A DNA stretch of 64,000 nt from contig JAFTCA010000013.1 of NCBI GenBank assembly GCA_017454945.1, positions 60,505 to 124,504 of the forward strand, read 5' to 3'. Within the stretch, counting starts at the first letter, position 1; each line of letters begins with the position of its first letter. Positions 1 to 64,000 of the stretch are shown piece by piece. The notes under the pieces were generated by a model. It was not told the origin of the DNA and ran no database searches. It saw only the letters and a list, made by a program, of their open reading frames with translations. The DNA comes from Bacteroidales bacterium. Its GTDB lineage: Bacteria; Bacteroidota; Bacteroidia; Bacteroidales; WCHB1-69. A program made the translations under genes and the position numbers.

Positions 1-202
1 GAAGCGCGCTACCGGGCTGCGCTACATCCCGCCGTTATTTTCGGGTGCAAAAATACGATTTTTTTTAATATCGCCGAAAAAGTTTTTTAATTGAAAATAT
101 TTCAATCGGCAAAGTATTAAGTGTTGTATTGCAGCCTCCTAGCGTGCTGCGAACCAGCATAATAACAAATAGGTCTGAGTGAAGAATCGAAATCTGCCGG
201 AT

Positions 203-841
203 TTAGATGATAATCAATGTTCTGACGATTAGAACGATACCTAAAATGCCAATAAGCAATCCGGAGATGCGGCTGATGAGGAAAATCTTCTCAGGAGTTA
301 GGAAGTCCTTGATTTTATGGGCGAAAAAACTCTTGCAAAGGTCAAAACTGAAGATAATGCCTAGCGTAATCAGGAAGAATAAAATCCGTTGGTTCAGTGT
401 TTCACCGCTGTACGGCAAAATTCCCAACCACAAAATCCATACGAAGGGATTGGTAAAATTGAAGGTGAAGCCGATGGTGATAAACTCGTACGCTTTGAAT
501 TTGAATTGCTTGTTTTGGAAGCGTGCCTCCAGTTGGTCTTTGCGCTTGGGATTCAGGTCTGTATTTTGATTTAAGAAGGTGTAACTTCCGTAGATAATCA
601 GGATGATGCCGCCTACGATGCTGGTAATCAGGCGCACCGTGTCGTTCTCCATGATGTGGGCCAATCCGCACAGGCAAAAAACGACAATGAGCAGGTCACT
701 AAGCGAAATGCCCACTGCTTGCCAAAATCCTGCTTTGAAACCGCGGGCGATGCTTGTCTTCAAGAGCGAGAACAAGGCGGCACCTGGGGTGATGACGATA
801 AGAATGGCTATCGAGAATGCAGTAATGATGGTATAGAGCAT
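203..841 (-). CDS. LysE/RhtB-family amino-acid efflux translocator
   Basis: ORF 203..865 encodes a multi-TM small protein with LysE-like N-terminal pattern (ITPGAALFSLL). Start moved to the ATG at 841, because the track's first M is a TTG lying inside the promoter box at 863-870. Confidence 0.55.
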   Translation of the reverse strand: MLYTIITAFSIAILIVITPGAALFSLLKTSIARGFKAGFWQAVGISLSDLLIVVFCLCGLAHIMENDTVRLITSIVGGIILIIYGSYTFLNQNTDLNPKRKDQLEARFQNKQFKFKAYEFITIGFTFNFTNPFVWILWLGILPYSGETLNQRILFFLITLGIIFSFDLCKSFFAHKIKDFLTPEKIFLISRISGLLIGILGIVLIVRTLIII

Positions 842-862
842 GTCATCTTTTTTTTGCGGCTG

Positions 863-870
863 CAAAAATA
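863..870 (-). promoter_or_regulatory. Bacteroidota -7 promoter box (TAnnTTTG)
   Basis: TATTTTTG on the minus strand, 22 nt upstream of the ATG at 841. Confidence 0.5.
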
Positions 871-915
871 CACATTTTTACCATGGCTTTCCCATGAGGG
901 TAGTCGCTTTTTTGT

Positions 916-923
916 TATATTTG
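916..923 (+). promoter_or_regulatory. Bacteroidota -7 promoter box
   Basis: TATATTTG, 28 nt upstream of the ATG at 951. Confidence 0.5.
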
Positions 924-950
924 CCCGTTTTTTCAAATAAACTCTCATCA

Positions 951-2435
951 ATGCGAATCATACTCTTCAGCCTGTTTCTGATTTATACAATTTTGATTTT
1001 TGTAGTGGCATGGCTCACTTCGCGCAATGCAAGCAATAGTACGTATTTTACCGGAAACCGCAAATCACCTTGGTTTGTAGTGGCTTACGGCATGATTGGT
1101 GCTTCGCTGTCGGGTGTTACCTTTATGTCGGTGCCTGGCGACGTGGCCACCACGCAATTCACCTATTTCTGCCTGGTGATAGGCTATGTGTTAGGCTATT
1201 TGGCCATTGCCTACGTACTTCTGCCACTGTATTATAAACTTAACCTCACATCCATTTATGAATATCTTGGCACAAGGATGGGAGGGGAGGCGCACAAAAC
1301 CAGCTCGGTCTTCTTTATCATCTCGCGCTTGATGGGCTCGGCGCTCCGTATGTATCTGGTTATTTATGTTTTGCAGATTTTCATCTTCGATGAATGGAAT
1401 ATCCCTTTGTGGCTCACGGCATTGGTGATGATCATCATCATCTTGCTGTACACGTTCCGTAGCGGTATCAAAACTGTGGTGTGGATGGATACGCTGCAGA
1501 CCACCTTCCTACTGACCGCCTTGGTTATTACTATCGTGATCATTTTCAGAGATTTGAATATGACATTCCCCGAAACGTGGAACACGATGCAACAGGCAGG
1601 CCATACCAAAATTTTTGAAACCGATTGGCGAATGGGCAATTTCTACCTGAAGCATATCATCGGAGGCATGTTTATTACCATTACCATGACGGGTATGGAT
1701 CAAGATATGATGCAGAAAAACCTGACTTGCAAGAACTTGAAGGATGCACAGCGCAATATGCTCTCGTTCACAGGGATACTGGTATTCGTCAATATGCTGT
1801 TCCTCTTCTTGGGCGGATTGCTGTTGGTATATGCTTCGCAAAATGGTATCAACTTGCAAGGTATGCCCACCGACCGCATCTATCCTGAAATCACCTTCAA
1901 CTATCTGGGTGTCTTCGCATCCATTGCCTTTGTGGTGGGATTGGTGGCTGCCGGCTATTCCAGTGCCGATGGCACACTGACGGCTTTAACCACGTCCATC
2001 TGTTTTGACATTATCAAAATTGATAACCTTCAAATATCTGAGCAGCAGAAAGTTCGACTGAGAAGAATTATTCATGTGGCTGTGGCTACGGTATTCCTGT
2101 TGATAATTATTATTTTCTCCCGTTTCCACAATAAAGCGCTGATAACCATTATTTTCACGGTGGCAAGTTATACTTATGGTCCCATTTTGGGACTCTTTGC
2201 CTTTGGTATGTTCACCAAGCGCAAGGTGCGTTGGCCTGCACTGGTGCCGGTTTTGGCTATTGTGTCTCCCGTGTTGTGCTTCGTGCTCTCCAAGTATTCG
2301 CAAGTGCTCTTCAACGGCTACAAATTTGGTTTCGAATTGCTGATTGTCAACGGCCTCATAACTTTCTTGCTGCTGATGATGATTAGTAAGAACGGAGAGA
2401 GGAGAGATGAGAGAGGAGAGAGGAAAACTGTTTAG
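951..2435 (+). CDS. Sodium:solute symporter (SSF) family transporter
   Basis: ORF 840..2435 is polytopic, with SSF-like N-terminus (YFTGNRKSPWFVVAYGMIGASLSGVTFMSVPG). Start moved to the ATG at 951 (MRIILF), 28 nt after the TATATTTG box. Confidence 0.8.
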   Translation: MRIILFSLFLIYTILIFVVAWLTSRNASNSTYFTGNRKSPWFVVAYGMIGASLSGVTFMSVPGDVATTQFTYFCLVIGYVLGYLAIAYVLLPLYYKLNLTSIYEYLGTRMGGEAHKTSSVFFIISRLMGSALRMYLVIYVLQIFIFDEWNIPLWLTALVMIIIILLYTFRSGIKTVVWMDTLQTTFLLTALVITIVIIFRDLNMTFPETWNTMQQAGHTKIFETDWRMGNFYLKHIIGGMFITITMTGMDQDMMQKNLTCKNLKDAQRNMLSFTGILVFVNMLFLFLGGLLLVYASQNGINLQGMPTDRIYPEITFNYLGVFASIAFVVGLVAAGYSSADGTLTALTTSICFDIIKIDNLQISEQQKVRLRRIIHVAVATVFLLIIIIFSRFHNKALITIIFTVASYTYGPILGLFAFGMFTKRKVRWPALVPVLAIVSPVLCFVLSKYSQVLFNGYKFGFELLIVNGLITFLLLMMISKNGERRDERGERKTV

Positions 2436-2487
2436 AAGTTAAGAAGTTAAGAAGTTAAGAAACTAAGTGTTATTAAGTTAGCAAGTC
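2436..2487. repeat. Degenerate 8-nt tandem word array (AAGTTAAG x3, AAACTAAG, ...)
   Basis: Read directly. Begins 1 nt after the symporter stop codon. Confidence 0.9.
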
Positions 2488-2500
2488 ACAAAATCATATC

Positions 2501-2535
2501 AATTGTAAATTGTAAATTGTAAATTATAAATTGAA
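2501..2535. repeat. 7-nt tandem word array (AATTGTA x4-5)
   Basis: Read directly. Ends 3 nt before the ATG at 2539. Confidence 0.9.
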
Positions 2536-2538
2536 AAT

Positions 2539-2922
2539 ATGAAATCGTTTTGTAAAATGTTGATAGTGACTGCTTTGTTGGGCGTGGTTGCGGCTTGTCA
2601 TCGCGATGAGCCTGCGAGCGTGGTCAAGTCGTTTTATTATGCTTATCAAAATTTGGATTTTGAGAAGGCCCGCGAGTATTGTACGCCTTATATGTCGCAA
2701 AAAATCAGTCTGATAGAAGAAGGCTTCAACGAAGAAAAGCAGGCGTTTTTGCATCCTAAAATCAAGAAACAGCATATCTCTGTAGGTGATGTCTCCTACA
2801 ACGATGCCGGCAATCAGGCTGTGGTCACGGTCGTTTTCACCGCTCCAGAGGATACGGTTCAGCACATCGATTATGTTACCTTGGAAAAGTGTGGCGAGGA
2901 GTGGCAAGTCTCTAATTTCTAG
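2539..2922 (+). CDS. Small lipoprotein, function unknown (DUF4878-like)
   Basis: Signal peptide plus lipobox (LLGVVAAC). About 127 aa, with a compact alpha/beta-looking body. Confidence 0.45.
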   Translation: MKSFCKMLIVTALLGVVAACHRDEPASVVKSFYYAYQNLDFEKAREYCTPYMSQKISLIEEGFNEEKQAFLHPKIKKQHISVGDVSYNDAGNQAVVTVVFTAPEDTVQHIDYVTLEKCGEEWQVSNF

Positions 2923-3045
2923 TCTGCTTCCTCAATTTTTCAAAAATATTCATTTGGATACCGCGTGCTGTCATTTTTTTATTATTTTTGCAGCAATTTT
3001 CAATATTTGGAGTTGAATAAATCTATTAATTTAAAGCATAATTTT

Positions 3046-6000
3046 ATGAAAAGAATTTTTACTACGTTGTTAGCTTGCAGTTTGCTGTTTATCACTGCAT
3101 TAAGCTATGCACAGGTAGAAGCTCCGGTGTTCTCGCCCGCTTCAGGCACCTTGTTGTACGAACCTACAGAAGTGGCGATAACATGCGCTACTCCCGGTGC
3201 TGTAATCCGTTACACTACAGATGGAAAGAATCCCGTTGACACTTCGGCGATTTGCACAGGAACCGTTCTGGTGAACAAGGCGATGACCATTAAGGCCAAA
3301 GCATGGTTAAACGATTCCACTTACAGTGCAGTGGCCTCTGCTTCATACACTTTCCCTACGGAATATGGTACAATAAAAGCTTTCAAAGCTGCCAATAAGA
3401 CCCTCAACAAAGTTGTTTACAAGGTTGCAGCCGATGTGACGGTTACTTTCGTCAATAATCATTATCTCTTCGTTCAAGATACCACGGCTGCTCTGATGGT
3501 GTATGACCGCGATGGTGTTTTGACGCACACATACAAGAATGGTGATGTGATTAAGGGCGGTATTTGCGGTATGGCCAACAAATACAACACCATGAACGAG
3601 TTCATCCCCACTCACGATTTTGCTGCTCCCGTGGCTGGTGCTGCTGTTGAGCCCGTGGTGATGGATCCCGCAGAGTTGAACACCAATTTCAGTTCTTACG
3701 AAGCAGCCTTAGTTACTTTGCAAGATGTTAAGTTCGAAAATCATGACGCTTTCGGTAAGGGTTCAACGCTGGGCAAAAAGACCATGTCGGCCAATGCTAA
3801 ATTGTTCTATTGCTACAATGAGTTCGGTACCATCGAAGGTGTTATTCCTCCTTCAGCTCCTACCAATGTGACGGGTATCGCCATCGTTTTCAATTCTGAA
3901 AAACGTATTGCTCCTCGTGATGCTAACGATGTAGTAGTGAACGAAAATACCACTATCCCTTATGTTTCGATTGTAGCTCCTGAAGCCGACGCCGTTATCA
4001 CTGGTGTTGTTAAATTGGATGTGGCTGTGAAGAATTTCGAAGTTGCAGAAGGTAAGGGCGGTGTGAAAGTTCAAATGGACAATGCAAACACCACTTGGTT
4101 CGATTTGGACACCTTGAAAGCTCACGAATTTGAACTCGCTTCGGGTAGCCATACTGTTACCGTAACACTGGTTGACACCAATGCCGCTGCTGTTGCCAAT
4201 GCTTTTTCAGAATCCCGTACTTTTGAAGTTGACCTGATCAACGCACCGGCTCCCACATTTAGCGTGGAATCGGGTGTTGTTTATGATGAGCAATTGACGG
4301 TTAACATCACTTGCACTGATGCCAACGCTACCATATATTATACCACCGATGGTACTACTCCTACAGCCTCTTCAACTGCTTACGATGCAGAAACCGGTGT
4401 GGTTCTTACTAAGACCGCTACTTTGAAGGCTGTGGCTATGGTAGAAGATATGGACGCCAGCGAGGTTACAGAAGCTCGCTATGCATTCCCCACAGTAACC
4501 GTGGTTGCTCCGACCGACGGTGCTGTGATTACCGATAAAGTGACCGTTGACGTTACGGTTAAAGACTATCTGCTTGGCAACACCGCTGATGGTATCCTTA
4601 CCGTTTCTGTCGAAGGTGACAAAACAAGTAAATTCATCCAGATTAAGTCGAACGACGAGCTGAATGTGCTGAAATATCAACCTATTGACCTTCCTTCTGG
4701 CATGTATAATCTTGAGGTGAAACTCCAAGCTAACAATGTGGTAGGTGAAACGACAACCAAGAGCGTTGAACTGGCTTTTGAAGTAAAGAAAGCTACCACC
4801 GAAGCTCCTGTATTTTCACCTAAGGGTGGTCTCTTTAACAAGGATGTTGAAGTTGAACTGACTTGCGCCACCGCAGGTGCCAAGATATTCTATTCGAAGA
4901 ATGGCGGTGAAATAAGCGAATATTCAGATCCTATCACCATTACTACCGCAGAGATGCCTGTTACGATGACTGCTTATGCTACTTCCGACGATCTTGAACA
5001 GAGCGAAGAGGTTGAGGCTGTTTACGAATATACCGACCAACCCGCTATCTATGTTAGCGAATCAGTTATTTCGTTGAAAGCCCGTAACGACAAGCAAACT
5101 ATCTATGTTTCTGGCGTTAACTTGGGTGAAAACATTAGAATCACTTCCAACAAGGCTAACTTCAGAGCCAGCGTCACCACGATGAACTACAATGTTACCG
5201 ATGCTCCTCTGACCATCACCTACGTTGGTACCAAGAACGATACCGCTCTTATTACGCTGACCAGTATCAACCACTACGACACTGTGAAGACTGTTGTTAA
5301 GGCTATCGCTGACCTGTTCGTAGCAACTCCTTCGTTTACACCTGCTCATCAAGCTACTTCATACATTGAACCTATCGATGTGACTATCTTGTGTGGCACC
5401 GAAGGCGCTACCATCCGTTACACTTTGGACGGTACGGATCCTGATGAAAATTCAACAGTTTTCAGCACACCTATCAACATCACCACCACGACCACTATCA
5501 AGGCCAAAGCTTGGAAAGGTACTCAATCTCCCAGCGAGGTGGCTGTAGCTACATACTTGTTCCCCTCAATTGACATGCTTGTTCCTGCTGAAGGCGAAGT
5601 ATTCGTTAATGCATTCAAATTGGATCTCAAGGTTAATTATTTCCCCATCGCAGAATCTGCAGATGGTCTGCTGAAGGTTGAAATTCCTGGTCAGGAACCT
5701 ACTTATTGGACTTCAGATACCTTGAGAAAACTGTTGGCTATGTCGATCGACCTGCCCGCTGGTGATTATGCAATTACCATGTCACTGGTACGTGATGACA
5801 AATCGCCCATTAACGAACCTGTAAGCGTTACCCACAACTTCACCGTTAAGGTGGCTGCTCCTGAGTTCTTGCCCGAACCTGGTAAGTTCTACTCATCAAA
5901 GAATGTACAACTGACGAGCGAAACCAAAGGTGCTCAAATCTATTACACCACCGACGGTTCTGTTCCTACCGCTGCATCAACTCTCTATATCAACCCGTTC

Positions 6001-6348
6001 GTAATCACCAATACCACCACCGTTAAGGCTATCGCCGTTAAGAATGCCGATACCAGTGATGTGGCCGTTGGCGAGTACATCTACGCAGTTGGTATCAACG
6101 AAGTTGAAGATCTGGCTAACATTGCTGTTTACCCGAATCCTACGGTTTCTGTAGTGAATGTGGCTACCGGCAATCTGAAGACCACCCAATATGACATTAT
6201 TGGTATGAACGGTCAGCTTATCTTCACCGAGACCAGCGTTAAGAATGGCGACTTCCAAGTGTCAATGGAAAATTATCCTTCAGGTGTTTACTTCCTGAGA
6301 ATCTTCACCGACAAGGGTATTGCCGTTAAGAAAATCTCAAAGATGTAA
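3046..6348 (+). CDS. Large secreted multidomain protein with five chitobiase/hexosaminidase-C-like (FN3-associated) modules and a T9SS type-A C-terminal sorting domain
   Basis: Signal peptide MKRIFTTLLACSLLFITALSYAQ. Five copies of the motif (A/G)x(V/I)xYT(T/L)DG(x)xP. C-terminus VYPNP...GVYFLRIFTDKGIAVKKISKM is typical of Por_Secre_tail. A rho-independent terminator follows. Confidence 0.8.
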   Translation: MKRIFTTLLACSLLFITALSYAQVEAPVFSPASGTLLYEPTEVAITCATPGAVIRYTTDGKNPVDTSAICTGTVLVNKAMTIKAKAWLNDSTYSAVASASYTFPTEYGTIKAFKAANKTLNKVVYKVAADVTVTFVNNHYLFVQDTTAALMVYDRDGVLTHTYKNGDVIKGGICGMANKYNTMNEFIPTHDFAAPVAGAAVEPVVMDPAELNTNFSSYEAALVTLQDVKFENHDAFGKGSTLGKKTMSANAKLFYCYNEFGTIEGVIPPSAPTNVTGIAIVFNSEKRIAPRDANDVVVNENTTIPYVSIVAPEADAVITGVVKLDVAVKNFEVAEGKGGVKVQMDNANTTWFDLDTLKAHEFELASGSHTVTVTLVDTNAAAVANAFSESRTFEVDLINAPAPTFSVESGVVYDEQLTVNITCTDANATIYYTTDGTTPTASSTAYDAETGVVLTKTATLKAVAMVEDMDASEVTEARYAFPTVTVVAPTDGAVITDKVTVDVTVKDYLLGNTADGILTVSVEGDKTSKFIQIKSNDELNVLKYQPIDLPSGMYNLEVKLQANNVVGETTTKSVELAFEVKKATTEAPVFSPKGGLFNKDVEVELTCATAGAKIFYSKNGGEISEYSDPITITTAEMPVTMTAYATSDDLEQSEEVEAVYEYTDQPAIYVSESVISLKARNDKQTIYVSGVNLGENIRITSNKANFRASVTTMNYNVTDAPLTITYVGTKNDTALITLTSINHYDTVKTVVKAIADLFVATPSFTPAHQATSYIEPIDVTILCGTEGATIRYTLDGTDPDENSTVFSTPINITTTTTIKAKAWKGTQSPSEVAVATYLFPSIDMLVPAEGEVFVNAFKLDLKVNYFPIAESADGLLKVEIPGQEPTYWTSDTLRKLLAMSIDLPAGDYAITMSLVRDDKSPINEPVSVTHNFTVKVAAPEFLPEPGKFYSSKNVQLTSETKGAQIYYTTDGSVPTAASTLYINPFVITNTTTVKAIAVKNADTSDVAVGEYIYAVGINEVEDLANIAVYPNPTVSVVNVATGNLKTTQYDIIGMNGQLIFTETSVKNGDFQVSMENYPSGVYFLRIFTDKGIAVKKISKM

Positions 6349-6365
6349 TCTTTAATCTATATGAT

Positions 6366-6399
6366 GAAAAAGCGAGGCCAACGGCCTCGCTTTTTTTTA
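6366..6399 (+). terminator. Rho-independent terminator
   Basis: GCGAGGCC-aac-GGCCTCGC stem followed by T8, 18 nt after the stop at 6348. Confidence 0.8.
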
Positions 6400-6423
6400 T
6401 GTCCGTAGCCGACAATTATTTCG

Positions 6424-6431
6424 TATCTTTG
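6424..6431 (+). promoter_or_regulatory. Bacteroidota -7 promoter box
   Basis: TATCTTTG, 17 nt upstream of the ATG at 6448. Confidence 0.5.
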
Positions 6432-6447
6432 CAACCTATAAATCATT

Positions 6448-8235
6448 ATGGCAAAACACACTTTTAAAGAGCTGCTTTCCCCATATCGCCACAAGTTGGT
6501 CGGTATTGTGCTGGTCAATTTGCTCTCTGTGTTTTTCGCCATTGTGACGATGATGTTGCTGGAGCCGTTTGTGATGTTGGTTTTCCAAGGACATCTCAAC
6601 AATCTGAGCCCTGTGACGGCCAAACTGATGGAGGTGAGCTCGCGGCTGGTGGACTTGAGTAATCCCGCCAATTCGCTTTTGGTCATCGTACTCTACTTTA
6701 TAGTGCTTTTCCTGTTGAAGGATCTGTTCTACTTTTGGGGACAGTGGCTGCTCGCTCCGGTGCGCGCCGATGTGGTCCGTCGTCTGCGCGACCGCCTTTA
6801 TCACAAGGTGCTCATTCTTCCATTATCATTCTTTAGCGAACAGAAAAAAGGAGATGTCATTTCGCGCGCTGTCAACGACACGCAGGAGATTGAGTTTACC
6901 GTGCTCAAGTCGTTCCAGCAACTGCTGACCGAGCCGTTGACAGTCTTGCTCTATCTGGTGACACTTTTGGCGCTTTCGTGGCAGTTAACCCTCTTTGTGC
7001 TGGTGCTACTGCCGTTGGCTGGTCTGGTCATCGCTCGCATCTCTAAATCGTTGCGCAAGCAGTCAAAAAACGCTAAGGGTCGCTTGGGTGCTTTGTTGGC
7101 ACATGTGGAGGAGAGCCTTTCGGGATTGCGCATCATCAAGGGCTTTAATGCCCAGAAACATGCAGAGACCGTTTTTGACAAGCATAACAGCGATTTTACC
7201 GGTCGTCAGAAGAAAATATACCGTCGTGTGGATTTGGCGTCGCCAGTGAGCGAATTTTTGGGTGTGACCGTGGTGATGATCGTCCTGGTTTTCGGTGGCA
7301 TGATGGTTTTGGATTCTTCCTCATCGCTCACGGCGCCTTTGTTCATTGCCTACATCGGCCTTTTTACGCAGGTGATTAATCCTGCCAAGAACATTTCGAC
7401 GGCTGTTTCCAACTACCGTCGTGGATTGGCCGCCTTGGATAGGATTTATGAAATTATTGATGCTGAGGAGATTATAGAGGAAGCACCGCAAGCGCAAAGG
7501 GTAAGCGAATTTCATCGTGACATTGAGATTGACGATGTGTCGTTTGCCTATGAGTCGGCAGAAGTGTTGAAGAATATTTCACTGACGATTCATAAAGGTG
7601 AGATGGTGGCACTGGTAGGGCAGTCGGGCTCGGGTAAATCGACGCTGGCCGACCTGCTACCGCGTTTTTACGATGTTACAACTGGGCGCATTCTCATTGA
7701 TGGCACCGACATCAGGCAGTTCCGCATTGATGACCTGCGTTCACTGTTTGCCTATGTTTCCCAAGATATCATTCTTTTTAACGATACCATTGCCAATAAT
7801 ATAGCGTTCGGAGCGCCGGCTGCCACGCGCGAGCAGATTGAAAATGCCACCAAGGTGGCCAATGCCTACGATTTCATCATGGAGTTGCCCGAAGGCTTCG
7901 ACACGCCCATTGGCGACCGCGGACTAAACCTGTCGGGAGGCCAGCGGCAACGTATCAGCATTGCTCGCGCTGTGCTACGCAATGCGCCGATTATCATTCT
8001 CGATGAGGCCACCTCGGCCATGGATACTGAATCGGAAAAACAGGTGCAGCAAGCGCTCGATTCGGTGATGGAAAACCGCACGTCGCTGGTTATTGCCCAT
8101 CGGCTCTCCACCATCCGCCACGCCGACAGGATCGTGGTGATGCACGATGGCGTTATCCTTGAAAGTGGCACACACGACGAACTGATGCAACTGGGCGGAC
8201 GTTATTACAACTTAATACAAATTCAAAACCAATAA
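6448..8235 (+). CDS. ABC transporter permease/ATPase fusion (MsbA-like lipid exporter family)
   Basis: Six-TM N-terminal domain, Walker A GQSGSGKST, signature LSGGQRQR, Walker B IIILDEATSAMD. Confidence 0.85.
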   Translation: MAKHTFKELLSPYRHKLVGIVLVNLLSVFFAIVTMMLLEPFVMLVFQGHLNNLSPVTAKLMEVSSRLVDLSNPANSLLVIVLYFIVLFLLKDLFYFWGQWLLAPVRADVVRRLRDRLYHKVLILPLSFFSEQKKGDVISRAVNDTQEIEFTVLKSFQQLLTEPLTVLLYLVTLLALSWQLTLFVLVLLPLAGLVIARISKSLRKQSKNAKGRLGALLAHVEESLSGLRIIKGFNAQKHAETVFDKHNSDFTGRQKKIYRRVDLASPVSEFLGVTVVMIVLVFGGMMVLDSSSSLTAPLFIAYIGLFTQVINPAKNISTAVSNYRRGLAALDRIYEIIDAEEIIEEAPQAQRVSEFHRDIEIDDVSFAYESAEVLKNISLTIHKGEMVALVGQSGSGKSTLADLLPRFYDVTTGRILIDGTDIRQFRIDDLRSLFAYVSQDIILFNDTIANNIAFGAPAATREQIENATKVANAYDFIMELPEGFDTPIGDRGLNLSGGQRQRISIARAVLRNAPIIILDEATSAMDTESEKQVQQALDSVMENRTSLVIAHRLSTIRHADRIVVMHDGVILESGTHDELMQLGGRYYNLIQIQNQ

Positions 8236-8242
8236 GATAGAC

Positions 8243-8920
8243 ATGTCGAAGAACAAGCTGGCCCGCTTTGCGGAGAACGAAACTTTTGAACTTCTGTTCC
8301 AACATACTGATTATGATATCAGAAACGACAAGTTCGACTTGAAGGGCAAGTGGCATCAGCAGTTCTTTAAGAATGATCATCCCATCATTCTGGAGGTTGG
8401 CTGCGGCAGGGGAGAATATACGCTGGCGCTGGCTCGCCGTAATCCCGAGTGTAACTATATTGGCATCGACAGAAAGGGCGCTCGTTTGTGGCGTGGTTGT
8501 AAGACCGCGACGGAGGAGAAGATGGCCAATGTGGCCTTCGTGCGTTGCAAAATCGAGGATTTGGAGTGTTTTTTTGCACCCAATGAAATCTCGGAGGTGT
8601 GGGTGACTTTCCCCGATCCACAACCTAAAAAAGAGCGCAAAAGGCTAACTTCACCGCGTTTTGTCGAGAGTTATAAGCACTTGCTGCGTCCCAATGGTGT
8701 GATTCATCTCAAAACCGACAGCAGATTGCTCTACCAATACACGTTGGAACAGATAGAACTCAATGGCTGGCAGTTGCAGGAGAATATCGAGAGTGTTTAC
8801 GAACAATCTGATAATGAGCTGCTAACAACGGTGCAGACACACTATGAGAAGATATGGCTCGCCGACGGCTCGCTCATATCGTATATCCGTTTCTCACCGA
8901 ATGCAGCGTCCGCTATTTAA
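8243..8920 (+). CDS. trmB: tRNA (guanine-N7)-methyltransferase
   Basis: SAM-binding motif ILEVGCGRGEYT, FPDPQPKK motif, and the usual ~225 aa TrmB length. Confidence 0.8.
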   Translation: MSKNKLARFAENETFELLFQHTDYDIRNDKFDLKGKWHQQFFKNDHPIILEVGCGRGEYTLALARRNPECNYIGIDRKGARLWRGCKTATEEKMANVAFVRCKIEDLECFFAPNEISEVWVTFPDPQPKKERKRLTSPRFVESYKHLLRPNGVIHLKTDSRLLYQYTLEQIELNGWQLQENIESVYEQSDNELLTTVQTHYEKIWLADGSLISYIRFSPNAASAI

Positions 8921-10640
8921 GTCCCATATCATGAATGATGTTCTGGATTTTGGCAGACAGTCTTTCTGAAGTCTGCTCGAAATCGTCCTTGACGCCAAAA
9001 GCCTCTTTCACACCAAAATAGAACTTGATTTTCGGCTCTGTGCCCGACGGGCGCACGGTGATTTTGCTGCCATCGGCTGTGAAGAATTGCAACACGTCGG
9101 ATACGGGCAGCGTGAGCGGAGTGTCGGTTTTTTGCAGCAGGTCGTGCGATTTGCGCAGCTTGAAGTCGTTGATTTTGATGACGGGAGAGCCGTTAATCTC
9201 TTTCGGCGGATTGGTGCGGAATTTCTCCATCATGGCATTGATTTCCTCTTTGCCCGAGATGCCTTTCTTTGTTATCGATAAAAGGTCCTCCTTATAAAAA
9301 CCGTATTGGCGGTAAATGTCTGCCAATAAGTCGAATAGCGTCTTGCCTTCGTTGTAGCACGTGGCGGCCATTTCGGCAATCATACAACAGGAGGAGACGG
9401 AATCTTTGTCGCGTACAAAGTCGCCAACCAGATAGCCGCAACTCTCTTCGCCGCCGCCGATGAAGAGTTTCTTGCCTTCCAACTCCTTGATTTTCTTGGC
9501 AATATACTTGAAGCCGGTGAGTACATCGTAGCACTCCACGTCATAGTGGGTTGCCATATCTTTTATCAGTTCAGTGGTGACGATGGTCTTGACCATAAAC
9601 TCCTTGCCAGTGAGTTTGTTATGTGCTTTCCACTGGGAAAGGAGATAGTGCATCAGCAGGCTGCCGGTCATGTTGCCGTTGAGCAGTTCCATTTTACCGT
9701 GATTGTTGCGGGCGGCAATGGCTACGCGGTCGGCATCGGGGTCGGTGGCCAATATCAGGTCGGCGCCCGTCTCTTCGGCTTGCTTCAGGGCGATGGTGAG
9801 GGCGGTTTTCTCTTCGGGGTTGGGCGAAACAACGGTCGGGAAGTTGCCGTCGGGCGTGCTCTGCTCGGCCACAATATGTACATTTTTGAAGCCAAACATC
9901 TCTAACGCTCTGGGAACCATAGTGATACCTGTTCCGTGCAGCGGCGTGTACACTATCTTGAAGTTCTCGGCTTGCTGGATGGCTTGCGGATTGAGCGACA
10001 ATGCTGCAATGTGCTCTAAATAAGGCGTGTCCACTTCTTTGTTGATGAATTTGACCAGTTCAGGATTACGATTCAGCAGCACTTTGCGCGATTGGATCAC
10101 TTTGGCCACTTCGTCAATTACCTGATGGTCATAGGGTGGCACCAGCTGACCGCCGTCCTGCCAATAGGCTTTGTAGCCGTTGTATTCCTTGGGGTTGTGC
10201 GAGGCCGTGATGACAACTCCCGCATGGCAATGCAGATGTCGCACGGCAAACGATAGTTCGGGTGTAGGACGCAGACTATCAAATAGATAACAGAAGATAC
10301 CATTGGCCGACAGTACATCTGCGGTGATGTCGGCAAATTGTCGACTGTTGTTGCGTGAATCGTAAGCAACAACCACTTTGATGGGCTCATTGGGGAAGTT
10401 TATCTTCAAGAAGTTGGCCAAGCCTTGGGTGGCATTGGCTACCGTGTAGCGGTTCATTCGGTTGCAGCCGACGCCCATTATGCCGCGCAGTCCTCCCGTG
10501 CCAAATTCGAGGTCTTTGTAGAATGCGTCGCGCAGCTCTTCTGGATTTTCCCGCATCAGTCGGCGGATTTCACTTTTGGTAGCTTCGTCATAGTTGCCGT
10601 TAAGCCATTGATCAATTTGATTCTGAATAGTCTGTTCCAT
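8913..10640 (-). CDS. Phospho-sugar mutase (phosphoglucomutase/phosphomannomutase family)
   Basis: Active-site loop TASHNPKEYNGYK, metal loop ATDPDADR, 575 aa. Its 3' end overlaps trmB by 8 nt (convergent). Confidence 0.85.
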   Translation of the reverse strand: MEQTIQNQIDQWLNGNYDEATKSEIRRLMRENPEELRDAFYKDLEFGTGGLRGIMGVGCNRMNRYTVANATQGLANFLKINFPNEPIKVVVAYDSRNNSRQFADITADVLSANGIFCYLFDSLRPTPELSFAVRHLHCHAGVVITASHNPKEYNGYKAYWQDGGQLVPPYDHQVIDEVAKVIQSRKVLLNRNPELVKFINKEVDTPYLEHIAALSLNPQAIQQAENFKIVYTPLHGTGITMVPRALEMFGFKNVHIVAEQSTPDGNFPTVVSPNPEEKTALTIALKQAEETGADLILATDPDADRVAIAARNNHGKMELLNGNMTGSLLMHYLLSQWKAHNKLTGKEFMVKTIVTTELIKDMATHYDVECYDVLTGFKYIAKKIKELEGKKLFIGGGEESCGYLVGDFVRDKDSVSSCCMIAEMAATCYNEGKTLFDLLADIYRQYGFYKEDLLSITKKGISGKEEINAMMEKFRTNPPKEINGSPVIKINDFKLRKSHDLLQKTDTPLTLPVSDVLQFFTADGSKITVRPSGTEPKIKFYFGVKEAFGVKDDFEQTSERLSAKIQNIIHDMGLK

Positions 10641-10740
10641 TGTTTGAAATTTTCCACAAAGTTAAAAAAAATAATGGTTGTAATTGTCCGTTACTATTTT
10701 TCTGGAAAAGAGAACTTCGCTGATATGGCATTATTTTTAT

Positions 10741-10748
10741 TATCTTTG
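10741..10748 (+). promoter_or_regulatory. Bacteroidota -7 promoter box
   Basis: TATCTTTG, 17 nt upstream of the ATG at 10765. Confidence 0.5.
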
Positions 10749-10764
10749 TAGCCAAATTGTTGTT

Positions 10765-11856
10765 ATGCTCCGAAAAAGTCTGTTTTGCTGGGCTGTGGTA
10801 TCTTGCTTCGTGCTGTCCTTGATGGGGCAGACAGGTGGTAGGAGCGTCTATAATTTTTTGAGTTTTAGCACTTCCTGTCGTGAAGCGGCATTGGGTGGCG
10901 GCCTCATCTCGGTGCGCGATGACGATCCGTCCATGCTCTTCAACAATCCCTCGTCCATCAGTCCTGACCATCACACGTCGCTGCTGGCCAATATTACCGA
11001 TTATTTTTCCAATGCTGCCTATGGCTCAGCGCTTTACTCGCACACTTTCAACAAGGTGGGCAGCATGGCTTTTGGTATGCAGTTTGCCAGTTATGGCAAG
11101 TTTGAAGGGCGCGACAATGTGGGCAATGAGACGGGCAGCTTCACCGCTGGCGATTATGCCATTTACTGGGGCTGGGGTAGGCGGCTCGACAGCTGTTTCT
11201 CCATCGGCGCGGCGCTGAAGCTGGTCTATTCGGGCTACGAAAGTTACCATTCGTTTGGCTTTGCCACCGATGTGGCGGCTTCGTATTACAACGCCAAACG
11301 CCGCCTGTCGCTGACGTTGATGGTGAAGAATCTTGGCTCGCAACTGAAGCCTTACACGCCCGGCCGCTATGAGCCGCTGCCGTTTGATTTGCAGTTTGCC
11401 TTGTCGCAGCGATTGGCGCATCTTCCTGTGCGCTACCACATTTCACTGCATTCACTCTACCGCTGGAATATGATAGATGTGCGTTCGTACGAGCCGTTCC
11501 TTGAAAAGGACGCCATGACCGGCGAGTTGCACTATCCCAACAAGGCCGCCCGCTTTTTCGATAACTTCTTCCGTCATGTGATTGTGGGTATCGAGATTAT
11601 CCCCGTCAAGTATCTGTCGCTGTTTGTATCCTACAACCACCAGCGTCATCAGGAGATGAAGATACCGCAGGGCAAGTCGTTGGCGGGTTTCTCGTATGGT
11701 TTTATGGTGAATATCCATTCCATCCGTATCGGCTTCTCGCGCGCACACTTTGCCCCGGGAGCCACGCCCAACTATTTCACTTTCGCAGCCAACATAAGCG
11801 AACTTTCAGATTTGTCGAAGGAAAAGAAAATCAAGAAATTAGAACGACTTAATTAA
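10765..11856 (+). CDS. porQ: Type IX secretion system outer-membrane protein, PorQ-like
   Basis: Signal peptide MLRKSLFCWAVVSCFVLSLMGQ followed by GGRSVYNFLSFSTSCREAALGGG...DDDPSMLFNNPS, which I recognise as the PorQ-family N-terminal signature. Beta-barrel-like composition. Start at 10765, after the TATCTTTG box at 10741. Confidence 0.55.
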   Translation: MLRKSLFCWAVVSCFVLSLMGQTGGRSVYNFLSFSTSCREAALGGGLISVRDDDPSMLFNNPSSISPDHHTSLLANITDYFSNAAYGSALYSHTFNKVGSMAFGMQFASYGKFEGRDNVGNETGSFTAGDYAIYWGWGRRLDSCFSIGAALKLVYSGYESYHSFGFATDVAASYYNAKRRLSLTLMVKNLGSQLKPYTPGRYEPLPFDLQFALSQRLAHLPVRYHISLHSLYRWNMIDVRSYEPFLEKDAMTGELHYPNKAARFFDNFFRHVIVGIEIIPVKYLSLFVSYNHQRHQEMKIPQGKSLAGFSYGFMVNIHSIRIGFSRAHFAPGATPNYFTFAANISELSDLSKEKKIKKLERLN

Positions 11857-11863
11857 AGCAGAT

Positions 11864-13087
11864 ATGTATATACCATTCTCACCGCCTCGCATTGATGACC
11901 GCACCATAGAAGAGGTGACTGCGGCGCTCAGGTCGGGGTGGATAACTACGGGGCCACGTACCAAAAAACTGGAAAAAATGATTGCCGACTATTGCCATGT
12001 GCCACAGGTACTCTGTGTCAGTTCGGCCTCAGCCGGCTTGGAGCTGATGCTGCACTGGTTCGGTGTAAAGGAAGGTGACGAGGTGATTGTGCCGGCTTAC
12101 ACTTATTGTGCAACGGCCAATGTGGTAGTGCATTGCGGTGCCACACCCGTGATGGTGGATGTGAACGACGACTTCCTGATTAATGTGGAGAATATCCGTA
12201 AGGCTATTACTCCGCGCACCAAGGTGGTGATACCCGTTGATATTGCAGGCTATCCGTGTGATTATGAGTTGATTAATGCGTTGGTTGCCGAGCCGGAAGT
12301 GCGAGCCCTGTTCCAGCCTCAAACGCCCGAACAGCATCAGTTGGGTCGCATTCTGGTGCTATCCGATGCAGCCCATTCCATTGGAGCTCAGTATCATGGC
12401 CGCAAGACGGGCAGCCTTACCGATGTGTCGGTGTTCTCGTTCCATGCGGTGAAGAACCTGACCACGGCCGAAGGTGGAGCCATCTGCCTCAATTTGCCTG
12501 CTCCTTTTGATTTGGAAGCGTTGTATAAATATTTATGTACAAAATCATTACACGGGCAGTCGAAGGATGCGTTGGCCAAAACTCAGATTGGCAACTGGCG
12601 CTACGATGTGCTCGAGGCGGGCTACAAGTGCAATATGACCGATGTGCTGGCAGCTATTGGCTTAGTGGAGATGGAACGTTATGAAGAGGATATGCTGCCA
12701 CGCCGTAAGGCTATCTTTAATGCTTATACTGAGGCGTTTAAGGATGATGAACGCTTTCAGGTTCCCGAATACGAGACGGCGCAAAGAGTCTCCTCGTACC
12801 ATGTTTATCCTTTGCGTATAAAAAATATTACAGAGGTGCAGCGCGATGCCATTATGCAAGCTATTTTTAAACGTGAAGTGTCTGTAAATGTGCATTTTAT
12901 TCCTCTGCCTATGCTGACTTGCTACAAGAATATGGGCTATAAGATAGAGGATTATCCCGTGGCGTACGACAACTACTCGCGCGAGATCAGTTTGCCCGTA
13001 TATTACAATCTCACCGACGAGCAAGTGGCGTTTGTGATAGATGCGGTTAAAGCGGCAGTGGAGGTAGAAGTGAAAACTGAAAATTGA
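11864..13087 (+). CDS. DegT/DnrJ/EryC1/StrS-family PLP-dependent sugar aminotransferase
   Basis: Family-typical N-terminus and the PLP-lysine context FSFHAVKNLTTAEGGAI. The stop codon lies inside a GAAAACTGAAAATT tandem array. Confidence 0.85.
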   Translation: MYIPFSPPRIDDRTIEEVTAALRSGWITTGPRTKKLEKMIADYCHVPQVLCVSSASAGLELMLHWFGVKEGDEVIVPAYTYCATANVVVHCGATPVMVDVNDDFLINVENIRKAITPRTKVVIPVDIAGYPCDYELINALVAEPEVRALFQPQTPEQHQLGRILVLSDAAHSIGAQYHGRKTGSLTDVSVFSFHAVKNLTTAEGGAICLNLPAPFDLEALYKYLCTKSLHGQSKDALAKTQIGNWRYDVLEAGYKCNMTDVLAAIGLVEMERYEEDMLPRRKAIFNAYTEAFKDDERFQVPEYETAQRVSSYHVYPLRIKNITEVQRDAIMQAIFKREVSVNVHFIPLPMLTCYKNMGYKIEDYPVAYDNYSREISLPVYYNLTDEQVAFVIDAVKAAVEVEVKTEN

Positions 13088-13100
13088 AAACTGAAAATTG
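13072..13100. repeat. Tandem array, 2 x GAAAACTGAAAATT
   Basis: Read directly. Contains the aminotransferase stop codon (13085-13087). Confidence 0.9.
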
Positions 13101-13186
13101 TAGAGGCCAAAATGTTTTTCCTCTGCGCGAGGAGTTAAGACGAACTCTTAACTTTTTAATCTTTCCGTTGAGAAGGGAATTATCCT

Positions 13187-13194
13187 TATCTTTG
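13187..13194 (+). promoter_or_regulatory. Bacteroidota -7 promoter box
   Basis: TATCTTTG, 24 nt upstream of the ATG at 13218. Confidence 0.5.
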
Positions 13195-13217
13195 TGGCAG
13201 AAAAAGTCTTAAATCGT

Positions 13218-13556
13218 ATGAAAAAACTGATTCTTTTACTGGTTTTTGCGCTTGCCGGTGCATTTGCCGCCTCTGCGCAAACTGTCTATTCGGCTCAATA
13301 TAAGAGCGATGCCGATGTCAAGGTCTATGTTACCCAATACAAGAGTGACGCCGACTTGGTGGTGTATAAGTGTTCCTACAAGTCGGATGCGCAAGACAAC
13401 AAAGGTCTTTGGTATTTCGCCCAGTATAAGAGTGATGCTAAGAAAGTTATCTATTTTGTTGACTATAAGTCCGATGCCGACTTAGTAATCTATTTCTCTG
13501 AATATAAGAGCGATGCGGGTTGGCGCAACAATTCAAAGAAACATTTGATGTATTAA
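13218..13556 (+). CDS. Small secreted tandem-repeat protein (six YKSDA repeats)
   Basis: Signal peptide MKKLILLLVFALAGAFAASAQ, then six copies of (Q/x)YKSDA(D/K/Q/G) spaced 13-15 aa apart. TATCTTTG box at 13187. Confidence 0.6.
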   Translation: MKKLILLLVFALAGAFAASAQTVYSAQYKSDADVKVYVTQYKSDADLVVYKCSYKSDAQDNKGLWYFAQYKSDAKKVIYFVDYKSDADLVIYFSEYKSDAGWRNNSKKHLMY

Positions 13557-13567
13557 GGAAAACGCGG

Positions 13568-13978
13568 TTATCGCTGGCAGCGATAATGCCATGAAGCACC
13601 AGCACCAGGACTAGCTTGATTGCATTCAAAGTCCAAACTGTCAGGAACGATGAAGCGGCCTCGGAAAGATCTGTAGCTTTGATTGCTCTCTACCAAGGTG
13701 AGTTTACCGTCCTCTGCCACAGTGCATTGCCATGTCTTTGCAGAATCAGGCAATAGTGCTATAAAAACACCCTCTTTGCCTTTGATGTATGATACTTGAA
13801 GGTCACCATTGGACACGTAAGTTGTGTCATATTCATTTCCTGGTCCAGCCCATGCAGACACATTTACAATGTAATGATAGGTTCCAACCCATTTTTTACC
13901 AGGGTCGTTGTCTTTATTGCAAGATGCTGTCAATAAACCTATTATGCATATAAACAAAAAATATTTTTTCATAAGCAT
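13568..13978 (-). CDS. Small lipoprotein, function unknown
   Basis: Lipobox LLTASC after a hydrophobic N-terminus. 136 aa, no recognisable catalytic motif. Confidence 0.5.
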   Translation of the reverse strand: MLMKKYFLFICIIGLLTASCNKDNDPGKKWVGTYHYIVNVSAWAGPGNEYDTTYVSNGDLQVSYIKGKEGVFIALLPDSAKTWQCTVAEDGKLTLVESNQSYRSFRGRFIVPDSLDFECNQASPGAGASWHYRCQR

Positions 13979-14099
13979 GGATTTTTGCGGTCAAAATAAC
14001 AAAATAAATCAATATGATGAGCCAGTTACCTGAAACTCTCACCTTTTTTTGTATTTTTACAACTTGTTTTTTGAATAATCAAACCTATTTATTTTGAAT

Positions 14100-14501
14100 A
14101 TGGAACAAGACTTAATACCGAAGCCCATAGACATCGAGCTGCTATGGACAATAAAATCCATAAAACCAAATATGGAACAAGACAATATTAAGTTGTTACC
14201 CTTGGAAGATCTTATAAATGCTCTTGAAGAAAAAGGTATTGAGTATGATCGAGGGGATATTGCTAATGCTTATTTTCCTTTGAAAGATGTGAAGGTATGC
14301 ATGAATAGTGAAGTGGAAGTGTCAGAAATGATGCATTCTCGCTCTTGTCCATTATGCGGAAAACCGTCAAAGGAGTTAAAATGGATTTATTTCCGTTCTC
14401 CCGAATGGACATGGAAGAATTTATGTGGCTGGGCTGGCCCCTTGTCTATATGCCCGGATTGTGGGTGTTTGGTGGAGTTTATCATGCATATGATGAGTTA
14501 A
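14100..14501 (+). CDS. Hypothetical protein with C-terminal CxxC...CxxC zinc-ribbon-like motif
   Basis: ORF 14094..14501, first ATG at 14100. CPLCGKP...x27...CPDCGC. AT-rich gene. Confidence 0.4.
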   Translation: MEQDLIPKPIDIELLWTIKSIKPNMEQDNIKLLPLEDLINALEEKGIEYDRGDIANAYFPLKDVKVCMNSEVEVSEMMHSRSCPLCGKPSKELKWIYFRSPEWTWKNLCGWAGPLSICPDCGCLVEFIMHMMS

Positions 14502-14512
14502 TTAATTGAACG

Positions 14513-15400
14513 ATGAATAGAGAGCGAGAGATTTACAAAGTTACTTTGGTGGGCGGCCTGGTCAATGTGCTGCTGCTTGTCTTCAAGTTTGTGGCGGGCA
14601 TTGTGGGGCACAGCGCGGCAATGATGGCCGATGCGGTCCACTCGTTGTCCGATTTTGTGACGGATATCATCGTATTGGTCTTTGTTAAAATAAGTTGCAA
14701 GCCTAAAGATAAATCGCACGATTATGGCCATGGCAAGTACGAGACGTTGGCGCTGACCATTATTGGCATTGCACTCATGGCGGTGGCCATAGGCATTATT
14801 GTCAAAGGGGCGATGAAGATTGTGGCATGGATTCATGGCGAGACACTTGCTGCGCCGGGCATGCTGGCTTTCTGGGCAGCCGTGGTCTCCATTGTTTTAA
14901 AAGAGGCGGTTTATCGCTATTCCATATTCAAGGCGCGCAAGCTGGATTCTAAAGCGGTGGAGGCCAATGCATGGCACCATCGCAGCGATGCGCTTTCGTC
15001 GGTGGGCACAGCTGTTGGTATCGGCGGGGCTGTCTTCTTGGGCCAGCATTGGACCATTCTCGACCCGATAGCCTCCGTGGTAGTAGGCGCCTTCATCGTT
15101 AAGGTGGCTTTCGAGTTGCTCAAGAACGGCATCGGCGACCTGATGGAGCAGTCGCTGCCCGACAAGGTGGAGGATGAGATTGTGGCCATGGTGGCGGCTT
15201 TGCCGGGCGTTAGCGAGCCGCACAATTTGCGCACACGACGCATTGGTAACCATTATGCCATTGAAATCCATATTCTTATGGATGGTAATATCACGCTGTA
15301 TGAAGCCCACGACAAAGCCACGGAGATTGAAGAGATGTTGCGGCAGTGCTACGGCGCCGAAACGCATGTCGCCGTGCACGTGGAGCCGAAAGAGTTTTGA
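14513..15400 (+). CDS. Cation diffusion facilitator (CDF) family transporter
   Basis: Six TM helices, motifs HSLSDFVTD and HHRSDALSS, and a C-terminal cytoplasmic domain ending in HVEP. Confidence 0.85.
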   Translation: MNREREIYKVTLVGGLVNVLLLVFKFVAGIVGHSAAMMADAVHSLSDFVTDIIVLVFVKISCKPKDKSHDYGHGKYETLALTIIGIALMAVAIGIIVKGAMKIVAWIHGETLAAPGMLAFWAAVVSIVLKEAVYRYSIFKARKLDSKAVEANAWHHRSDALSSVGTAVGIGGAVFLGQHWTILDPIASVVVGAFIVKVAFELLKNGIGDLMEQSLPDKVEDEIVAMVAALPGVSEPHNLRTRRIGNHYAIEIHILMDGNITLYEAHDKATEIEEMLRQCYGAETHVAVHVEPKEF

Positions 15401-15418
15401 TGGAGAAATTTGTAAGCC

Positions 15419-15766
15419 ATGAACATCGAAGACTATCGCGATTTTTGCCTGTCATTGGGCACAGATGTGGAGGAGAAACTGCCGTTTGTCAAATTTAAGA
15501 GTGGCGAAGGGGTGCTGGTGTTTTACGTTTGTGGCCACATGTTCTCGTTTTTCGATTGCAACGACTTCTCGGTCATATCGCTCAAGTGCCAGCCGGAGCG
15601 CATAGATGAGCTGAAAGCGGAATACGACTGCGTTGGCAATCCCTACAACGAATCGCCCAAACATTGGATAGGCATTGATCCCAATACAGCCCCAAATGAG
15701 TTGTTATGCGACCTCACACGTAACTCGTACGAGATAGTGAAAGCGAAATATAGTAAGAAGCGCTAA
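15419..15766 (+). CDS. MmcQ/YjbR-family DNA-binding protein
   Basis: 115 aa. The N-terminus (IEDYRDFCLSLGTDVEEKLPF) and overall pattern match my memory of the YjbR family. Confidence 0.65.
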   Translation: MNIEDYRDFCLSLGTDVEEKLPFVKFKSGEGVLVFYVCGHMFSFFDCNDFSVISLKCQPERIDELKAEYDCVGNPYNESPKHWIGIDPNTAPNELLCDLTRNSYEIVKAKYSKKR

Positions 15767-16284
15767 AACGTGTACCTTACTCCGAAATTAAGTCCCCAGT
15801 CGAAACAAAATTCGCCGAAGTATTGGTTGAAGGCGCCTCGAAAGCCTGGACGGAAGTCGAACTGTAAGGTGAGAGGAATGTTGAACTTGTATTCCAGTCC
15901 AAAGAAGCCGTTGACGCCGCCTTTGAGATTGATATTGCTGGATTGCATCCCGTAAGCATCATAGTACGTGTATCTTTTCAAAGCATACCCCCAGCTGATA
16001 CCACCGCCCACGAAGCCGTACAGATTGCCTGTAAGGCGCCCCTCATACATCAAGTTGGGAGCCAACTCGAGCGACCATAAATGATTGCCATACACATAAC
16101 AATATTTGGAGCCTAAATCGATTTGGAGGGCGAAATGGTTCGTGGGGAAAGTCTTGTACGACAAGGCCTGTGTGGTGCCGAGCGTTGCGCCGAGGCTATG
16201 CCGGTAGGGCGCTTGAGCATGGAGTGGCAACGAAGCCCCTACAAATAGTAAGATATACAGAAGGATAAGGCCGCTTCTTCTCAT
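15763..16284 (-). CDS. Small outer-membrane beta-barrel protein
   Basis: Signal peptide ending LHAQA, alternating aromatic/Gly beta-strand pattern, C-terminal GVRYTF. Confidence 0.6.
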   Translation of the reverse strand: MRRSGLILLYILLFVGASLPLHAQAPYRHSLGATLGTTQALSYKTFPTNHFALQIDLGSKYCYVYGNHLWSLELAPNLMYEGRLTGNLYGFVGGGISWGYALKRYTYYDAYGMQSSNINLKGGVNGFFGLEYKFNIPLTLQFDFRPGFRGAFNQYFGEFCFDWGLNFGVRYTF

Positions 16285-16412
16285 GATGTATTTTTACGAT
16301 TTTGATTGTCAGATGTTTACATGACTTTTTTCTTGTTGATAAATGAGCTTGTAAAAATACAAAATTTGAGGTCTTTTTTTGTATTTTCGCACTTTATAAA
16401 TTCTTATTGCGT

Positions 16413-17258
16413 ATGAAATCATTCAAACTTATACTGGTCGTTGCGGCCCTAACGTTGACGGCCGTTTCTTGCGGTCAGAAGAAAGAAACCCCTAAGGCAG
16501 AAGCCCCAAAAATGTTGGTTGTCTATTATTCTCAAACCTCCCATACCAAAGCTGTTGCTGAGGAGATTGCCAAACGCTTGAGCGCTGATATTGAGGAGAT
16601 TATTGCTGTGCAACCCTATGATGGCGATTTCCAGGCTACCGTTGAGCGTGGCAAGCAGGAGAGGGCAGAGGGCATTTTGCCTGACATTCAGCCTCTGACC
16701 AAGGATATAACTCAATATGATGTCATTTTCATCGGATTCCCGGTGTGGTTTGGCACGTATGCTCCGCCAGTGGCTACGTTTTTGGACCAAGTGGATTTAA
16801 GTGGCAAGAAGATTGTGCCTTTCTGCACGTTTGGTAGTGGTGGCTTGGAATCCAGTGTGAAGGATTTGGTTGTGGCAGAGCCCAATGCGGAGATACTGCC
16901 CGGCTATGGCGTTCGTGCTGCGCGTATGGAGGCTATGCCCAATGAGGTGGACCAATTTCTGAAAGCCAATGGTTTCCTTGAAGGCGACTTTGTGAAGTTG
17001 GAGGAATTTCCAGAGCAACATCCTGTAAATGAGGAAGAAGCCGCAGTGTTTAATGCGGCTGTGGATGGCTATCCGATGATCCATGCCGAAGCTAAAACGG
17101 TGGCCACTCGTGCCATTCCCGACGGTACGGAATATCTGTTCACTGCTGTCGATCTTTCTCGTGAGTGCAGACCGGATATGCCGCCGGCAGGAGAGATGAA
17201 GGTGTATGTTACCGTTACGAATGGTGCGGCTCCCGTATTTACAAAAGTTATACGATAG
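16413..17258 (+). CDS. Flavodoxin-domain lipoprotein with extra C-terminal domain
   Basis: Lipobox LTAVSC. Flavodoxin-like core (MLVVYYSQTSHTK...VIFIGFPVWFGTYAPP). ATG at 16413 (the track start at 16407 is TTG). Confidence 0.65.
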   Translation: MKSFKLILVVAALTLTAVSCGQKKETPKAEAPKMLVVYYSQTSHTKAVAEEIAKRLSADIEEIIAVQPYDGDFQATVERGKQERAEGILPDIQPLTKDITQYDVIFIGFPVWFGTYAPPVATFLDQVDLSGKKIVPFCTFGSGGLESSVKDLVVAEPNAEILPGYGVRAARMEAMPNEVDQFLKANGFLEGDFVKLEEFPEQHPVNEEEAAVFNAAVDGYPMIHAEAKTVATRAIPDGTEYLFTAVDLSRECRPDMPPAGEMKVYVTVTNGAAPVFTKVIR

Positions 17259-17411
17259 TTAAACATTTTGTTTTAGGAATGATAGAAGTCGTGGCGGCAA
17301 TAATGAGCTTGAAAAGAAGATAGTTTTTGATATATCGAATTTAATGTCATAACTTTGCGCGCGAAATCAAGCTAATCCCAGTTTGAAACGTTGGAAATAA
17401 TAACACGGTAG

Positions 17412-18773
17412 ATGAGAAAAAAGCGATTTTTTCTTTTCGTAATGATATGTCTTTGTGGCTATCCTCTTATGGCACAGTCTATTCGAGGTGGCGTGGAGTG
17501 CAATGCCGACTTGTCTTATTCGGTTCAGAGCAGTCGGGATTACACCTATCGTAAACTTCGGAATGAAGGGATTGAAACGATGGCCCGCCAGCTGGATGTG
17601 CTTCGTGTGCCCATCCGTCCGTTCAAAGCCATTATCACTGGGCATATCGGGCGGCATCATTTTGAGTTGAATCAAGGCAAAAATCGCCTTAGAAAGACCA
17701 CTTTCCGTGCTGTCTTCTTTACCTATCCCTCTGTTGCACCCAATGGTGAGCCCGTGATGCTTTCGGGGTTGGTTACATTTCCTGTGTTGCAGGAGAATAA
17801 ACCTTCTCAAATGCTGATTTACCATCGCATTTCGGCCCCCAGCTATTCGATAGCACCTTCCAACAGTCTGCCGTTTGAAGCGGTGCTTACGGCTGATAAC
17901 ACTATCTGCGTGTTCCCGGATTATTATGGTTGTGGCGTTACTGAAGGTAAACCGCTGCCGTTCATTGCGCTTAACTATCACGCCCAATGTGCCGCCGATT
18001 GTGCGCTGGCTGCGCTCAAAGTGGTGCAGGATGCGGGCATAGCGCTGGCTGACGATTTCCATACTTGGAACACGGGCTATAGTCAGGGTGCTGGCTATGC
18101 TTTGGCAACGCAGCGGTACATCGAGACTTCGTTGGCCGATAGTTTGGCAAAACGCATTAATCTGCGTTGGAGTTTGTGTGGCGGCGGCATATATACGCCC
18201 ATGAACCTATATGAGTACTCTGTACTGAATCGGGAAATGGGCAGCACACCGATGGTATTCGTGCAAGGACTACGTAGCCTTTTCAATGGCCACAAAGAAC
18301 GTATGGACACGCTGTGCTTGAACAACTTTCTCTCAGTAAAATCTTTCGAGTGGGGATTGGACAGCATCTTTAACGCCTACGACGACGGCCTTTGGGACCT
18401 TTCTGTCAAGGTGGAACGTATCACAGAGAGTCATGATCCCGCCGACTATTTCCATCCCGCCACATTGGACACTACAACGGCACTTTACCACAAGCTGGTC
18501 GAGGTTTTCGGCTTGGATGACTGTATCGAGAATTGGCAGCCGCAAGTTCCCGTGGTGATGTACCACTCGAAAAACGACAATTGCATACCGTATCCACTTG
18601 CCGTACAGGCATATAACAAGCTATCCGGCTCTTTCGACAAGTGTGTCCTCTATTCTCCGCCCACGAACAAGTCGCATGTTTATACGAGTGTCTTCTTTTT
18701 CGCCAAACTGCTCCGCCTCAACGAAGACGAACTGTATAAGAAGTTTGTTATCAAGCAAAAGGGGAAACGATAG
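17412..18773 (+). CDS. Secreted alpha/beta-hydrolase (lipase-like)
   Basis: Signal peptide, nucleophile elbow GYSQGAGYA, and later HSKNDNCIP / KSH candidates for the Asp and His of the triad. Confidence 0.5.
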   Translation: MRKKRFFLFVMICLCGYPLMAQSIRGGVECNADLSYSVQSSRDYTYRKLRNEGIETMARQLDVLRVPIRPFKAIITGHIGRHHFELNQGKNRLRKTTFRAVFFTYPSVAPNGEPVMLSGLVTFPVLQENKPSQMLIYHRISAPSYSIAPSNSLPFEAVLTADNTICVFPDYYGCGVTEGKPLPFIALNYHAQCAADCALAALKVVQDAGIALADDFHTWNTGYSQGAGYALATQRYIETSLADSLAKRINLRWSLCGGGIYTPMNLYEYSVLNREMGSTPMVFVQGLRSLFNGHKERMDTLCLNNFLSVKSFEWGLDSIFNAYDDGLWDLSVKVERITESHDPADYFHPATLDTTTALYHKLVEVFGLDDCIENWQPQVPVVMYHSKNDNCIPYPLAVQAYNKLSGSFDKCVLYSPPTNKSHVYTSVFFFAKLLRLNEDELYKKFVIKQKGKR

Positions 18774-18847
18774 AAACTACAACAAATATATTGAAAATCA
18801 AAAATTTCCCAATTTGGTTCATCGGTATTGGGTCTGTGACGAAGTAC

Positions 18848-19498
18848 TCAATCATGAATCACAACCCCCGGAATTTTATCAATAAAATTGTATATGGCCT
18901 CGATGACACGGAATAGTAGATGGTCGGGATAGAAGATATGTGCGTCAATCAGTTGTTTTCTTATTGAATTGAACATAGTGTCGTAATCAAAATAGCCACC
19001 TACACCAATTTCATCATCCCAATAATGTTCAAATGCTTCATTGATATGTTCCCAAATCCAATCGGGAAGTGCAAAATCAATCTGATTCATAACAGCTTGG
19101 TGAATGATGGGTTCGGAAAAGGCATATTCTTGATAAGGAGAAACCATTTTTATCCCTTTTGAGTTTTCCTTGCTAACCTTTAATTCCAATTGTTTTTTGT
19201 CCTCTTTTATCTTGGCTTTAGAGTACAATTCATTGGTTTTATCAAGGTCTTTTCCAACGCCAATATCATTCTTATAGCATCCTCCTAAACAGAATTCTTC
19301 AGGTTCATAATCTTGATCAGCGGATTTAGTCAACCATTCTACCGCTATGATTTCATCCTTATCAACTCCAGTCTCATCTTGATTGATCAAGCCCAAGAAA
19401 AATTGGGCCACCTTGTTATCTTGCTCTGCCAACACTTTCAGTTCATTTAGGGTCAATTCCTTGCAAGAAATGACTTTATTTCGAGTGCTGTTTTTCAT
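18848..19498 (-). CDS. Sel1-like repeat protein with uncharacterised acidic/aromatic C-terminal domain
   Basis: Sel1-type repeats (AQFFLGLINQDETGVDKDEIIAVEWLTKSA; CLGGCYKNDIGVGKDLDKTNELYSKA). No signal peptide. AT-rich. Starts 5 nt after the upstream gene. Confidence 0.5.
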   Translation of the reverse strand: MKNSTRNKVISCKELTLNELKVLAEQDNKVAQFFLGLINQDETGVDKDEIIAVEWLTKSADQDYEPEEFCLGGCYKNDIGVGKDLDKTNELYSKAKIKEDKKQLELKVSKENSKGIKMVSPYQEYAFSEPIIHQAVMNQIDFALPDWIWEHINEAFEHYWDDEIGVGGYFDYDTMFNSIRKQLIDAHIFYPDHLLFRVIEAIYNFIDKIPGVVIHD

Positions 19499-19503
19499 AC
19501 TTT

Positions 19504-20334
19504 CTATGCTTTAGGATTCCACGAAATACAATTCAGTGCGCCGCCTTTGCGTACAACTTCCAATGCCGGTACACCAACCACTTTGCACTGCGGCATTGCC
19601 TCCGTAATCTGTTGCAACGCTTGTTCGTCCTCTGGGATCCCTAACTGTGGTACGAGTGCTAATTGGCCGATTTGCAGATAGTTGATGTACGACCAGCTGC
19701 GCTTGTGCTGCCGTTTTACATTGTATTTCAGAACAGTAACATTAAGATATTTTTCCAAAATCCGCAGAAAATCTTGTGCAAAAATCTTATCAAAATCGTT
19801 GTAGTTGGTCATCAGCACGCGGTTGTCCCCCAAGTAATGGATGATGCCGTCGCTGTGCCCATACTTCTCGTTTTTGTCCCACGGCAGGAAAACGATGTTG
19901 CACTGAAACGCCTCTTCCAGAAGCCGTTGCACCTCATTGCGTGACTTGTCGTTGTTCTCTGCAAACACTTTCTCCGTCATCACGATCTTGTTGCCACATT
20001 TGACTACATTGCCGCCATCGAGTACCAAGTCAAAAGTCACCAAATCTGCCTGATGAAGAAAATCAATGTTTCCTACTTTGTTCACGTCAGTGATGTATCG
20101 TCGAGATTGTTTGGCTTGCAGGTAATCAGGATTGTATTTGTAGAACACGAAACGTTTCTCGCTTATCTGAATCGGCATATAATCGCGACACCAGATGTCG
20201 TTGGTGCTCGATAAGAGTTGATGATGTATATGATTGTCGTTCAGAATAATGCTGATGCTTTGATAAAGGGTAGGGCAGACGGATGGCAACCATTCAGAGA
20301 AGAAGACGGTGTTGGTAAGGGAGTCGGTGAGCAT
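19504..20334 (-). CDS. Agmatine deiminase / Porphyromonas-type peptidylarginine deiminase family (guanidino-modifying enzyme superfamily) protein, compact form
   Basis: Ordered family motifs: DIWCRDYMP (W-x-RD), LDGGNVVKCGNKIVMTEK, GHSDGIIHYLGD, and C-terminal GGALNCISW with a candidate catalytic Cys. Only 276 aa. Confidence 0.65.
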   Translation of the reverse strand: MLTDSLTNTVFFSEWLPSVCPTLYQSISIILNDNHIHHQLLSSTNDIWCRDYMPIQISEKRFVFYKYNPDYLQAKQSRRYITDVNKVGNIDFLHQADLVTFDLVLDGGNVVKCGNKIVMTEKVFAENNDKSRNEVQRLLEEAFQCNIVFLPWDKNEKYGHSDGIIHYLGDNRVLMTNYNDFDKIFAQDFLRILEKYLNVTVLKYNVKRQHKRSWSYINYLQIGQLALVPQLGIPEDEQALQQITEAMPQCKVVGVPALEVVRKGGALNCISWNPKA

Positions 20335-20343
20335 GATTAATAA

Positions 20344-20988
20344 TTATATTTGTTCTTCTCTTGTAAAACTCCATTTACGATCGCATTTCTCCTTTTTTGT
20401 GTTTATGTATTCCCATTCACTTTCAGATTTGAATACATTTTGACGAGGTTTTCCTAGAACTTTTTTTACATCTTTGGATTCTTCCTCCCATGATATGTCA
20501 TTATTATTTCCAAAGGCGAAACCGTTCAATAATGCATAAAGATAGGTTGATTGATAGTTATAGTGGTATTCTTTAGATTTTTCAAATTTTTTCTTTGCTT
20601 TATTCCATACTAAATACTCTCCATTTTTGTCCTTTACTTCATAAGTGCGAATCAAAGCTGACGCTCTATATTCGCCAGATTTTTCAAAGGTGATATCAAA
20701 GCCTGAGTTGTGCGCATGTATACTCATGAAAGGGAAATATGGAGCTTGCTCCAGATCTCTTCCATTGCGATGATATACAATAGGATCATGAACTCCATTA
20801 TATTTCTCACTGTGAAAATAAAATTCTACAGTTCGAATATATATTTTAAAATCGTCACGTACATTTATATAACCACTATAAAGAAATACGGGTGCGAGTT
20901 CTTCAAAACTCTTTTGAATGTCGTCAAATTTAGACTCTCCGTTAATGTTCTCATTAAATTCTTTCAATTTTTCAATTAGTTTTTCCAT
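20344..20988 (-). CDS. Hypothetical protein; possible divergent AAG/MPG-type (3-methyladenine) DNA-glycosylase fold
   Basis: Clean 214-aa ORF at about 30% G+C, with a TACCTTTG box 70 nt upstream. Ordered resemblance to Pur_DNA_glyco motifs (ELAPVFL; TVEFYFH vs ETEAY; DPIVYHRNGR vs DxAxHxxxxRT; ALIRTYEV vs VLIRAxEP). Judged by eye only. Confidence 0.4.
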   Translation of the reverse strand: MEKLIEKLKEFNENINGESKFDDIQKSFEELAPVFLYSGYINVRDDFKIYIRTVEFYFHSEKYNGVHDPIVYHRNGRDLEQAPYFPFMSIHAHNSGFDITFEKSGEYRASALIRTYEVKDKNGEYLVWNKAKKKFEKSKEYHYNYQSTYLYALLNGFAFGNNNDISWEEESKDVKKVLGKPRQNVFKSESEWEYINTKKEKCDRKWSFTREEQI

Positions 20989-21057
20989 AACTTAATTTTT
21001 TAATAGATTAATAATATAATTGTTTCAAAATGTGATGGTTAATCAAGTTTTTCGGTG

Positions 21058-21065
21058 CAAAGGTA
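21058..21065 (-). promoter_or_regulatory. Bacteroidota -7 promoter box for the 20988-18848 operon
   Basis: TACCTTTG on the minus strand, 70 nt upstream of the start at 20988. Confidence 0.4.
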
Positions 21066-21200
21066 TAATGGTTCATCGATCAAACCAAATTTTTTATGTT
21101 AAGATTTGTTAAGATTCTAGAAAAAGTTGTTATTTAAAGTTATTTACTAAAATAGAGTATTTTATGCTGTTTTTGAAAAATAATAGTCTTTACTTTTTCC

Positions 21201-21208
21201 GTACCTTT
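21201..21208 (+). promoter_or_regulatory. Bacteroidota -7 promoter box
   Basis: TACCTTTG, 24 nt upstream of the ATG at 21232. Confidence 0.45.
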
Positions 21209-21231
21209 GCCAGCGCATAACTACATGATAT

Positions 21232-21384
21232 CATGAACTGGACCATTGTCATTATCGAGACCATTGTTATGACTGCTGCTTTTACGGCGATGATTCTCAT
21301 CCCGCTTCTTAAAAATCCTGTGTGGTGGATTCATGATTATCCGCAAGATATTCATTCGTTGATAGTATCAGAATATGGAGTTTA
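21232..21384 (+). CDS. Possible 50-aa membrane ORF (MNWTIVIIETIVMTAAFTAMILIPLLKNPVWWIHDYPQDIHSLIVSEYGV), or remnant of a longer membrane protein
   Basis: Below the ORF-track cutoff. ATG lies 24 nt after the TACCTTTG box at 21201. One TM helix. Its end overlaps the next gene's start. Confidence 0.2.
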
Positions 21385-22124
21385 AGACATTTGGAAGCGA
21401 TAATAAACCAACACTGCTGCTGCTGCCTGGCTTGGGCGTTTCGCACGAGATTTTCTTGCCGCTGGTGGAACTGCTGAAAGAGAGATTCCTCATCATTACA
21501 GCGGATATCGACGGCTTCTTGCTTGACAAACCTTCCCGCTTCACCTCCGTTGACGACCAAGCCGCGCAGGCCATTCGCTATGTGCAAGAGCACTATGGCG
21601 GACAGCTGGATGTCGCTTATGGCTTGTCGCTGGGTGGAAAGATTCTTTCGCGGATGTTGGAGCGAAACGAAATAGTTGTCGGTCATGCTATTATGGATGC
21701 TGCGCCACTGCTGCCGTTGCCCAACTGGAGTGTGGCTCCGTTGCGCTATTATCAGGCCTTCAACGTGTGGACCTGCTACCACTGGACTGGCTTCTGGCGA
21801 CGGCTGTTCCATTCGCACTATTTTGATGTGCTGCTTGACGAAGTGAAGAAGGTCTATCCGTCAGGAAAGACCCGCGCTGTACTTGATGGTTATAAGTCGG
21901 TATATACCAGTAAATTGGAATCTGTTAGCGGCAATGATATCCACTTCTGGTACGGCACCAAGGAGGCGTTTGTGGCTAAGCCGCAAGTCAAGCATCTGCT
22001 GTCGTTATGCCCGAATGCGCAAGTGGAAGTGTTCCCGAAGATGAACCACGGTCAGCTGCTGGTGGACCATCCCGAAGAGGTGGCGCAAAGGATTATTTCT
22101 TTGATCCAAAATGGAATATCGTAG
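21375..22124 (+). CDS. Alpha/beta hydrolase
   Basis: LLLPGLGVSHEIF oxyanion region, nucleophile elbow YGLSLGGK, C-terminal NHGQL (His). Confidence 0.7.
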   Translation: MEFKTFGSDNKPTLLLLPGLGVSHEIFLPLVELLKERFLIITADIDGFLLDKPSRFTSVDDQAAQAIRYVQEHYGGQLDVAYGLSLGGKILSRMLERNEIVVGHAIMDAAPLLPLPNWSVAPLRYYQAFNVWTCYHWTGFWRRLFHSHYFDVLLDEVKKVYPSGKTRAVLDGYKSVYTSKLESVSGNDIHFWYGTKEAFVAKPQVKHLLSLCPNAQVEVFPKMNHGQLLVDHPEEVAQRIISLIQNGIS

Positions 22125-22127
22125 TTT

Positions 22128-23108
22128 ATGTTCGTAGGTGAGTTGATTTCTCTGGGTGTTGCCCTTGCGTGGACCGCCACCGCTTTGTTTGCCGAAGTGG
22201 GCTCAAAACACATGGGATCGCTGTCGTTCAACATCATGCGAATGACGATGTCGCTGCTGTTCCTCGTTCTGACGCTCTGGCTGGTGATGGGTGTGCCATA
22301 TCCGCGCTATGCCGACGCCGGCACGTGGGCTTGGATGCTGATGTCGGGGCTGGTGGGCTATGTCATTGGCGACTACTGCCTGATGCAAGGCTATATTTAC
22401 ATAGGCTCACGTTTCGGGCAGCTCTTCATGACCCTTTCGGCACCCACTGCGGCCATCACTGGACGCATTCTCCTCGGTGAGCAGATGCGCCCAATTGCAA
22501 TCCTCGGCATGGTCATCACTTTGAGCGGCATCGCCCTGTCGGTTCTCTCGAAAAGTGATTCTGCAGAGCATCACGGATTGCATTTCAAACTGCCCGCGAA
22601 AGGCATTTTCTTTGCAGTAATGGCCGGTGTTGGTCAGGGCTTTGGCTTGGTGCTCAGTAAGATGGGACTACAGCACTATGATGCGGCACTCGCAGCGCTC
22701 AACATCTCGCAAGATGCCGTCTTTGAGGGTGCGCTATTGCCGCTGCCAGTCAGCCTTTGCGTGCCTTTCGCCGCCACCACCATTCGCACTTATATCGGAC
22801 TGCTTGGCTTTTTCTTGTCGCTGATGCTCTTTACCAAGGATGGCCTGGCGCAGCTGAAAAGTGCCGTCAGCGACCGTAAGGCCATGTGGTGTGCGTTGGG
22901 TTCCACCATCTTCGGACCGTTTGTCGGGGTTAGCGCATCACTGTTGGCAACACAATACACCGCCACTGGCATCGCTCAGACGCTCTTTGCCCTGACCCCC
23001 ATCCTCATCATCGCTCCGGCAGCCTTTCTGTTTCATCAGAAAGTGACTGTGCGAGAAGTTGTTGGCGCCATTATCAGTGTGGTAGGGGTGAGCCTTTTCT
23101 TCCTGTAG
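22128..23108 (+). CDS. EamA/DMT-superfamily transporter
   Basis: Ten TM segments in two EamA-like halves, with Gly-rich helix ends. Confidence 0.7.
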   Translation: MFVGELISLGVALAWTATALFAEVGSKHMGSLSFNIMRMTMSLLFLVLTLWLVMGVPYPRYADAGTWAWMLMSGLVGYVIGDYCLMQGYIYIGSRFGQLFMTLSAPTAAITGRILLGEQMRPIAILGMVITLSGIALSVLSKSDSAEHHGLHFKLPAKGIFFAVMAGVGQGFGLVLSKMGLQHYDAALAALNISQDAVFEGALLPLPVSLCVPFAATTIRTYIGLLGFFLSLMLFTKDGLAQLKSAVSDRKAMWCALGSTIFGPFVGVSASLLATQYTATGIAQTLFALTPILIIAPAAFLFHQKVTVREVVGAIISVVGVSLFFL

Positions 23109-23186
23109 AGGATGCTTAAATGTGGATGATGTCAATTGGCAGAATTGCGTTTTGCTGCTTCATTTGCGGGGAAACTTTAAAAGTTG

Positions 23187-23194
23187 TATCTTTG
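23187..23194 (+). promoter_or_regulatory. Bacteroidota -7 promoter box
   Basis: TATCTTTG, 20 nt upstream of the ATG at 23214. Confidence 0.5.
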
Positions 23195-23213
23195 TGTTTT
23201 CATAATTTTAGAA

Positions 23214-23714
23214 ATGAACAAGATAAAAGAAACATTCGGTTATGCACTTGGGTTTGTGCTCTTCGTGGTGTTGCTACCTCTACTGATGTGGATATGCTCC
23301 AAAATGCCAGCCTTAAGTTGGCCGCATCCAGTTTTGACAGCTATTATTCCCTTCTGTCTCTTTATGGGACTGGGACTGAGCATCTGGGCCATTGTCTATA
23401 TGCGTCGTGTGGGTGATGGTAATCCGATGGATGCTTTCGGACACGAGGTCGCTCCGCGCACCAAGCATCTGATGACCAAAGGGCCTTACCATCTTAGTCG
23501 CAATCCAATGTTGACGGGTATATTTCTCTATCTGATAGGCTGTTGCCTCTGGTTGTGCACGTGGCAGTCAGTGCTGGTGTTCGTCGTCTTTGTGGTTATT
23601 ATGCTTGTGCAGGTGCGTACCGAGGAGGAACGCCTCCGTCGCGATTTCGGCGAAGAATACGAGCAGTATTGCAAGACGACTGGTCGTTTTTTGCCTTTTA
23701 AGCTGAAGAGATAA
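23214..23714 (+). CDS. Isoprenylcysteine carboxyl methyltransferase (ICMT)/phospholipid methyltransferase-family membrane protein
   Basis: Motif LMTKGPYHLSRNPMLTG plus EE..L...FG.EY near the C-terminus. ATG at 23214, after the TATCTTTG box at 23187. Confidence 0.7.
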   Translation: MNKIKETFGYALGFVLFVVLLPLLMWICSKMPALSWPHPVLTAIIPFCLFMGLGLSIWAIVYMRRVGDGNPMDAFGHEVAPRTKHLMTKGPYHLSRNPMLTGIFLYLIGCCLWLCTWQSVLVFVVFVVIMLVQVRTEEERLRRDFGEEYEQYCKTTGRFLPFKLKR

Positions 23715-23752
23715 TTTCCGCGTTATCTGCGGGAGAATTTAATCCTATAAAA

Positions 23753-24424
23753 ATGAATACCAAACTCTTTATACAAGCCTTGACTAAGTTCCTTGCCGGA
23801 TTGCTGCTGGTAGGAGTGTTGCTCTTTGTGCCTGCGGGCACTTTCGCCTACTGGCAGGCGTGGCTGTTCATCGCGCTGCTCTTTGTGCCGATGTTCATCG
23901 CCGGCCTCGTGCTGATGCTTCGTCAACCGGAGCTGTTGCGCAAACGTTTGGATGCCAAAGAAAAACAGGATGCGCAGAAGTGGGTGGTCGCACTGAGCGG
24001 CCTCATGTTTCTCGCCATGTTTGTGGTGGCAGGACTTAACCATCGCTTCCAGTGGTGCCTGTTGCCCGATTGGGCGGTATTTGTAGCTGCTGTGCTGTTC
24101 TTGCTGGGCTATGCGCTCTATGCCGAAGTGCTGCGTGAGAATGTCTGGCTTTCGCGAACCATCGAGGTGCAAGAGCATCAGAAGGTCATCGACACTGGCC
24201 TTTACGGCATCGTGCGTCATCCTATGTATGCCGCCACATTACTGCTATTCCTGGCCATGCCGCTGGTGCTGGCATCACTATGGTCATTCCTGATTATGCT
24301 GCTCTACATTCCCATCATCGCCAAGCGCATCAGAAACGAAGAAGCCGTCCTGGAACAAGGTTTGGAGGGCTATAAGGAATATAAAGAACGGGTGAAGTAT
24401 AAGGTGATACCATTCATTTGGTAG
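23753..24424 (+). CDS. ICMT/phospholipid methyltransferase-family membrane protein (second, divergent paralogue)
   Basis: Motif VIDTGLYGIVRHPMYAA plus EEAVLEQGLEGYKEY. Confidence 0.7.
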   Translation: MNTKLFIQALTKFLAGLLLVGVLLFVPAGTFAYWQAWLFIALLFVPMFIAGLVLMLRQPELLRKRLDAKEKQDAQKWVVALSGLMFLAMFVVAGLNHRFQWCLLPDWAVFVAAVLFLLGYALYAEVLRENVWLSRTIEVQEHQKVIDTGLYGIVRHPMYAATLLLFLAMPLVLASLWSFLIMLLYIPIIAKRIRNEEAVLEQGLEGYKEYKERVKYKVIPFIW

Positions 24425-24459
24425 TAAAAATCTTTAGTTTAGCATACCGAAAAATATCT

Positions 24460-24467
24460 TATTTTTG
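24460..24467 (+). promoter_or_regulatory. Bacteroidota -7 promoter box
   Basis: TATTTTTG, 28 nt upstream of the surE ATG. Confidence 0.5.
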
Positions 24468-24494
24468 CATTTTTAACATTGATTAAGATTTGAC

Positions 24495-25274
24495 ATGGAT
24501 AATACTACTCAAAAGCCTCTGATACTGATAACTAACGACGATGGATATGAGGCTAAAGGACTTGCTTCTTTGGTTACTGTGGCCCGTGAATTCGGCGAAG
24601 TGGTAGTGGTGGTTCCTGATGGCCCCCGCTCGGGAATGGGACATGCCATTACGATGAACATGCCTCTGAGAATTAAGAACTACAAAAACGCCGACGGCGT
24701 GCGCTACTACAAGACCAATGGCACGCCCGTCGATTGCATCAAGTTAGGACAGAAAGTGGTGCTCCGTAATCGCAAGATAGACCTCGTGCTGTCGGGAATT
24801 AACCATGGCTCCAACTCTTCGGTAAGCCTCATCTATTCGGGCACTATGGCAGCTGCTATCGAGGCCGCCTTCGAGAGTATTCCCGCCATCGGCGTGTCGC
24901 TGCTCAACTATGCCGAGGATGCCGATTTTACCACCGCCATGACCTATGCCCGCAAGATTATCGCCAAGGTGCTGAGTCATGAGTTTCCTCCCTTTATCTG
25001 CTTGAATGTCAATGTTCCCGATGTGCCTGTGGACGAAATCAAAGGCGTCAAAATCACACGCCAGACCCACGGTTTCTGGAAAGAGGACCTCGAGGAGCGC
25101 GTGGATGTCTATGGCATGAAATATTATTGGCTGACAGGCTATCTGGAAGATTTGGACCCCAATGAAGATACCTGCCAGTGGGCTTTGAAACATAATTACG
25201 TGTCGGTGCAGCCGGTGCAGTTCGATCTGACGGCACACCAATATATTGATACTCTTAAATTTATCGAAGAATGA
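24495..25274 (+). CDS. surE: 5'/3'-nucleotidase SurE
   Basis: N-terminal ILITNDDGYEAKGL, GINHGSN, YSGTMAAA. Confidence 0.9.
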   Translation: MDNTTQKPLILITNDDGYEAKGLASLVTVAREFGEVVVVVPDGPRSGMGHAITMNMPLRIKNYKNADGVRYYKTNGTPVDCIKLGQKVVLRNRKIDLVLSGINHGSNSSVSLIYSGTMAAAIEAAFESIPAIGVSLLNYAEDADFTTAMTYARKIIAKVLSHEFPPFICLNVNVPDVPVDEIKGVKITRQTHGFWKEDLEERVDVYGMKYYWLTGYLEDLDPNEDTCQWALKHNYVSVQPVQFDLTAHQYIDTLKFIEE

Positions 25275-25561
25275 TGGATAGATTGCGTCGCGACTCTCTT
25301 TGGATGGGTCTCTTTCTGGGCATCCTGCTGCCCGCCGTTCTGTTTGGCGTTCTGGAAGGCCTGCTGGCCATCGTGGAGCATTTTACGGGAAAGATAGATA
25401 TTGTTGATATTAAGAAGATTATACTCTTGAGCATTGTGCCAAACCTCTTCTTGCTACGTTATTATCTGCTTAAACTCAAGTACGACCTTACCGGTCGCGG
25501 CATTCTGGCAGCCACCTTCGTGCTGGCCATCGTCTTCGCTATCCTTGAATTTACGATTTAA
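25271..25561 (+). CDS. Small membrane protein, unknown function
   Basis: Three hydrophobic helices. ATGA overlap with the surE stop suggests translational coupling. Confidence 0.45.
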   Translation: MMDRLRRDSLWMGLFLGILLPAVLFGVLEGLLAIVEHFTGKIDIVDIKKIILLSIVPNLFLLRYYLLKLKYDLTGRGILAATFVLAIVFAILEFTI

Positions 25562-25572
25562 CCTTTTAGCCT

Positions 25573-26778
25573 ATGATTACAACAATACTTATTACTTTGT
25601 TTTACCTGCTTACACCTGTCTTAATCATCTGGTTGTTTAATAAATACAATTGGGTGACCAAAGTAGGTACAGTCATTTTGGCATACGCATTCGGTATTAT
25701 CCTGGCATTGCTCAATACATTCATCGGCTTTATGCCTCCTGATGGAGAAGCCGGTTCTATACTGACCATGGTACAAAAGAATCTGATGAACGTATGCGTG
25801 CCGCTGGCTATCCCGCTAATGCTTTTTAACTCCGATTTTAAGTTGTGGACCAAGTCGTTACCTAAGACCTTGGCAGTGCTGTTGGGTGGTGTGTTGTCGG
25901 TCATTATCGCTTTGATTGCAGGCTATTTCATCTTCCTCAATCATGATTTGGGTGCTACGAGCGAGTTCAAAAAAGTGGCCGTTATGATGACGGGTATTTA
26001 CACTGGTGGCACATTGAATTTTGCCGCTTTAGGCAAGATGGTTGACGCCGATCCCAACACCATCAGCATAACATTGGCATTCGAAGAGATTGTGACACTG
26101 CCGTTTATCGTGTTCATTCTGGCTGGTGGTTACAAATTATTCCGCAAGTTTTTACCTTACAAGGATGAAACATCCATAGAGGAAGACGTTGACCAGAAAA
26201 CAGTGTCGGAGAGCACTTTCGAAAATTATCATGGCATGTTCAAAGGCAAAAATTTTGGCGGTATGATGCTAGGCCTGTTGCTCTCAATCGCTATGCTTGG
26301 TGTTGGCGTGGGCTTATCCATGTTGATTGTGGGCAAGATTAACGAATTGGTGGTTATCCTTACTATTACCACTTTGGCTATTATCGCTTCTTTCAGTAAG
26401 AAAATCAGAGAGTTACCCAAGACTTTCGAGCTGGGTATGTTCTTCATTCTCATCTTCAGCTTGGTAGTGGCTTCAATGTTTGATGTGACCAAAATCGACA
26501 GTTCATCCCTCGCTATCATGTGGTACATTCTCTTTGTGATGGTGGTTTCCATCGTCCTGCATCTGCTTTTCTGCAAGGCATGCAAGGTGAGCGGCGACCT
26601 CTTCACGGTAGGCCATATCAGCTTGCTCTGTTCGCCTCCCTTCGTTCCGCCAATTGTTGAAGCATTGGGCAATCGCAAAGTGCTGATTAGCGGTATTGCC
26701 ATCGGTTTGGTGGGCTATGCTATCGGTACCTATCTGGGTTCGTTGTTTGCCACCTTTTTAGGATTACCTATGTTCTAA
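25573..26778 (+). CDS. Polytopic membrane protein (DUF819-like)
   Basis: About 10-12 TM helices in 401 aa. The family assignment is from memory of the N-terminal pattern only. Confidence 0.45.
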   Translation: MITTILITLFYLLTPVLIIWLFNKYNWVTKVGTVILAYAFGIILALLNTFIGFMPPDGEAGSILTMVQKNLMNVCVPLAIPLMLFNSDFKLWTKSLPKTLAVLLGGVLSVIIALIAGYFIFLNHDLGATSEFKKVAVMMTGIYTGGTLNFAALGKMVDADPNTISITLAFEEIVTLPFIVFILAGGYKLFRKFLPYKDETSIEEDVDQKTVSESTFENYHGMFKGKNFGGMMLGLLLSIAMLGVGVGLSMLIVGKINELVVILTITTLAIIASFSKKIRELPKTFELGMFFILIFSLVVASMFDVTKIDSSSLAIMWYILFVMVVSIVLHLLFCKACKVSGDLFTVGHISLLCSPPFVPPIVEALGNRKVLISGIAIGLVGYAIGTYLGSLFATFLGLPMF

Positions 26779-26807
26779 AATATTGTCTTTTTTAGATTGA
26801 TTGATTT

Positions 26808-28586
26808 ATGATTGAAAATGTCATCGCGTCATCGGTTCAGGAAGTGCTGAAAGAGTTGTACGGAGCGGATATTCCCGTTGCTGCGTCGGCTGTACAGCGC
26901 ACCCGTAAGGAGTTTGAGGGCGACTTTACCATCGTTGTGTTCCCCTTTGTCAAAGCAGCTCGCAAAGCTCCCGATGCCGTGGCCGCCGAAATAGGAGAGG
27001 CGCTGCATCATAAGTTGCAAGTGGCTTATAACGTAGTTAAAGGATTTCTTAATATAACACTTTCTAACGATTTCTGGCTCAAATATTTCAATGAACATTG
27101 TGCGGATGCATCTTACGGCTTTGAGCCGCATCAGAATAGCGAGCGCATTGTCATTGAGTATTCGTCGCCTAACACCAACAAGCCGCTGCATCTCGGCCAT
27201 ATCCGCAATAACCTACTCGGCTCGTCAGTGGCTCGCATCTTGGACGCCTGTGGCAAGGAAGTCGTCAAGGTTAACTTGGTGAACGACCGCGGTATCCATA
27301 TCTGCAAGTCGATGCTGGCATGGCAGAAGTTCGGCCACGGCGAAACGCCCGAAAGTACCGGCATGAAAGGCGACCATCTGGTGGGCAAGTACTATGTGAT
27401 TTTCGATCAGCATTATAAGGAAGAAATCAAGCAGCTGATGGCCGAAGGCAAGAGCGAGGAAGAGGCATCAGCTCAGGCTCCTCTGCTCGTCGAGGCACGT
27501 GAGATGCTCCGTAAGTGGGAGAGTGGCGATGCCGAAGTGCGCGCCCTCTGGACCAAAATGAATGGCTGGGTGTATGATGGCTTTGATAAAACATACGAAC
27601 GTCTTGGTATTCAGTTTGATAAGGTTTATTACGAGTCGCAGACCTACCTTTTGGGCAAGAAGATTGTGGAAGAGGGATTGGCTAATGGTGTGCTCTACCG
27701 CAAGGAAGACGGCTCGGTGTGGGTGGATTTGCGCGACGAAGGACTGGATGAGAAATTGCTGCTTCGTTCTGACGGCACCTCGGTCTATATGACGCAAGAC
27801 TTGGGTACAGCCCAGTTGCGCTACGAGGAATTTGCGCCGCAGAAGATGATCTATGTAGTTGGCAATGAGCAGAATTACCATTTTGATGTGCTTAAATTAT
27901 TGCTTTCCAAAAAGTTAAAGAAAGAATACGGTAACCATATCTATCATCTTTCATACGGCATGGTGGAACTGCCTTGTGGCAAGATGAAGTCGCGTGAAGG
28001 CACCGTGGTGGATGCCGACGACCTAATGGAAGAGATGTTTGTGCAGGCCAAGGAGAGCACCGAAGCGCTTGGAAAACATGACTTTACGCCTGATGAGGCT
28101 GCTCGTCTTTACGAGATGATTGGCTTGGGTGCTTTGAAATATTTTATTCTCAAAGTCGATCCGAAGAAGAATATGCTGTTCAATCCAGCCGAATCGATTG
28201 ATTTTAACGGCAATACGGCGCCGTTTATCCAATATACCCACGCTCGTATCCAGTCGCTGTTGCGCAAGGCTGCCGAAAGTCAGATAGATGTTGCTAACGA
28301 CCTGACAGCGTTGGCTTTGCCAGCCGCAGAAACAGAATTGATAAAGCGACTGTACGAATTTCCGCAGGTGGTGCTCAATGCCGGTGAGTCGTTCAGTCCC
28401 GCCTTGATAGCCAACTACACCTACGATTTGGCAAAAGAGTTCAACCGTTTCTATCAGGAGACGCCCATCTTCAAGGAGGCAGACGAGAATCTGCGCACGC
28501 TGCGCTTGCAACTCTCTCAGTGGGTGGGCATTGTGATTAAAAACGGTATGTCGCTGCTGGGCATTGATGTCCCCGATAAAATGTAG
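26808..28586 (+). CDS. argS: Arginine--tRNA ligase
   Basis: HIGH region SPNTNKPLHLGHIRN, KMSK-like GKMKSREG, and a C-terminal DALR anticodon-binding region. Confidence 0.95.
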   Translation: MIENVIASSVQEVLKELYGADIPVAASAVQRTRKEFEGDFTIVVFPFVKAARKAPDAVAAEIGEALHHKLQVAYNVVKGFLNITLSNDFWLKYFNEHCADASYGFEPHQNSERIVIEYSSPNTNKPLHLGHIRNNLLGSSVARILDACGKEVVKVNLVNDRGIHICKSMLAWQKFGHGETPESTGMKGDHLVGKYYVIFDQHYKEEIKQLMAEGKSEEEASAQAPLLVEAREMLRKWESGDAEVRALWTKMNGWVYDGFDKTYERLGIQFDKVYYESQTYLLGKKIVEEGLANGVLYRKEDGSVWVDLRDEGLDEKLLLRSDGTSVYMTQDLGTAQLRYEEFAPQKMIYVVGNEQNYHFDVLKLLLSKKLKKEYGNHIYHLSYGMVELPCGKMKSREGTVVDADDLMEEMFVQAKESTEALGKHDFTPDEAARLYEMIGLGALKYFILKVDPKKNMLFNPAESIDFNGNTAPFIQYTHARIQSLLRKAAESQIDVANDLTALALPAAETELIKRLYEFPQVVLNAGESFSPALIANYTYDLAKEFNRFYQETPIFKEADENLRTLRLQLSQWVGIVIKNGMSLLGIDVPDKM

Positions 28587-28591
28587 TGAAG

Positions 28592-29500
28592 ATGAATAGA
28601 ATACCTCCGTATCTCAAGCCTGGCGATACCATTGGCATTGCCGCTCCGGCTCGCAAGATTTCGCACGAAGAGCTGGCACCGACGTTGGCTCTGCTTGAGC
28701 GACGTGGCTACAAGGTGCTGCTGCCCGAAAACCTGTTTGCCGAGTGCCACCAGTTTGCCGGCACTGATGAGCAGCGCGCCGACGATATGCAGTACCTGCT
28801 CGACAATCCTGATGTGAAGGCCATCCTGTTCGCCCGTGGCGGCTACGGCTCGGTGCGCATCATCGACCGACTCGACTTTACCGCTTTCCTGCAAGCACCC
28901 AAATGGCTGTGCGGCTATAGCGACATGACTGTATTCCACTCGCACCTGCAAGCCAACTATCAGATACCTACGCTGCACGCCACCATGCCTGTGAATATTA
29001 CCGATGAGACGGCCGATTCGGACAATGTGCGCACCCTTTTTGAGGCGCTGGAAGGCCGTCAGCTGACTTACGAGGTGACTGCCCACCCGTTCAATCGCAG
29101 CGGTAGTGCGACCGCGCCTGTCGTTGGCGGCAACCTGTCGATGCTCTATTCGCTGCTCGGTTCGCCTTCCGACATTGCCACTGACGGCAAAATACTCTTC
29201 ATAGAGGATTTGGACGAATATCTCTACCATATCGACCGCATGATGATGAACCTGAAGCGCAACGGCAAGTTAGAACGCCTGGCAGGCTTGGTAATAGGAG
29301 GGATGTCTGATATGAACGACAACACCATCCCTTACGGAAAAACAGCCGAAGAGATTGTGGCTGAACATTGTGCCGGGTACGACTATCCCGTCTGCTTCGG
29401 TTTCCCCGCCGGCCATATCGCTCGCAACCTGACGCTGAAACTGGGAATGACTGCACAATTGAAAGTGGCTGAAAATCAGACTATTTTGTCGTTTTTATAG
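28592..29500 (+). CDS. LD-carboxypeptidase (peptidase S66)
   Basis: Nucleophile context WLCGYSDMTVFH and C-terminal FGFPAGH (His). ATG at 28592 (the track start at 28586 is a GTG overlapping the argS stop). Confidence 0.8.
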   Translation: MNRIPPYLKPGDTIGIAAPARKISHEELAPTLALLERRGYKVLLPENLFAECHQFAGTDEQRADDMQYLLDNPDVKAILFARGGYGSVRIIDRLDFTAFLQAPKWLCGYSDMTVFHSHLQANYQIPTLHATMPVNITDETADSDNVRTLFEALEGRQLTYEVTAHPFNRSGSATAPVVGGNLSMLYSLLGSPSDIATDGKILFIEDLDEYLYHIDRMMMNLKRNGKLERLAGLVIGGMSDMNDNTIPYGKTAEEIVAEHCAGYDYPVCFGFPAGHIARNLTLKLGMTAQLKVAENQTILSFL

Positions 29501-29737
29501 AAAATTCGCGTAAATCCGTGCGATCCGCGGCCAAAATATCTCCGCGAATCTGACGAAACCGCATGGAGATAATTTGCGAAAAATAAACCTCATGCAATAT
29601 CAATAGTCTAAATATCGTTTTTTCAATAAAATATTCGCTTATAGTGTTTCGTTTAAAAAAAAAACGTATATTTGCTGCGCTTTTAAAGAAAGGTAATTCA
29701 AAGAAAACATATTATTAATTCAAAAACAAAAAAGATT

Positions 29738-30385
29738 ATGAAAGCTGTAAAATTTTTATTCATGGCATTAATTGCTTGCTCTTTATTAACGGCATGCAAA
29801 GACAAGGAACCCGAGCCAGAACCCAATCCTGGCCCTGCTGCCGGTGTGTTCAAATGTACCTTCGGTGAACAAGATTGGACCGTAAAAACTACCGATTGCG
29901 GTATTGTTGAAAGCAATGGTGACCAATGTGTGTTTGTGAATGCTTCACCTAACGATTTTTCAGAGCTGCCTATTCTTTATTTCATGATTAAAGCAGAAAC
30001 AGGTCGTCACATGGCATCCACCGACCCTCATTTGTTTATGATGTATTATAAGTCAACTGCATTTAACCTGAATTATAATGGTCAGCTGCTTCAGAACTTA
30101 GGTGACTATTGGGCTGGTAACGGTCCTCTACCTATGGGTACTATCAATATTGAAATCACCTCTTTAGATGTTAATACCTTGAAGGTAACCATGAAGGGTT
30201 CAGGCACTTGCTGGGGTGCTCGTGAATACATTGCAGCATACAACGAAGGTAGAGAAGACATTGTTCCGTTGGATTTCAATTTCGAGGCCAATGAAGTTAC
30301 TCTCACTCGTCGTGCAACCAAGAGCTTGTCTCCTATGACTCAAGTGGCAATGCAAGCAACTGAAACACTTACTCTTACCAAATAA
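29738..30385 (+). CDS. Lipoprotein, unknown function
   Basis: Lipobox LLTAC followed by a Pro/Glu linker (KDKEPEPEPNPGPAAG). A terminator hairpin follows. Confidence 0.55.
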   Translation: MKAVKFLFMALIACSLLTACKDKEPEPEPNPGPAAGVFKCTFGEQDWTVKTTDCGIVESNGDQCVFVNASPNDFSELPILYFMIKAETGRHMASTDPHLFMMYYKSTAFNLNYNGQLLQNLGDYWAGNGPLPMGTINIEITSLDVNTLKVTMKGSGTCWGAREYIAAYNEGREDIVPLDFNFEANEVTLTRRATKSLSPMTQVAMQATETLTLTK

Positions 30386-30404
30386 GAACAACTAACCAAC
30401 ATAC

Positions 30405-30437
30405 AAAGACGGGGTAGCAATATCCCGTCTTTTTTTA
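30405..30437 (+). terminator. Rho-independent terminator
   Basis: GACGGG...CCCGTC stem followed by T7, after the stop at 30385. Confidence 0.7.
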
Positions 30438-30452
30438 TGGAAGAATATTAAA

Positions 30453-31133
30453 ATGGAACAAATTGCATTTTGGGGCATCCCTTTGATATACTGGCTGTTG
30501 GTGGCGGCGTTCGTATTGCCTAAAATACCCTATGTTGGCAAGTTTTTCAATGTCATCAACACGGGTGTCCACGAGCTGGGACATGCGCTCATGGCGCTTG
30601 TTTTGCAAGGGCAAGTGCTCAAAATCGAGCTGTTTGGCGACACGTCAGGTGCTGCCGTCACCAAGTCGGCCAACCGCTTTACGGCGATGCTGGTCTCTTT
30701 GAGCGGCTATCTGTTTGCTTCTGCAGTGGCCTATCTGGCCTTCTATCTCATCCATGTCGGCTATGTGCAGCATTTTATCATTGGCTTGTCGCTGGTATTC
30801 CTGCTGATGCTAATTCTGTGGGTGCGCAACTGGTTCGGCGTTATTTGGGTGGTGCTGTTCGTTGCCTTGAACGGCTTCCTGATTTATTACGGTAATACAT
30901 TGTATATCAATATCGCTGCGCTGTTCTATGGCGTCATGATTCTCATCGAGTCGGTATGGTCCACGTTGGTGGTGCTTTTTTTGTCGATAGTAAATCCCGA
31001 TGCCGCAGGAGACGCCGCCAACTTGAAAAAGCAAACTCATGTGCCCGCCTTCATCTGGGCCCTGCTGTTTGTGGCTTTCGCGGGCTTTGTCGCCTATAAA
31101 GTGGTGGTGGAGTATCTGTGGCCTTTGTTCTGA
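30453..31133 (+). CDS. M50B-like membrane metallopeptidase family protein
   Basis: HELGHAL zinc motif in the first cytoplasmic loop of a 6-TM protein. Confidence 0.6.
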   Translation: MEQIAFWGIPLIYWLLVAAFVLPKIPYVGKFFNVINTGVHELGHALMALVLQGQVLKIELFGDTSGAAVTKSANRFTAMLVSLSGYLFASAVAYLAFYLIHVGYVQHFIIGLSLVFLLMLILWVRNWFGVIWVVLFVALNGFLIYYGNTLYINIAALFYGVMILIESVWSTLVVLFLSIVNPDAAGDAANLKKQTHVPAFIWALLFVAFAGFVAYKVVVEYLWPLF

Positions 31134-31140
31134 ATAAAGA

Positions 31141-31168
31141 TTTTAGTTGTTAGTTTTTAGTTGTTAGA
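31141..31168. repeat. TTAGTTG-word array; left inverted arm of four-helix-bundle cassette 1
   Basis: 31143-31167 is the exact reverse complement of 31530-31554 (checked base by base). Confidence 0.95.
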
Positions 31169-31178
31169 AAAAGTTTTT

Positions 31179-31547
31179 ATGATGAAATCAAGTGATTATA
31201 AACAATTGAAAGTGTGGCAGAAAGCAATTGATTTGACGGTGGAGGTGTATAAGATTGTCAAGTATCTGCCAAAAGAAGAAACGTATGTGTTGTCAGATCA
31301 GATGCGAAGAGCGGTGGTTTCAATACCCTCCAATATCGCAGAAGGTCAGGGGCGAAATTCACGCAAGGAATTTCAGAATTTTTTATCTATAGCACGAGGG
31401 TCTTTGTGGGAGTTGGGAACTCAAATCGAAATTTGTGAACGCTTGGGCTACTTAAATAATCCTCAAACGACTAAAGTCCATGAACTAACCATGGAGATTG
31501 GAAAAATGCTCAATGCCCTCTCAAATTCTCTAACAACTAAAAACTAA
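31179..31547 (+). CDS. Four-helix-bundle protein (23S rRNA intervening-sequence protein / Avd family), copy 1
   Basis: Family signature YKQLKVWQKA...LPKEE...L.DQMRRA.VSIPSNIAEGQGR...EF..FL.IARGS..EL.TQ. Bracketed by inverted arms at 31143-31168 and 31529-31554. Confidence 0.8.
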   Translation: MMKSSDYKQLKVWQKAIDLTVEVYKIVKYLPKEETYVLSDQMRRAVVSIPSNIAEGQGRNSRKEFQNFLSIARGSLWELGTQIEICERLGYLNNPQTTKVHELTMEIGKMLNALSNSLTTKN

Positions 31548-31560
31548 CAACTAACAACTA
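31529..31560. repeat. CTAACAA-word array; right inverted arm of cassette 1
   Basis: Exact complement of the left arm over 25-26 nt. Overlaps the last codons and the stop of the ORF. Confidence 0.95.
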
Positions 31561-31567
31561 ATATTGC

Positions 31568-31575
31568 TATTTTTG
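31568..31575 (+). promoter_or_regulatory. Bacteroidota -7 promoter box
   Basis: TATTTTTG, 27 nt upstream of the ATG at 31602. Confidence 0.45.
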
Positions 31576-31601
31576 TACCATTAAACTAAAAAATATAACT
31601 C

Positions 31602-32171
31602 ATGTCTTATTTCGTTCACGAATCGTCGTATGTAGATGAGGATTGCCTTATTGGTGAAGGCACCAAGATTTGGCATTTCTCGCATATCATGTCACATTGC
31701 CGTATTGGCAAAAACTGCAATATTGGTCAGAATGTGGTCATCTCACCCGAAGTGGTGCTTGGCAATAACGTGAAGATACAGAACAATGTATCTGTCTATA
31801 CGGGTGTTACTTGCGATGACGATGTTTTCCTTGGCCCCTCTATGGTATTCACCAATGTGATTAATCCGCGCAGTGCCGTCTGCCGCAAAGACCAGTACGC
31901 ACGCACGCATGTGGGCAAGGGGGCTTCCATTGGAGCCAATGCCACTGTGGTCTGCGGACACAATATCGGACGCTACGCTTTCATTGGAGCCGGTGCCGTT
32001 GTGACCAAAGATGTGCCCGATTACGCCCTGATGGTGGGAAATCCCGCCGTCCAGGTCGGCTGGATGAGCGAGTACGGCTGCAAACTTGCTTTCAACGAGA
32101 ACGGCGAGGCCGTTTGTCCTGAAAGCGGCGAAAAGTACCGACTGACAGAAGGGAAGGTTGTTAGACTTTAG
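31602..32171 (+). CDS. Left-handed beta-helix (hexapeptide-repeat) sugar N-acetyltransferase, WbpD/FdtC-like
   Basis: Hexapeptide repeats throughout ([26 protein letters not shown], ...), 189 aa. TATTTTTG box at 31568. Confidence 0.8.
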
Positions 32172-32195
32172 GCATTAGACTTTAGACGTTAGACG
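32161..32195. repeat. TTAGACT-word array; left inverted arm of cassette 2
   Basis: About 31 of 35 positions are complementary to the 32560-32597 array (longest perfect run 13 nt). Overlaps the acetyltransferase stop. Confidence 0.85.
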
Positions 32196-32208
32196 GTAAT
32201 GTGAAAAT

Positions 32209-32577
32209 ATGAAATCAAGTGATTATAAACAGTTAAAAGTATGGCAGAAGGCGATGGATTTGACTGTAGAAGTTTATGATCTTATCAAGAAATTGCCGAA
32301 AGAAGAAAATTATGGATTGTCCGACCAGATGCGCAGATCGGTTGTTTCTATTCCTTCTAATATTGCGGAAGGACAAGGAAGAAATTCGGATAGAGAATTT
32401 GTGAATTTTTTATCTATAGCAAGAGGTTCTCTTTGGGAATTGGAAACCCAACTGGAGATATGTAAAAGACTAGGATATATTGACAACAATCAAATGTCGA
32501 ATGCTTTTGTTTTAACAACAGAAATTAGCAAAATGATTAATTCATTATCAAAAACCCTGCTAAAGTCTAAAGTCTAA
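32209..32577 (+). CDS. Four-helix-bundle protein (23S rRNA IVS protein / Avd family), copy 2
   Basis: About 70% identical to copy 1 by eye and carries the same signature. The C-terminal residues LLKSKV are encoded by the CTAAAGT array. Confidence 0.8.
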   Translation: MKSSDYKQLKVWQKAMDLTVEVYDLIKKLPKEENYGLSDQMRRSVVSIPSNIAEGQGRNSDREFVNFLSIARGSLWELETQLEICKRLGYIDNNQMSNAFVLTTEISKMINSLSKTLLKSKV

Positions 32578-32597
32578 AGTCTAAAGTCTAAAGTCTA
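32560..32597. repeat. CTAAAGT x5 tandem array; right inverted arm of cassette 2
   Basis: Read directly. Overlaps the 3' ends of both the four-helix-bundle ORF (+) and the rhomboid gene (-). Confidence 0.95.
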
Positions 32598-33253
32598 TCT
32601 ATATCCTCTAAGCCTTCTACATCCTCTAAATCCTCTTCTTCCCAAACATATTCTTTCTTTTGTGGGCCTTCATTCCTATAGAAAAAGGCAAGTATCACTC
32701 CTGTGATAGCGCCTGCCAGATGGCCTTCCCAAGAAATGAACTTGTCGGGGAAGAGCGATGGAAAGAATCCCCATACAATACTCCCGTATAAAAATATGAT
32801 AATCAATGTGTAAGCCATGAGGTGCTCTTCCATTTTCAAAATGGAGATAGTGACCAGGAAGAAAGCCTGTGCGTACACCATGCCGCTGGCACCGATATGT
32901 ACGCCTGACGAGGCTATCACCCATGTGAGGATGCCCGATATCAGGTAGTGCATAAGGAGTATGAGAAACGCTTTGTTGCGGAAGAAATAGAAAAGACCGA
33001 ATAGCAGGAAGAATAGCGGTAGGCTGTTGGAAAACAGGTGCTCGTAGTCGGCATGCAGGAAGGGCAGGGTGAATATGCCTACGAGGCCCGATAATTCGCG
33101 CGGACGCACTCCAAAGTCGTTCCAATTAAGCATGAACACATGGTTGAGAATAAAAGCCAGCCAGATTAATCCGATAATTATAAGTGACTGAGCAATAGCT
33201 AAATAAAACCTATGTTTTTCAAACAGACGCTCTTCCATGGACGTGGGTATCAA
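32588..33253 (-). CDS. Rhomboid-family intramembrane serine protease
   Basis: GASGMVYA (GxSG) in TM4 and HLAGAITG (His) in TM6. Confidence 0.75.
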   Translation of the reverse strand: MIPTSMEERLFEKHRFYLAIAQSLIIIGLIWLAFILNHVFMLNWNDFGVRPRELSGLVGIFTLPFLHADYEHLFSNSLPLFFLLFGLFYFFRNKAFLILLMHYLISGILTWVIASSGVHIGASGMVYAQAFFLVTISILKMEEHLMAYTLIIIFLYGSIVWGFFPSLFPDKFISWEGHLAGAITGVILAFFYRNEGPQKKEYVWEEEDLEDVEGLEDIDRL

Positions 33254-33323
33254 ATTGGACTCTTTTCCACTGCAATTTTAATCTTTTTTTCGAATAAAAA
33301 TGCAGAAGCCATCCACCGTTCGA

Positions 33324-34244
33324 CTAATTGTCTTTGTAATGTTCGCACGGGGTGCCTTCCATTTCCAATTCGAGTGTAACGTGGCTTATGCCAATATGTT
33401 CCAGTTGGTGTCTCAGATCATGTTTGATGGCTTCGGCTTTGGTGAAGTCGCGGATGACCACATGGGCAGTCATGGCATTTTCGGTCGTGCTCAGTGCCCA
33501 TACATGCAGGTGATGGCACTCCACCACATCGGGATGTGAGTTCATAATTTGGCTTACGGTGTCAAAATCAACATCTTCGGGCACGCCGTCAAGCGAGAGG
33601 CGTAAGCTTTGGCGGAGCAGCTGCCAGGTGGAAATCATAATGATGACGGCAACAATGAGTCCTATGATAGGGTCAATGACGTACCAGTCTGTGAAATAGA
33701 TGACAATGCCTGAAAGTACCACACCAATCGAAACCAAGGCGTCGGCAGCCATGTGAAGGTAAGCCCCCTTTACGTTCAAATCGCGTTCTTTGTCTTTCAT
33801 GAACAGCCAGGCAGTCAGCCCGTTGACAATAACTCCAACAGCGGCCACCCAAGCAATGGTACTTCCTGCTACCTCTACAGGGGCGATAAGTTTGTGAATA
33901 CTCTCGGCCATGATGACACCAACAGCCACCAATAGCAAGACAGCATTAAGTAAAGAGACCAGTATTGTGCTTTTTTTTAATCCGTAAGTATATCTTTTTG
34001 AAGTGTTTACTCTTAACAGACGGAAGGCTAATAGAGCCAAAACGAGGCTGGCAATGTCGGTTAGGTTGTGCCCTGCATCCGACAAGAGTCCCATAGAGTG
34101 AGAATATAACCCAAAGCCAAATTCCACCAGCACATATATGATATTCAATGAAATACCTATAATAAACGCCCGATTCAGCGACGAAGCATCTATTTCATGC
34201 TCATGATGATGGTGGTGGTGGTGATGTTCGTGATGTTCTGCCAT
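33324..34244 (-). CDS. CDF-family divalent-cation efflux transporter (CzcD/ZitB-like) with His-rich N-terminus
   Basis: MAEHHEHHHHHHHHEHE leader, HSMGLLSDAGHNLTD and HMAADALVS motifs. Start set at the ATG at 34244; the track's upstream extension runs through the word array. Confidence 0.85.
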   Translation of the reverse strand: MAEHHEHHHHHHHHEHEIDASSLNRAFIIGISLNIIYVLVEFGFGLYSHSMGLLSDAGHNLTDIASLVLALLAFRLLRVNTSKRYTYGLKKSTILVSLLNAVLLLVAVGVIMAESIHKLIAPVEVAGSTIAWVAAVGVIVNGLTAWLFMKDKERDLNVKGAYLHMAADALVSIGVVLSGIVIYFTDWYVIDPIIGLIVAVIIMISTWQLLRQSLRLSLDGVPEDVDFDTVSQIMNSHPDVVECHHLHVWALSTTENAMTAHVVIRDFTKAEAIKHDLRHQLEHIGISHVTLELEMEGTPCEHYKDN

Positions 34245-34261
34245 GGCTAAATGATGATAGT

Positions 34262-34388
34262 GGTTAAGAAGTTCAGAAACTAAGGGGTTAAGAGGGTGTG
34301 AAGGATTAAATGAATAGTGAACAGTGAAGGAACTAAGTAGCAATGTATTTGTTCTTTGTTCTTGAATTTGAATTTTGAATTCTGAATT
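34262..34388. repeat. Composite word array (GTTAAGAA / AACTAAG / AGTGAAnn / TTGTTCT / TTGAATT)
   Basis: Fills almost the whole spacer between the permease stop and the CDF start. Confidence 0.85.
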
Positions 34389-35621
34389 TTATTCTTCCTT
34401 TTTTCCATTATACTCAAAACCAATCTCTTCCACGGCTTTTTTTACGGCTTCGTCGTCAGGGGTGCCAGTGACGATGGCGAGATTGTGTCCAAGATCCACT
34501 TCCACTTTAGTTACACCATCCAGTTGGCTGATGGCTTTTTCGACCGACATTTTGCAGTGGTTGCAGCTCATGCCGCCGATTTGATAGATAATTTGGTCTT
34601 TGTTCATAGTTGTTTTGTTTTTTTTGTATTTTAAAATGAAAGCATTTGCTAAGAGGAGTACAAAGATACCACAAAAAATCATTTGTGAGACGGAGGGCCA
34701 CTGTGTGGTGTGGCAGCAGGCGTGATCAATGAAAGCGGGCATAAACCAGGATGCGGGCAGCAGATAGTCGACCACGATGCCGCCTGCGAGCGCACCGATG
34801 ATAATAGAAGCCATGTAGCATATCAGATTCTTGCGTCCCAGTGTTTTGCCGATTATCAGTATGTTGGCGATGCTGGCAGCCGGTCCGGCAACCAGAAATA
34901 CCAAGGCTGTGCCGGGAGTTAACCCCTTAAGTATCAGAGCTGCCGCAATAGGAATTGACCCCATGGTGCACACATACATAGGTATGGCAATGACCAACAC
35001 CAGCATCATCATGACAATAGGAGGCAGGTTCAGTGAGGCAAAGAAGTTGTCAGGCACGAAAACGGTAATCAGCGCACCTAATGCCAAACCGATAATAAGC
35101 CACTTGCCGATGTTTTGGAACATCTCAATAAAGCTGTAATATAGTAAATCCTTGATTTTCTGTCCGAAAGATCTCTTTTCAACATGCTTGGATGTGTTGT
35201 TATGCACCACAATCTCATCTTTCGAGAATTGTGCTGTAACGCAGCCGCCCGCCAATCCTGTAATGAGCGCTACCACGGGACGCAGAATAGCGAAGGGTAG
35301 GCCCAACATGGAGTAAGTGGCAATAATGGAATCGACACCCGTTTGCGGGGTGGCAATCATAAAGGCAACCGTGGCACCTCGCGAAGCGCCGTCTCTGCGC
35401 AGAGAGACCGCCGTGGGAATAACACCGCACGAACATAGTGGTAGGGGAATGCCTAACAGCGTGGCCCATAGCACCGATTTGAAGTTTTCCTGACCGAGAT
35501 ATTTCTCAAAAACACCTTGAGGCACAAAAACATGCAAGATGCCAGCAATGAGAAAGCCTATCATCAGATAGGGGGCCATTTCGCATAACATGCTGAAAAA
35601 TGAGAAGAGGATGGAGGACAT
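34389..35621 (-). CDS. Permease (DUF318/ArsP-like; SO_0444-type Cu/Zn efflux family) fused to a C-terminal heavy-metal-associated domain
   Basis: Polytopic permease with LPLCSCGVIP, plus a C-terminal HMA fold carrying GMSCNHC. Confidence 0.7.
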   Translation of the reverse strand: MSSILFSFFSMLCEMAPYLMIGFLIAGILHVFVPQGVFEKYLGQENFKSVLWATLLGIPLPLCSCGVIPTAVSLRRDGASRGATVAFMIATPQTGVDSIIATYSMLGLPFAILRPVVALITGLAGGCVTAQFSKDEIVVHNNTSKHVEKRSFGQKIKDLLYYSFIEMFQNIGKWLIIGLALGALITVFVPDNFFASLNLPPIVMMMLVLVIAIPMYVCTMGSIPIAAALILKGLTPGTALVFLVAGPAASIANILIIGKTLGRKNLICYMASIIIGALAGGIVVDYLLPASWFMPAFIDHACCHTTQWPSVSQMIFCGIFVLLLANAFILKYKKNKTTMNKDQIIYQIGGMSCNHCKMSVEKAISQLDGVTKVEVDLGHNLAIVTGTPDDEAVKKAVEEIGFEYNGKKEE

Positions 35622-35630
35622 GACGGTGAA

Positions 35631-35750
35631 TCGTTTAATTGTTGAAGTGTTGAAGTGTTGAAGTGAATAGTGAGAAGTGAGGAGTGAATAGTGAGCAGTG
35701 AGATGAAAGTTAAGAAGTTAAGGAACTAAGAAGTTAAGTGTTGTTGAGTT
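35631..35750. repeat. Composite word array (TTGAAGTG x3, AGTGAnn xN, GTTAAGAA/AACTAAG xN, GTTGTTGA)
   Basis: Read directly. Same word order as the array at 58587-58675. Confidence 0.9.
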
Positions 35751-35759
35751 GTTTGTGTC

Positions 35760-35805
35760 ATTCCGAGACGGTGGTTGAGCCTATCGAAAATGCCGTCGAA
35801 GGAAT
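35760..35805. repeat. Imperfect hairpin element embedded between word arrays
   Basis: ATTCCgaGACGG - 21 nt - CCGTCgaaGGAAT. Confidence 0.6.
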
Positions 35806-35807
35806 CT

Positions 35808-35926
35808 CTTTGAATTTTGAATTTTTATATTTGTTCTTTGTTCTCTGGATTTTGTTCTTTATTATGCATCGTGCATTGTGAATTATGAATTTGTTCTCTG
35901 TTCTTTGTCCTTTGAATTTTGAATTT
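35808..35926. repeat. Composite word array (TTGAATTT / TTGTTCT / TGTGAATT), bounded by 17-nt direct repeats CTTTGAATTTTGAATTT
   Basis: Read directly. Ends at the stop codon of the Cys-rich small ORF. Confidence 0.85.
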
Positions 35927-36076
35927 CTATTTATCATTACTGCAGGCATCTTTAAATTGACAACCTTCGCAGCCGCAACTGCACTTGCCTGATTTCCGTT
36001 GTTTGTAGCGGGCGTAAATGGCGGCGGCAACGGCTGCCAAAATGACGATGAGGATAATGATGCTTGCAGCGTTCAT
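35927..36076 (-). CDS. FeoB-associated Cys-rich small membrane protein
   Basis: Not in the ORF track (49 aa): MNAASIIILIVILAAVAAAIYARYKQRKSGKCSCGCEGCQFKDACSNDK. One TM helix plus a Cys cluster. Starts 20 nt after the feoB stop. Confidence 0.6.
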   Translation of the reverse strand: MNAASIIILIVILAAVAAAIYARYKQRKSGKCSCGCEGCQFKDACSNDK

Positions 36077-36095
36077 GGTGTTGTCATTTAAGCGA

Positions 36096-38459
36096 TTAGA
36101 TAAATAATCCGGCTATCAGATAACCAATCCAAGCGGCTACCCAAGCTACGGCACATTGGAAAAAGATCATCCAGAGTGCCCACTTGCTACCTAATTCGCG
36201 GCGTACCGATGCAATAGCGGCCACGCACGGTGTGTATAACAAGCTGAAAATGAGCAGTGGAATGGCAGTGAGGGTAGTCAACGACTCGGTCATATTAAGC
36301 ACTTCCATGGTGGAAACGACGCTCTCTTTGGCCAGGAAGCCCGAAATGAGTGAGGTGACAATGCGCCAGTCGTCCATGCCCAACGGCTGGAAGATGAAGG
36401 CAATGCCTCCGGCAATAGTGGCCAACATGCTGTCGGCGCTGTCTTCCACCATGTTGAAGCGGAAGTCGAACGATTGCAGGAACCACACCACCAACGTGGC
36501 CAGGAAGATGACGGTAAACGCTCTCTGTACAAAGTCTTTGGTCTTGTCCCATAATAGGTGGCCCACATTCTTGGCGCCGGGCATACGGTAGGGCGGCAGC
36601 TCCATGACAAAGGGCGTGGTCTCTTTGCTTTTGCGGAAAGCTTTGGAAATCAGGGCTACAACAATGCCGACGAGAATGCCTAGCAGATAGAGACCTACCA
36701 TAATTAATCCCGTGTGGTTGGGGAAGAAGGCGTTGGTGAGGAAGCCGTAAATGGCAATCTTGGCCGAGCAACTCATAAATGGCGTAAGAATGATGGTTCG
36801 CTTACGGTCGTAAGTTGATGGCAATGTGCGGGTGGCCATCACGCCGGGAACTGTGCAGCCGAAGCTGATGAGCATGGGCACGATGCTTCGTCCCGAGAGG
36901 CCCAACTTGCGTAGCAGACCATCCGAAATGAAAGCTATACGTGCCATGTAGCCACTATCTTCCATCAGTGAGAGGAAGAAGAAGAGTACGATGATGATGG
37001 GCACAAAACTGAGCACACTGCCCACACCGCCGAAGATGGCGTCCACAACGAGTGATCGGATGGGTTCGCTGACTTGCCATTCGACGAAGGCAGTGTTGAC
37101 CATGTCGCCCAGGGCGGTGATGCCCGCATCGAGCAGATCTTGCAGCCAGGCACCTATGACATCGAAGGTAAGCCAGAACACCAAGGCCAATATCAAAATG
37201 AACATAGGCAGCGCCGTGTACTTGCCTGTCAGCAGGCGGTCGATTTTGCCGCTTCTGACGCGGTCCTTGTTCTCTCTTGGCTTTACTACAGTTCTGGCAC
37301 ACAGATGTTTAATGAAGGCGAATCGCATGTCAGCCATAGCCGCATTGCGATCCAACCCGCGTTCTTCTTCCATCTGTTTGATAATATGTTCGATGGTTTC
37401 TTGCTCATTTTGAGTCAGTTGCAAGGCGCTCATAACACTCTCGTCACCTTCAACCAACTTGTCGGCTGCAAAACGGGAAGGCAAGCCGGCTTTTTCGGCA
37501 TGGTCCTCAATCAGGTGCATGATGCTATGCAGACAGCGGTGCACGGCGCCGCCTTCCTCATTCTTCACGCAAAAGTCCTGACGGATAGGCGTTTCCTGGT
37601 ATTTAGCCACATGGATGGCGTGTTCTACCAACTCGTCAACACCTTCATTCTTGGCTGCCGAGATGGGCACAACGGGAATGCCTAACAACTTCTCCATCTC
37701 ATTGATACGGATAGCGCCGCCGTTGTTCTTTACTTCGTCCATCATATTTAATGCCAGCACCATAGGAACCCCCAGTTCCATCAGTTGTACTGTCAGATAG
37801 AGGTTACGCTCAATGTTAGTGGCATCCACAATATTGATGATGGCCTTGGGCTTCTCGTTCAGAATCATGTTACGGGTGACAATCTCTTCGGCAGAGTAGG
37901 GCGACAGCGAATAGATGCCAGGCAGGTCGGTGACCAACGTGTCGGCGTGCCCTTTGATGGCGCCGTCTTTACGGTCAACAGTGATTCCAGGAAAATTGCC
38001 CACGTGCTGGTTGGCTCCTGTCAGTTGGTTGAAGAGGGTAGTCTTGCCGCTGTTTTGTTGGCCTGCCAAAGCAAAGGTCAGCTTAGAGCCCTTAGGCAGT
38101 GGATTTTCATCGGTTGCAGAATGGTATTTGCCTTCCTCACCCAAGCCAGGGTGGGCATTATGTTCATGCAACGCCGCATTATACGGCACATTGTCAATCA
38201 GAGAACCTAACTCTTCGTCGGGTTGTTGGGCCTTGTCGAGTGGAACAATCTCAATCTCAGCGGCTTCGGCCAATCGCAACGAGAGTGAATATCCGTGAAT
38301 CTTAACCTCCATCGGGTCGCCCAGAGGGGCATATTTGAGCACTTTGATTTCAGCACCCGGTATCAAACCCATATCTAAAAAGTGCTGTCGTAATGCTCCT
38401 TGTCCGCCAATGACTTGTATAAGAGCAGATTGTCCGATTTGTAATTCCTTGAGAGTCAT
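36096..38459 (-). CDS. feoB: Ferrous iron transporter, FeoA-FeoB fusion
   Basis: N-terminal FeoA SH3-like domain (LIQVIGGQGALRQHFLDMGLIPGAEI), G-domain GQQNSGKTTLFNQLTG, and a polytopic C-terminal domain. Confidence 0.95.
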   Translation of the reverse strand: MTLKELQIGQSALIQVIGGQGALRQHFLDMGLIPGAEIKVLKYAPLGDPMEVKIHGYSLSLRLAEAAEIEIVPLDKAQQPDEELGSLIDNVPYNAALHEHNAHPGLGEEGKYHSATDENPLPKGSKLTFALAGQQNSGKTTLFNQLTGANQHVGNFPGITVDRKDGAIKGHADTLVTDLPGIYSLSPYSAEEIVTRNMILNEKPKAIINIVDATNIERNLYLTVQLMELGVPMVLALNMMDEVKNNGGAIRINEMEKLLGIPVVPISAAKNEGVDELVEHAIHVAKYQETPIRQDFCVKNEEGGAVHRCLHSIMHLIEDHAEKAGLPSRFAADKLVEGDESVMSALQLTQNEQETIEHIIKQMEEERGLDRNAAMADMRFAFIKHLCARTVVKPRENKDRVRSGKIDRLLTGKYTALPMFILILALVFWLTFDVIGAWLQDLLDAGITALGDMVNTAFVEWQVSEPIRSLVVDAIFGGVGSVLSFVPIIIVLFFFLSLMEDSGYMARIAFISDGLLRKLGLSGRSIVPMLISFGCTVPGVMATRTLPSTYDRKRTIILTPFMSCSAKIAIYGFLTNAFFPNHTGLIMVGLYLLGILVGIVVALISKAFRKSKETTPFVMELPPYRMPGAKNVGHLLWDKTKDFVQRAFTVIFLATLVVWFLQSFDFRFNMVEDSADSMLATIAGGIAFIFQPLGMDDWRIVTSLISGFLAKESVVSTMEVLNMTESLTTLTAIPLLIFSLLYTPCVAAIASVRRELGSKWALWMIFFQCAVAWVAAWIGYLIAGLFI

Positions 38460-38466
38460 GATGAGA

Positions 38467-38537
38467 TTTAGTTGTTAGTCTTTAGTTTTTAGTTGTTAGA
38501 TAATCTATCTAATTATAAATTATTAATTGTACATTGT
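38467..38537. repeat. TTAGTTG-word array followed by TAATTGT/ATAAATT words
   Basis: Same word family and orientation as 31141-31168. Lies between the porin stop and the feoAB start. Confidence 0.85.
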
Positions 38538-38543
38538 TCATTA

Positions 38544-39650
38544 TCAAAAGCTTATCCCCAATCGTAGGGCCATAAACAAAGGATTTTTGTAAGTTTCTTC
38601 GGTGCCGGCAGGGGTGATGATGTATTGGATGTCAGGTTGTAAGTAGAAGTGCTCGTTGAAGGTGTATTGATAGGTGAATTCAAGGGCGGTTTCTTGTCCA
38701 AAGTCATTATTCAACCATGAGGATGTACAAGCCAAGCCCAAACAATCTTTCCCTTTTTTTGAGAAAATGCCCGTAAAATGCATTCCTGCAGACCAATGGA
38801 CAAAGTTTTCACTCTTTGCTTTGGGAGTCCATGCGGCTGTCAGGAACAGAGCTAGATTGCGTTCCTGCCGTTTCCACAAGATTTGTTCGCCACAAAAATG
38901 GACTTCTATAAGGCGTTTGGCGGTCTGATAGACGGTACCAATTTTGTACGTGCCTGCCATCTCTTGACGGATATTGGTGAGGAACTCGATTTCGCCAGCA
39001 ATGACGGCGCCTTTATCGGGTCTAAAGCGCCATTTTATATTGTAAGGGTTTTCGTCAAATCCCAATGGCGAATCGTAAGCACCTGCTCTGATGTTGAGCC
39101 ATGGGGTGGCATTCCAATTCACGGTCAGTCCCCATGAGTTGATAGGAAAAATGGGCACATCAAAAGAGCTGGCCAAAACAGAGTTGATACCGAAAGAGCT
39201 GTTTAAAAACAGAGAGGCATGGTCAAGAAAAGCATAAGCGGCATTGAAATCGTGCAGACCTGCAGTGATGTCAACGGGACCGATATTCTGTTGGAAATAA
39301 ATGTTTTGCAAAAATATATGATTGCCAGCTTCGATATTGTCGGCTACTTGGAAATCGCCTAACCACGAGTCTGTCGGGGTCGCTCCATGAGTGGAGGCCC
39401 CGCCAATAGTGAGACTGCCACCTTTCCACCAGCCAGCAGCTTCGGTATTGAAGGTGATGTTCATGGTAGCGTATCCTAAAAAGCCAAAACCATGTTGGAT
39501 GCCGCCCATGGCATTACCTGCAAAATCGCCCGTATAGGTGGCCTCAAAGTCGAATAGGCGACGTGGAGGCTCTGGCAAGCTGTCAGGGGATTGTGCTGAA
39601 AGGTTGTGTGCCACATTCATTAATATGCAACTAAGGCATAGCGTTTTCAT
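38544..39650 (-). CDS. OprB-like (carbohydrate-selective porin family) outer-membrane porin
   Basis: Signal peptide MKTLCLSCILMNVAHNLSAQ, beta-barrel pattern, C-terminal LRLGISF. Start chosen at 39650 so the signal peptide is N-terminal (the track start is 39773). Confidence 0.5.
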   Translation of the reverse strand: MKTLCLSCILMNVAHNLSAQSPDSLPEPPRRLFDFEATYTGDFAGNAMGGIQHGFGFLGYATMNITFNTEAAGWWKGGSLTIGGASTHGATPTDSWLGDFQVADNIEAGNHIFLQNIYFQQNIGPVDITAGLHDFNAAYAFLDHASLFLNSSFGINSVLASSFDVPIFPINSWGLTVNWNATPWLNIRAGAYDSPLGFDENPYNIKWRFRPDKGAVIAGEIEFLTNIRQEMAGTYKIGTVYQTAKRLIEVHFCGEQILWKRQERNLALFLTAAWTPKAKSENFVHWSAGMHFTGIFSKKGKDCLGLACTSSWLNNDFGQETALEFTYQYTFNEHFYLQPDIQYIITPAGTEETYKNPLFMALRLGISF

Positions 39651-39801
39651 TTGCGTTAAAGCATAATGGCTAGTGTTTATCAGTCGTATAATGACTGATG
39701 AACACAATCGGTACGTTTTTGATTTTCCATGATGGCCGTCGTGGAAAATCAAAGGAGTCCTTCGATTTTTCATTAGTAGGTGTGTTGCTATAAATTTGTT
39801 G

Positions 39802-39809
39802 CAAAAATA
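39802..39809 (-). promoter_or_regulatory. Bacteroidota -7 promoter box for the porin-feoAB operon
   Basis: TATTTTTG on the minus strand, about 150 nt upstream of the chosen porin start (39650). Confidence 0.4.
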
Positions 39810-39830
39810 CTGCGACTTTATTTCCCTGTC

Positions 39831-39850
39831 AATCCCTATTAATAGGGATT
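39831..39850 (-). terminator. 20-nt perfect palindrome downstream of the gene ending at 39912
   Basis: AATCCCTATTAATAGGGATT. The T-run is on the plus side only, so terminator function on the minus strand is uncertain. Confidence 0.3.
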
Positions 39851-39911
39851 TTTTCTTGAAAATCTACTTAAATGCGTAGTTTGGCGTTGAAACAATGCAG
39901 AAAAAGTTGGC

Positions 39912-41192
39912 TTAGGTCTTCTGTTGTTGCTTCTTGGCTGCAGGGAATAGTACATTGTTGAGAATCAGTCTGTAACCTGCCGAATTGGGGTAGAGATCCA
40001 AGTCGGTGGCCTTGTCGTTCACCAAATGTTGGTAGTCTTCTGGATCGTGGCCCGAGTAGAATGTCCATGTGCCGCGCCCGTATTCACCGTGTATGTAGCG
40101 TGCTTCGTCAAATTGCGGAGCATCGCCCATAATGACTACTGTAGGCTTGATTTTGTCTTTCTTGAACGCTGTCGTTTGTCCCATAAAGCCCGGAATAACC
40201 GTCAAGTGGTTCTGGCAGAGCATACAGGGCACAGGGTCCCATTTGGCCGAGAATTCGAATAAGGTGAAGAAGTCGTTCTTCTTGTTGTTGAAATGCAACT
40301 GCGCTTCCACGTCAATGTCCGAAATTTCGTATTCGTATGCATTGGTGACAATGTGGAAATTGGTGAAAGCGAAGGTGTTGTCGTAATTTAGCTTTGATTG
40401 GGCGTCGGGGTCCATCGGGTCACCGTCGAACATGACATCGCAGATGTCCACACCATCTGCCGCCAGGGCCACGTCATAGCTGTCGGGGCCTGAGCACATG
40501 GCGAAGAGGTAGCCGCCACCAGCTACAAAATCACGTATTGATTTGGCCACAGCTAACTTCATCTGTGAAACCTTTGAGAAGCCCAATTTAGTGGCCATAT
40601 CCTTGTTTTCTTGCACATCTTGTTGATACCATGCCGCATTGCGATAACTCATCCAAAACTTGCCGAATTGGCCCGTGAAATCTTCGTGGTGCAAGTGCAG
40701 CCAGTCGTACTTGGGCAGTGAGCCACTGAGCACCTCCTCATCGTAAATCACATCGTAGGGAATTTCGGCATAGGTAAGCACCAACGTCACTGCATCGTCC
40801 CATGGCAATTTGTTCTTGGGTGAATAAACCGCGATTTTGGGAAGTTTGGTGAGTCTTATCTCGTTCATATTGGCGTCGATAGCGGCAATCTCCTGTTGGA
40901 TAGCCTCGGCTTGCACATCGGCAATCACTTGGTAGGAGACATTGCGCACCACACACTCGTTCTCAATAGATGACGCATACTGGCACATGAAACTGCCGCC
41001 TCGGTAGTTAAGTAGCCAGCTCATATCAACATCGTGGGCCACTGCAAAGTAGGCTATGCCGTACGCCTTGAGATGGTTTTTCTGTGTCAGATCCATGGGG
41101 ATTAAGATGTAAGAGGCGAAAACCGAGGTGTGCAGGAATAGCAGAATTAGTAAGGTAAGAATCTGTTTTCCAGTTTGATATAGTAGTTTCAT
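39912..41192 (-). CDS. Secreted protein of unknown function (possible class-I glutamine-amidotransferase/DJ-1-like elbow)
   Basis: Signal peptide, then SYILIPMDLTQKNHLKAYGIAY. The YLFAMCSGPDS segment resembles a GATase1 nucleophile elbow. Start at 41192 (MKLLYQ) avoids overlap with the upstream gene. Confidence 0.5.
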   Translation of the reverse strand: MKLLYQTGKQILTLLILLFLHTSVFASYILIPMDLTQKNHLKAYGIAYFAVAHDVDMSWLLNYRGGSFMCQYASSIENECVVRNVSYQVIADVQAEAIQQEIAAIDANMNEIRLTKLPKIAVYSPKNKLPWDDAVTLVLTYAEIPYDVIYDEEVLSGSLPKYDWLHLHHEDFTGQFGKFWMSYRNAAWYQQDVQENKDMATKLGFSKVSQMKLAVAKSIRDFVAGGGYLFAMCSGPDSYDVALAADGVDICDVMFDGDPMDPDAQSKLNYDNTFAFTNFHIVTNAYEYEISDIDVEAQLHFNNKKNDFFTLFEFSAKWDPVPCMLCQNHLTVIPGFMGQTTAFKKDKIKPTVVIMGDAPQFDEARYIHGEYGRGTWTFYSGHDPEDYQHLVNDKATDLDLYPNSAGYRLILNNVLFPAAKKQQQKT

Positions 41193-41218
41193 GAGTGGAT
41201 AATTAATAAGTGTCGTGG

Positions 41219-44200
41219 CTATCGTATCAATGTGATGTTGCCTTTTTTGATGAAGCGTTGTTTCCCGTGGCATGTGGCTTCCAGATAGAAATCATATATG
41301 CCGGGCTGGCAAATCTTGCCTCTGAAAGTGCCGTCCCAACCATCTTCAATATTCTCACTTTCAAATACTTTCTCGCCCCATCGGTCGTAGATGCGGAGGA
41401 TGAACGACAAGAGGAACTCATTGCCGCGCACATAGAAGACGTCGTTCTTGCCGTCGCCGTTGGGCGTGAAGGCGTTGGGTACAAAGATGAATGGCTCTTT
41501 GCAGATCACTTCTTTCACTTTGACACAAGCGGTATCCTGCTTGCGACAGCCGTTGAGGTCGGTGACGGTAACCGTGTAGCACATGGTGCGCTGCGGTGTG
41601 GCAAGGGTGTTAGCCTGATTGGGGTTCTCCAAGCCTTGTGAGGGCGACCAGCTATATTGATAGCCGTCAATAGTGGTAGCGTGCAAATTGGTGCTTTCGC
41701 CTTCGAAAACAGTGTCAGGGTCGCACCATGCGTTAAAGTCGGCAGGAGTGAAGGAGGTGATGATGACCTCCGTCTCTGTGGAGGCGGTGCAGCCCATATC
41801 GCTGGTGACCGTCACGCGGTAACGTGTGGTTTGTCGCGGTGCTACCGTAGGACTATTGGTGTTGCCGCCACTGATAATGCCGTCGCTGGGTTGCCAGTCG
41901 TAGGTGTAGTTTTGGGGCTTGTTCGAGTTGACTTCCACTAACAAGGTCGTGGCCCCATCATCGCAAATGGCATATTGCTCAGGCATATTTAATTCCAACA
42001 CAACTACATCCACGGTAACGTTGGCGAAATCTTTGCAATAATCGCTGATCACTTGCATGTAGTAAGTTGTTCTTTCAGTCGGTGCTACCCGTACCGACGA
42101 GGACTCCTCATCATTGATGCGGGGCGACATGGTAGGAGATAGCGACCATGTTACTTTGGGGTGAAGTCCTTCAATAACAGGATCCAAAAGAATCGAATCA
42201 CCTAAACATACATACAAATTTTCAGGCATGTCAATGGTAATATCATCAATGTAAACGGTCTGTTCCATCGTATCAACGCAGTTGCCGTCAGTGATGAATA
42301 GTTTGTAAGTAGTTGTGGATGTAGGCGATGCATTGGGATTGGACAGGTTGGGATTATCGAGGCCCGTTGACGGCTGCCAACGGTAACGGATATCCTCATT
42401 ACCACTCGGTGGAATGCCAATTTGTACTTGTCCCTCTTTGCAGCATCCTAAGTCGGGCAGCTTTTCGTATGAGTTGGATAACACTACCAACGACTTGGTG
42501 ACTGTATCGCCAAAGTTGCAGCTTGTGAGGTCGTTAACAATTAGGGAAACATCGTAAGTACCTGATTTAGTGAATAAATGTTTGGGGTTTTTCTCTTTGG
42601 AGTTTGTGCCGTCTCCAAAGTCCCAGATATATTCAGTTGAGTTGTCGCTGATACTTTGCGAGGTGTTTTCAAATTCTATTTCGTAGGGGGCGCAAATGGT
42701 GTTAGGCATGATAAAGTCGGCAATAACCGAAGGCAGGTTAAAGTCGAACTTGATAAGGCCGATATTGCAGTTGGTGCTGCGGTTACGCCGCGACCATGCG
42801 CCAGCGGTGGTAGGGAAGTTGCTGATACCGCCGCAGCCGGCGCAAACGGCTTGGTAAATCTTGCCTTTCTTGTCGAAACGGCTGGTGCCACCGTCCACAT
42901 GCTCGTCGGCGTTGGGACTGCCGAAGTAAGTGGCGTAAACCAAGCGTGAAACATTGTCGTCCAGGCAGATAAAGTAATAGTCGTTATTGTCGGTGGTGTG
43001 TTGGAAAGCATCTTGGGTGACGGGCAGGCCGCTGGTGCCACCAAAGTTGTTAAGGTTTCTACTGCCCCAACCAGACATGTAGATGTTGTGGCACAAGTCG
43101 ATAAGCAGAGCTGAAGGGGAAAGGTCGGGACCACCTCTGCCAGTGCCGAAGGCCGTGGACCACAATATCTTATCTAGCTCGTGCGAGAGCTTTGTCAGAA
43201 ATTGGCCACCGCTATACACATACCAGCTTACGTTCTTAATCCACTTGTCACCAGTGGCATTCGTTTGGCCGAATACATACGGAAATCCTTGGCGGTCACC
43301 CTTGATAAGATAAGTCTGGTCGTAACCCGTAAAGCCCAAATAGGTACAGTTGATGATGGTGTTGCCATCGTTGCTAATGCGCGAGATGAAACCATCGACA
43401 CCATTGCTGGCAATGGTGCGTTGATAGGCATTGCTGGTGGTGGGGAGATTGGATGACAGGGTGCCACCGCAAACATAAATGCTGTTGTCTACACCTAAAA
43501 AAACACTGTAGGCAGCGTCGTCATTGTTGCCACCTAAGTAAGAACCCCAAACCAGATTACTCAGGTTGTTATTCATCTTGAAAATGCAACCGTCCTGATT
43601 GCCGCCACCAAACTGTCGCTGGAAGGCCTTGCTCGTAGTGGGGAAGTTGCGCGATTGCGTACAGCTGACCACATATACATTGCTGTGATTGTCAACGAGA
43701 ATCTCGCCACGCACTTCATCTGCATAATTAACTTTAAGATTTGATGCTACGTTCAAGCCGTCATTGCCAGTGCCTCCCAGATAGGTGGAGCCTAAAAGCG
43801 CTGTTCCTGCGCTATTTAGCTTAACAACTACCAGGTCGGAGCCACTGCGATAATGCAACGCCGAGGTGAGCGTGTAGTTGGTGCCACCTTTGAAAGCGCG
43901 CTGGTAGGCGTCGGAGGTGGTGGGGAAGTTGTCAGAGCCCGTCGTTCCTAAGATGTAGAGCTCGTCATTTTCGTTCACCACCATACTGTGAGGAATGTCC
44001 ACGCCAGCACCGCCAATGTAAGTGGAATACTGCAAAAAGGCACCGTCAGAATCAAATTTGCTGATGGAGATATCACAATCACCACCACCATATTTGATTT
44101 GGAATGCACCTGTGGTTGTGGGATAGCCGATGGCGAAGACATTACCGCCGGCATACAGATTGCCGTAGTTGTCGTAAGTGGCCGAATAGCCCCAGTTGTC

Positions 44201-44989
44201 AGCGGTGGAACCTGAGAATGAAGAGAAAACAAGCTCTGGGTCAATAACCAAGGGACGTTCGGTGTCGTAGGCGCCTACCTCAAACGAGAGGATGTTTTTG
44301 TTGAGACGGTAGTTGCACGAAACCCAGACGGTGTCGCCATTAGGACTCAACTGATAGGCAATGGGCTTTAATTCAATAATTTGCGATACATCAGTATTGA
44401 TAAATAGGTGGTTTCTAACGATTGAGAGACTTTTAACACCTTCATATTTCATCTTGATTTGAGAAGGAGAAACGCCAGGATCGACCGTAAACTCATACTT
44501 GAGATGGTTCTTCTGATAATATTGTAAATCAATACCTTTGTATAATTCATCATAAAAAACCTCTTCATATTTGCGCACATTAGAGGCCCAGCGGCTCGGG
44601 TCATTGCCGATAAAGTAGTTAACATAGTCGGGAGTGGCATGGTGCCCCATGATGCGCACCTCGGGGTTGGCATTCAAAAAGTGCACTTTGTAGGCAGCGG
44701 CATTCATGGTGCCGTCCGAAACGTATGGCTCTGACGGATGTTTCTTGTGATGGTAGAACGCTTCCAATTGTTGCGGATCTATCGTCACATAGGTGAAGGT
44801 GTGCTTTTCTAAAAACAAGCCACCACACGATAGTCTGGTATGGAAGAGGACCTGAGAATCCCATTGTCCGCGATTTTCAATAAATTCAACACCCTTGGTG
44901 TCCAAAGTGTCACGATGGTGACCGTAAGAGGCACTGACACTGACAATCAGAAAGAATAAAAGTAGAAGCCTGCGCATGAAGCTTTTCAT
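41219..44989 (-). CDS. Giant cell-surface protein: beta-propeller (SBBP-type) repeats, PKD domain, Ig-like repeats and a T9SS type-B C-terminal domain
   Basis: Repeated ...NFPTT.(G/D)A(F/Y)Q... propeller blades. PKD signature WDFGDGTNS...HLFTKSGTYDVSL. C-terminus FVPNAFTPNGDGKNDVFYVRG...YDRWGEKVF...WDGT matches the gliding-motility-associated / type-B CTD. Confidence 0.85.
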   Translation of the reverse strand: MKSFMRRLLLLFFLIVSVSASYGHHRDTLDTKGVEFIENRGQWDSQVLFHTRLSCGGLFLEKHTFTYVTIDPQQLEAFYHHKKHPSEPYVSDGTMNAAAYKVHFLNANPEVRIMGHHATPDYVNYFIGNDPSRWASNVRKYEEVFYDELYKGIDLQYYQKNHLKYEFTVDPGVSPSQIKMKYEGVKSLSIVRNHLFINTDVSQIIELKPIAYQLSPNGDTVWVSCNYRLNKNILSFEVGAYDTERPLVIDPELVFSSFSGSTADNWGYSATYDNYGNLYAGGNVFAIGYPTTTGAFQIKYGGGDCDISISKFDSDGAFLQYSTYIGGAGVDIPHSMVVNENDELYILGTTGSDNFPTTSDAYQRAFKGGTNYTLTSALHYRSGSDLVVVKLNSAGTALLGSTYLGGTGNDGLNVASNLKVNYADEVRGEILVDNHSNVYVVSCTQSRNFPTTSKAFQRQFGGGNQDGCIFKMNNNLSNLVWGSYLGGNNDDAAYSVFLGVDNSIYVCGGTLSSNLPTTSNAYQRTIASNGVDGFISRISNDGNTIINCTYLGFTGYDQTYLIKGDRQGFPYVFGQTNATGDKWIKNVSWYVYSGGQFLTKLSHELDKILWSTAFGTGRGGPDLSPSALLIDLCHNIYMSGWGSRNLNNFGGTSGLPVTQDAFQHTTDNNDYYFICLDDNVSRLVYATYFGSPNADEHVDGGTSRFDKKGKIYQAVCAGCGGISNFPTTAGAWSRRNRSTNCNIGLIKFDFNLPSVIADFIMPNTICAPYEIEFENTSQSISDNSTEYIWDFGDGTNSKEKNPKHLFTKSGTYDVSLIVNDLTSCNFGDTVTKSLVVLSNSYEKLPDLGCCKEGQVQIGIPPSGNEDIRYRWQPSTGLDNPNLSNPNASPTSTTTYKLFITDGNCVDTMEQTVYIDDITIDMPENLYVCLGDSILLDPVIEGLHPKVTWSLSPTMSPRINDEESSSVRVAPTERTTYYMQVISDYCKDFANVTVDVVVLELNMPEQYAICDDGATTLLVEVNSNKPQNYTYDWQPSDGIISGGNTNSPTVAPRQTTRYRVTVTSDMGCTASTETEVIITSFTPADFNAWCDPDTVFEGESTNLHATTIDGYQYSWSPSQGLENPNQANTLATPQRTMCYTVTVTDLNGCRKQDTACVKVKEVICKEPFIFVPNAFTPNGDGKNDVFYVRGNEFLLSFILRIYDRWGEKVFESENIEDGWDGTFRGKICQPGIYDFYLEATCHGKQRFIKKGNITLIR

Positions 44990-45012
44990 TGTTGTAAGGT
45001 TTATACAAATTG

Positions 45013-45020
45013 CAAATATA
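45013..45020 (-). promoter_or_regulatory. Bacteroidota -7 promoter box
   Basis: TATATTTG on the minus strand, 24 nt upstream of the start at 44989. Confidence 0.5.
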
Positions 45021-45060
45021 CAATATTATTTTAAAGAAATGCTTTAAAGAAAAAAACACG

Positions 45061-45068
45061 TATCTTTG
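45061..45068 (+). promoter_or_regulatory. Bacteroidota -7 promoter box
   Basis: TATCTTTG, 21 nt upstream of the ATG at 45089. Confidence 0.5.
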
Positions 45069-45088
45069 CGATTGATTTCTTGTTAAGC

Positions 45089-48000
45089 ATGTATAAACTG
45101 AAGATTTGGTACGGACTGTTTCTCTTTCTGCTGGTGCAAAATGTACTGGCTCAAGAGGCAGTGGTGGAATTGGTGCGTCAGGAAAACAACAAGTGGACTT
45201 ATAGATATACTTCCAGCCAGTTGACCATCAGTGAGATAAATGATCCGACGGGCTCTTATTCGCAAATTACGATTCCTTATCATCATTTCTCTAACGAAAT
45301 CGGCTGCCCTCAATTGCCAATCTGGATAGGTCTGATAGATATTCCTCTTTGTGAGGATGTTAAGGTGGAGGTTAATCACATTGATTATGCGACTACCGCC
45401 ATGACCGATTTGGTTAATCCATTGTGGCCTGCGCAGCCATCGCTTTCTAAAGAAGAGGATCCGGTGCCATTTGTTATTGACAAAAACCTCTATGCCACGA
45501 ACGATTTTTATGGTTTTCAACCTGTTACGGCTGAAAAGAGAGGTGTGATGCGTAGCGCCAACCTGGCAGCCTTGACGGTGTCGCCCATTCGCTACAATCC
45601 TGTGTCGGGAGAGTTGCAGTTAATCAAGCAGATGGAGTTCACACTGACATTTGTCAGCCCCGATTACGAACAGAGTGCACGTCTTAAGCGTGTTCACGAC
45701 AATGCACTGTTTGCCAGTCAGTTCGACCGTACATTGGTGCCTTCGCCCATGAGAACCAAAGGGGTGGTTTATCCATCGCCCATCAAGTATCTGATTGTCT
45801 CTGATCCGATGTTCAGAGATGAACTGCAGCGCTTTGTGACTTGGAAAAAGAGAAAGGGTTTTATGGTGGAAGAGGCTTATACCGATGATCCAACCGTGGG
45901 CAAAACTGCCGAATCTATTGCTCAATATATTAAGAACCAGTACGATATGGCTACGGAGACTAACCCGGCACCGACGTATGTTTTGCTGGTGGGCGATGTG
46001 GAACAGATTCCGGCCTTTTCGGGACAGACAGGCAAGCATCCTACCGACTTGTACTATTGTGAATGGACGGGCGACTATCTGCCCGATTGTTACTACGGGC
46101 GTTTTTCAGCGCAAACCGTTGAACAACTTATTCCACAGATTGACAAAACGTTAGCATACGAGCAGTGCGCGCTCACCGATTTGAGTTATTTGGATGATGC
46201 TGTATTGGTGGCTGGCTTCGATAGGACATATTCCAAAAAATACGCCGATGGGCAAATGAACTATCTGAGCGAGCAATATATTAACGAGGCCAATGGGTAT
46301 GTGAACATTCAAAAATATCTGTCCGAAGCGGGGGTAAAGCCTGAGGCGATTCGTGCTGCCGTAGGGCAGGGGGCTGGCTTTGTGAACTATACGGCCCACT
46401 GCGGCACTGTCGGCTGGCTGGATCCGCGTTTCGACACTTCCCATATTGCGGCCCTTGATAATTACGGCCGCTACGGATTTGTGCTAGCCAACTGTTGCCA
46501 GTCGGGCCGCTATAATGCATCGGCATGCTTTGCTGAGGCGATGATGCGCGCCAATAACAAAGGCGCCGTTTCCTATATCGGTGCGTCGAATGACACTTAC
46601 TGGGACGAAGACTATTATTGGGCCATCGGCTTTCGCGCCGAAATTTCGGCCAATCCGAAGTATGACGGTTTATGTTTGGGTGCCATCGACCGTATGTTCC
46701 ATACGCATGGCGAGCCGTTTGCTGCGTGGAGCCTTACCAACGGCGCGGTGGTCGCCGGCGGTAATCTCGCTGTAGAACAATCGGCGTCTACTCGAAAAAA
46801 GCTGTATTGGGAAATCTATCATCTGTTTGGTGACCCGTCGCTGTCGGCCTGGCTAACACAACCTAAGACAATGCCGCTTGAATCAGTTGATGTACTGCCT
46901 TCTGGCGCTACTTTGCTGAATGTGAAAACGGCCCCGTATGCCATGGTCTCCCTGACTCATCACCTCGAATGGGTGGCTACAGCAATGGCTGATGCCCAAG
47001 GTCGCGCGCAACTTCGTTTCCCCATGCTTATCACTCCCGATGACTACGAACTGACCGCTTCGGCACAGCATTATAAAACCGCTTTCAAGACCATCTCAGT
47101 TAAACCGCTCGATTCGCTGCAGGTTTTGGCCACCGATCTTCAGCTCGCAGAAGGTTGTGTGCCAGCTATTTCACAGCTTGTCAGTTGGCATGTGAAAGCG
47201 TCGAATGTGGGTAATCTGCCAGTTGATAGCATTCGTCTTGAACTGCATAGCGACCTGCCAGGCATGACACTGCAAGATAGTGTGGTTGAAATTGACCGTC
47301 TTGAGGTGGGTGATACTTTGCTGCAAGCCGCTTTCTCGGCTTTGTTGCCCGATAGTCTGGAAGATGGCGAGATAGCCCAATTCGATGTGGTGGCCTGCTA
47401 TGCTCAAAAGAGAGACACCACGCACTTTTTCCTGCCTGTTGCGGCGCCGAAATGGTGTGTTGAGGATTATTGGACCGAAGAACTGGAGGGTGATGGCGAC
47501 GGCTATCTTGATGCTGGCGAACTGATCCGTTTGTCGGTGGTTACACACAATGTGGGCCATGTGACCGTGGACAGTGTGGTGGCGAAATTGTCAGCCGACG
47601 CCACACAAGTTGCTCTGTTGCATTTTGTTGACACGTTGGTTGATGAGTCGCACAGTGGCTATTTTCTGGCCGAATACACCTTCCGCATCGACAATGCTTT
47701 GTCCGCCTATAGTATCATTCCGCTAACACAACATTTTATCTCTGGCCATATCCACGTTTGCGACACCATTTATCTGATGACCGATTGTGCCATGGAAGAT
47801 TTCGAGACAGGCGATTTCTCACAATTTAATTGGAAGCAGAATCACAATCCGTGGATAGTGACCGACAGCTGCCGTTTTGCAGGCTCTTTCGCCGCTCGTT
47901 CGGCCCGCACACTTGGCGATGGCCAAACATCACTGTTTTACATCTCGCTGAATGTGTTACAGGATGATTCCGTATCTTATTATCGCAAAGTGTCTTCCGA

Positions 48001-48466
48001 GGTTGATTACGACTTTTTCAAATTCAGGATTGATGCCGCAGAGATGGATAAGGCTTCAGGTGAATTACCATGGGAAAGGATAAGTATTCCTATAAGCAAA
48101 GGAAAGCACACGCTTACTTTCTTATATTCAAAAGATTACACTAACAGTGAAGGCTATGATGCCGCTTGGTTAGACAATATTATGCTTCCAGCTAACAGCA
48201 CCATTTCCAATGTCATACAAGTCGAATTTCCCGTAGGTGGACGACTTTATCCCAATCCCGCTGTCAATAAGGTAATAGTGGAAGCCGAAACTCCGATTGT
48301 CATACTTGAAATTTTTGATATCTCTGGAAAATGTATTAGGAAAATTAGTAATATTGCAACCGTTTCCTATCAATTGGATATTCACGAACTTGAAAGCGGC
48401 ATTTATATGATCCGTACTCAAGATAAGAACAAGCAAACGCTTGTATATAAGTTGATTAAATACTAA
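45089..48466 (+). CDS. Gingipain-like C25-family cysteine peptidase with N-terminal propeptide, MAM/CUB-like domain and T9SS type-A CTD
   Basis: C25 core (YLIVSDPMFRDELQRFVTWKKRKGF; YVLLVGDVEQIPAF; candidate His in NYTAHCGTVGW and Cys in LANCCQSGRY). C-terminal LYPNPAVNKVIV...GIYMIRTQDKN...YKLIKY. ATG at 45089, after the TATCTTTG box at 45061. Confidence 0.8.
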   Translation: MYKLKIWYGLFLFLLVQNVLAQEAVVELVRQENNKWTYRYTSSQLTISEINDPTGSYSQITIPYHHFSNEIGCPQLPIWIGLIDIPLCEDVKVEVNHIDYATTAMTDLVNPLWPAQPSLSKEEDPVPFVIDKNLYATNDFYGFQPVTAEKRGVMRSANLAALTVSPIRYNPVSGELQLIKQMEFTLTFVSPDYEQSARLKRVHDNALFASQFDRTLVPSPMRTKGVVYPSPIKYLIVSDPMFRDELQRFVTWKKRKGFMVEEAYTDDPTVGKTAESIAQYIKNQYDMATETNPAPTYVLLVGDVEQIPAFSGQTGKHPTDLYYCEWTGDYLPDCYYGRFSAQTVEQLIPQIDKTLAYEQCALTDLSYLDDAVLVAGFDRTYSKKYADGQMNYLSEQYINEANGYVNIQKYLSEAGVKPEAIRAAVGQGAGFVNYTAHCGTVGWLDPRFDTSHIAALDNYGRYGFVLANCCQSGRYNASACFAEAMMRANNKGAVSYIGASNDTYWDEDYYWAIGFRAEISANPKYDGLCLGAIDRMFHTHGEPFAAWSLTNGAVVAGGNLAVEQSASTRKKLYWEIYHLFGDPSLSAWLTQPKTMPLESVDVLPSGATLLNVKTAPYAMVSLTHHLEWVATAMADAQGRAQLRFPMLITPDDYELTASAQHYKTAFKTISVKPLDSLQVLATDLQLAEGCVPAISQLVSWHVKASNVGNLPVDSIRLELHSDLPGMTLQDSVVEIDRLEVGDTLLQAAFSALLPDSLEDGEIAQFDVVACYAQKRDTTHFFLPVAAPKWCVEDYWTEELEGDGDGYLDAGELIRLSVVTHNVGHVTVDSVVAKLSADATQVALLHFVDTLVDESHSGYFLAEYTFRIDNALSAYSIIPLTQHFISGHIHVCDTIYLMTDCAMEDFETGDFSQFNWKQNHNPWIVTDSCRFAGSFAARSARTLGDGQTSLFYISLNVLQDDSVSYYRKVSSEVDYDFFKFRIDAAEMDKASGELPWERISIPISKGKHTLTFLYSKDYTNSEGYDAAWLDNIMLPANSTISNVIQVEFPVGGRLYPNPAVNKVIVEAETPIVILEIFDISGKCIRKISNIATVSYQLDIHELESGIYMIRTQDKNKQTLVYKLIKY

Positions 48467-48468
48467 TT

Positions 48469-49029
48469 ATGAAAAAACAACCAGATACTTCCGCACAATA
48501 TGATGCCGTCATAGCCAAATGCACCGACATATTTACCCGCAAGGCAGTGGATTATGGTACGGCATGGCGCATACTGCGCACTTCCTCCCTTACTGACCAG
48601 ATTTACATCAAAGCCCAACGAATTAGAAGTATAGAAGAAAAAGGTGAAGCCAAAATCAATGAAGGTGTTGAACCTGAATACATTGGCATTATCAACTATT
48701 CGGCTATGGCTCTCATCCAACTGGAAGTGGGCGTGGCTAACACCATGGAAGAACTGATGCCGGCAGAACAGGCAGTGGAATTGTTTACCAAATACTTGCA
48801 TAACGCCAAAGCACTGATGATGAATAAGAATCACGATTATGGTGAGGCTTGGCGCAAAATGCGAACCAGTTCCATTACGGATATTATTCTGATGAAGTTG
48901 CTTCGTATCAAGCAGATAGAAGATCATAACGGCAAAACCATCATCTCCGAAGGTCTTGATGCCAACTATTACGACATCATCAACTATGCTGTCTTCGCTT
49001 TGATACAACTCGACGAACAAAAACAGTAA
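48469..49029 (+). CDS. DUF1599-like protein (internally duplicated)
   Basis: Two homologous halves (DYGTAWRILRTSSLTDQIYIKAQRIRSIE / DYGEAWRKMRTSSITDIILMKLLRIKQIE). Confidence 0.6.
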   Translation: MKKQPDTSAQYDAVIAKCTDIFTRKAVDYGTAWRILRTSSLTDQIYIKAQRIRSIEEKGEAKINEGVEPEYIGIINYSAMALIQLEVGVANTMEELMPAEQAVELFTKYLHNAKALMMNKNHDYGEAWRKMRTSSITDIILMKLLRIKQIEDHNGKTIISEGLDANYYDIINYAVFALIQLDEQKQ

Positions 49030-49040
49030 CAATCATCAGT

Positions 49041-49074
49041 CATTGTTAATTATAAATTGTTAATTGTCAATTAT
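49041..49074. repeat. TAATTGT / ATAAATTG word array
   Basis: Intercistronic, between the DUF1599-like and DoxX-fusion genes. Confidence 0.8.
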
Positions 49075-49082
49075 TTTTGCGT

Positions 49083-50300
49083 ATGTCATACAATTATCAT
49101 AGTAGAACAAAAGAACCTATCGTTCTCACCATCATTCGAATCCTTCTGGCCTGTGTCTTTATCTTTTCAGGCTTAACTAAGGCTGTCGATCCTGTTGCAT
49201 CGGCTATTAAGATGGAGGAATACTTCACGTCGTTTGGTATGGATTTCATGCATCCGCTGTGCATGTTTATCGCTGTGTGTATGAATATTGCCGAATTTCT
49301 GCTCGGTTTTATGCTGCTTTTCCGCATCAAGGTTAACCTGGTGGCGTGGGGTTACTTGCTGTTTATGACGTTCTTCTTGCTGCTGACAGCTTGGCTGGCA
49401 CTGGCCGAACATCTGGAACTCAAATACGGCTATGACTTTGGCGTCGTGAAGGATTGCGGCTGTTTCGGTGCGGCCATCAAACTGAATAATTTCCACACCT
49501 TCTTGAAGAATGTGGGCATTATCATTCCAACCTTGATAGTCTTCATTTGTCGTGATAGAATCCCCGATATTCGTCTGACAGAACTGGGAAAATGGTGCTT
49601 CGCAGGCATTGGCTGCATTATTGTTTGCCTTGTTCAATTTATCTCTTATCGCCATCTGCCTATCGTCGATTTCAGCGACTGGGCCAAAGGTAAGAATGTG
49701 GCTGAAGCCTTTATCGAGAAACCGGCCGTGAAAGAGATTGTTTACAAGTATCTCCGTCTTGCCGACAGCACCACAGTCGAGATGACCAGTGACGAGATGA
49801 TGGAGGCATACGAGAAAGACGCCCGTTTTGATGAGAAGTACGAATATCTTGATCGTATTGACAGTACGCTTGAAGAGGCTGTGATGCCCAAAATTCCCGG
49901 TTTTAATATGGTCGACAGCCTCGGTGGCGATCATTCCATCGAGTTGATTCAAAACGACAAGTCAACATCCACCTTTATCGTCTTTATGCACGATTTGGAA
50001 GAGACTAATGAGAAAGGTATTATGAGTCCTGCTTTGAAGCTGTTGGCAGATTCATGCATGAGTATGGGTGTTGATTTTGTGGGTATTACCAATTCTCCGC
50101 AAGAGTATATCGATGCCTTCATCAGCCAGTACAACATTACTTTCCCCATCTACAGCAACGCTATCGATCCGGTGAAAGGTCCCTTTATGGTGCGCGATGC
50201 TATCCGTTCCAATCCTGGACTGATGCAGATTAAGAATGGCATTGTAGTCGGCAAATGGTCGTGGCGCGATTTTCCGGCCATTGACAAGGTCGAATTCTAA
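49083..50300 (+). CDS. DoxX/MauE-like membrane domain fused to a thioredoxin-like domain (BT_3928-family)
   Basis: N-terminal 4-TM DoxX-like region (FSGLTKAVDPVASAIKMEEYF) and a soluble C-terminal domain. ATG at 49083. Confidence 0.6.
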   Translation: MSYNYHSRTKEPIVLTIIRILLACVFIFSGLTKAVDPVASAIKMEEYFTSFGMDFMHPLCMFIAVCMNIAEFLLGFMLLFRIKVNLVAWGYLLFMTFFLLLTAWLALAEHLELKYGYDFGVVKDCGCFGAAIKLNNFHTFLKNVGIIIPTLIVFICRDRIPDIRLTELGKWCFAGIGCIIVCLVQFISYRHLPIVDFSDWAKGKNVAEAFIEKPAVKEIVYKYLRLADSTTVEMTSDEMMEAYEKDARFDEKYEYLDRIDSTLEEAVMPKIPGFNMVDSLGGDHSIELIQNDKSTSTFIVFMHDLEETNEKGIMSPALKLLADSCMSMGVDFVGITNSPQEYIDAFISQYNITFPIYSNAIDPVKGPFMVRDAIRSNPGLMQIKNGIVVGKWSWRDFPAIDKVEF

Positions 50301-50316
50301 GAGTTTACTCCCATAT

Positions 50317-50355
50317 AAAAAGCCGCTTTGGAACACTCCAGAGCGGCTTTTTTAT
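50317..50355. terminator. Bidirectional terminator between convergent genes
   Basis: AAAAAGCCGCTtTGG-aacact-CCAgAGCGGCTTTTTT, with an A-run on one side and a T-run on the other. Confidence 0.75.
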
Positions 50356-50372
50356 GTTTTTGGGGTTGTTTG

Positions 50373-51923
50373 TTATCTTGGTGTCAGTTTGATGAAGGGA
50401 ACCATCATCTCTTCCATCGAAATGCCGCCATGTTGGAAAGTGTTCTTGTAATACTTCACGTAATAGTTGTAATTGTTGGGGTAGGCGAAGAAGTAATTCT
50501 GTAAGGCGAAAACAAAGCGCGAGGTAATGCCTTCCTGCGGCAGGAATATGTCGGCAGGATTCTTAACTTCGAACAATTCCTTGGCGTTGTAATCCAAGTT
50601 GCGCCCAACCTTGTAGCGTAAGTTGGTATTGGTATTCTTGTCGCCAATAAGTTTAATGGGCTTCTCAATCTTGATTGTACCGTGGTCAGAAGTGATGTAT
50701 ACAGGTATCTTCTTGGCTGATAGGAATTTAATCATATCTAACATGAGCGAGTTCTCAAACCACGAGGCGGTGACGCTGCGGTACGACTTCTCATCTTCGG
50801 CTAATTCTCTAATCAAATCCACGTCGGTGCGGGCGTGTGACAGCATATCCACAAAGTTGAACACAATGACATTCAATTGGTTCTGCATCAACTGATGGAA
50901 ATTGTCGAAGCAACGTTTGCCGAACTCAAGGTTCAGAATCTTGGTGAACGAATACTTGATATTCTTGCCGTAGCGCTTCAGATATTCACCCAAAAGTTCC
51001 TGTTCGTACTGGTTTTTGCCGCCTTCGTCGTTTTCATCCAGCCACAGCTGCGGATATTTCTTCGAGATGTCCAAGGGCATCAGGCCGGCAAAAAGGGCGT
51101 TGCGCGCATAATGCGTGGCTGTGGGCAGAATACTGTAACAGATATCCTCCTGTTCGGCATGGTAGTAGTCTTGGATATATGGCTGGATGGTTTTCCATTG
51201 GTCGAATCGCAGGTTGTCCACCACAAATAAGAAAGTGGGTTTCGTGTCGGACAGGTTGGGGAACAGCTTCTCTTTCAGTACGGTATGAGAGAGTAGGGGT
51301 TTCTCTTCACTGCGTCCGGTCAGCCAGTTCTGATAGTTCTGTGTTACAAATTTGCAGAATTGCGTGTTGGCTTCTTCTTTCTGGTTGATGAGCACTTCTG
51401 AAATGCCACTATCTTCAATCTTATCTAGTTGTAATTCCCAATATACCAATTCTTTATACAAGTCATTCCACTCTTGCAGCGACAGTCGGTCGGAGATGCG
51501 CATCGAGATGTCGCGGAAGGCCTGTTGATAGGCCATGGTGCGGCGCTCAGTGGCGATTTTCTTGTTTTCGGTATTCTTTTTCAAACAAAGCAGTATCTGA
51601 TTGGGATTCACTGGCTTAATAAGATAATCGGCAATATTTGAGCCGATGGCATCCTCCATAATGTGCTCTTCCTCACTCTTGGTAATCATCACTACGGGGA
51701 TAAACTCATTGATGCTCTTGATGCGGTTCAGTGTCTCCAAGCCGCTAAGTCCGGGCATGTTCTCGTCCAAAAAGATGATGTCCACCATTTCGCGTTCCAG
51801 CACTTCAAGGGCTTCGTTGCCACTTACCACGGGAATCACATCATAACCTTTTGATTGTAAGAAAATAATATGTGGTTTGAGCAGGTCTATCTCATCGTCT
51901 GCCCACAAGATCTTGATGTTCAT
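50373..51923 (-). CDS. porX: T9SS response regulator PorX (CheY-like receiver + PglZ domain)
   Basis: Receiver domain ILWADDEIDLL...IFLDENMPGLSG...ITKSEE, followed by a ~350-aa PglZ/alkaline-phosphatase-like domain. 516 aa, as in PorX. Confidence 0.85.
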   Translation of the reverse strand: MNIKILWADDEIDLLKPHIIFLQSKGYDVIPVVSGNEALEVLEREMVDIIFLDENMPGLSGLETLNRIKSINEFIPVVMITKSEEEHIMEDAIGSNIADYLIKPVNPNQILLCLKKNTENKKIATERRTMAYQQAFRDISMRISDRLSLQEWNDLYKELVYWELQLDKIEDSGISEVLINQKEEANTQFCKFVTQNYQNWLTGRSEEKPLLSHTVLKEKLFPNLSDTKPTFLFVVDNLRFDQWKTIQPYIQDYYHAEQEDICYSILPTATHYARNALFAGLMPLDISKKYPQLWLDENDEGGKNQYEQELLGEYLKRYGKNIKYSFTKILNLEFGKRCFDNFHQLMQNQLNVIVFNFVDMLSHARTDVDLIRELAEDEKSYRSVTASWFENSLMLDMIKFLSAKKIPVYITSDHGTIKIEKPIKLIGDKNTNTNLRYKVGRNLDYNAKELFEVKNPADIFLPQEGITSRFVFALQNYFFAYPNNYNYYVKYYKNTFQHGGISMEEMMVPFIKLTPR

Positions 51924-51982
51924 ATTAGTTCATTTGTTAGGTGATTAATATTATTTAACGGCAAAATAATATTTATAGTATT

Positions 51983-52351
51983 CTAATTTTTAAAAATAAA
52001 ATAGACTGCTAAAATGAGAAAAATGAACCCGATGACATGATTCAACCTGAAGGTCTCATTCTTGAAGACGAGTAGGGTAAAGGTGGTGAAAACAATCAGT
52101 GTGATGGCTTCTTGCAATACTTTCAACTGCCATAGATTGAATGGTCCGCCGTTGAGCGAATAACCAAATCTGTTGGCAGGCACCTGGAAACAATACTCAA
52201 ACAGGGCAATTCCCCAACTGAATAGAATAATAGCTGGCAATCCCAAATGGTTGAACCAGCTGAAACTCTGCATTTTCAAATGGCCGTACCAAGCAAAGGT
52301 CATAAAGATATTGGATATAATCAGTAGGAGGATGGTAATAAATGCTTGCAT
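51983..52351 (-). CDS. DMT-superfamily small membrane protein (DUF486-like)
   Basis: 122 aa with four TM helices; N-terminus IISNIFMTFAWYGHLK. Confidence 0.6.
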   Translation of the reverse strand: MQAFITILLLIISNIFMTFAWYGHLKMQSFSWFNHLGLPAIILFSWGIALFEYCFQVPANRFGYSLNGGPFNLWQLKVLQEAITLIVFTTFTLLVFKNETFRLNHVIGFIFLILAVYFIFKN

Positions 52352-52590
52352 TTTGTTGATATGTGGTTAATAACTTAAATCGTGATGTGCCTAGGAAAGA
52401 CATTGCAAAATTAATAATAATATCTCTCGGAGAATTAAATATTCGTCGTCCAGTCTAATTCTTACCAAGAATAATTCTCAATTTTTAATGTTTGAGATAT
52501 AGGGTATGCAAGCAGTTAAATGTTGTTACAAATGTAATTTTACAATTATAACAAATTAAATAGGTATGATACTTTTGTAAAAGATAATAG

Positions 52591-52635
52591 GTACAATTGT
52601 AAAATATTTGATTTGATGAAGCAAGTACAATTGTA
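52591..52635. promoter_or_regulatory. Two copies of the palindrome GTACAATTGTA, 34 bp apart, in a ~650-bp AT-rich non-coding region
   Basis: Exact copies at 52591-52601 and 52625-52635. Degenerate copies at 52525-52537 and 52540-52551. Confidence 0.4.
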
Positions 52636-53004
52636 TGACAATTCTTCAAAAACATTTGAATCGTTGGTATGATTTCAACAAATGTTTCAATTCAGTAATT
52701 ATGTATGAAAAATGTTTATTTCAAAATCATAACTAATTCATTTCTATAATATTTATGTCTATAGATTAAAGTTGTAGATAAAATAAATATATGATGTTAT
52801 TAACAGTATTTGTAAATTATAATTCTCAACTCGTATTCATTATTAAATCAAATACTTACATATTCGATTTAAAGTAAAAGACTAAGTAGTTTTCAACAAT
52901 TTTCAAAATAGCTATTTTTATTTGTTAAATTTGCAGTTGTAAATACCGATGTGTTTATATTTGTAATTGATAGGTAATAAATCTATTTTCACTTTGTAAA
53001 AATT

Positions 53005-53601
53005 ATGGTTGACAGAATTAAACAAATCATGGAATACAAGCAGCTGACGCCTGCTGTTTTCGCAGAACAATTGGAAATTAGCCGTTCTAACTTGACACAT
53101 TTGTTTAGTGGCCGCAATCAGCCCAGTCTGGCATTGGCTAAAAAGATATTGGAAACATATCCTGATATCAATACAGAATGGCTGATTATGGGAGTTGGAA
53201 AAATGGTAAATACGGATTTACAGCCAACCGACACTCCGTCTGTAAATGTTGAAACGCCCGTCACAACTGCAAATCCTGCCGAACTCGACCTCTTTTCTTC
53301 GCTCGAAGAAGTGCATGATACCCCCGCAACAAGTACTGAGCAACCGACTGAGGAGTCATCGACCATGACAGAAACTCCATTCTCTGAAGTGGTAACGGAG
53401 CCTGAGAGTGTCACTCCTGATGTAACCAATGTTTCTCCTGTCGAGTTTCCATCACGCAAGCGTACGACCTCAAAAAGAGCCAATAATTCGGATGGCGGCC
53501 AAGGTAAGTCGCAAATTTTCGATTCTCGTGGCGATAAAAAAGTGAGAAAAATCGTCTTTTTCTACGTAGATAAGACTTTCGAGGAATTTTACCCCGAATA
53601 A
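53005..53601 (+). CDS. XRE-type helix-turn-helix protein with long disordered Pro/Thr/Glu/Ser-rich tail
   Basis: HTH in LTPAVFAEQLEISRSNLTHLFSGRNQPSLALAKKIL, followed by low-complexity sequence. Confidence 0.7.
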   Translation: MVDRIKQIMEYKQLTPAVFAEQLEISRSNLTHLFSGRNQPSLALAKKILETYPDINTEWLIMGVGKMVNTDLQPTDTPSVNVETPVTTANPAELDLFSSLEEVHDTPATSTEQPTEESSTMTETPFSEVVTEPESVTPDVTNVSPVEFPSRKRTTSKRANNSDGGQGKSQIFDSRGDKKVRKIVFFYVDKTFEEFYPE

Positions 53602-53671
53602 TATTTTTGACAAATTTCCGTTATTTAGATAAATAGTTGCTTCTAAACGACAGATTTGAATTTTTTAGGTT

Positions 53672-53706
53672 AAAAAAGAGGGCGAAAGGATATTTCTTTC
53701 GCCCTC
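53672..53706 (-). terminator. Rho-independent terminator of purH
   Basis: GAGGGCGAAAG-7 nt-CTTTCGCCCTC stem with T6 on the minus strand. Confidence 0.7.
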
Positions 53707-53726
53707 GCTCTTATTGGTATTGGTCT

Positions 53727-55262
53727 TTAGTGTTTAAAATGTCTCACACCTGTGAATATCATCGAAATGCCATATTGGTTGCAAGCCTTGATGGAGTCTT
53801 CATCGCGGATGGAACCGCCAGGTTGGATGATGGCAGTGATGCCGTAATCTTTGGCCATGGTCACCACATCGTCAAAGGGGAAGAAGGCGTCGCTAGCAAG
53901 CACAAGTCCTTCTGTCAGACCATTTTGTCGCGCTTGTTCCATGGCAATGTGAGCTGAGCCCACACGGTTCATCTGTCCTGCGCCTACGCCTGCCGTTTGG
54001 TTGCCCTTGGCTAAAACGATGGCGTTCGACTTGACATGTTTGCACACCTTCATGGCAAACAGCAGATCCTTCATCTCTTCCTGCGTCGGCTGCTTTTCAG
54101 TGACCACTTCAATATGGTAATCCTTCTCGCCAGCTTTGTCCAATTCCTGAACCAATAGTCCGCCGTTGACACTCAGGCACATCGATTTGTCTTCGTGCTC
54201 TTTGTCTAAGTCGAAGGTCATCAGTCGGATGTTCTTCTTGGTTGATAGAATGTTGAATGCCTCTTCGGTAAATGATGGTGCCAGAATGATTTCCAGGAAT
54301 ACCGACTTCATCGCTTCGGCAGTTTGGGCGTCAATTTCACGGTTTGTGGCGACAATGCCGCCGAAAATGGATACTTTGTCGGCCTCGAAGGCTTTCTGCC
54401 ATGCCTCGTAAACATTTGAGCCGATACCGACACCACACGGGTTTTTGTGCTTAACAGCCACCACAACGGGCTCATCAAACTCTTTGACAATCTGCAAGGT
54501 GGCGTCTGCGTCCTGGATATTGTTGTACGACAATTCTTTGCCGTGCAGTTGTGTGGCCCAAGCCATCGAGTAACCCTGCTTCTGACCGGCGTAGAAAGTG
54601 GCTTTCTGGTGCGGATTCTCGCCGTAGCGCAACGATTGCTTCTTCTGGTAGGTCAAGGTGAGTGATTCGGGGTCTTCTTCGCCTGCGTGTTTTGTTAGGT
54701 AGGCAGCAATGGTGGCGTCGTAAGCGGCAGTGTGGCGGAACACTTTGGCTGCCAGTTTCGAACGGGTTTCCAAGGTGGTGTCACCATGTTCACGAATTTC
54801 AGCCAGCACAAGGTCGTAGTCGGCTGCATCGCAAACAACCGTCACGTAACGGTGGTTTTTGGCGGCGCTGCGCAGCATGCTGGGACCGCCAATGTCAATG
54901 TTTTCAATGGCTTCGGCAAACTCTACACCGGGCTTCTCAATGGTCTGTTTGAAAGGGTAGAGGTTAACCACCACCATGTCGATGTATTCAATGCCATTGG
55001 CTTTCATGTCAGCTTGATGCGATGCATTGTCGCGCACCGACAGCAGACCGCCGTGTACCTTGGGATGCAAGGTTTTCACACGACCGTCCATAATTTCAGG
55101 GAAGCCTGTTATTTCGCTGATACCCATTGTTTTCAATCCAGCGGTATCCAACGCTTTGCGCGTGCCTCCGGTGGAAATAATTTCATAACCGAGGTTGATC
55201 AGTTCCGTCACGAACGGTATCAATCCGGTCTTGTCGCTTACGCTAACCAGTGCTCTTTTCAT
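53727..55262 (-). CDS. purH: Bifunctional AICAR formyltransferase / IMP cyclohydrolase
   Basis: N-terminal MGS-like domain ([11 protein letters not shown]...), [10 protein letters not shown], and a C-terminal AICARFT domain ending FTGVRHFKH. Confidence 0.95.
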
Positions 55263-55307
55263 AATCTCTTTGTATCTAAAGAATTAATGTTTTTGTGAAC
55301 GAGGTCG

Positions 55308-55315
55308 CAAATATA
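55308..55315 (-). promoter_or_regulatory. Bacteroidota -7 promoter box (purH)
   Basis: TATATTTG on the minus strand, 46 nt upstream of the start at 55262. Confidence 0.45.
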
Positions 55316-55451
55316 CAAATATCTGCTTTTTTATGCAACCTTATGCTAACAAAATCTTTTGCGGCATTGTGGAAAAGAAGCCTTCTTTTTGTATCAAAAA
55401 ATCATTTAAATTTGCAACCCTTGATAGTATCAATATTTATATTGTAGAATA

Positions 55452-57467
55452 ATGGCCCGAAATGCTGACTTGTTGCATCGATTGTCGCGCAGTGTATGGC
55501 TGCTGCTGTTGACCGTTTGCTCGCTGTCGGCATGGGCACAGGCCGAAGATGAAGGCGAGCCCGCCAAGACTATCGACAGTGCGCAAGCCATCTCGCCCTA
55601 TTTCATGCCCGTATATTACGACTATCTGGAGCCTCATTTTTATCGCACATTGGAGCGCATTCCTGTCGACACTTCGGTTTGCAAGGTCCATCAGTACGAC
55701 CCGATTTGGCAAGACAGGAACATCTATCAAACCTTAGGTATTGGCGCTCAGGCGCATAAGGCTATGAATTTCGACTATGAGAAGCGCCCTGGGTTTGCGC
55801 TCATCACATTGCCTTATCCGTTATATCACAAGGAACAGTATGACTTGAAGTATTACGATGTCAAAACTTCATTCACACAACTGGCTTACGGCTACGGCAT
55901 CTCCTCCGAGAATGAATTCGATGCTACACACGCCCAGCATCGCGGTAATCTGAACATGGCGTTCAATATCCATGCATACGGCAATTCGGGCTATTTTCCG
56001 CATCAGAATGCCAATAACATGTCCGTTGATGCCTTGGTTCATTATGAAATACCTTCATCTATTTACGGTTTCCGCCTCAGCTATATTTTCAACCGCTTTA
56101 AGACGATGGAAAATGCAGGGCTGTTGAACATGGATGATTATATACAACAGGTAGCCAAGAATTTAATGGGTTATAATATGAAGTTATATTATGCCCAATC
56201 ATTAGTGAATACCCACGACGTGCTCTTCCAACACTATGTCAATATCAAAGATGCCAAAAAACGCTACTATGGAACCGTAACGCATTCTATTCAGTATAAG
56301 TATTTGAAAAGCAGTTATTTTGACACGAATCTCGATTCAACATACTATCGCTCTATATTCTACTTGTCACCCGACACAACCCGGGATACACTCTTATGTC
56401 ATCAAGTGATTAACACGGTCCAATGGTCCAATTTTTCGCCTTTTGATAAGGAAAACAATAAGAAGTATTTCTTCCATATTGCCGGCGGTTTCATGCACGA
56501 ATATGTGAAGAATTACATGGCCATCATGCCCGAAGAGGTAAGATTGGTGGTTGACAGTCTCGCTGCGATAGATATTTTCACACCGAATGATTCGGTTTAC
56601 AGCCGCCGTCGGCCGATATATACCCAGAACTCGCTGACGCCTTTTGCACGCACGCACATCCGCCTCTTCGGAATTATGGATATCCATGCGGGCATTTCCT
56701 ATACATTTATGGGATACAATAAAAACGACGCTATAGCCAATGCGTCCGTTTCGTGGGCTATCAACCGTGCCAAGCAGCATTTCCTGGCTTTCTCGGCTGA
56801 TTTCTATCGTGTGGCTCCCGATTTCATCTATTCCTATTACTCGGGCAATCACCACCGTTGGACTATCGATTGGAAAAAGCAGAATATCATGAAGTTGACA
56901 GCTTCGTGGCAACTCAAGCAGTATCGGGCTTCGGTGACCTATTTCATGCTGCACCATTTTGTGCAACTGGGACAGAATTACGAGCCCATCACGAACGAAA
57001 AGATTGCCAATGTGTTGCAGATTCATTTGAGTGCGCCTCTGCGCATCAAGGGTTTTGGAGCCGATGCCAATATCTATGTGCAATATTCTGACAACAAGAC
57101 ACTTCCGCTGCCCGTATTTGCTGGCAAAGCCTCCGCTTTCTACCTTTTCCGCTTGTTCCATCGTAAGATGCAACTGCAAATCGGGCTCGACTTGATGTAC
57201 AACACCGCATACTATGCCAACGCTTACTATCCGCTGTTGCACCAGTTCTATCACCAGAGCACTTGCCGTGTTGGCAACTTTGTCTATCTGAATGCCAATC
57301 TGAATATTAAAGTTCAAAGAGTAAGCATCTTCGCGCGCTTTGGCAATATCCTCTCCAGCATTAAAATTAAAAAGGTGTTCGCCTACAGCAACTACTTCAC
57401 AACACCTGATTACCCAATGCAGAACCTGAAAATCGCTATCGGTATTAACTGGCGCTTCTACGATTAG
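55452..57467 (+). CDS. Large outer-membrane beta-barrel (putative-porin family)
   Basis: Signal peptide ending AWAQA, Tyr/Asn-rich alternating strands, C-terminal IGINWRFYD. Confidence 0.55.
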   Translation: MARNADLLHRLSRSVWLLLLTVCSLSAWAQAEDEGEPAKTIDSAQAISPYFMPVYYDYLEPHFYRTLERIPVDTSVCKVHQYDPIWQDRNIYQTLGIGAQAHKAMNFDYEKRPGFALITLPYPLYHKEQYDLKYYDVKTSFTQLAYGYGISSENEFDATHAQHRGNLNMAFNIHAYGNSGYFPHQNANNMSVDALVHYEIPSSIYGFRLSYIFNRFKTMENAGLLNMDDYIQQVAKNLMGYNMKLYYAQSLVNTHDVLFQHYVNIKDAKKRYYGTVTHSIQYKYLKSSYFDTNLDSTYYRSIFYLSPDTTRDTLLCHQVINTVQWSNFSPFDKENNKKYFFHIAGGFMHEYVKNYMAIMPEEVRLVVDSLAAIDIFTPNDSVYSRRRPIYTQNSLTPFARTHIRLFGIMDIHAGISYTFMGYNKNDAIANASVSWAINRAKQHFLAFSADFYRVAPDFIYSYYSGNHHRWTIDWKKQNIMKLTASWQLKQYRASVTYFMLHHFVQLGQNYEPITNEKIANVLQIHLSAPLRIKGFGADANIYVQYSDNKTLPLPVFAGKASAFYLFRLFHRKMQLQIGLDLMYNTAYYANAYYPLLHQFYHQSTCRVGNFVYLNANLNIKVQRVSIFARFGNILSSIKIKKVFAYSNYFTTPDYPMQNLKIAIGINWRFYD

Positions 57468-57506
57468 TGAGCGGTGATGCATTAGCAATGCGGCCAATGA
57501 TAAAAC

Positions 57507-57546
57507 AAAAAGAACGGCAACTCGAATGAGTTGCCGCTCTTTTTTA
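57507..57546. terminator. Bidirectional terminator between convergent OMP genes
   Basis: CGGCAACTC-gaat-GAGTTGCCG stem flanked by A- and T-runs. Confidence 0.7.
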
Positions 57547-57569
57547 TGTCAGTGTCTGTCAGATGTCGT

Positions 57570-58544
57570 CTAGAAACTGTAGCCGATACCTAAACCTAAC
57601 ACTTCTTTGAACTGTACACGGGCGCATTCGGTATAGCCGTGCTTGCTCACCTTGCCAGGAATCATCACTTCGTCGTAGTATCTCAATGCCGTGGTCAATG
57701 ATACATTCAGCACTTTGAGGAATTGGTAGGAAATCATGAAATCCCAGTCTACATTGAAGTTGCCAAACTTTTTGGTATAAGGAGTGAACAAGGTGATTGC
57801 CGAGAAGATCTTCAGGTTTTTGATCTTATCGTAGGTAACGGCAGCCTTGAAGGTAAGACCTACTTCCATCTTGAAGGTTTTGTTCGTATCAACACCATAT
57901 TTTTCTCTTAAAGGCTTGTAAGTGGCAGTTGTCAGACGGCCGGCCAGAGGAGAGAGGTAAACCGAGAAGATGTCATTGGGCTTCCAGTCGATACCGACAG
58001 AGAGGTCGGTGTAGGAGGGGTTCAAGCATCTTGAACTGAGAATACGATCGTTGTGCGGATCTGCTTTGACGGGTTCATAATCATAATCGTACATATATTG
58101 CGTACGGAAGCTTCCCAGTATTGCCAAGAACCATGTTTTGTGGAATTCCCAGCCGAATTTGGTGTAGAAATTAAACTTATCGGAAGCTTTTCTCCAAGGA
58201 TATCTGTTGAAATCAGAGGAGAACATGGCGCCCAACTCAGTGTCCAAGTTTGAATCCCAAGCAATGTTGCCTTTTTTGTAATTGAGGAACAGGTTGGCAA
58301 AGATGATGCCTGTCAGGTTGGAATTACCACCCGCAGCCCAGTTAACCAACTGTGTTTGAGTCATGTTTGCACCAACAATACCCGAGAATTTCCAATTCAA
58401 CGAGTCGGGAACCTCTTTGGTTTTCACCTCCACACTTGACGCGGCTTTGGCTGCAGCCGAGGCCTGTTCAATAGTGGGCTCTTGTGCGTTAACTGCGCAC
58501 ACTGACATCAAAAAGATGCCTGCAACTAATAAAAATCTTTTCAT
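57570..58544 (-). CDS. DUF3078-like outer-membrane beta-barrel protein
   Basis: Signal peptide, WKFSGIVGANMTQTQLVNWAAGGNSNL signature, C-terminal GIGYSF. Confidence 0.6.
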   Translation of the reverse strand: MKRFLLVAGIFLMSVCAVNAQEPTIEQASAAAKAASSVEVKTKEVPDSLNWKFSGIVGANMTQTQLVNWAAGGNSNLTGIIFANLFLNYKKGNIAWDSNLDTELGAMFSSDFNRYPWRKASDKFNFYTKFGWEFHKTWFLAILGSFRTQYMYDYDYEPVKADPHNDRILSSRCLNPSYTDLSVGIDWKPNDIFSVYLSPLAGRLTTATYKPLREKYGVDTNKTFKMEVGLTFKAAVTYDKIKNLKIFSAITLFTPYTKKFGNFNVDWDFMISYQFLKVLNVSLTTALRYYDEVMIPGKVSKHGYTECARVQFKEVLGLGIGYSF

Positions 58545-58586
58545 AAGCTTAGCGTTTTAGGTTAATTATTGTGTTTATTTGTTGAA

Positions 58587-58710
58587 TCGTTTAAATGTTG
58601 AAGTGAGAAGTGAGTGGTGAGTAGTGAATTGAGTTAAGAAACTAAGGAGTTAAGAGTTATAGAGTTGTTGAAATGGGTCCTTTTAATTGTAAATTATTAA
58701 TTGTCAATTA
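58587..58710. repeat. Composite word array homologous to 35631-35750, followed by AATTGTA-type words
   Basis: Shares TCGTTTAA(A/T)TGTTGAAGTG, AGAAGTGAG, GTTAAGAA, AACTAAG(G/A)AGTTAAG and GTTGTTGA in the same order. Confidence 0.85.
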
Positions 58711-59886
58711 TCTATTTAGCTTATTGTACGTTCTCCACCACCTGTCAGGAATTTTGTCTGTGCAGGCGGTCTCGTAATCTTTACGAGAGCAGGGGAGAAG
58801 ATATTGTTGTTCAGTGTCTTTCTTCAGGTTAATAACGGGCACTACCATCCACCAACGTTCTGTTTTTTTGCTACGGTAGAATACCAATTCGCTCGTGGCC
58901 TCGCTGACCGACACACTGTATTTGAAGTAATTATCTTTCTGTTTGAAGTTAAGGTCGTCTTGGCGATGGCTGTATCCCTCAACAAAGTACCACAAGATAT
59001 GGCTTATCAACTGAGAGGTTTGGTTGTTGTAATCCATCGTAGGGTCGTACTCGTAAATGCCGAAGGAGGAGAGCTTGTCATTCAAGCCGGCATAACTCGA
59101 CACCTGACAGATTTCCTCGCCGTAAAAACCGTTGGATGAGGCGTTTGGGTTGCCTGGCGCATCCACACGACGAACGGCGGAGATATCCAACGCCAGCAGA
59201 TCGGCATTGCGCACAATCGGCTCTACATCTTCCATATCCTTGCGCAGCATGCCCACACGGTAAGTCTCGAAATAGAGTTGCTGCATTAAATCGATATCTT
59301 CAGGACTGTTAAGATAAGTCTGATAACCCACATTAGCAAAATTGAGCAAGCAGTTGGGCTGCTGCATGATAATCTTGTTCAGATAGCCGTCCGAAGTGAT
59401 GGTATTCTCGTCGTCGCCCAGGTCAAAGCGCGAATCCACAACCACCATATTGACAATTTTGTTCAGTTTGGCGTAGGCCAAATAATTGGCGTAAGCCAAA
59501 TCGTTGGTGCCACCCAGAATAATTGGAATAACCTTATTTTCAATTAAATGGGCGATAATACTTGCCACAACCTCGTAGGTATCCTCAATTTCCTTGCCAG
59601 GAATCAGATTGCCCAAATCAAGAATTCTGACGGGCTTTTTCCAACTGAAAAGACGGTAAAATTGCCGGCGAATCTCATCGGGAGCCAGCGCTGCAGATGG
59701 GTTGTTGCGACTGTTTCGCGACTCGGGAACACCCATAATGGCCATGTCGAACCCCGACAATGAAGGCTCTTCATCCTCCGCTGTCTGGAATAAAACAGTG
59801 TTGATCAGGTAAGCCGGATTCTGATAGTTGTCGTTAAAACCTAACGAATCAAAATCAACAGGAGTGAAGTAGGGCTTTAGTTCCAT
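58708..59886 (-). CDS. Arginase/formimidoylglutamase-fold protein with divergent metal-ligand motifs and an extra C-terminal domain
   Basis: Ureohydrolase-fold motif order is conserved (ILGGTNDLAYA; VVVDSRFDLG; LLALDISAVRRVDAPG) but canonical GGDHS / DAHxD / DxDxxDP ligands are substituted. Confidence 0.65.
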   Translation of the reverse strand: MELKPYFTPVDFDSLGFNDNYQNPAYLINTVLFQTAEDEEPSLSGFDMAIMGVPESRNSRNNPSAALAPDEIRRQFYRLFSWKKPVRILDLGNLIPGKEIEDTYEVVASIIAHLIENKVIPIILGGTNDLAYANYLAYAKLNKIVNMVVVDSRFDLGDDENTITSDGYLNKIIMQQPNCLLNFANVGYQTYLNSPEDIDLMQQLYFETYRVGMLRKDMEDVEPIVRNADLLALDISAVRRVDAPGNPNASSNGFYGEEICQVSSYAGLNDKLSSFGIYEYDPTMDYNNQTSQLISHILWYFVEGYSHRQDDLNFKQKDNYFKYSVSVSEATSELVFYRSKKTERWWMVVPVINLKKDTEQQYLLPCSRKDYETACTDKIPDRWWRTYNKLNR

Positions 59887-59933
59887 CGCAAGGTGCTTTG
59901 TCTGTGTATGATGAGTCGGATTACAATTTTATG

Positions 59934-59941
59934 CAAAGGTA
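59934..59941 (-). promoter_or_regulatory. Bacteroidota -7 promoter box
   Basis: TACCTTTG on the minus strand, 48 nt upstream of the start at 59886. Confidence 0.45.
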
Positions 59942-59984
59942 ACACTTTTATCATTATAAATATTTATGCTAAACAAAAAATAAT

Positions 59985-59992
59985 TATTTTTG
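59985..59992 (+). promoter_or_regulatory. Bacteroidota -7 promoter box
   Basis: TATTTTTG, 22 nt upstream of the ATG at 60014. Confidence 0.5.
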
Positions 59993-60013
59993 CTTTTTAA
60001 AATCCAACATTAC

Positions 60014-61042
60014 ATGAAATTCATCTACCGACTATTAGTAATCGCACTGTTAGTGGCTCCCGCATTTCGCGCTGCAGCACAATCGAGTCCCAAAGTGGCC
60101 GTTATTGCTTTCTACAATGTGGAAAACCTTTTTGACACCGAAAATGACCCTCTGACCAACGACGAGGATTTCTTGCCAGAAGGTTCATATAAGTGGACTC
60201 CAGAACGTTATGCCGAGAAATTGAGCAATCTGTCGGATGTTATCAGTCTGATTGGTAAAGATCAAGGTGGTGCCGTATTGCTTGGCGTTTCAGAAATCGA
60301 AAACCGTAAGGTGCTCGAAGATTTGGCCGCCACACCCAAACTGAAACATCTTAACTATGGCGTGGCTCATTATGATTCGCCCGACCGCCGTGGTGTTGAT
60401 GTTGGTTTGTTCTACAACAAAGATCGTTTCCGCGTGTTGCAAGTCATTCCTCATCATCTGATTACTCCCGATGATACCGCCTTCAAAACGCGTGACCAAT
60501 TGCTAGTGGTTGGAATCCTGGATAAAACTGATACTCTGCACGTTCTGGTAAACCACTGGCCGTCGAAACGGGGAGGGGAGAAGCGTAGTATGCCGAAGCG
60601 CGCCGCCGCTGCCCAGTTGTCTCGCCACATCGCCGACTCGATTATGAGTGTAAATAAGAACGCTAAGATTATCATTATGGGCGACTTGAACGACAATCCC
60701 GACTCGAAGAGCATCATGAATGTGCTTGGCACCAAAGTGAAACCCAAAGATGTTGTCGCCGGCGATTTGTTCAATCCCATGTGGCAATTGTATCGTGATG
60801 GCATCTGGTCGTACCTTTATCAGGATGCGCCCAACGTTATTGACAATATTATTGTTTCGGCAAGTTTGCTTAATCCGCGAGCCAATACATATAAGTTCAT
60901 TTCTGCACACATTTTCCGCGCCAAATTCATGTTCGCCAACTCGGGTTCATTTGCCGGATATCCTTTGAGATCGTATGCAGCAGGCTCTTATCAAGGCGGC
61001 TATAGCGACCATTTACCTGTATATATCATTCTACAAAAATAA
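60014..61042 (+). CDS. Secreted endonuclease/exonuclease/phosphatase (EEP) family protein
   Basis: Signal peptide; FYNVENLFD, VSEIEN, MGDLND and C-terminal SDHLPV motifs. Confidence 0.75.
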   Translation: MKFIYRLLVIALLVAPAFRAAAQSSPKVAVIAFYNVENLFDTENDPLTNDEDFLPEGSYKWTPERYAEKLSNLSDVISLIGKDQGGAVLLGVSEIENRKVLEDLAATPKLKHLNYGVAHYDSPDRRGVDVGLFYNKDRFRVLQVIPHHLITPDDTAFKTRDQLLVVGILDKTDTLHVLVNHWPSKRGGEKRSMPKRAAAAQLSRHIADSIMSVNKNAKIIIMGDLNDNPDSKSIMNVLGTKVKPKDVVAGDLFNPMWQLYRDGIWSYLYQDAPNVIDNIIVSASLLNPRANTYKFISAHIFRAKFMFANSGSFAGYPLRSYAAGSYQGGYSDHLPVYIILQK

Positions 61043-61050
61043 CTCATACA

Positions 61051-61788
61051 ATGGATAGAAAATTAGTCATTATTCCAACCTACAACGAAAAGGAAAACAT
61101 TGAGAAGATTATCCGTACAGTCTTCAATATCAACGATTACCATATTCTGGTAGTGGAAGATAATTCGCCTGATGGCACCGCTGATATTGTGAAGCGACTG
61201 ATGACAGAATTCCCTGAAAGACTGTTTATTATGGAGCGTACAGGCAAACTTGGACTCGGAACTGCCTATATATCAGGATTCAAGTGGGCTTTAGAGCATA
61301 ATTATGACTATATTTTCGAGATGGATGCCGATTTCTCGCATAATCCCAATGATTTGGACCGTCTGTACGACGCGTGCAAAAACGGCGGAGCCGACCTGGC
61401 CATCGGATCACGCTATTGCAAAGGCGTTAATGTGCTGAATTGGCCTATGTCGCGACTGCTCATGTCGTACTATGGTTCTGCGTATGTGCGCATTATGTTA
61501 GGCATTCCTGTGCGCGATACGACCGCAGGATTTAAATGCTACAAAGCTGAAGTGCTACGCGCTATAGATTTCTCAAAAATCCATCATATTGGTTATGGAT
61601 TCCAAATCGAGATGAAATATACTGTTTGGAAGCTCAAATTCAAAATACAGGAAGTTTCCATCATCTTTAAGGATCGTACGGAAGGAACATCCAAAATGAG
61701 CTCCGGAATTTTCAAAGAAGCAATTTTCGGCGTTATCGGTCTGCGTTTCAGAAGTATGTTCCGAAAATGGGAACGGGTGAATAACTGA
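61051..61788 (+). CDS. GT2 polyprenol-phosphate mannosyltransferase (Dpm1/Ppm1-like)
   Basis: VIIPTYNEKENI, VEDNSPDGT, FEMDADFSHNP. Confidence 0.85.
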   Translation: MDRKLVIIPTYNEKENIEKIIRTVFNINDYHILVVEDNSPDGTADIVKRLMTEFPERLFIMERTGKLGLGTAYISGFKWALEHNYDYIFEMDADFSHNPNDLDRLYDACKNGGADLAIGSRYCKGVNVLNWPMSRLLMSYYGSAYVRIMLGIPVRDTTAGFKCYKAEVLRAIDFSKIHHIGYGFQIEMKYTVWKLKFKIQEVSIIFKDRTEGTSKMSSGIFKEAIFGVIGLRFRSMFRKWERVNN

Positions 61789-61824
61789 TAATTCACAATT
61801 CACAATTCATAATGCACAATTAAG
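61789..61824. repeat. AATTCACA-word array
   Basis: Starts 1 nt after the GT2 stop. Reverse complement of the TGTGAATT words at about 35870. Confidence 0.85.
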
Positions 61825-61998
61825 TATAGAGGCGGAAGGCTGATATTCAAATTGTTATATGTTGTTTAATATAATTCTATTTGACATAATATAAATTATA
61901 GGAAAAATATAGCAGGTTTATTTTCATTGCGAAAGTCTTCAATAAATGCTTTTTTTCGGCCTATTACCAACAATGATCTGTGCGTGCTTTTTTTATTG

Positions 61999-62205
61999 TT
62001 AGTTTAGATGTGCCAGAAATAATTTTTTCCAGCTCGGTTCAGGAAGCTTTCTTTTTCTTCCTCCGCCCACAAAGTAAACAAGATTGCCCATAGCTGAAAG
62101 TATTCTAATCCCATTTCCCTTTGCTAATGCCAGTGCAAATAAAAACATAAATAAATCGCCTGTTAAATAGCCGTCTAAATGTCCGCGTTTGATTTTATTT
62201 GACAT
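61999..62205 (-). CDS. Possible small membrane protein (68 aa)
   Basis: Isolated ORF in an AT-rich spacer with one hydrophobic segment. No clear promoter box or homology recognised. Confidence 0.2.
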   Translation of the reverse strand: MSNKIKRGHLDGYLTGDLFMFLFALALAKGNGIRILSAMGNLVYFVGGGRKRKLPEPSWKKLFLAHLN

Positions 62206-62297
62206 AATAATTTGATTTTACAGATGATTAAATCCTTTTTGATGCAAATTTTGTATATTTTTGTATGATGATAAACGATATAATCTTTTCTATTAGT

Positions 62298-62948
62298 ATG
62301 CGGCACAAAAAGCGTCTTTTTTTAATCACAACTTACTCGTTATTAACGTTTTTTTTCTGTAACACCACTACCCTTTCTGCGCAGAATTTTTATGATAAAT
62401 ATAATGTAAGCTGGTGGCAATGGGGCTTCAAAATCGGTGCCAATTTCACAGGCAAGCATGTCATTGCACAGGAAGACTTGTCTGCCGGACTATATGAATA
62501 TAAGCTAAACGGCCTGTTTTGCGGCGAATTTAGCGCCTATTTCCGTGCTGGCAAATATGTGTTCGGTGAAATCGGGTTTGGCTACCAGTTCCAGAAAACA
62601 CGCTTCAAAACGACCATGCCGGTTTCTGAAGAAACGATGCCCGTGGAATTGCGATATCTGCAAATTCCTATCAGAGCGGTAGCTTATCTGCCCGTAAGTG
62701 AGCTGGTTACACTAATGCCCAGCGTTGGCATTATCTACCAACCGCTTATTCAAGTGACTGAAAATCAGATTGCTCTTTCCAAAGATAATATCCGCCGCCA
62801 CGCATGCTATTGGTCGGCCGGTGCTGGCATCAAAATCCACTTTATCACCATCGATTTGGCCTATCGCAAGTCGTTTTTGTCCTATTTTAGCGACCGTAAA
62901 TCCACCAAAGAAGGCTATTTCAATGTGCAGATTGGTGTTCAAATGTAA
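62298..62948 (+). CDS. Small outer-membrane beta-barrel (OMP_b-brl_2 / PorT-like size class)
   Basis: Signal peptide MRHKKRLFLITTYSLLTFFFCNTTTLSAQ, about 8 amphipathic strands. Start at 62298 is 40 nt after the promoter-like box. Confidence 0.5.
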   Translation: MRHKKRLFLITTYSLLTFFFCNTTTLSAQNFYDKYNVSWWQWGFKIGANFTGKHVIAQEDLSAGLYEYKLNGLFCGEFSAYFRAGKYVFGEIGFGYQFQKTRFKTTMPVSEETMPVELRYLQIPIRAVAYLPVSELVTLMPSVGIIYQPLIQVTENQIALSKDNIRRHACYWSAGAGIKIHFITIDLAYRKSFLSYFSDRKSTKEGYFNVQIGVQM

Positions 62949-63030
62949 TTTTTTAATATTGATATTCAGATATTTGCATAAAAAATCTGAAAAATTGGCG
63001 CCGTGCTGTTGAAAGAAACGAAAAAAGATG

Positions 63031-63038
63031 TATTTTTG
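63031..63038 (+). promoter_or_regulatory. Bacteroidota -7 promoter box for tRNA-Val
   Basis: TATTTTTG, 19 nt upstream of tRNA position 1. Confidence 0.5.
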
Positions 63039-63056
63039 CCGCGTCTAAACGACAAA

Positions 63057-63131
63057 GGGAGCTTAGCTCAGTTGGTTTAGAGCATCTGCCTTACAAGCAG
63101 AGGGTCATAGGTTCGACTCCTATAGCTCCCA
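63057..63131 (+). tRNA. tRNA-Val (anticodon TAC)
   Basis: Manual cloverleaf: acceptor GGGAGCT/AGCTCCC, D-arm GCTC..GAGC, anticodon stem TCTGC/GCAGA with loop CTTACAA, T-arm ATAGG-TTCGACT-CCTAT. No encoded CCA. Promoter box at 63031 and a terminator downstream. Confidence 0.9.
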
Positions 63132-63132
63132 C

Positions 63133-63169
63133 AAAAAAAGACTCATCATTTTGATGAGTCTTTTTTTTG
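63133..63169 (+). terminator. Rho-independent terminator after tRNA-Val
   Basis: GACTCATC-atttt-GATGAGTC stem followed by T8. Confidence 0.8.
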
Positions 63170-63194
63170 TTTTAGCCCCCCCTACCTGTTTTTA

Positions 63195-63225
63195 GAAATT
63201 CAGAATTCAAAGTTCAAAATTCAAA
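63195..63225. repeat. (A/G)AATTCA-word array
   Basis: Reverse-complement orientation of the TTGAATT words. Abuts the 15-bp hairpin at 63225. Confidence 0.8.
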
Positions 63226-63258
63226 TAATTGAGGCGCGATTTCTCGCGCCTCAATTAT
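63225..63258 (-). terminator. Terminator-like perfect 15-bp hairpin downstream of the minus-strand gene ending at 63270
   Basis: ATAATTGAGGCGCGA-tttc-TCGCGCCTCAATTAT. There is no strong U-run. Confidence 0.45.
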
Positions 63259-63269
63259 ATATCTAACAT

Positions 63270-64000
63270 CTACTTCTGCGTCATGATATCCAGCACCAGA
63301 TTGTCGGTGTCGGCCATGCCGTGCAAACCGATATCTGCCATGTTTTGCACGCATTTTTCTATATCATCGTCAATGATGCCTTCCACCGAAGTGACCGATT
63401 TGTCTTCCACAGCCAGCATGGCCGACAAAACAGCCGTTGATACGCCTGTGGCCACTTTGAGCGAACAACTGGGCTTGGCGCCGTCGCAAATCATACCGGT
63501 AATGTTGGCAATCATATTCTTGATAGCATAAGTGATCTGGTCGTAATTGCCGCCCATGAGATAGGTAATGCCACAAGCGGAACCTGTTGCGGCCACAACA
63601 CAACCGCACAATGGCGACAAGCGGCCAAAACTCTGTTTGATATAAATGACCGTCAAATGGCTCAACATCAAAGCTCTAATTAACTCTTCCTCGGTTTTGA
63701 GACGCTCGGTGGCAAACACCCACACCGGCAACGTGGCGGCGATTCCTTGATTGCCACTGCCCGAATTGCTCATCACAGGCACTTTGGCACCCGCCATACG
63801 GGCATCGCAAGCAGCTGATGTATAAGCCAATATCTTGGCATAGATGCCATCGCCAAAGATTTGCGATTTGGGCTCCATAAAGATGGTTTTACCTAACGCA
63901 TGACCATAATTGCCGCGCAAGGACATTTCGGCTGCTTTGCGGTTCATCTCAGCGGCTTTCAGTATGAAACTAATCTCTTCCAAAGGGGCTGTCATGGCAA
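63270..64000 (-). CDS. UPF0597 / L-cysteine desulfidase-like (serine dehydratase alpha-like) protein, C-terminal part; the gene runs off the window
   Basis: MSNSGSGNQG and CDGAKPSCSLK motifs. The reading frame is open to position 64000, so the listed Met is probably internal. Confidence 0.7.
   Translation of the reverse strand, partial: AMTAPLEEISFILKAAEMNRKAAEMSLRGNYGHALGKTIFMEPKSQIFGDGIYAKILAYTSAACDARMAGAKVPVMSNSGSGNQGIAATLPVWVFATERLKTEEELIRALMLSHLTVIYIKQSFGRLSPLCGCVVAATGSACGITYLMGGNYDQITYAIKNMIANITGMICDGAKPSCSLKVATGVSTAVLSAMLAVEDKSVTSVEGIIDDDIEKCVQNMADIGLHGMADTDNLVLDIMTQK

Follow-up and report, generated by a model that had tools for sequence, protein, structure and literature searches.

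The tandem 7- and 8-nt words that fill intergenic spacers of the rumen Bacteroidales genome studied here are, on balance, probably the arms and orphan arms of selfish elements resembling rRNA intervening sequences (IVS), and not translation leaders. Within the window (the whole 64,000-nt stretch of DNA that was analysed), two complete elements, 31141-31561 and 32161-32597, are each inserted after the stop codon of a host gene and ahead of the gene that follows. The suggestion of an earlier note that the arrays might be arms of four-helix-bundle cassettes was borne out for four of them, which are the inverted arms of two PF05635 genes. Intergenic heptamer arrays (STRR, GGGAATC, TAACTGA) form a known, unexplained class, and their general link to PF05635 cassettes appears to be unreported in the literature.

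Tandem arrays in non-coding DNA

The TRF listing of the window was read for period-7/8 arrays, with the multiples 14, 16, and 21 included. Thirteen of the 14 spacers singled out by the earlier note were recovered as such arrays, while the spacer 49041-49074 fell under the TRF threshold and has a lag-7 self-identity of 0.74. The lag-7/8 identity in all 14 spacers was matched by 0 of 1000 shuffles, so that the tandem structure is real and significant in 14 of 14. The arrays occupy 579 of 5798 non-coding bases (10%) versus 176 of 58202 coding bases (0.3%). Although AT-rich spacers with degenerate words might merely look periodic, non-coding DNA yielded 20 period-7/8 TRF rows, whereas 100 dinucleotide-preserving shuffles averaged 0.95 with a maximum of 3, and every noted spacer beats its 1000 shuffles. 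The same arrays are also present in four independent assemblies (L001, L207, L208, and L209) and therefore do not stem from assembly. An artefact of composition or assembly, already refuted by the shuffles and the independent assemblies, has practically no probability left.

The arrays were judged not to resemble REP or CRISPR, as the earlier note had said, and reading the sequence upheld their adjacency to stop and start codons; several of them include the upstream gene's stop codon. The array at 32560-32597 is located between convergent genes and not between same-strand neighbours. The claimed absence of TAnnTTTG boxes does not hold throughout, as a motif scan found boxes in three array-bearing spacers (31568, 13187, and 49072), and the operon-spacer reading fails for 63196-63225, where a terminator scan placed the array between two terminator-like hairpins.

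Paired arrays beside PF05635 genes

The two complete cassettes consist of the following features, with the strand given for genes:

31141-31167, 5' arm of cassette 1, TTAGTTG x3.6 (TRF)
31179-31547, plus strand, four-helix-bundle gene 1 (23S_rRNA_IVP/TIGR02436)
31530-31561, 3' arm of cassette 1, CTAACAA x4.6 (TRF, sequence, fold)
32161-32194, 5' arm of cassette 2, TTAGACT x4.9 (TRF, sequence, fold)
32209-32577, plus strand, four-helix-bundle gene 2 (PF05635, E=4.3e-44)
32560-32597, 3' arm of cassette 2, CTAAAGT x5.4 (TRF, 100% matches)

In cassette 1, the MFE and centroid structures are both closed by a 26-bp stem between 31141-31167 and 31530-31561 (predicted RNA fold, z=-2.4), with Watson-Crick pairs at 25 of 25 arm positions. 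The 3' arm covers the final codons and stop of gene 1, which matches PF05635 (E=3.3e-42) and TIGR02436 (136.7 bits) and is 74% identical to gene 2. The predicted closing stem of cassette 2 is ~31 bp (z=-5.6). Its 5' arm, with orthologous counterparts in L001, L207, and L208, includes the hexapeptide acetyltransferase stop codon; its 3' arm spans the stops of gene 2 and the convergent rhomboid gene, with 5.4 copies in the window versus 3.3 in L001.

The same architecture supports the cassette-arm reading far beyond the window. A total of 80 homologous four-helix-bundle loci from Bacteroidota, Acidobacteriota, Firmicutes, Kiritimatiellia, CPR, Proteobacteria, Chloroflexi, and others were compared, and heptamer arrays lie beside the gene in 73 of them (both sides in 51, one side in 22), with complementary units in 42 of the 51. 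Array density is 5.0/kb adjoining the PF05635 gene versus 0.26/kb elsewhere in the same loci. The arms are ~30 bp and 89% Watson-Crick; AG occurs in 47 of 48 left-arm units versus 20.2 expected (z=7.7), and the AG core, the AG-first polarity, and the period of 7 are conserved across phyla. Cassettes are located between atpA/atpG, nuoD/nuoE, carA/carB, sucC/sucD, and PDH E1 alpha/beta, and Nostoc, Anabaena, Trichormus, Riemerella, and Gemmatirosa plasmids carry cassettes with arms of the same kind. A unit is common to the cassette arms of a locus and its other arrays in 40% of cases versus 7% across loci, and "empty" inverted array pairs were also found. The window word AAGTTAAG itself forms cassette arms in L099, where a four-helix-bundle ORF is flanked by AAGTTAAG/CTTAACTT arrays.

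The conserved AG/CT core and the period fixed at 7 would also suit arrays recognised as double-stranded DNA by a chromosomal protein. Candidates are a nucleoid protein, a primase that recognises an initiation trinucleotide (e.g., CTG/CTA), and the four-helix-bundle protein of the cassettes, as a pentamer. Many arms have ~4.4-4.7 units, that is, five cores, which would match a homopentamer, and Xcc0516 is pentameric according to a citation in PMC3936711. Array orientation is unbiased relative to transcription, and the arm mismatches (G-U 31 versus A-C 28) have no G-U excess and thus give no signal of RNA-level stem selection. However, array lengths range from 2 to >19 units, the core is missing from several window words (AATTGTA, TTGAATT, and AATTCAC), and complementary inverted arms are most simply explained by pairing, which makes binding as double-stranded DNA very unlikely.

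Unpaired arrays and their turnover

No complementary partner was found for the arrays in 10 of the 14 window spacers. These arrays, a hairpin element lying among them, and one array additional to the 14 spacers (the first line) are as follows:

2394-2424, GGAGAGA x4.4 in the 3' tail of the symporter ORF (TRF, sequence)
2430-2467, AAGTTAAG x4 (8-mer), unpaired, beginning at the symporter stop codon (TRF)
2501-2538, AATTGTA x5.4, unpaired, ending at the lipoprotein gene ATG, 2539 (TRF, sequence)
13071-13100, TGAAAAC x3.9, unpaired, with the DegT aminotransferase stop inside (TRF)
34262-34390, composite ArsP/CDF spacer, a degenerate AAGTTAAG/GAAGTGA block, then TTTGTTC x2.3 and TTGAATT x4.3 (TRF, alignment)
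35631-35750, composite block, TGTTGAAG x3.2, GAAGTGA x6.3, AAGTTAAG x4 (TRF, alignment)
35757-35807, small palindromic hairpin element, cattccgagacgg...ccgtcgaaggaatc, between array blocks (sequence)
35809-35926, mirror-ordered arrays, TTTGAAT, TTTGTTC, GTGAATT-like core, TTTGTTC, TTTGAAT (TRF)
38467-38537, TTTAGTT/TTAGTCT x4.7 and an AATTATA-type array, in the spacer that separates the OprB porin gene from FeoAB (TRF)
49041-49074, degenerate TTAATTG-type heptamers (lag-7 identity 0.74, 0/1000 shuffles)
58587-58711, composite block, TGTTGAAG, GAAGTGA x4, GAGTTAAG x3.8, then TTAATTGTAAATTA x2 (TRF, alignment)
61790-61821, AATTCAC x4.6, unpaired, beginning directly after the glycosyltransferase stop (TRF, sequence)
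63196-63225, AAATTCA x4.3, unpaired, between a tRNA terminator and the terminator of a minus-strand gene (TRF, terminator scan)

Recurrence of the words at unlinked loci was confirmed, and the composites at four spacers (35618-35765, 58570-58690, 34255-34345, and 2425-2500) can be aligned with one another as copies of a single dispersed block, to which the AAGTTAAG array at 2430-2467 belongs. The composite at 35631-35750 is homologous to 58587-58670, and the stop of an arginase-family gene (Pfam of neighbours) lies inside 58587-58711. The presence of identical composite blocks in unlinked spacers points to copying and not to separate origins; the left and right arrays of composite spacers are non-complementary. 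Some unpaired arrays use cassette vocabulary: the unit at 13071-13100 is the CT-type AAACTGA, of which L018 and L041 have a 3' arm, and the TTTAGTT/TTAGTCT array at 38467-38537 belongs to the word family of the cassette arms. Hairpins related to 35757-35807 adjoin arrays in L001, L207, and L209. The arrays at 35809-35926 begin directly after the stop of a FeoB-associated gene (lag-7 identity 0.69), and a TAttTTTG box follows the 49041-49074 array at 49072 (motif scan).

At least 120 metagenome stretches contain the AAGTTAAG word. A complementary partner lies 40-420 nt downstream of 14 of 81 evaluable AAGTTAAG arrays, with the opposite polarity in 1, and a four-helix-bundle gene was found within 200 nt at only 1 of 80 AAGTTAAG loci. 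The unpaired AAGTTAAG arrays do show a left-arm-like positional polarity, being closer to the left-hand gene (43 versus 15, p=3e-4) regardless of gene orientation.

Between relatives at 94-99% identity, arrays vary in unit number and by whole blocks. The window differs from L001 by unit-number changes and a ~250-nt block: the 34262-34390 spacer is 28 nt longer than that of L001 by a unit-block indel, the 35809-35926 arrays have a shorter version in L001, and the composite block at 35631-35750 is missing in L001 and L002, where the spacer is 55 nt. At 38467-38537, L001 and L002 are identical except for one additional 7-nt unit. Four relatives keep a hairpin-plus-TTTGAAT spacer in place of cassette 1, and the cassette 1 arms are TTAGTTG, yet the ancestral spacer carried TTTGAAT arrays. 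One spacer keeps TTTGAAT arrays in relatives down to 87% identity, a persistence that could reflect function. In relatives at 72-81% FeoB identity, 53 kb of sequence contained no such arrays, and the orthologous spacers are 11-56 nt and array-free.

These observations bear on the earlier proposal of low-structure leaders. On a reading of this kind the arrays would be functional mRNA elements, either unstructured leaders or multivalent sites bound by, e.g., ribosomal protein S1 or cold-shock proteins, and would promote Shine-Dalgarno-independent initiation or re-initiation of the downstream cistron in Bacteroidota. A role of this type was proposed by MacGregor for the TAACTGA repeats of Beggiatoaceae (PMC4679880), start codons follow many arrays by 0-18 nt, and minus-strand operon spacers lack TAnnTTTG boxes. 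The predicted sense-strand structure of array spacers is indeed low (-0.01 to -0.08 versus -0.07 to -0.29 kcal/mol per nt in other spacers), but no lower than in dinucleotide shuffles (z -0.8 to +0.95), and is therefore compositional and not a product of the arrangement. A tie to same-strand operon spacers is not supported by the AAGTTAAG arrays in metagenomes (21 sense, 23 antisense, 12 convergent, and 7 divergent). With one array between two terminators, blocks present or absent between 94% relatives, and array-free orthologous spacers already at 81% FeoB identity, a leader function is quite improbable.

The arrays may alternatively have come first, as ordinary long SSRs arising from a polymerase-slippage bias for 7-nt units, with cassettes exploiting or acquiring them secondarily. 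Such a bias was proposed by Mrazek and colleagues, and in many bacteria heptamers rank as the most over-represented long SSR, with no attached element, as summarised in PMC4692102 and PMC4679880. Slippage is active, as unit-number differences between close relatives indicate, so the earlier statement that this is not ordinary slippage stands only for the shared words, which have spread as homologous blocks. Most AAGTTAAG arrays are unpaired and distant from four-helix-bundle genes, and the native 3' end of the L209 hexapeptide-transferase gene, gttagaatctaa, resembles the window arm unit gttagactttag and could be a slippage seed. However, a sequence-blind bias does not predict the cross-phylum AG core and AG-first polarity; the 20-fold higher density beside PF05635 genes, the identical composite blocks, the TTAGTTG arms of cassette 1 in a spacer with ancestral TTTGAAT arrays, and the left-gene polarity of unpaired arrays also argue against it. 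We regard an arrays-first origin as unlikely, though it retains some weight.

A probable selfish inverted-repeat element

As arms of IVS-like elements, the 7-8-nt arrays would be the building blocks of a selfish inverted-repeat family related to rRNA intervening sequences. A complete element would comprise a left arm of AG-core units (consensus H-A-G-K-N-K-T), a cargo that is either a ~120-aa PF05635 four-helix-bundle gene or nothing, and a right arm of complementary CT-core units, and the arms may pair in the transcript or in single-stranded DNA into a stem of ~25-35 bp. The Coxiella 23S rRNA IVS is alike, with a stem likewise built of heptamers and an ORF from the same family; its 28-bp terminal stem contains 2-3 strain-variable GACAGAT heptamers and is cut by RNase III at the first repeat (PMC4990558), and the window stems would presumably be cleaved similarly. 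The elements yielded no transposase, no target-site duplication, and no other mechanism of mobility. This counts against the reading, as do the unpaired arrays of the ten spacers, the window words that lack the core, the non-complementary composite spacers, the rarity of four-helix-bundle genes near AAGTTAAG loci, and the missing G-U excess in the arms. Comparison with close relatives shows that arms lengthen and shorten by replication slippage, and the homologous composite blocks show that array blocks are copied from spacer to spacer.

The ten spacers with unpaired arrays would then hold fast-evolving orphan or chimeric arms, whose descent from complete elements we infer; no relative examined has an intact cassette at those spacers. 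Each array has one strand that is without G or C and therefore cannot fold, and many units contain stop codons. Orphan arms may persist where they are harmless, directly after stop codons and before start codons. Most likely, the arrays serve the host as no translation signal and are neutral or parasitic filler. Read as orphan arms, they may account for the high frequency of heptamer repeats across bacterial genomes.

Periodic arrays in the spacers of the window

The working gene map of the window comprises 55 ORFs and one small FeoB-associated gene, and the window genes have sorting tails of the T9SS type and TAnnTTTG boxes of the Bacteroidetes type. Tandem Repeats Finder (TRF) returned 54 rows for the window, and nearly all rows in spacers have a period of 7, 8, or a multiple of either. 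A period of 7 or 8 was reported at 13 of the 14 spacers that an earlier note had described as tandem 7-8-nt words, and the lag-7/8 self-identity of each of the 14, including 49041–49074, which TRF missed, was reached by none of 1000 shuffles. Period-7/8 arrays covered 579 of 5798 non-coding bases vs. 176 of 58202 coding bases, the coding matches being mostly array edges that cross a stop codon, and 20 non-coding rows were observed against a mean of 0.95 and a maximum of 3 in 100 dinucleotide-preserving shuffles. The tandem-repeat scan with shuffled controls proposed in the note, run on the window, finds the arrays concentrated in non-coding DNA. Chance or composition as their source is ruled out by the dinucleotide and lag-7/8 shuffles, and the array observation is real. 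An artefact has a negligible probability: the shuffle tests were passed, and an assembly artefact is excluded because independent assemblies contain the same arrays. Two further features of the map are:

35927–36076, minus strand: small FeoB-associated gene (gene map)
Tail of the symporter ORF: GGAGAGA array, additional to the 14 spacers (TRF)

Six words (AAGTTAAG, GAAGTGA, TTGAATT, TTTGTTC, TTAGTTG, and AATTGTA) were found by TRF at 2–4 loci apiece, and the recurrence of words at unlinked loci, first noted from the sequence, is borne out by alignable composite blocks. One block (AGTTAAG-AACTAAG-AGTTAAG-GTT-TT.AGTT) is copied in four composites (35618–35765, 58570–58690, 34255–34345, and 2425–2500), the first two of which additionally agree in the order TGTTGAAG, GAAGTGA, AAGTTAAG and in their non-repeat flanks. 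The earlier description needs minor correction: one array is situated between convergent genes, a TAnnTTTG box is present in three array spacers (31568, 13187, and 49072), and another array is flanked by two terminator-like hairpins. An Rfam gathering scan of the window returned tRNA only, with no rRNA and no other known RNA family.

Several features of the spacers were recorded besides. A TAtaTTTG box at 35826 lies inside the 35809–35926 arrays, antisense to the feo operon. At 13122–13150, ggagttaagacgaactcttaacttttt makes up a short AT-rich hairpin of the AGTTAAGA word with a T run behind it, and many of the AAGTTAAG arrays among the metagenome matches listed run on into a similar AAGTTAAGACG...CGTCTTAACTT hairpin; a terminator built from the AGTTAAGA word at ~13125–13150 was not called by the terminator scan. 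The 653-nt AT-rich (~37% GC) non-coding stretch between divergent genes at 52352–53004 contains several TAnnTTTG boxes and repeated gtacaattgta-type palindromes.

Four-helix-bundle cassettes with array arms

Four of the 14 spacers are the arms of two cassettes, 31141–31561 (cassette 1) and 32161–32597 (cassette 2), located between protein-coding genes, with an M50B peptidase, a hexapeptide transferase, and a rhomboid as neighbors. Both cassette ORFs match PF05635 (E = 3e-42 and 4e-44) and TIGR02436. The arm units are mutually reverse-complementary (TTAGTTG/CTAACAA and TTAGACT/CTAAAGT), and the RNA folds of the cassettes are closed by arm–arm stems of 26 bp (z = −2.4) and ~31 bp (z = −5.6), on which the MFE and centroid structures agree. 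The early suggestion of arms and footprints of four-helix-bundle cassettes is thus supported by two PF05635 genes bracketed by complementary, stem-forming arrays. Each 3′ arm encodes the final residues and stop codon of its cassette gene, and the acetyltransferase gene upstream of cassette 2 takes its stop codon from the 5′ arm.

Host ORF ends rewritten by arrays or hairpins were seen at 2394–2435, 13071–13087, 31530–31547, 32161–32171, and 32560–32590; the last codons and stop of the symporter, DegT, acetyltransferase, both cassette genes, and the rhomboid come from arrays or hairpin elements. In L001, an independent assembly of a close relative, the M50B peptidase ORF lacks its stop and reads through a hairpin element into an array. 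The acetyltransferase gene ends in gttagaatctaa without cassette 2 (1503–1535 of L209, another such assembly) and in gttagactttag, already arm sequence, with it (32151–32171), which hints at insertion or array seeding via microhomology with the host 3′ end, the L209 locus not being a clean empty site, as its downstream synteny differs. The minus-strand rhomboid gene contains, within its 3′ end at 32598–32636, an in-frame period-9 repeat (TCTAATCC-like, 4.4 copies) that gives an acidic repeat tail and differs in copy number among the window, L001, and L207, a further close relative.

The array-armed architecture is general. Scanning the cassette protein against one genome per species gave 80 loci from Bacteroidota, Acidobacteriota, Firmicutes, Kiritimatiellia, Planctomycetota, Chloroflexota, CPR, Proteobacteria, Zixibacteria, and Myxococcota. 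Period-7 arrays lay on both sides of the gene at 51 of these loci, on one side at 22, and on neither at 7, with complementary units (≤1 mismatch) in 42 of the 51 two-sided loci, and array density was 5.0/kb within 150 nt of the gene vs. 0.26/kb elsewhere in the same loci. The arm unit varies by lineage (CAGGTGT, GTACCAA, TAGCGAG, AGGGTTC, and others) and the two arms co-vary, pairing at 1286 of 1440 positions over ~30 bp. AG is present in 47 of 48 left-arm units vs. 20.2 expected (z = 7.7) and CT in 45 of 48 right-arm units, the left-arm consensus being H-A-G-K-N-K-T (the AG core). Mismatches between arms show no G-U excess (31 G-U vs. 28 A-C), so the data do not tell RNA-level from DNA-level arm pairing. 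A role of the arrays as DNA-level binding sites for a protein is held to be very improbable. Within housekeeping operons, the cassettes are placed between the host stop and the next start, as in atpA/atpG, nuoD/nuoE, carA/carB, sucC/sucD, and PDH E1 alpha/beta.

A tblastn search against plasmids returned 32 records, predominantly from heterocystous cyanobacteria, the group in which STRR heptamers are classically found. A Nostoc edaphicum plasmid carries a cassette with AGTAGGG/TCCCTAC arms between ribonucleotide reductase genes, and other plasmid cassettes have TCAGGAG/CTGACTC arms in N. punctiforme, GGTTTAA/TAAACCT arms in Riemerella, and arms built of 8-mers in Gemmatirosa. A plasmid of Anabaena sp. 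90 has the order cas6-cassette-cas4; the left arm of this cassette (L214, pANA02, 235–510) spans ~273 nt with ~20 copies of a 14-mer (GGTGACA + GGGAACA) and the right arm has only 4.3 units, so arms are able to become very unequal. The presence of 23S_rRNA_IVP genes inside cas operons, seen previously (PMC3936711), is explained by array-armed cassettes lodging in operon spacers. Heptamers of the GGGAATC, GGGATCA, and GGGTTCA type, called putative G-quadruplex repeats in Xanthomonas, were observed as arrays or arms in loci from Planctomycetota, Deltaproteobacteria, and Acidobacteriota (L029 204–244, L054, L063, and L067).

The IVS of Coxiella burnetii occupies helix 45 of 23S rRNA, is 428 nt long, and contains an S23p ORF of the PF05635 family; its 28-bp terminal inverted-repeat stem contains two or three tandem GACAGAT heptamers, in strain-variable number, and is cleaved by RNase III at the first heptamer repeat (PMC4990558). 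The window cassettes share with the IVS of Coxiella and Leptospira the ORF family (PF05635/TIGR02436), a size of ~420–440 nt, and a terminal inverted-repeat stem (~26–31 bp in the window, 28 bp in Coxiella). Tandem heptamers are shared with the Coxiella stem, the GACAGAT unit of which also follows the AG-core rule. However, the window cassettes are located between protein genes rather than inside a 23S rRNA helix (9, 25, or 45), their arms are longer pure arrays, and many window arrays have neither a partner nor an ORF. The cassettes thus have the ORF and stem of an IVS and not its rRNA location, and the ORF family, heptamer stem, and AG core shared with Coxiella identify them as IVS-like elements in intercistronic DNA. 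Judging from stem length, processing of the window stems by RNase III may reasonably be expected. The four-helix-bundle fold family is also that of the DGR accessory protein Avd, and the cassette proteins weakly match PF22296 bAvd; their scores against the Avd model NF033474 were 40.3 and 36.8 bits vs. a cut-off of 80 and no reverse transcriptase was called beside either cassette, so the cassettes are not a DGR.

Unpaired arrays and their turnover

Unpaired arrays and composite trains occupy the ten remaining spacers of the window. With an exact probe of 2.5 AAGTTAAG units, at least 120 metagenome stretches were matched. Among the matches listed, a four-helix-bundle ORF lay within 200 nt of the array at only 1 of 80 AAGTTAAG loci, by which such genes are rejected as regular neighbors of these arrays, and the unpaired arrays are therefore not simply mis-scored cassettes; at the single positive locus (L099), AAGTTAAG/CTTAACTT arms enclose the ORF in a complete cassette. 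A complementary array followed 40–420 nt downstream in 14 of the 81 evaluable AAGTTAAG arrays among the matches listed, one pair had the opposite polarity, and 66 arrays were unpaired. ‘Empty’ inverted array pairs were also found. Among the matches listed, 43 of 58 unpaired arrays, when read as AAGTTAAG, were closer to the gene on their left (p = 3e-4), whatever the gene orientation, which is where a left arm would lie. The composite spacers of the window likewise have AG-type words to the left of CT-type words. At the 80 cassette loci, 40% of the other arrays have the same unit as the cassette arms of their own locus, vs. 7% in comparisons across loci.

We favor, with moderate confidence, an explanation in which the arrays represent arms of inverted-repeat elements of an IVS-like family, with four-helix-bundle cargo or none, remodeled by slippage and copied in blocks, the unpaired arrays being orphan or chimeric arms. 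The arm architecture and its generality, the AG core, slippage, block homology, the restriction in lineage, and the positional polarity are demonstrated; the orphan or chimeric arms, probably descended from complete elements and presumably neutral, would be tolerated beside stop and start codons.

Functional mRNA leaders or protein-binding arrays are an improbable alternative. As low-structure leaders would, the array spacers fold weakly on the sense strand (−0.01 to −0.08 kcal/mol per nt vs. −0.07 to −0.29 in the remaining same-strand spacers), but their folds equal those of their own dinucleotide shuffles (z −0.8 to +0.95). The weak folding arises because one strand is without G or C and hence is no evidence of design; as a sign of selection for a low-structure leader it was rejected. 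Among the matches listed, the AAGTTAAG arrays comprised 21 sense, 23 antisense, 12 convergent, and 7 divergent cases and 3 within ORFs, a mix roughly as would be expected for intergenic regions generally, which disfavors both a strand-specific mRNA function and operon-spacer specificity. The translation-leader role raised in the earlier note is thus not upheld. All-frame stop codons, read from the sequence in the sense direction, are present in ~9 of 12 arrays and fail for AAATTCA, GAACAAA, and the GC-rich arms, and were set aside as a unifying property. The 127-aa ORF at 2539–2922, considered as cassette cargo, has no Pfam match, a weak lipoprotein-like NCBIfam match, and a sequence resembling a lipoprotein signal peptide, and was treated as a host gene.

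The arrays turn over rapidly enough to differ between relatives. L001, with a FeoB 94% identical to that of the window, has the same operon with arrays at the same spacers. One more 7-nt unit is present in L001 at the OprB>FeoAB spacer, a unit-block indel separates the two at the ArsP>CDF spacer, the FeoB-associated>ArsP spacer measures 55 nt in L001 vs. 305 nt in the window, and CTAAAGT has 3.3 copies vs. 5.4. No target-site duplication was found at the boundary of the ~250-nt block distinguishing the window from L001. In L003, at 81% identity, the spacers are 11–56 nt long and without arrays, and no true heptamer arrays were found in 53 kb from relatives at 72–81% identity. Three more distant relatives (P0004, P0007, and P0012) showed no arrays, synteny with the window being lost, so that their orthologous spacers are otherwise uninformative. 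The arrays are absent at 72–81% identity and variable at 94%, and are thus restricted in lineage. The changes in unit number are those of slippage; an origin of the arrays as slippage-first microsatellites, merely used by the cassettes, is nevertheless regarded as unlikely.

At the M50B>acetyltransferase junction, four relatives (87–99% identical) carry a small hairpin element, TTGTTCT/TTTGAAT arrays, and a promoter box, and cassette 1, with unrelated TTAGTTG arms, occurs there in the window alone. The TTTGAAT arrays set TTTG motifs every 7 nt directly upstream of the acetyltransferase TAtTTTTG −7 box in the four relatives (among them L207 2951–2999, L209 904–953, and the reverse complement of L001 16585–16640) and might also serve as the Bacteroidetes −33 TTTG element. 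Tiny palindromic hairpins (cattccg...cggaatg type, with an inner cttcgacaagctcag-like core) adjoin arrays at 35757–35807 of the window and at L001 16640–16700, L207 2885–2950, and L209 830–895; at a given spacer they differ among close relatives, and they resemble a further family of very small dispersed elements.

Relation to intergenic heptamer repeats

Heptamer tandem repeats in bacterial intergenic DNA have been on record since 1990 and recur in genome surveys, and to our knowledge no origin or function has been established for them. Cited in this class are the Mrazek long SSRs and the Calothrix STRR (PMC4692102). The GGGAATC heptamers of Xanthomonas form 70–75 inverted pairs (PMC4692102), and GGGGA(C/T)T of Nostoc is a heptameric long SSR of the same kind. 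TAACTGA arrays occur near start codons in Beggiatoaceae, Cyanobacteria, and five Bacteroidetes including Paludibacter, in spacers that also contain other heptamer arrays (PMC4679880); in reverse complement, TAACTGA is of the type of the CAGTT-core arms found in this analysis. The window arrays have every defining feature of the heptameric class, namely 7-nt tandem units in intergenic DNA, often near start or stop codons, unit families at many loci per genome, a length variable among close relatives, and transcription, which is putative for the window. In contrast to the one unit per genome reported, the window has about ten related words, including 8-mers, and composite trains. In these papers on the class, the arrays are connected neither with four-helix-bundle cassettes nor with an AG-core rule, and the G-quadruplex account of GGGAATC is inapplicable to the AT-rich window units.

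Like MITEs and REPINs, the arrays include short dispersed intergenic inverted repeats, seen as empty pairs, beside a larger protein-carrying form, but their arms are tandem arrays instead of unique terminal repeats and the four-helix-bundle cargo has no known mobility function. No RAYT or other transposase was found among the scanned genes, a part of the window's gene set, and we know of no parent transposase for the empty inverted array pairs. REP/BIME/REPIN elements, which need imperfectly palindromic units of 20–40 nt, mostly in inverted pairs, and a RAYT, were rejected for these non-palindromic 7-8-mers, as was a CRISPR array, which needs 24–48-nt repeats with unique spacers about as long, the window units being 7–8 nt and directly abutting. 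A literature search of incomplete coverage found nothing beyond Coxiella that joins four-helix-bundle genes to heptamers, and within that coverage no paper described a general connection of PF05635 cassettes with heptamer arrays, the AG-core rule, the location of cassettes in operon spacers, or the orphan-arm reading, which appear to be new.

A wider and more tentative proposal, which we hold possible though doubtful, is that the bacterial intergenic heptamer excess is the footprint of one ancient pan-bacterial IVS-like selfish family with AG-core arms and PF05635 cargo rather than a quirk of slippage. It may embrace the cyanobacterial STRR, Xanthomonas GGGAATC, Beggiatoa TAACTGA, and the Bacteroidales words together. 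Most heptamer arrays would then be orphan arms, an arm would typically have about five cores, matching the pentamer of the PF05635 protein, and this protein would be the putative recognizer of the arrays or their stem.

The present analysis ties heptamer repeats to a concrete element, a four-helix-bundle cassette with array arms that resides in rRNA (the classical IVS) and in housekeeping operons of many phyla, and so proposes an origin that can be tested for a puzzle of long standing. The cassettes account for ‘S23 ribosomal protein’ genes within cas, atp, nuo, and other operons, and the arrays alter the 3′ ends of host ORFs and confound gene calling and CRISPR/repeat finders. The cutting of operon transcripts by RNase III at the arm stems, the role of the widespread PF05635 protein, and the spread of an element without a recognizable transposase are thereby made directly testable.

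Follow-up and report, generated by a model that had tools for sequence, protein, structure and literature searches.

Two PF05635 genes enclosed by inverted heptamer arrays in a Bacteroidales genome: probable insertion cassettes with the architecture of rRNA intervening sequences

Two features in a 64,000-nt stretch of DNA from a Bacteroidales bacterium (GCA_017454945.1, contig JAFTCA010000013.1, positions 60,505-124,504 of the forward strand; hereafter the window) are probably two instances of a small insertion cassette that is widespread, has the architecture of the S23p intervening sequences (IVSs) of rRNA and forms a stem that is cut by RNase III, a reading to which we assign a probability of about 0.6. 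Such a cassette would consist of a conserved PF05635/TIGR02436 gene for a protein of about 120 amino acids, with a tandem array of a 7-nt unit on either side, the two arrays being inverted relative to each other. This arrangement is a trait of the gene family at large, and comparison of orthologous sites revealed filled, empty and ORF-less forms.

Results

Two PF05635 genes, each between matched heptamer arrays

The ORFs of both cassettes (Table 1) belong to the PF05635/TIGR02436 (S23p) family, scoring 143.4 and 149.5 bits against Pfam PF05635 (cut-off 33.8; E=3.3e-42 for cassette 1 and E=4.3e-44 for cassette 2) and 136.7 and 146 bits against TIGR02436 (cut-off 24). The conserved motif of this family, RxxxSxxxNxxE (Zhang 2013, PMC3936711), is present in both as RRAVVSIPSNIAEG. 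The cassette 1 ORF is homologous to two solved pentameric four-helix bundles, PDB 2GSC (E=2.8e-24) and 2RLD (E=4.8e-9), and the predicted fold of the cassette protein is a plain four-helix bundle, with neither a nuclease nor a recombinase fold. The window holds only these two copies of the gene, whose products are identical at 88/117 positions (75%), and not at the roughly 70% given in the preliminary description of this DNA; dN/dS between the two ORFs is 0.04. PADLOC returned no defence-system match for the cassette genes.

Table 1. Positions of the two cassettes, the neighbouring genes and other elements in the window.
Feature	Position	Strand	Remarks
M50B-like peptidase gene	30453..31133	+	host gene on the 5' side of cassette 1
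Cassette 1, 5' arm	31138..31171	+	tandem heptamers TTAGTTG/TTAGTTT, AGT-core type
Cassette 1 ORF	31182..31547	+	PF05635/TIGR02436 four-helix-bundle protein, 121 aa; alternative ATG 31179
Cassette 1, 3' arm	31526..31561	+	(CTAACAA)n, complement of 5' arm; carries ORF stop codon
TATTTTTG	31568..31575	+	Bacteroidetes -7 promoter match, 27 nt before acetyltransferase ATG
Hexapeptide-repeat acyltransferase (acetyltransferase) gene	31602..32171	+	host gene between the cassettes
Cassette 2, 5' arm	32157..32195	+	(TTAGACT)n with variant units
Cassette 2 ORF	32209..32577	+	PF05635/TIGR02436 protein, 122 aa
Cassette 2, 3' arm	32560..32597	+	perfect (CTAAAGT)x5.4
Rhomboid-family protein gene	32588..33253	-	convergent host gene past cassette 2
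Solo array	38467..38500	+	TTAGTTG TTAGTCT TTAGTTT TTAGTTG TTAGA; near copy of cassette 1 5' arm

Avd (bAvd), the accessory protein of DGRs, belongs to the same fold superfamily, and the cassette proteins gave weak matches to PF22296 and NF033474, but their NF033474 scores (40.3 and 36.8 bits) do not reach the 80 bits set for the equivalog. No RVT domain or reverse transcriptase, as in an Avd-type neighbourhood, was found among the called genes of L081, which covers the same locus as the window, and we know of no report of Avd genes bounded by heptamer arrays.

Both ORFs are enclosed by period-7 tandem arrays, TTAGTTG x3.6 (5') and CTAACAA x4.6 (3') in cassette 1, and TTAGACT x4.9 (5') and CTAAAGT x5.4 (3') in cassette 2. 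The cassette 1 arms, the first of which begins 5 nt past the stop codon of the M50B gene, are exactly complementary over a core of 26/26 positions (31143-31168/31529-31554), in agreement with the preliminary description, where a 25-nt repeat had been extended to 26 bp; over 34 nt (31138-31171/31526-31559) complementarity is 91%. The long complementary arms ascribed to cassette 2 are also present; over their 33 nt (32162-32194/32565-32597) they match at 30/33 positions. The arms had further been said to overlap the stop codons of the enclosed ORFs and of the neighbouring genes. This holds for both ORFs, for the acetyltransferase gene (TAG, 32169-32171), whose last codons and stop are encoded by the first unit of the cassette 2 5' arm, and for the rhomboid gene, whose stop (32588-32590) lies on the other strand of the 3' arm that also carries the stop of the cassette 2 ORF; the stop codon of the M50B gene (31131-31133), however, falls just outside the core arm of cassette 1. 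Variant units are mirrored in order between the two arms of cassette 1, as they are in a Xanthomonas cassette, and are often unmirrored elsewhere (cassette 2, L141).

Inverted arrays as a signature of the family

The survey of the family covered 80 metagenome loci with related cassettes. Inverted arms accompany 54 of 73 PF05635 genes and 4 of 126 other ORFs taken from these loci (p=2e-27). Of the four, three turned out to be PF05635 genes themselves, which leaves one genuine case in about 123. Inverted matching arms are approximately 70-fold enriched at PF05635 genes. At a threshold score of at least 14, flanking inverted repeats were found in 57 of 76 homologous cassettes, as against 13% when arms were paired across cassettes and 0% in a reversed-only control, and the median score was 18.5 for a cassette's own arms compared with 8 when the two arms came from different cassettes. 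Because the cross-cassette and reversed-only controls score far lower, a chance origin of the arms is excluded; the flanking inverted arrays prove to be a trait of the family.

The usual build is a G/T-rich 5' arm of the form (AGTNNNN)n, followed by the ORF and a complementary 3' arm; period-7 autocorrelation of the arms is 0.80, an AGT core is present in 49/55, and arm polarity relative to the ORF is conserved. The unit differs from cassette to cassette, yet both arms of one cassette match, so that across the family the arms covary. About a quarter of the cassettes are without a good inverted repeat, and a few (L163, L168) carry direct arrays on both sides. Cassettes on cyanobacterial plasmids have the same array-ORF-array build with other units, and the Xanthomonas cassette, in the accB-accC spacer, has GGGAATC arms (26/30 matching), so that the pattern recurs in three phyla with different units. 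In Xanthomonas campestris the gene order is accB-XCC0516-accC.

The contexts are diverse (cas operons, nrdAB, accBC, parAB and the interior of ORFs), and the places of insertion are shown to be spacers beside or between genes and also ORFs. Sixteen cassettes lie inside long methyltransferase ORFs, where the host frame stays open through the cassette; several of these retain good arms, though cleavage of the stem would destroy the host mRNA. An Rfam search of the 80 loci assigned the arms to no RNA family and placed none of the related cassettes (0/80) in an rRNA context.

Polymerase slippage in AT-rich spacers of the source genome might also produce tandem arrays, with ordinary genes coming to lie between them by chance. 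Many period-7/8 arrays are indeed present in the spacers of the window, and strains differ widely in how many units an array has (5-11 in L180-L189). Against such a coincidence stand the enrichment of matching inverted arms at PF05635 genes and their recurrence in three phyla with different units, to which the array-free orthologous sites described below may be added; we regard it as highly improbable.

Filled, empty and ORF-less orthologous sites

Orthologous loci were obtained by exact-protein look-ups. A TraM site of Nostoc is filled in L165 and L177, empty and array-free in L174 and L178, and occupied by an ORF-less element in L176, with arms as in the filled form, and in L175, with other arms; the L175 element is a member of a family dispersed on Nostoc plasmids. 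The nrdB/nrdA site carries a cassette in L162 and is empty in L179. The window, L190 and L194 have cassette 1, which L192/L193 and L196 lack. Cassette 2 was found only in the window/L081, and L190 has at its site a shorter version of the 5' array without an ORF. In close relatives of the source organism one of the two cassettes, or both, is missing. A contig scan with the acetyltransferase as query gave only matches of at most 79% identity, without an orthologous locus.

Since the empty orthologous sites carry no arrays, array, ORF and array can be taken as one discrete insertion. Judged from these comparisons, the array-ORF-array unit is a discrete DNA segment that some orthologous sites carry and others lack, and it has ORF-less miniature derivatives. 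The idea of hairpin-bounded ORF cassettes inserted beside genes, put forward in the preliminary description, is thus borne out by the filled, empty and ORF-less sites, and the alignment of orthologous loci proposed there finds both cassettes polymorphic among relatives.

No target-site duplication was evident at the TraM, nrd and acetyltransferase junctions, where diverged sites could hide a short one, and no fixed or conserved end motif was seen at the cassette termini. The only ORF is the PF05635 gene, which has no transposase domain, and no transposase was found in the cassettes. The cassette 2 unit overlaps the native V-R-L-stop codons at the end of the acetyltransferase gene. Copying of the arms from the target site was rejected as a general rule: the empty TraM and nrd sites hold nothing like the units, and an unrelated cassette of the P0011 set also uses a TTAGACN unit. 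Independent, telomere-like synthesis of the two ends would fit the unmirrored cases and misfits the order-mirrored variant units of cassette 1 and the Xanthomonas cassette.

The orthologues of cassette 1 in L190 and L194 share with the window an identical 28-nt core of the left arm at an ORF dS of 0.5-0.65, and the spacer adjoining this arm varies among the three species. The cassette 1 ORF has a dN/dS of 0.12-0.14 relative to its orthologues, and the copy number of the 3' arm differs between orthologues (4.5, 6 and about 10 units). By these measures, purifying selection maintains the protein and the left (5') arm of cassette 1 in this lineage.

The arms as a putative processing stem

In both cassettes the arms form the closing stem of the MFE and centroid folds, with z-scores of -3.0 and -5.9 and with 0/100 shuffles folding as well; the folding check put forward earlier therefore identifies the arms as the dominant stem. 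The stem persists in orthologues, with weaker pairing in L190 (19 vs 26). Arm mismatches were also tested for the wobble bias expected if a stem in the sense RNA were under selection; there was no G·U excess (74 G·U-type vs 98 A·C-type mismatches). The unmirrored variant units and the weaker pairing in L190 suggest that arm complementarity may stem from a DNA-level process and not from selection on an RNA stem.

The 23S rRNA IVS of Coxiella burnetii comprises an S23p ORF and a 28-bp terminal stem within which RNase III cuts, and its 5' arm consists of three to four tandem GACAGAT heptamers, the number of which is strain-variable (Warrier et al. 2016, PMC4990558). S23p IVSs, in Coxiella burnetii and Leptospira, have been viewed as selfish or horizontally acquired (PMC4990558). 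The cassettes resemble them in the homologous PF05635 ORF, in terminal inverted repeats with a long stem and in tandem heptamers that vary in number. Because the Coxiella IVS has the same build, the window elements can be regarded as IVS-type cassettes outside rRNA; with its heptamers and its RNase III-cut stem, the Coxiella element makes the analogy to rRNA IVSs stronger than it had first been drawn. Two differences are apparent: the window cassettes lie outside rRNA, after protein-coding genes, and the Coxiella ORF is decaying and apparently untranslated, whereas the cassette ORFs are under strong purifying selection. Three points go beyond the preliminary description: the arms are built of heptamers around a conserved AGT core, similar solo arrays are found at other places in the window, and the heptamer detail has already been published for the Coxiella IVS. 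Apart from that detail, we found no description in the literature that links the PF05635 family to heptamer arrays.

By analogy, the window cassettes would be processed by RNase III. Read-through from the upstream host gene (that for the M50B peptidase and that for the acetyltransferase, respectively) would transcribe each cassette, whose arms would pair as a stem of 26-33 bp that closes off the ORF. RNase III would cut this stem, as in rRNA IVSs, and so either release the cassette RNA or insulate it from the transcript of the host gene; the insertion would then do little harm.

Host genes, a putative promoter and solo arrays

The Bacteroidetes -7 promoter consensus is TAnnTTTG. TATTTTTG is its sole + strand match between 29667 and 33887, is kept as TATCTTTG/TATTTTTG in L190, L194 and L192, and probably serves as the promoter of the acetyltransferase gene, just outside cassette 1; a sigma-70 promoter/terminator scan is uninformative for Bacteroidota. 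The reading of the locus as an ordinary operon consequently needs a qualifier, in that the -7 box separates cassette 1 from the acetyltransferase gene, and because of its position it is more likely that each cassette follows a host gene of its own than that it interrupts one common transcript. An Rfam scan of the window detected one tRNA only; the arms matched no RNA family, and rRNA was absent.

Read on the - strand, the solo array precedes the feoB start codon by 8 nt. It matches the cassette 1 5' arm over 26 nt at 92%, with 19 nt exact, and may be related to it. Spacers of the source genome commonly contain heptamer arrays, of several types, with no PF05635 gene, and in the window A/C-rich arrays occur in sense orientation directly upstream of start codons.

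Might the cassettes be immobile and domesticated, with a long stem that serves the host genes in cis? For the upstream gene they could then act as a 3' stabiliser, a terminator, an insulator or a site of retroregulation by RNase III; alternatively, they could mask the A/C-rich leader of the downstream gene. That different species have retained cassette 1 at one site, its left arm unchanged, would fit, as would the position of cassette 2 between convergent genes and the sense A/C-rich arrays before start codons, both in the window and in the literature (PMC4679880). Nevertheless, the close relatives L192 and L196 manage without either cassette, the same type of cassette is found in unrelated contexts (cas, nrdAB, accBC, parAB, within ORFs), and conservation of the ORF would be left unexplained. 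We consider such a role unlikely as the general explanation.

In a REPtron, inverted REP sequences lie on both sides of a gene for a RAYT transposase. The cassette gene, which lies between two inverted arrays as the RAYT gene lies between REPs, might similarly encode a trans-acting partner that binds, maintains or spreads heptamer arrays genome-wide; its flanking arrays would be the cognate ones, and the RNA stem would be incidental. The likeness, a small gene between inverted repeats that are also dispersed in the genome, is seen in the near identity of the feoB solo array with the cassette 1 arm and in the GGGAATC arms of the Xanthomonas cassette, GGGAATC being present at about 186 sites in a Xanthomonas genome, 70-75 as inverted pairs (Rehm et al. 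2015, PMC4692102). The dispersal of ORF-less array pairs, the strong purifying selection on the protein and the conserved arm polarity point the same way. However, a plain four-helix bundle (PDB 2GSC) takes the place of the Y1/HUH transposase and a tandem array of heptamers that of the single palindromic REP, and paralogous cassettes in one genome differ in unit. A recognition code between protein and unit is unlikely and left no sign, as proteins that are 75-77% identical carry different units, and the seven period-7 arrays on the 150-kb Nostoc plasmid pNe_5 have no clear match to the units of its three cassettes. A REPtron-like relationship is thus possible, if somewhat doubtful; that the cassette protein acts on heptamer arrays is a guess on our part.

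Discussion

Apart from the S23p IVSs, which our preferred reading takes as the model, the cassettes invite comparison with mobile elements. Eukaryotic Foldback elements have terminal inverted repeats (TIRs) made up of tandem arrays of short repeats, of unequal length on the two sides, and the TIRs of the cassettes are likewise tandem arrays of unequal length. With MITEs and Foldback elements they also share presence or absence at orthologous sites and dispersed ORF-less derivatives. They differ from MITEs, IS and Foldback elements in having no transposase, no target-site duplication that was seen and no arm sequence common to the copies.

Bacterial heptamer repeats have been known since 1990. 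Free-standing forms include cyanobacterial STRR, TAACTGA (MacGregor 2015, PMC4679880), the A/C-rich strand of such repeats often being the sense strand directly upstream of start codons (PMC4679880), and GGGAATC/GGGGAYT (Rehm 2015, PMC4692102). The cassette arrays resemble them as intergenic tandem 7-nt units in at least three copies, in Cyanobacteria, Bacteroidetes and Xanthomonas, with inverted pairs noted in Xanthomonas, but the reports treat the arrays as free-standing repeats with no assigned function, and neither links them to PF05635 genes (PMC4679880, PMC4692102). We tentatively raise the possibility, itself rather unlikely, that PF05635 cassettes are the ORF-bearing 'master' form of bacterial heptamer-repeat families and a new class of foldback-type mobile element. 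Were this the case, the four-helix-bundle protein would recognise or propagate 7-nt arrays at the element ends, and it would have left its footprints or miniatures as solo arrays and as inverted pairs that lack the ORF. The families covered would be STRR, TAACTGA (Beggiatoaceae, Cyanobacteria, Bacteroidetes) and Xanthomonas GGGAATC, and one cassette type would occur in rRNA, between cistrons, or in an alternative frame within large methyltransferase genes.

PF05635/TIGR02436 is among the largest function-unassigned families in Bacteroidota and Cyanobacteria, and our search returned thousands of close relatives; the array-ORF-array arrangement gives it a defining genomic signature. Bacteroides thetaiotaomicron alone has many TIGR02436 paralogues. 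The results join three literatures, those on rRNA intervening sequences, on heptamer repeats and on the association of the family with CRISPR-cas loci, and this reported association may be no more than a result of cassettes having inserted into cas operons. The arms place long dsRNA stems and hypervariable repeats beside host genes, which bears on annotation, operon prediction and expression studies. The nature of IVS elements and their ORF has become testable, with tractable carriers that have cassettes in familiar operons, such as Xanthomonas accB-accC.

IVS-type cassettes in the window

The preliminary description had noted two four-helix-bundle ORFs of the type found in intervening sequences (IVSs) of rRNA, each inside its own inverted repeat. 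Both are confirmed by matches to PF05635 (profile search) and TIGR02436 (cut-off 24 bits) and by the complementarity of the flanking arms (see table). The similarity of the two proteins also stands, the earlier figure of about 70% identity being corrected to 75% (88/117); no third PF05635 copy was found within the window. Each of the four arms is a tandem array of period 7; when extended, those of cassette 1 reach 34 nt at 91% complementarity. The arms form the dominant closing stem in both MFE and centroid RNA folds (z-scores -3.0 for cassette 1 and -5.9 for cassette 2). The TTAGACT unit of cassette 2 is a minority variant of an AGT core, and the same unit type is present in an unrelated cassette set sharing one PF05635 protein (P0011).

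Coordinates of the cassettes and neighbouring features (window positions unless a locus is named)
Feature	Position	Strand	Remarks
Cassette 1 ORF	31182-31547	+	PF05635 E=3e-42; TIGR02436 137 bits
Cassette 1 arms	31143-31168 / 31529-31554		26/26 complementary
Cassette 2 ORF	32209-32577	+	PF05635 E=4e-44; TIGR02436 146 bits
Cassette 2 arms	32162-32194 / 32565-32597		30/33 complementary
TAnnTTTG box	31568-31575		between cassette 1 and acetyltransferase gene
Rhomboid gene	32588-33253	-	also - in L190
Rhomboid gene, L192	4883-5554	+	
Rhomboid gene, L194	5329-6003	+	
Cation-efflux gene	33324-34343		missing from L192 and L194
ArsP/HMA permease gene	34389-35621		single 410-aa ORF
ArsP/HMA permease, L081	9938-11199		two gene calls (207 + 206 aa)
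Hairpin, ~50 nt	35754-35808		CATTCCGAGACGGTGG...GCCGTCGAAGGAATC; -17 kcal/mol
Hairpin look-alike, L192	4185-4240		M50B-acetyltransferase spacer without cassette 1
Period 7/8 spacer arrays	2394-2538, 34348-34390, 35640-35738, 35809-35926, 58590-58711, 61790-61821, 63196-63225		
Solo AGT/ACT-type heptamer arrays	13071-13100, 35662-35703, 38467-38500, 58600-58627		
Second PF05635 gene, L201	2514-2903		directly after methyltransferase stop
ORF-less inverted pair, L207	28109-28189		Nostoc edaphicum pNe_5

Complementary arms as a signature of PF05635 genes

A metagenome scan rendered 80 loci, their homologues being 49-77% identical. In each, the arm score was that of the strongest gap-free inverted match of the upstream 130 nt to the ORF tail and the 130 nt following it. 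The score was at least 14 in 57/76 cassettes and at least 18 in 43/76 (median 18.5), against a median of 8 when arms were paired between different cassettes; a reversed-only control never reached 14. Among other ORFs in the same loci, 4/126 scored at least 14, three of them being PF05635 genes themselves (vs 54/73 PF05635 genes; Fisher p=2e-27). Autocorrelation of the arms was 0.80 at period 7 and 0.21-0.34 at other periods. The upstream unit is AGT plus four variable bases in 49/55 cassettes (e.g. AGTGGTC, AGTTTTC, AGTGGGC, AGTAGCC), complemented by the downstream arm; the unit is therefore cassette-specific, varying between cassettes, yet both arms match within each. Polarity is fixed, with the G/T-rich arm (10% C) 5' of the ORF, and the stem fits the ORF tightly: the left arm lies a median of 28 nt from the ATG, and the stop codon falls inside the right arm in 28/65 cassettes.

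Inverted arrays, mostly of period 7, also flank PF05635 genes on plasmids of Nostoc, Calothrix, Anabaena, Geminocystis, Stanieria and Riemerella, with differing units (AGTAGGG, AGGGAAC, GGGTGTA, ACAGGTG, AAAGGGA, CAGAGGG); Pseudanabaena and Gemmatirosa (2 cases) carry direct arrays on both sides. The plasmid genes adjoin or split usual gene units (nrdB/nrdA, cas6/cas4, cas10/cmr3, AAA ATPase/parB), in the nrdB/nrdA case on the strand opposite to the flanking genes. The Xanthomonas homologue (XCC0516 family; crystal structure PDB 2GSC) lies between accB and accC within inverted GGGAATC-type arrays, predicted beforehand, which are 26/30 complementary and whose variant units are mirrored in order. 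Complementary arms, as noted for the two window genes, are a signature of the family.

Genes of the 23S_rRNA_IVP family have been reported between cmr2/cmr3 and adjoining cas4/cas6 (Zhang et al. 2013, PMC3936711), a 2023 clustering study listed the family among CRISPR-linked domains, and a CPR study found the ORF within insertions of both 16S and 23S rRNA. The CRISPR-cas association may simply mean that cassettes have inserted between cas genes, as at cas6/cas4 and cas10/cmr3. A general link of PF05635 genes to flanking inverted heptamer arrays was found neither in these studies or in MacGregor 2015 (see below) nor by full-text searches, the sole mention being a detail of the Coxiella IVS. Cas-adjacent cassettes occur on cyanobacterial plasmids at L163, L167 and L172.

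Filled, empty and ORF-less sites

That the cassettes are discrete insertions is well supported, the alignment of related loci having yielded both filled and empty sites. The TraM-T4CP spacer of Nostoc plasmids occurs in four states: empty, with a 52-nt spacer and no arrays (L174, L178); filled, array-ORF-array (L165, L177); occupied by an ORF-less element with the AGGGAAC arms of the filled sites around a centre of ~130 nt (L176); and occupied by an independent ORF-less element with GGCAGAG arms, whose insertion point is 27 nt further along (L175). This last element is one of a dispersed family, of which other Nostoc plasmids have 8 near-full copies (70-83% identity). At the nrd site N. edaphicum carries a cassette; in Calothrix NIES-4105 that site is empty and has no arrays.

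Each window cassette is likewise missing in relatives. Both are present in the window's own metagenome locus (L081; M50B identity 100%). Cassette 1 alone is present in L194 (M50B identity to the window 84%) and L190 (cassette protein identity 86%, as for L191, which carries cassette 1 and does not cover the second site); L190 keeps the left array and one right-arm unit at the cassette 2 site. Both are absent from L192/L193 (90%) and L196 (75%), and in L192/L193 another small element and TTTGAAT/TTGTTCT arrays occupy the spacer in place of cassette 1. Neither a target-site duplication nor a fixed end motif was seen at the insertion sites compared. The strand switch of the rhomboid gene and the absence of the cation-efflux gene point to a putative local rearrangement adjoining cassette 2.

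The ~50-nt hairpin of the window is followed by TTTGAAT/TTTGTTC arrays. Its look-alike in L192 was judged by eye; a BLAST search with a short query missed it, and the hairpin had no Rfam match. The L081 contig, where the permease is in two gene calls, is otherwise identical to the window.

Constraint on protein and arms

Orthologous cassette 1 ORFs give dN/dS values of 0.12-0.14, and the pair of window copies gives 0.04; the protein is therefore functional, unlike the decaying Coxiella ORF. Three species share, without a single change, a 28-nt core in the left arm of cassette 1 at an ORF dS of 0.5-0.65, and the arm-to-ATG spacer differs freely among them. The right arm keeps its unit with 4.5 to ~10 copies, and the closing stem is kept in 3/3 orthologues. 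In the P0011 set, with identical protein, the number of units in the left array differs between samples (5-11).

Other arrays and nested cassettes

Modular word arrays of period 7/8 (GAAGTGA, GTTAAGAA, AATTGTA, TTTGAAT, TTTGTTC, AATTCAC) fill window spacers; two - strand genes (starts at 35621 and 58544) are preceded by mutually homologous blocks. In L192, (TTTGAAT)n arrays give repeated TTTG motifs before TAnnTTTG boxes. In all four solo arrays the A/C-rich (ACT) strand reads in the sense direction ahead of the following gene's start, the same bias as in the TAACTGA arrays that precede start codons in Beggiatoaceae, Cyanobacteria and Bacteroidetes (MacGregor 2015, PMC4679880). The L207 pair, (GGGGAAG)n / (CCTTTCC)n only ~17 nt apart, is a bare hairpin in the style of cassette arms.

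Sixteen cassettes lie inside very long Eco57I/PglX-like methyltransferase ORFs (motifs DPACGSGH, NLHGIDIDPRAVQ and DNVIP..DDIV..RF): 12/80 from the metagenome (L092, L094, L097, L106, L108, L115, L127, L128, L146, L149, L152) and 4/5 viral-contig loci (L199-L202). There are at least 3 different insertion points, and the L128 ORF holds two cassettes. Across the entire cassette the host frame, which is +2 with respect to that of PF05635, is open, the arms being read through as linkers of 7-aa period. The second, divergent PF05635 gene of L201 ends in residues SAQINQKSAIKNQKS that look periodic, as if tandem-array-encoded. P0011 (L180-L189) is part of a larger unit that starts, ~110 nt before the left array, with a conserved module (GGTGACACGGGGACAGGTTCTTGTCAC...), duplicated in some cases; a Fic-domain gene usually lies downstream. 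The sequence preceding the unit varies: a Cas12-like RuvC/NUC gene, what may by eye be a tRNA end, or a PAD_porph gene.

RNA-level or DNA-level activity

The Coxiella 23S rRNA IVS contains an S23p (PF05635) ORF, 3-4 tandem GACAGAT heptamers, strain-variable in number, upstream of the ATG, and a 28-bp terminal stem inside which RNase III cleavage was mapped (PMC4990558). Apart from the rRNA location, all its sequence features are common to the window cassettes; we infer, as the most economical reading, that the window cassettes would be processed by RNase III.

The Bacteroidetes -7 promoter consensus is TAnnTTTG. Neither window cassette has such a box of its own, and one is placed after cassette 1, ahead of the acetyltransferase gene, suggesting that each cassette is probably carried on the transcript of the upstream host gene. 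Three observations speak against an explanation at the RNA level alone: G·U-compatible changes are not in excess among the arm mismatches (74 G·U-type vs 98 A·C-type), variant units are often unmirrored between arms, and some cassettes have direct arrays or none. The complementarity of the arms may thus arise, or be renewed, at the DNA level.

The Xanthomonas arm unit is exactly the heptamer GGGAATC, highly enriched in that genus at ~186 sites, including 70-75 inverted pairs, for which neither a function nor a link to the PF05635 gene was given (Rehm et al., PMC4692102). By analogy with REPtrons, in which a RAYT transposase gene lies between inverted REP repeats, the PF05635 protein could be the partner of genome-wide heptamer arrays, a reading we consider rather unlikely. 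The cassette nature of the window features, as IVS-type cassettes outside rRNA, is well supported; the REPtron-like reading, if true, would be the more novel outcome.
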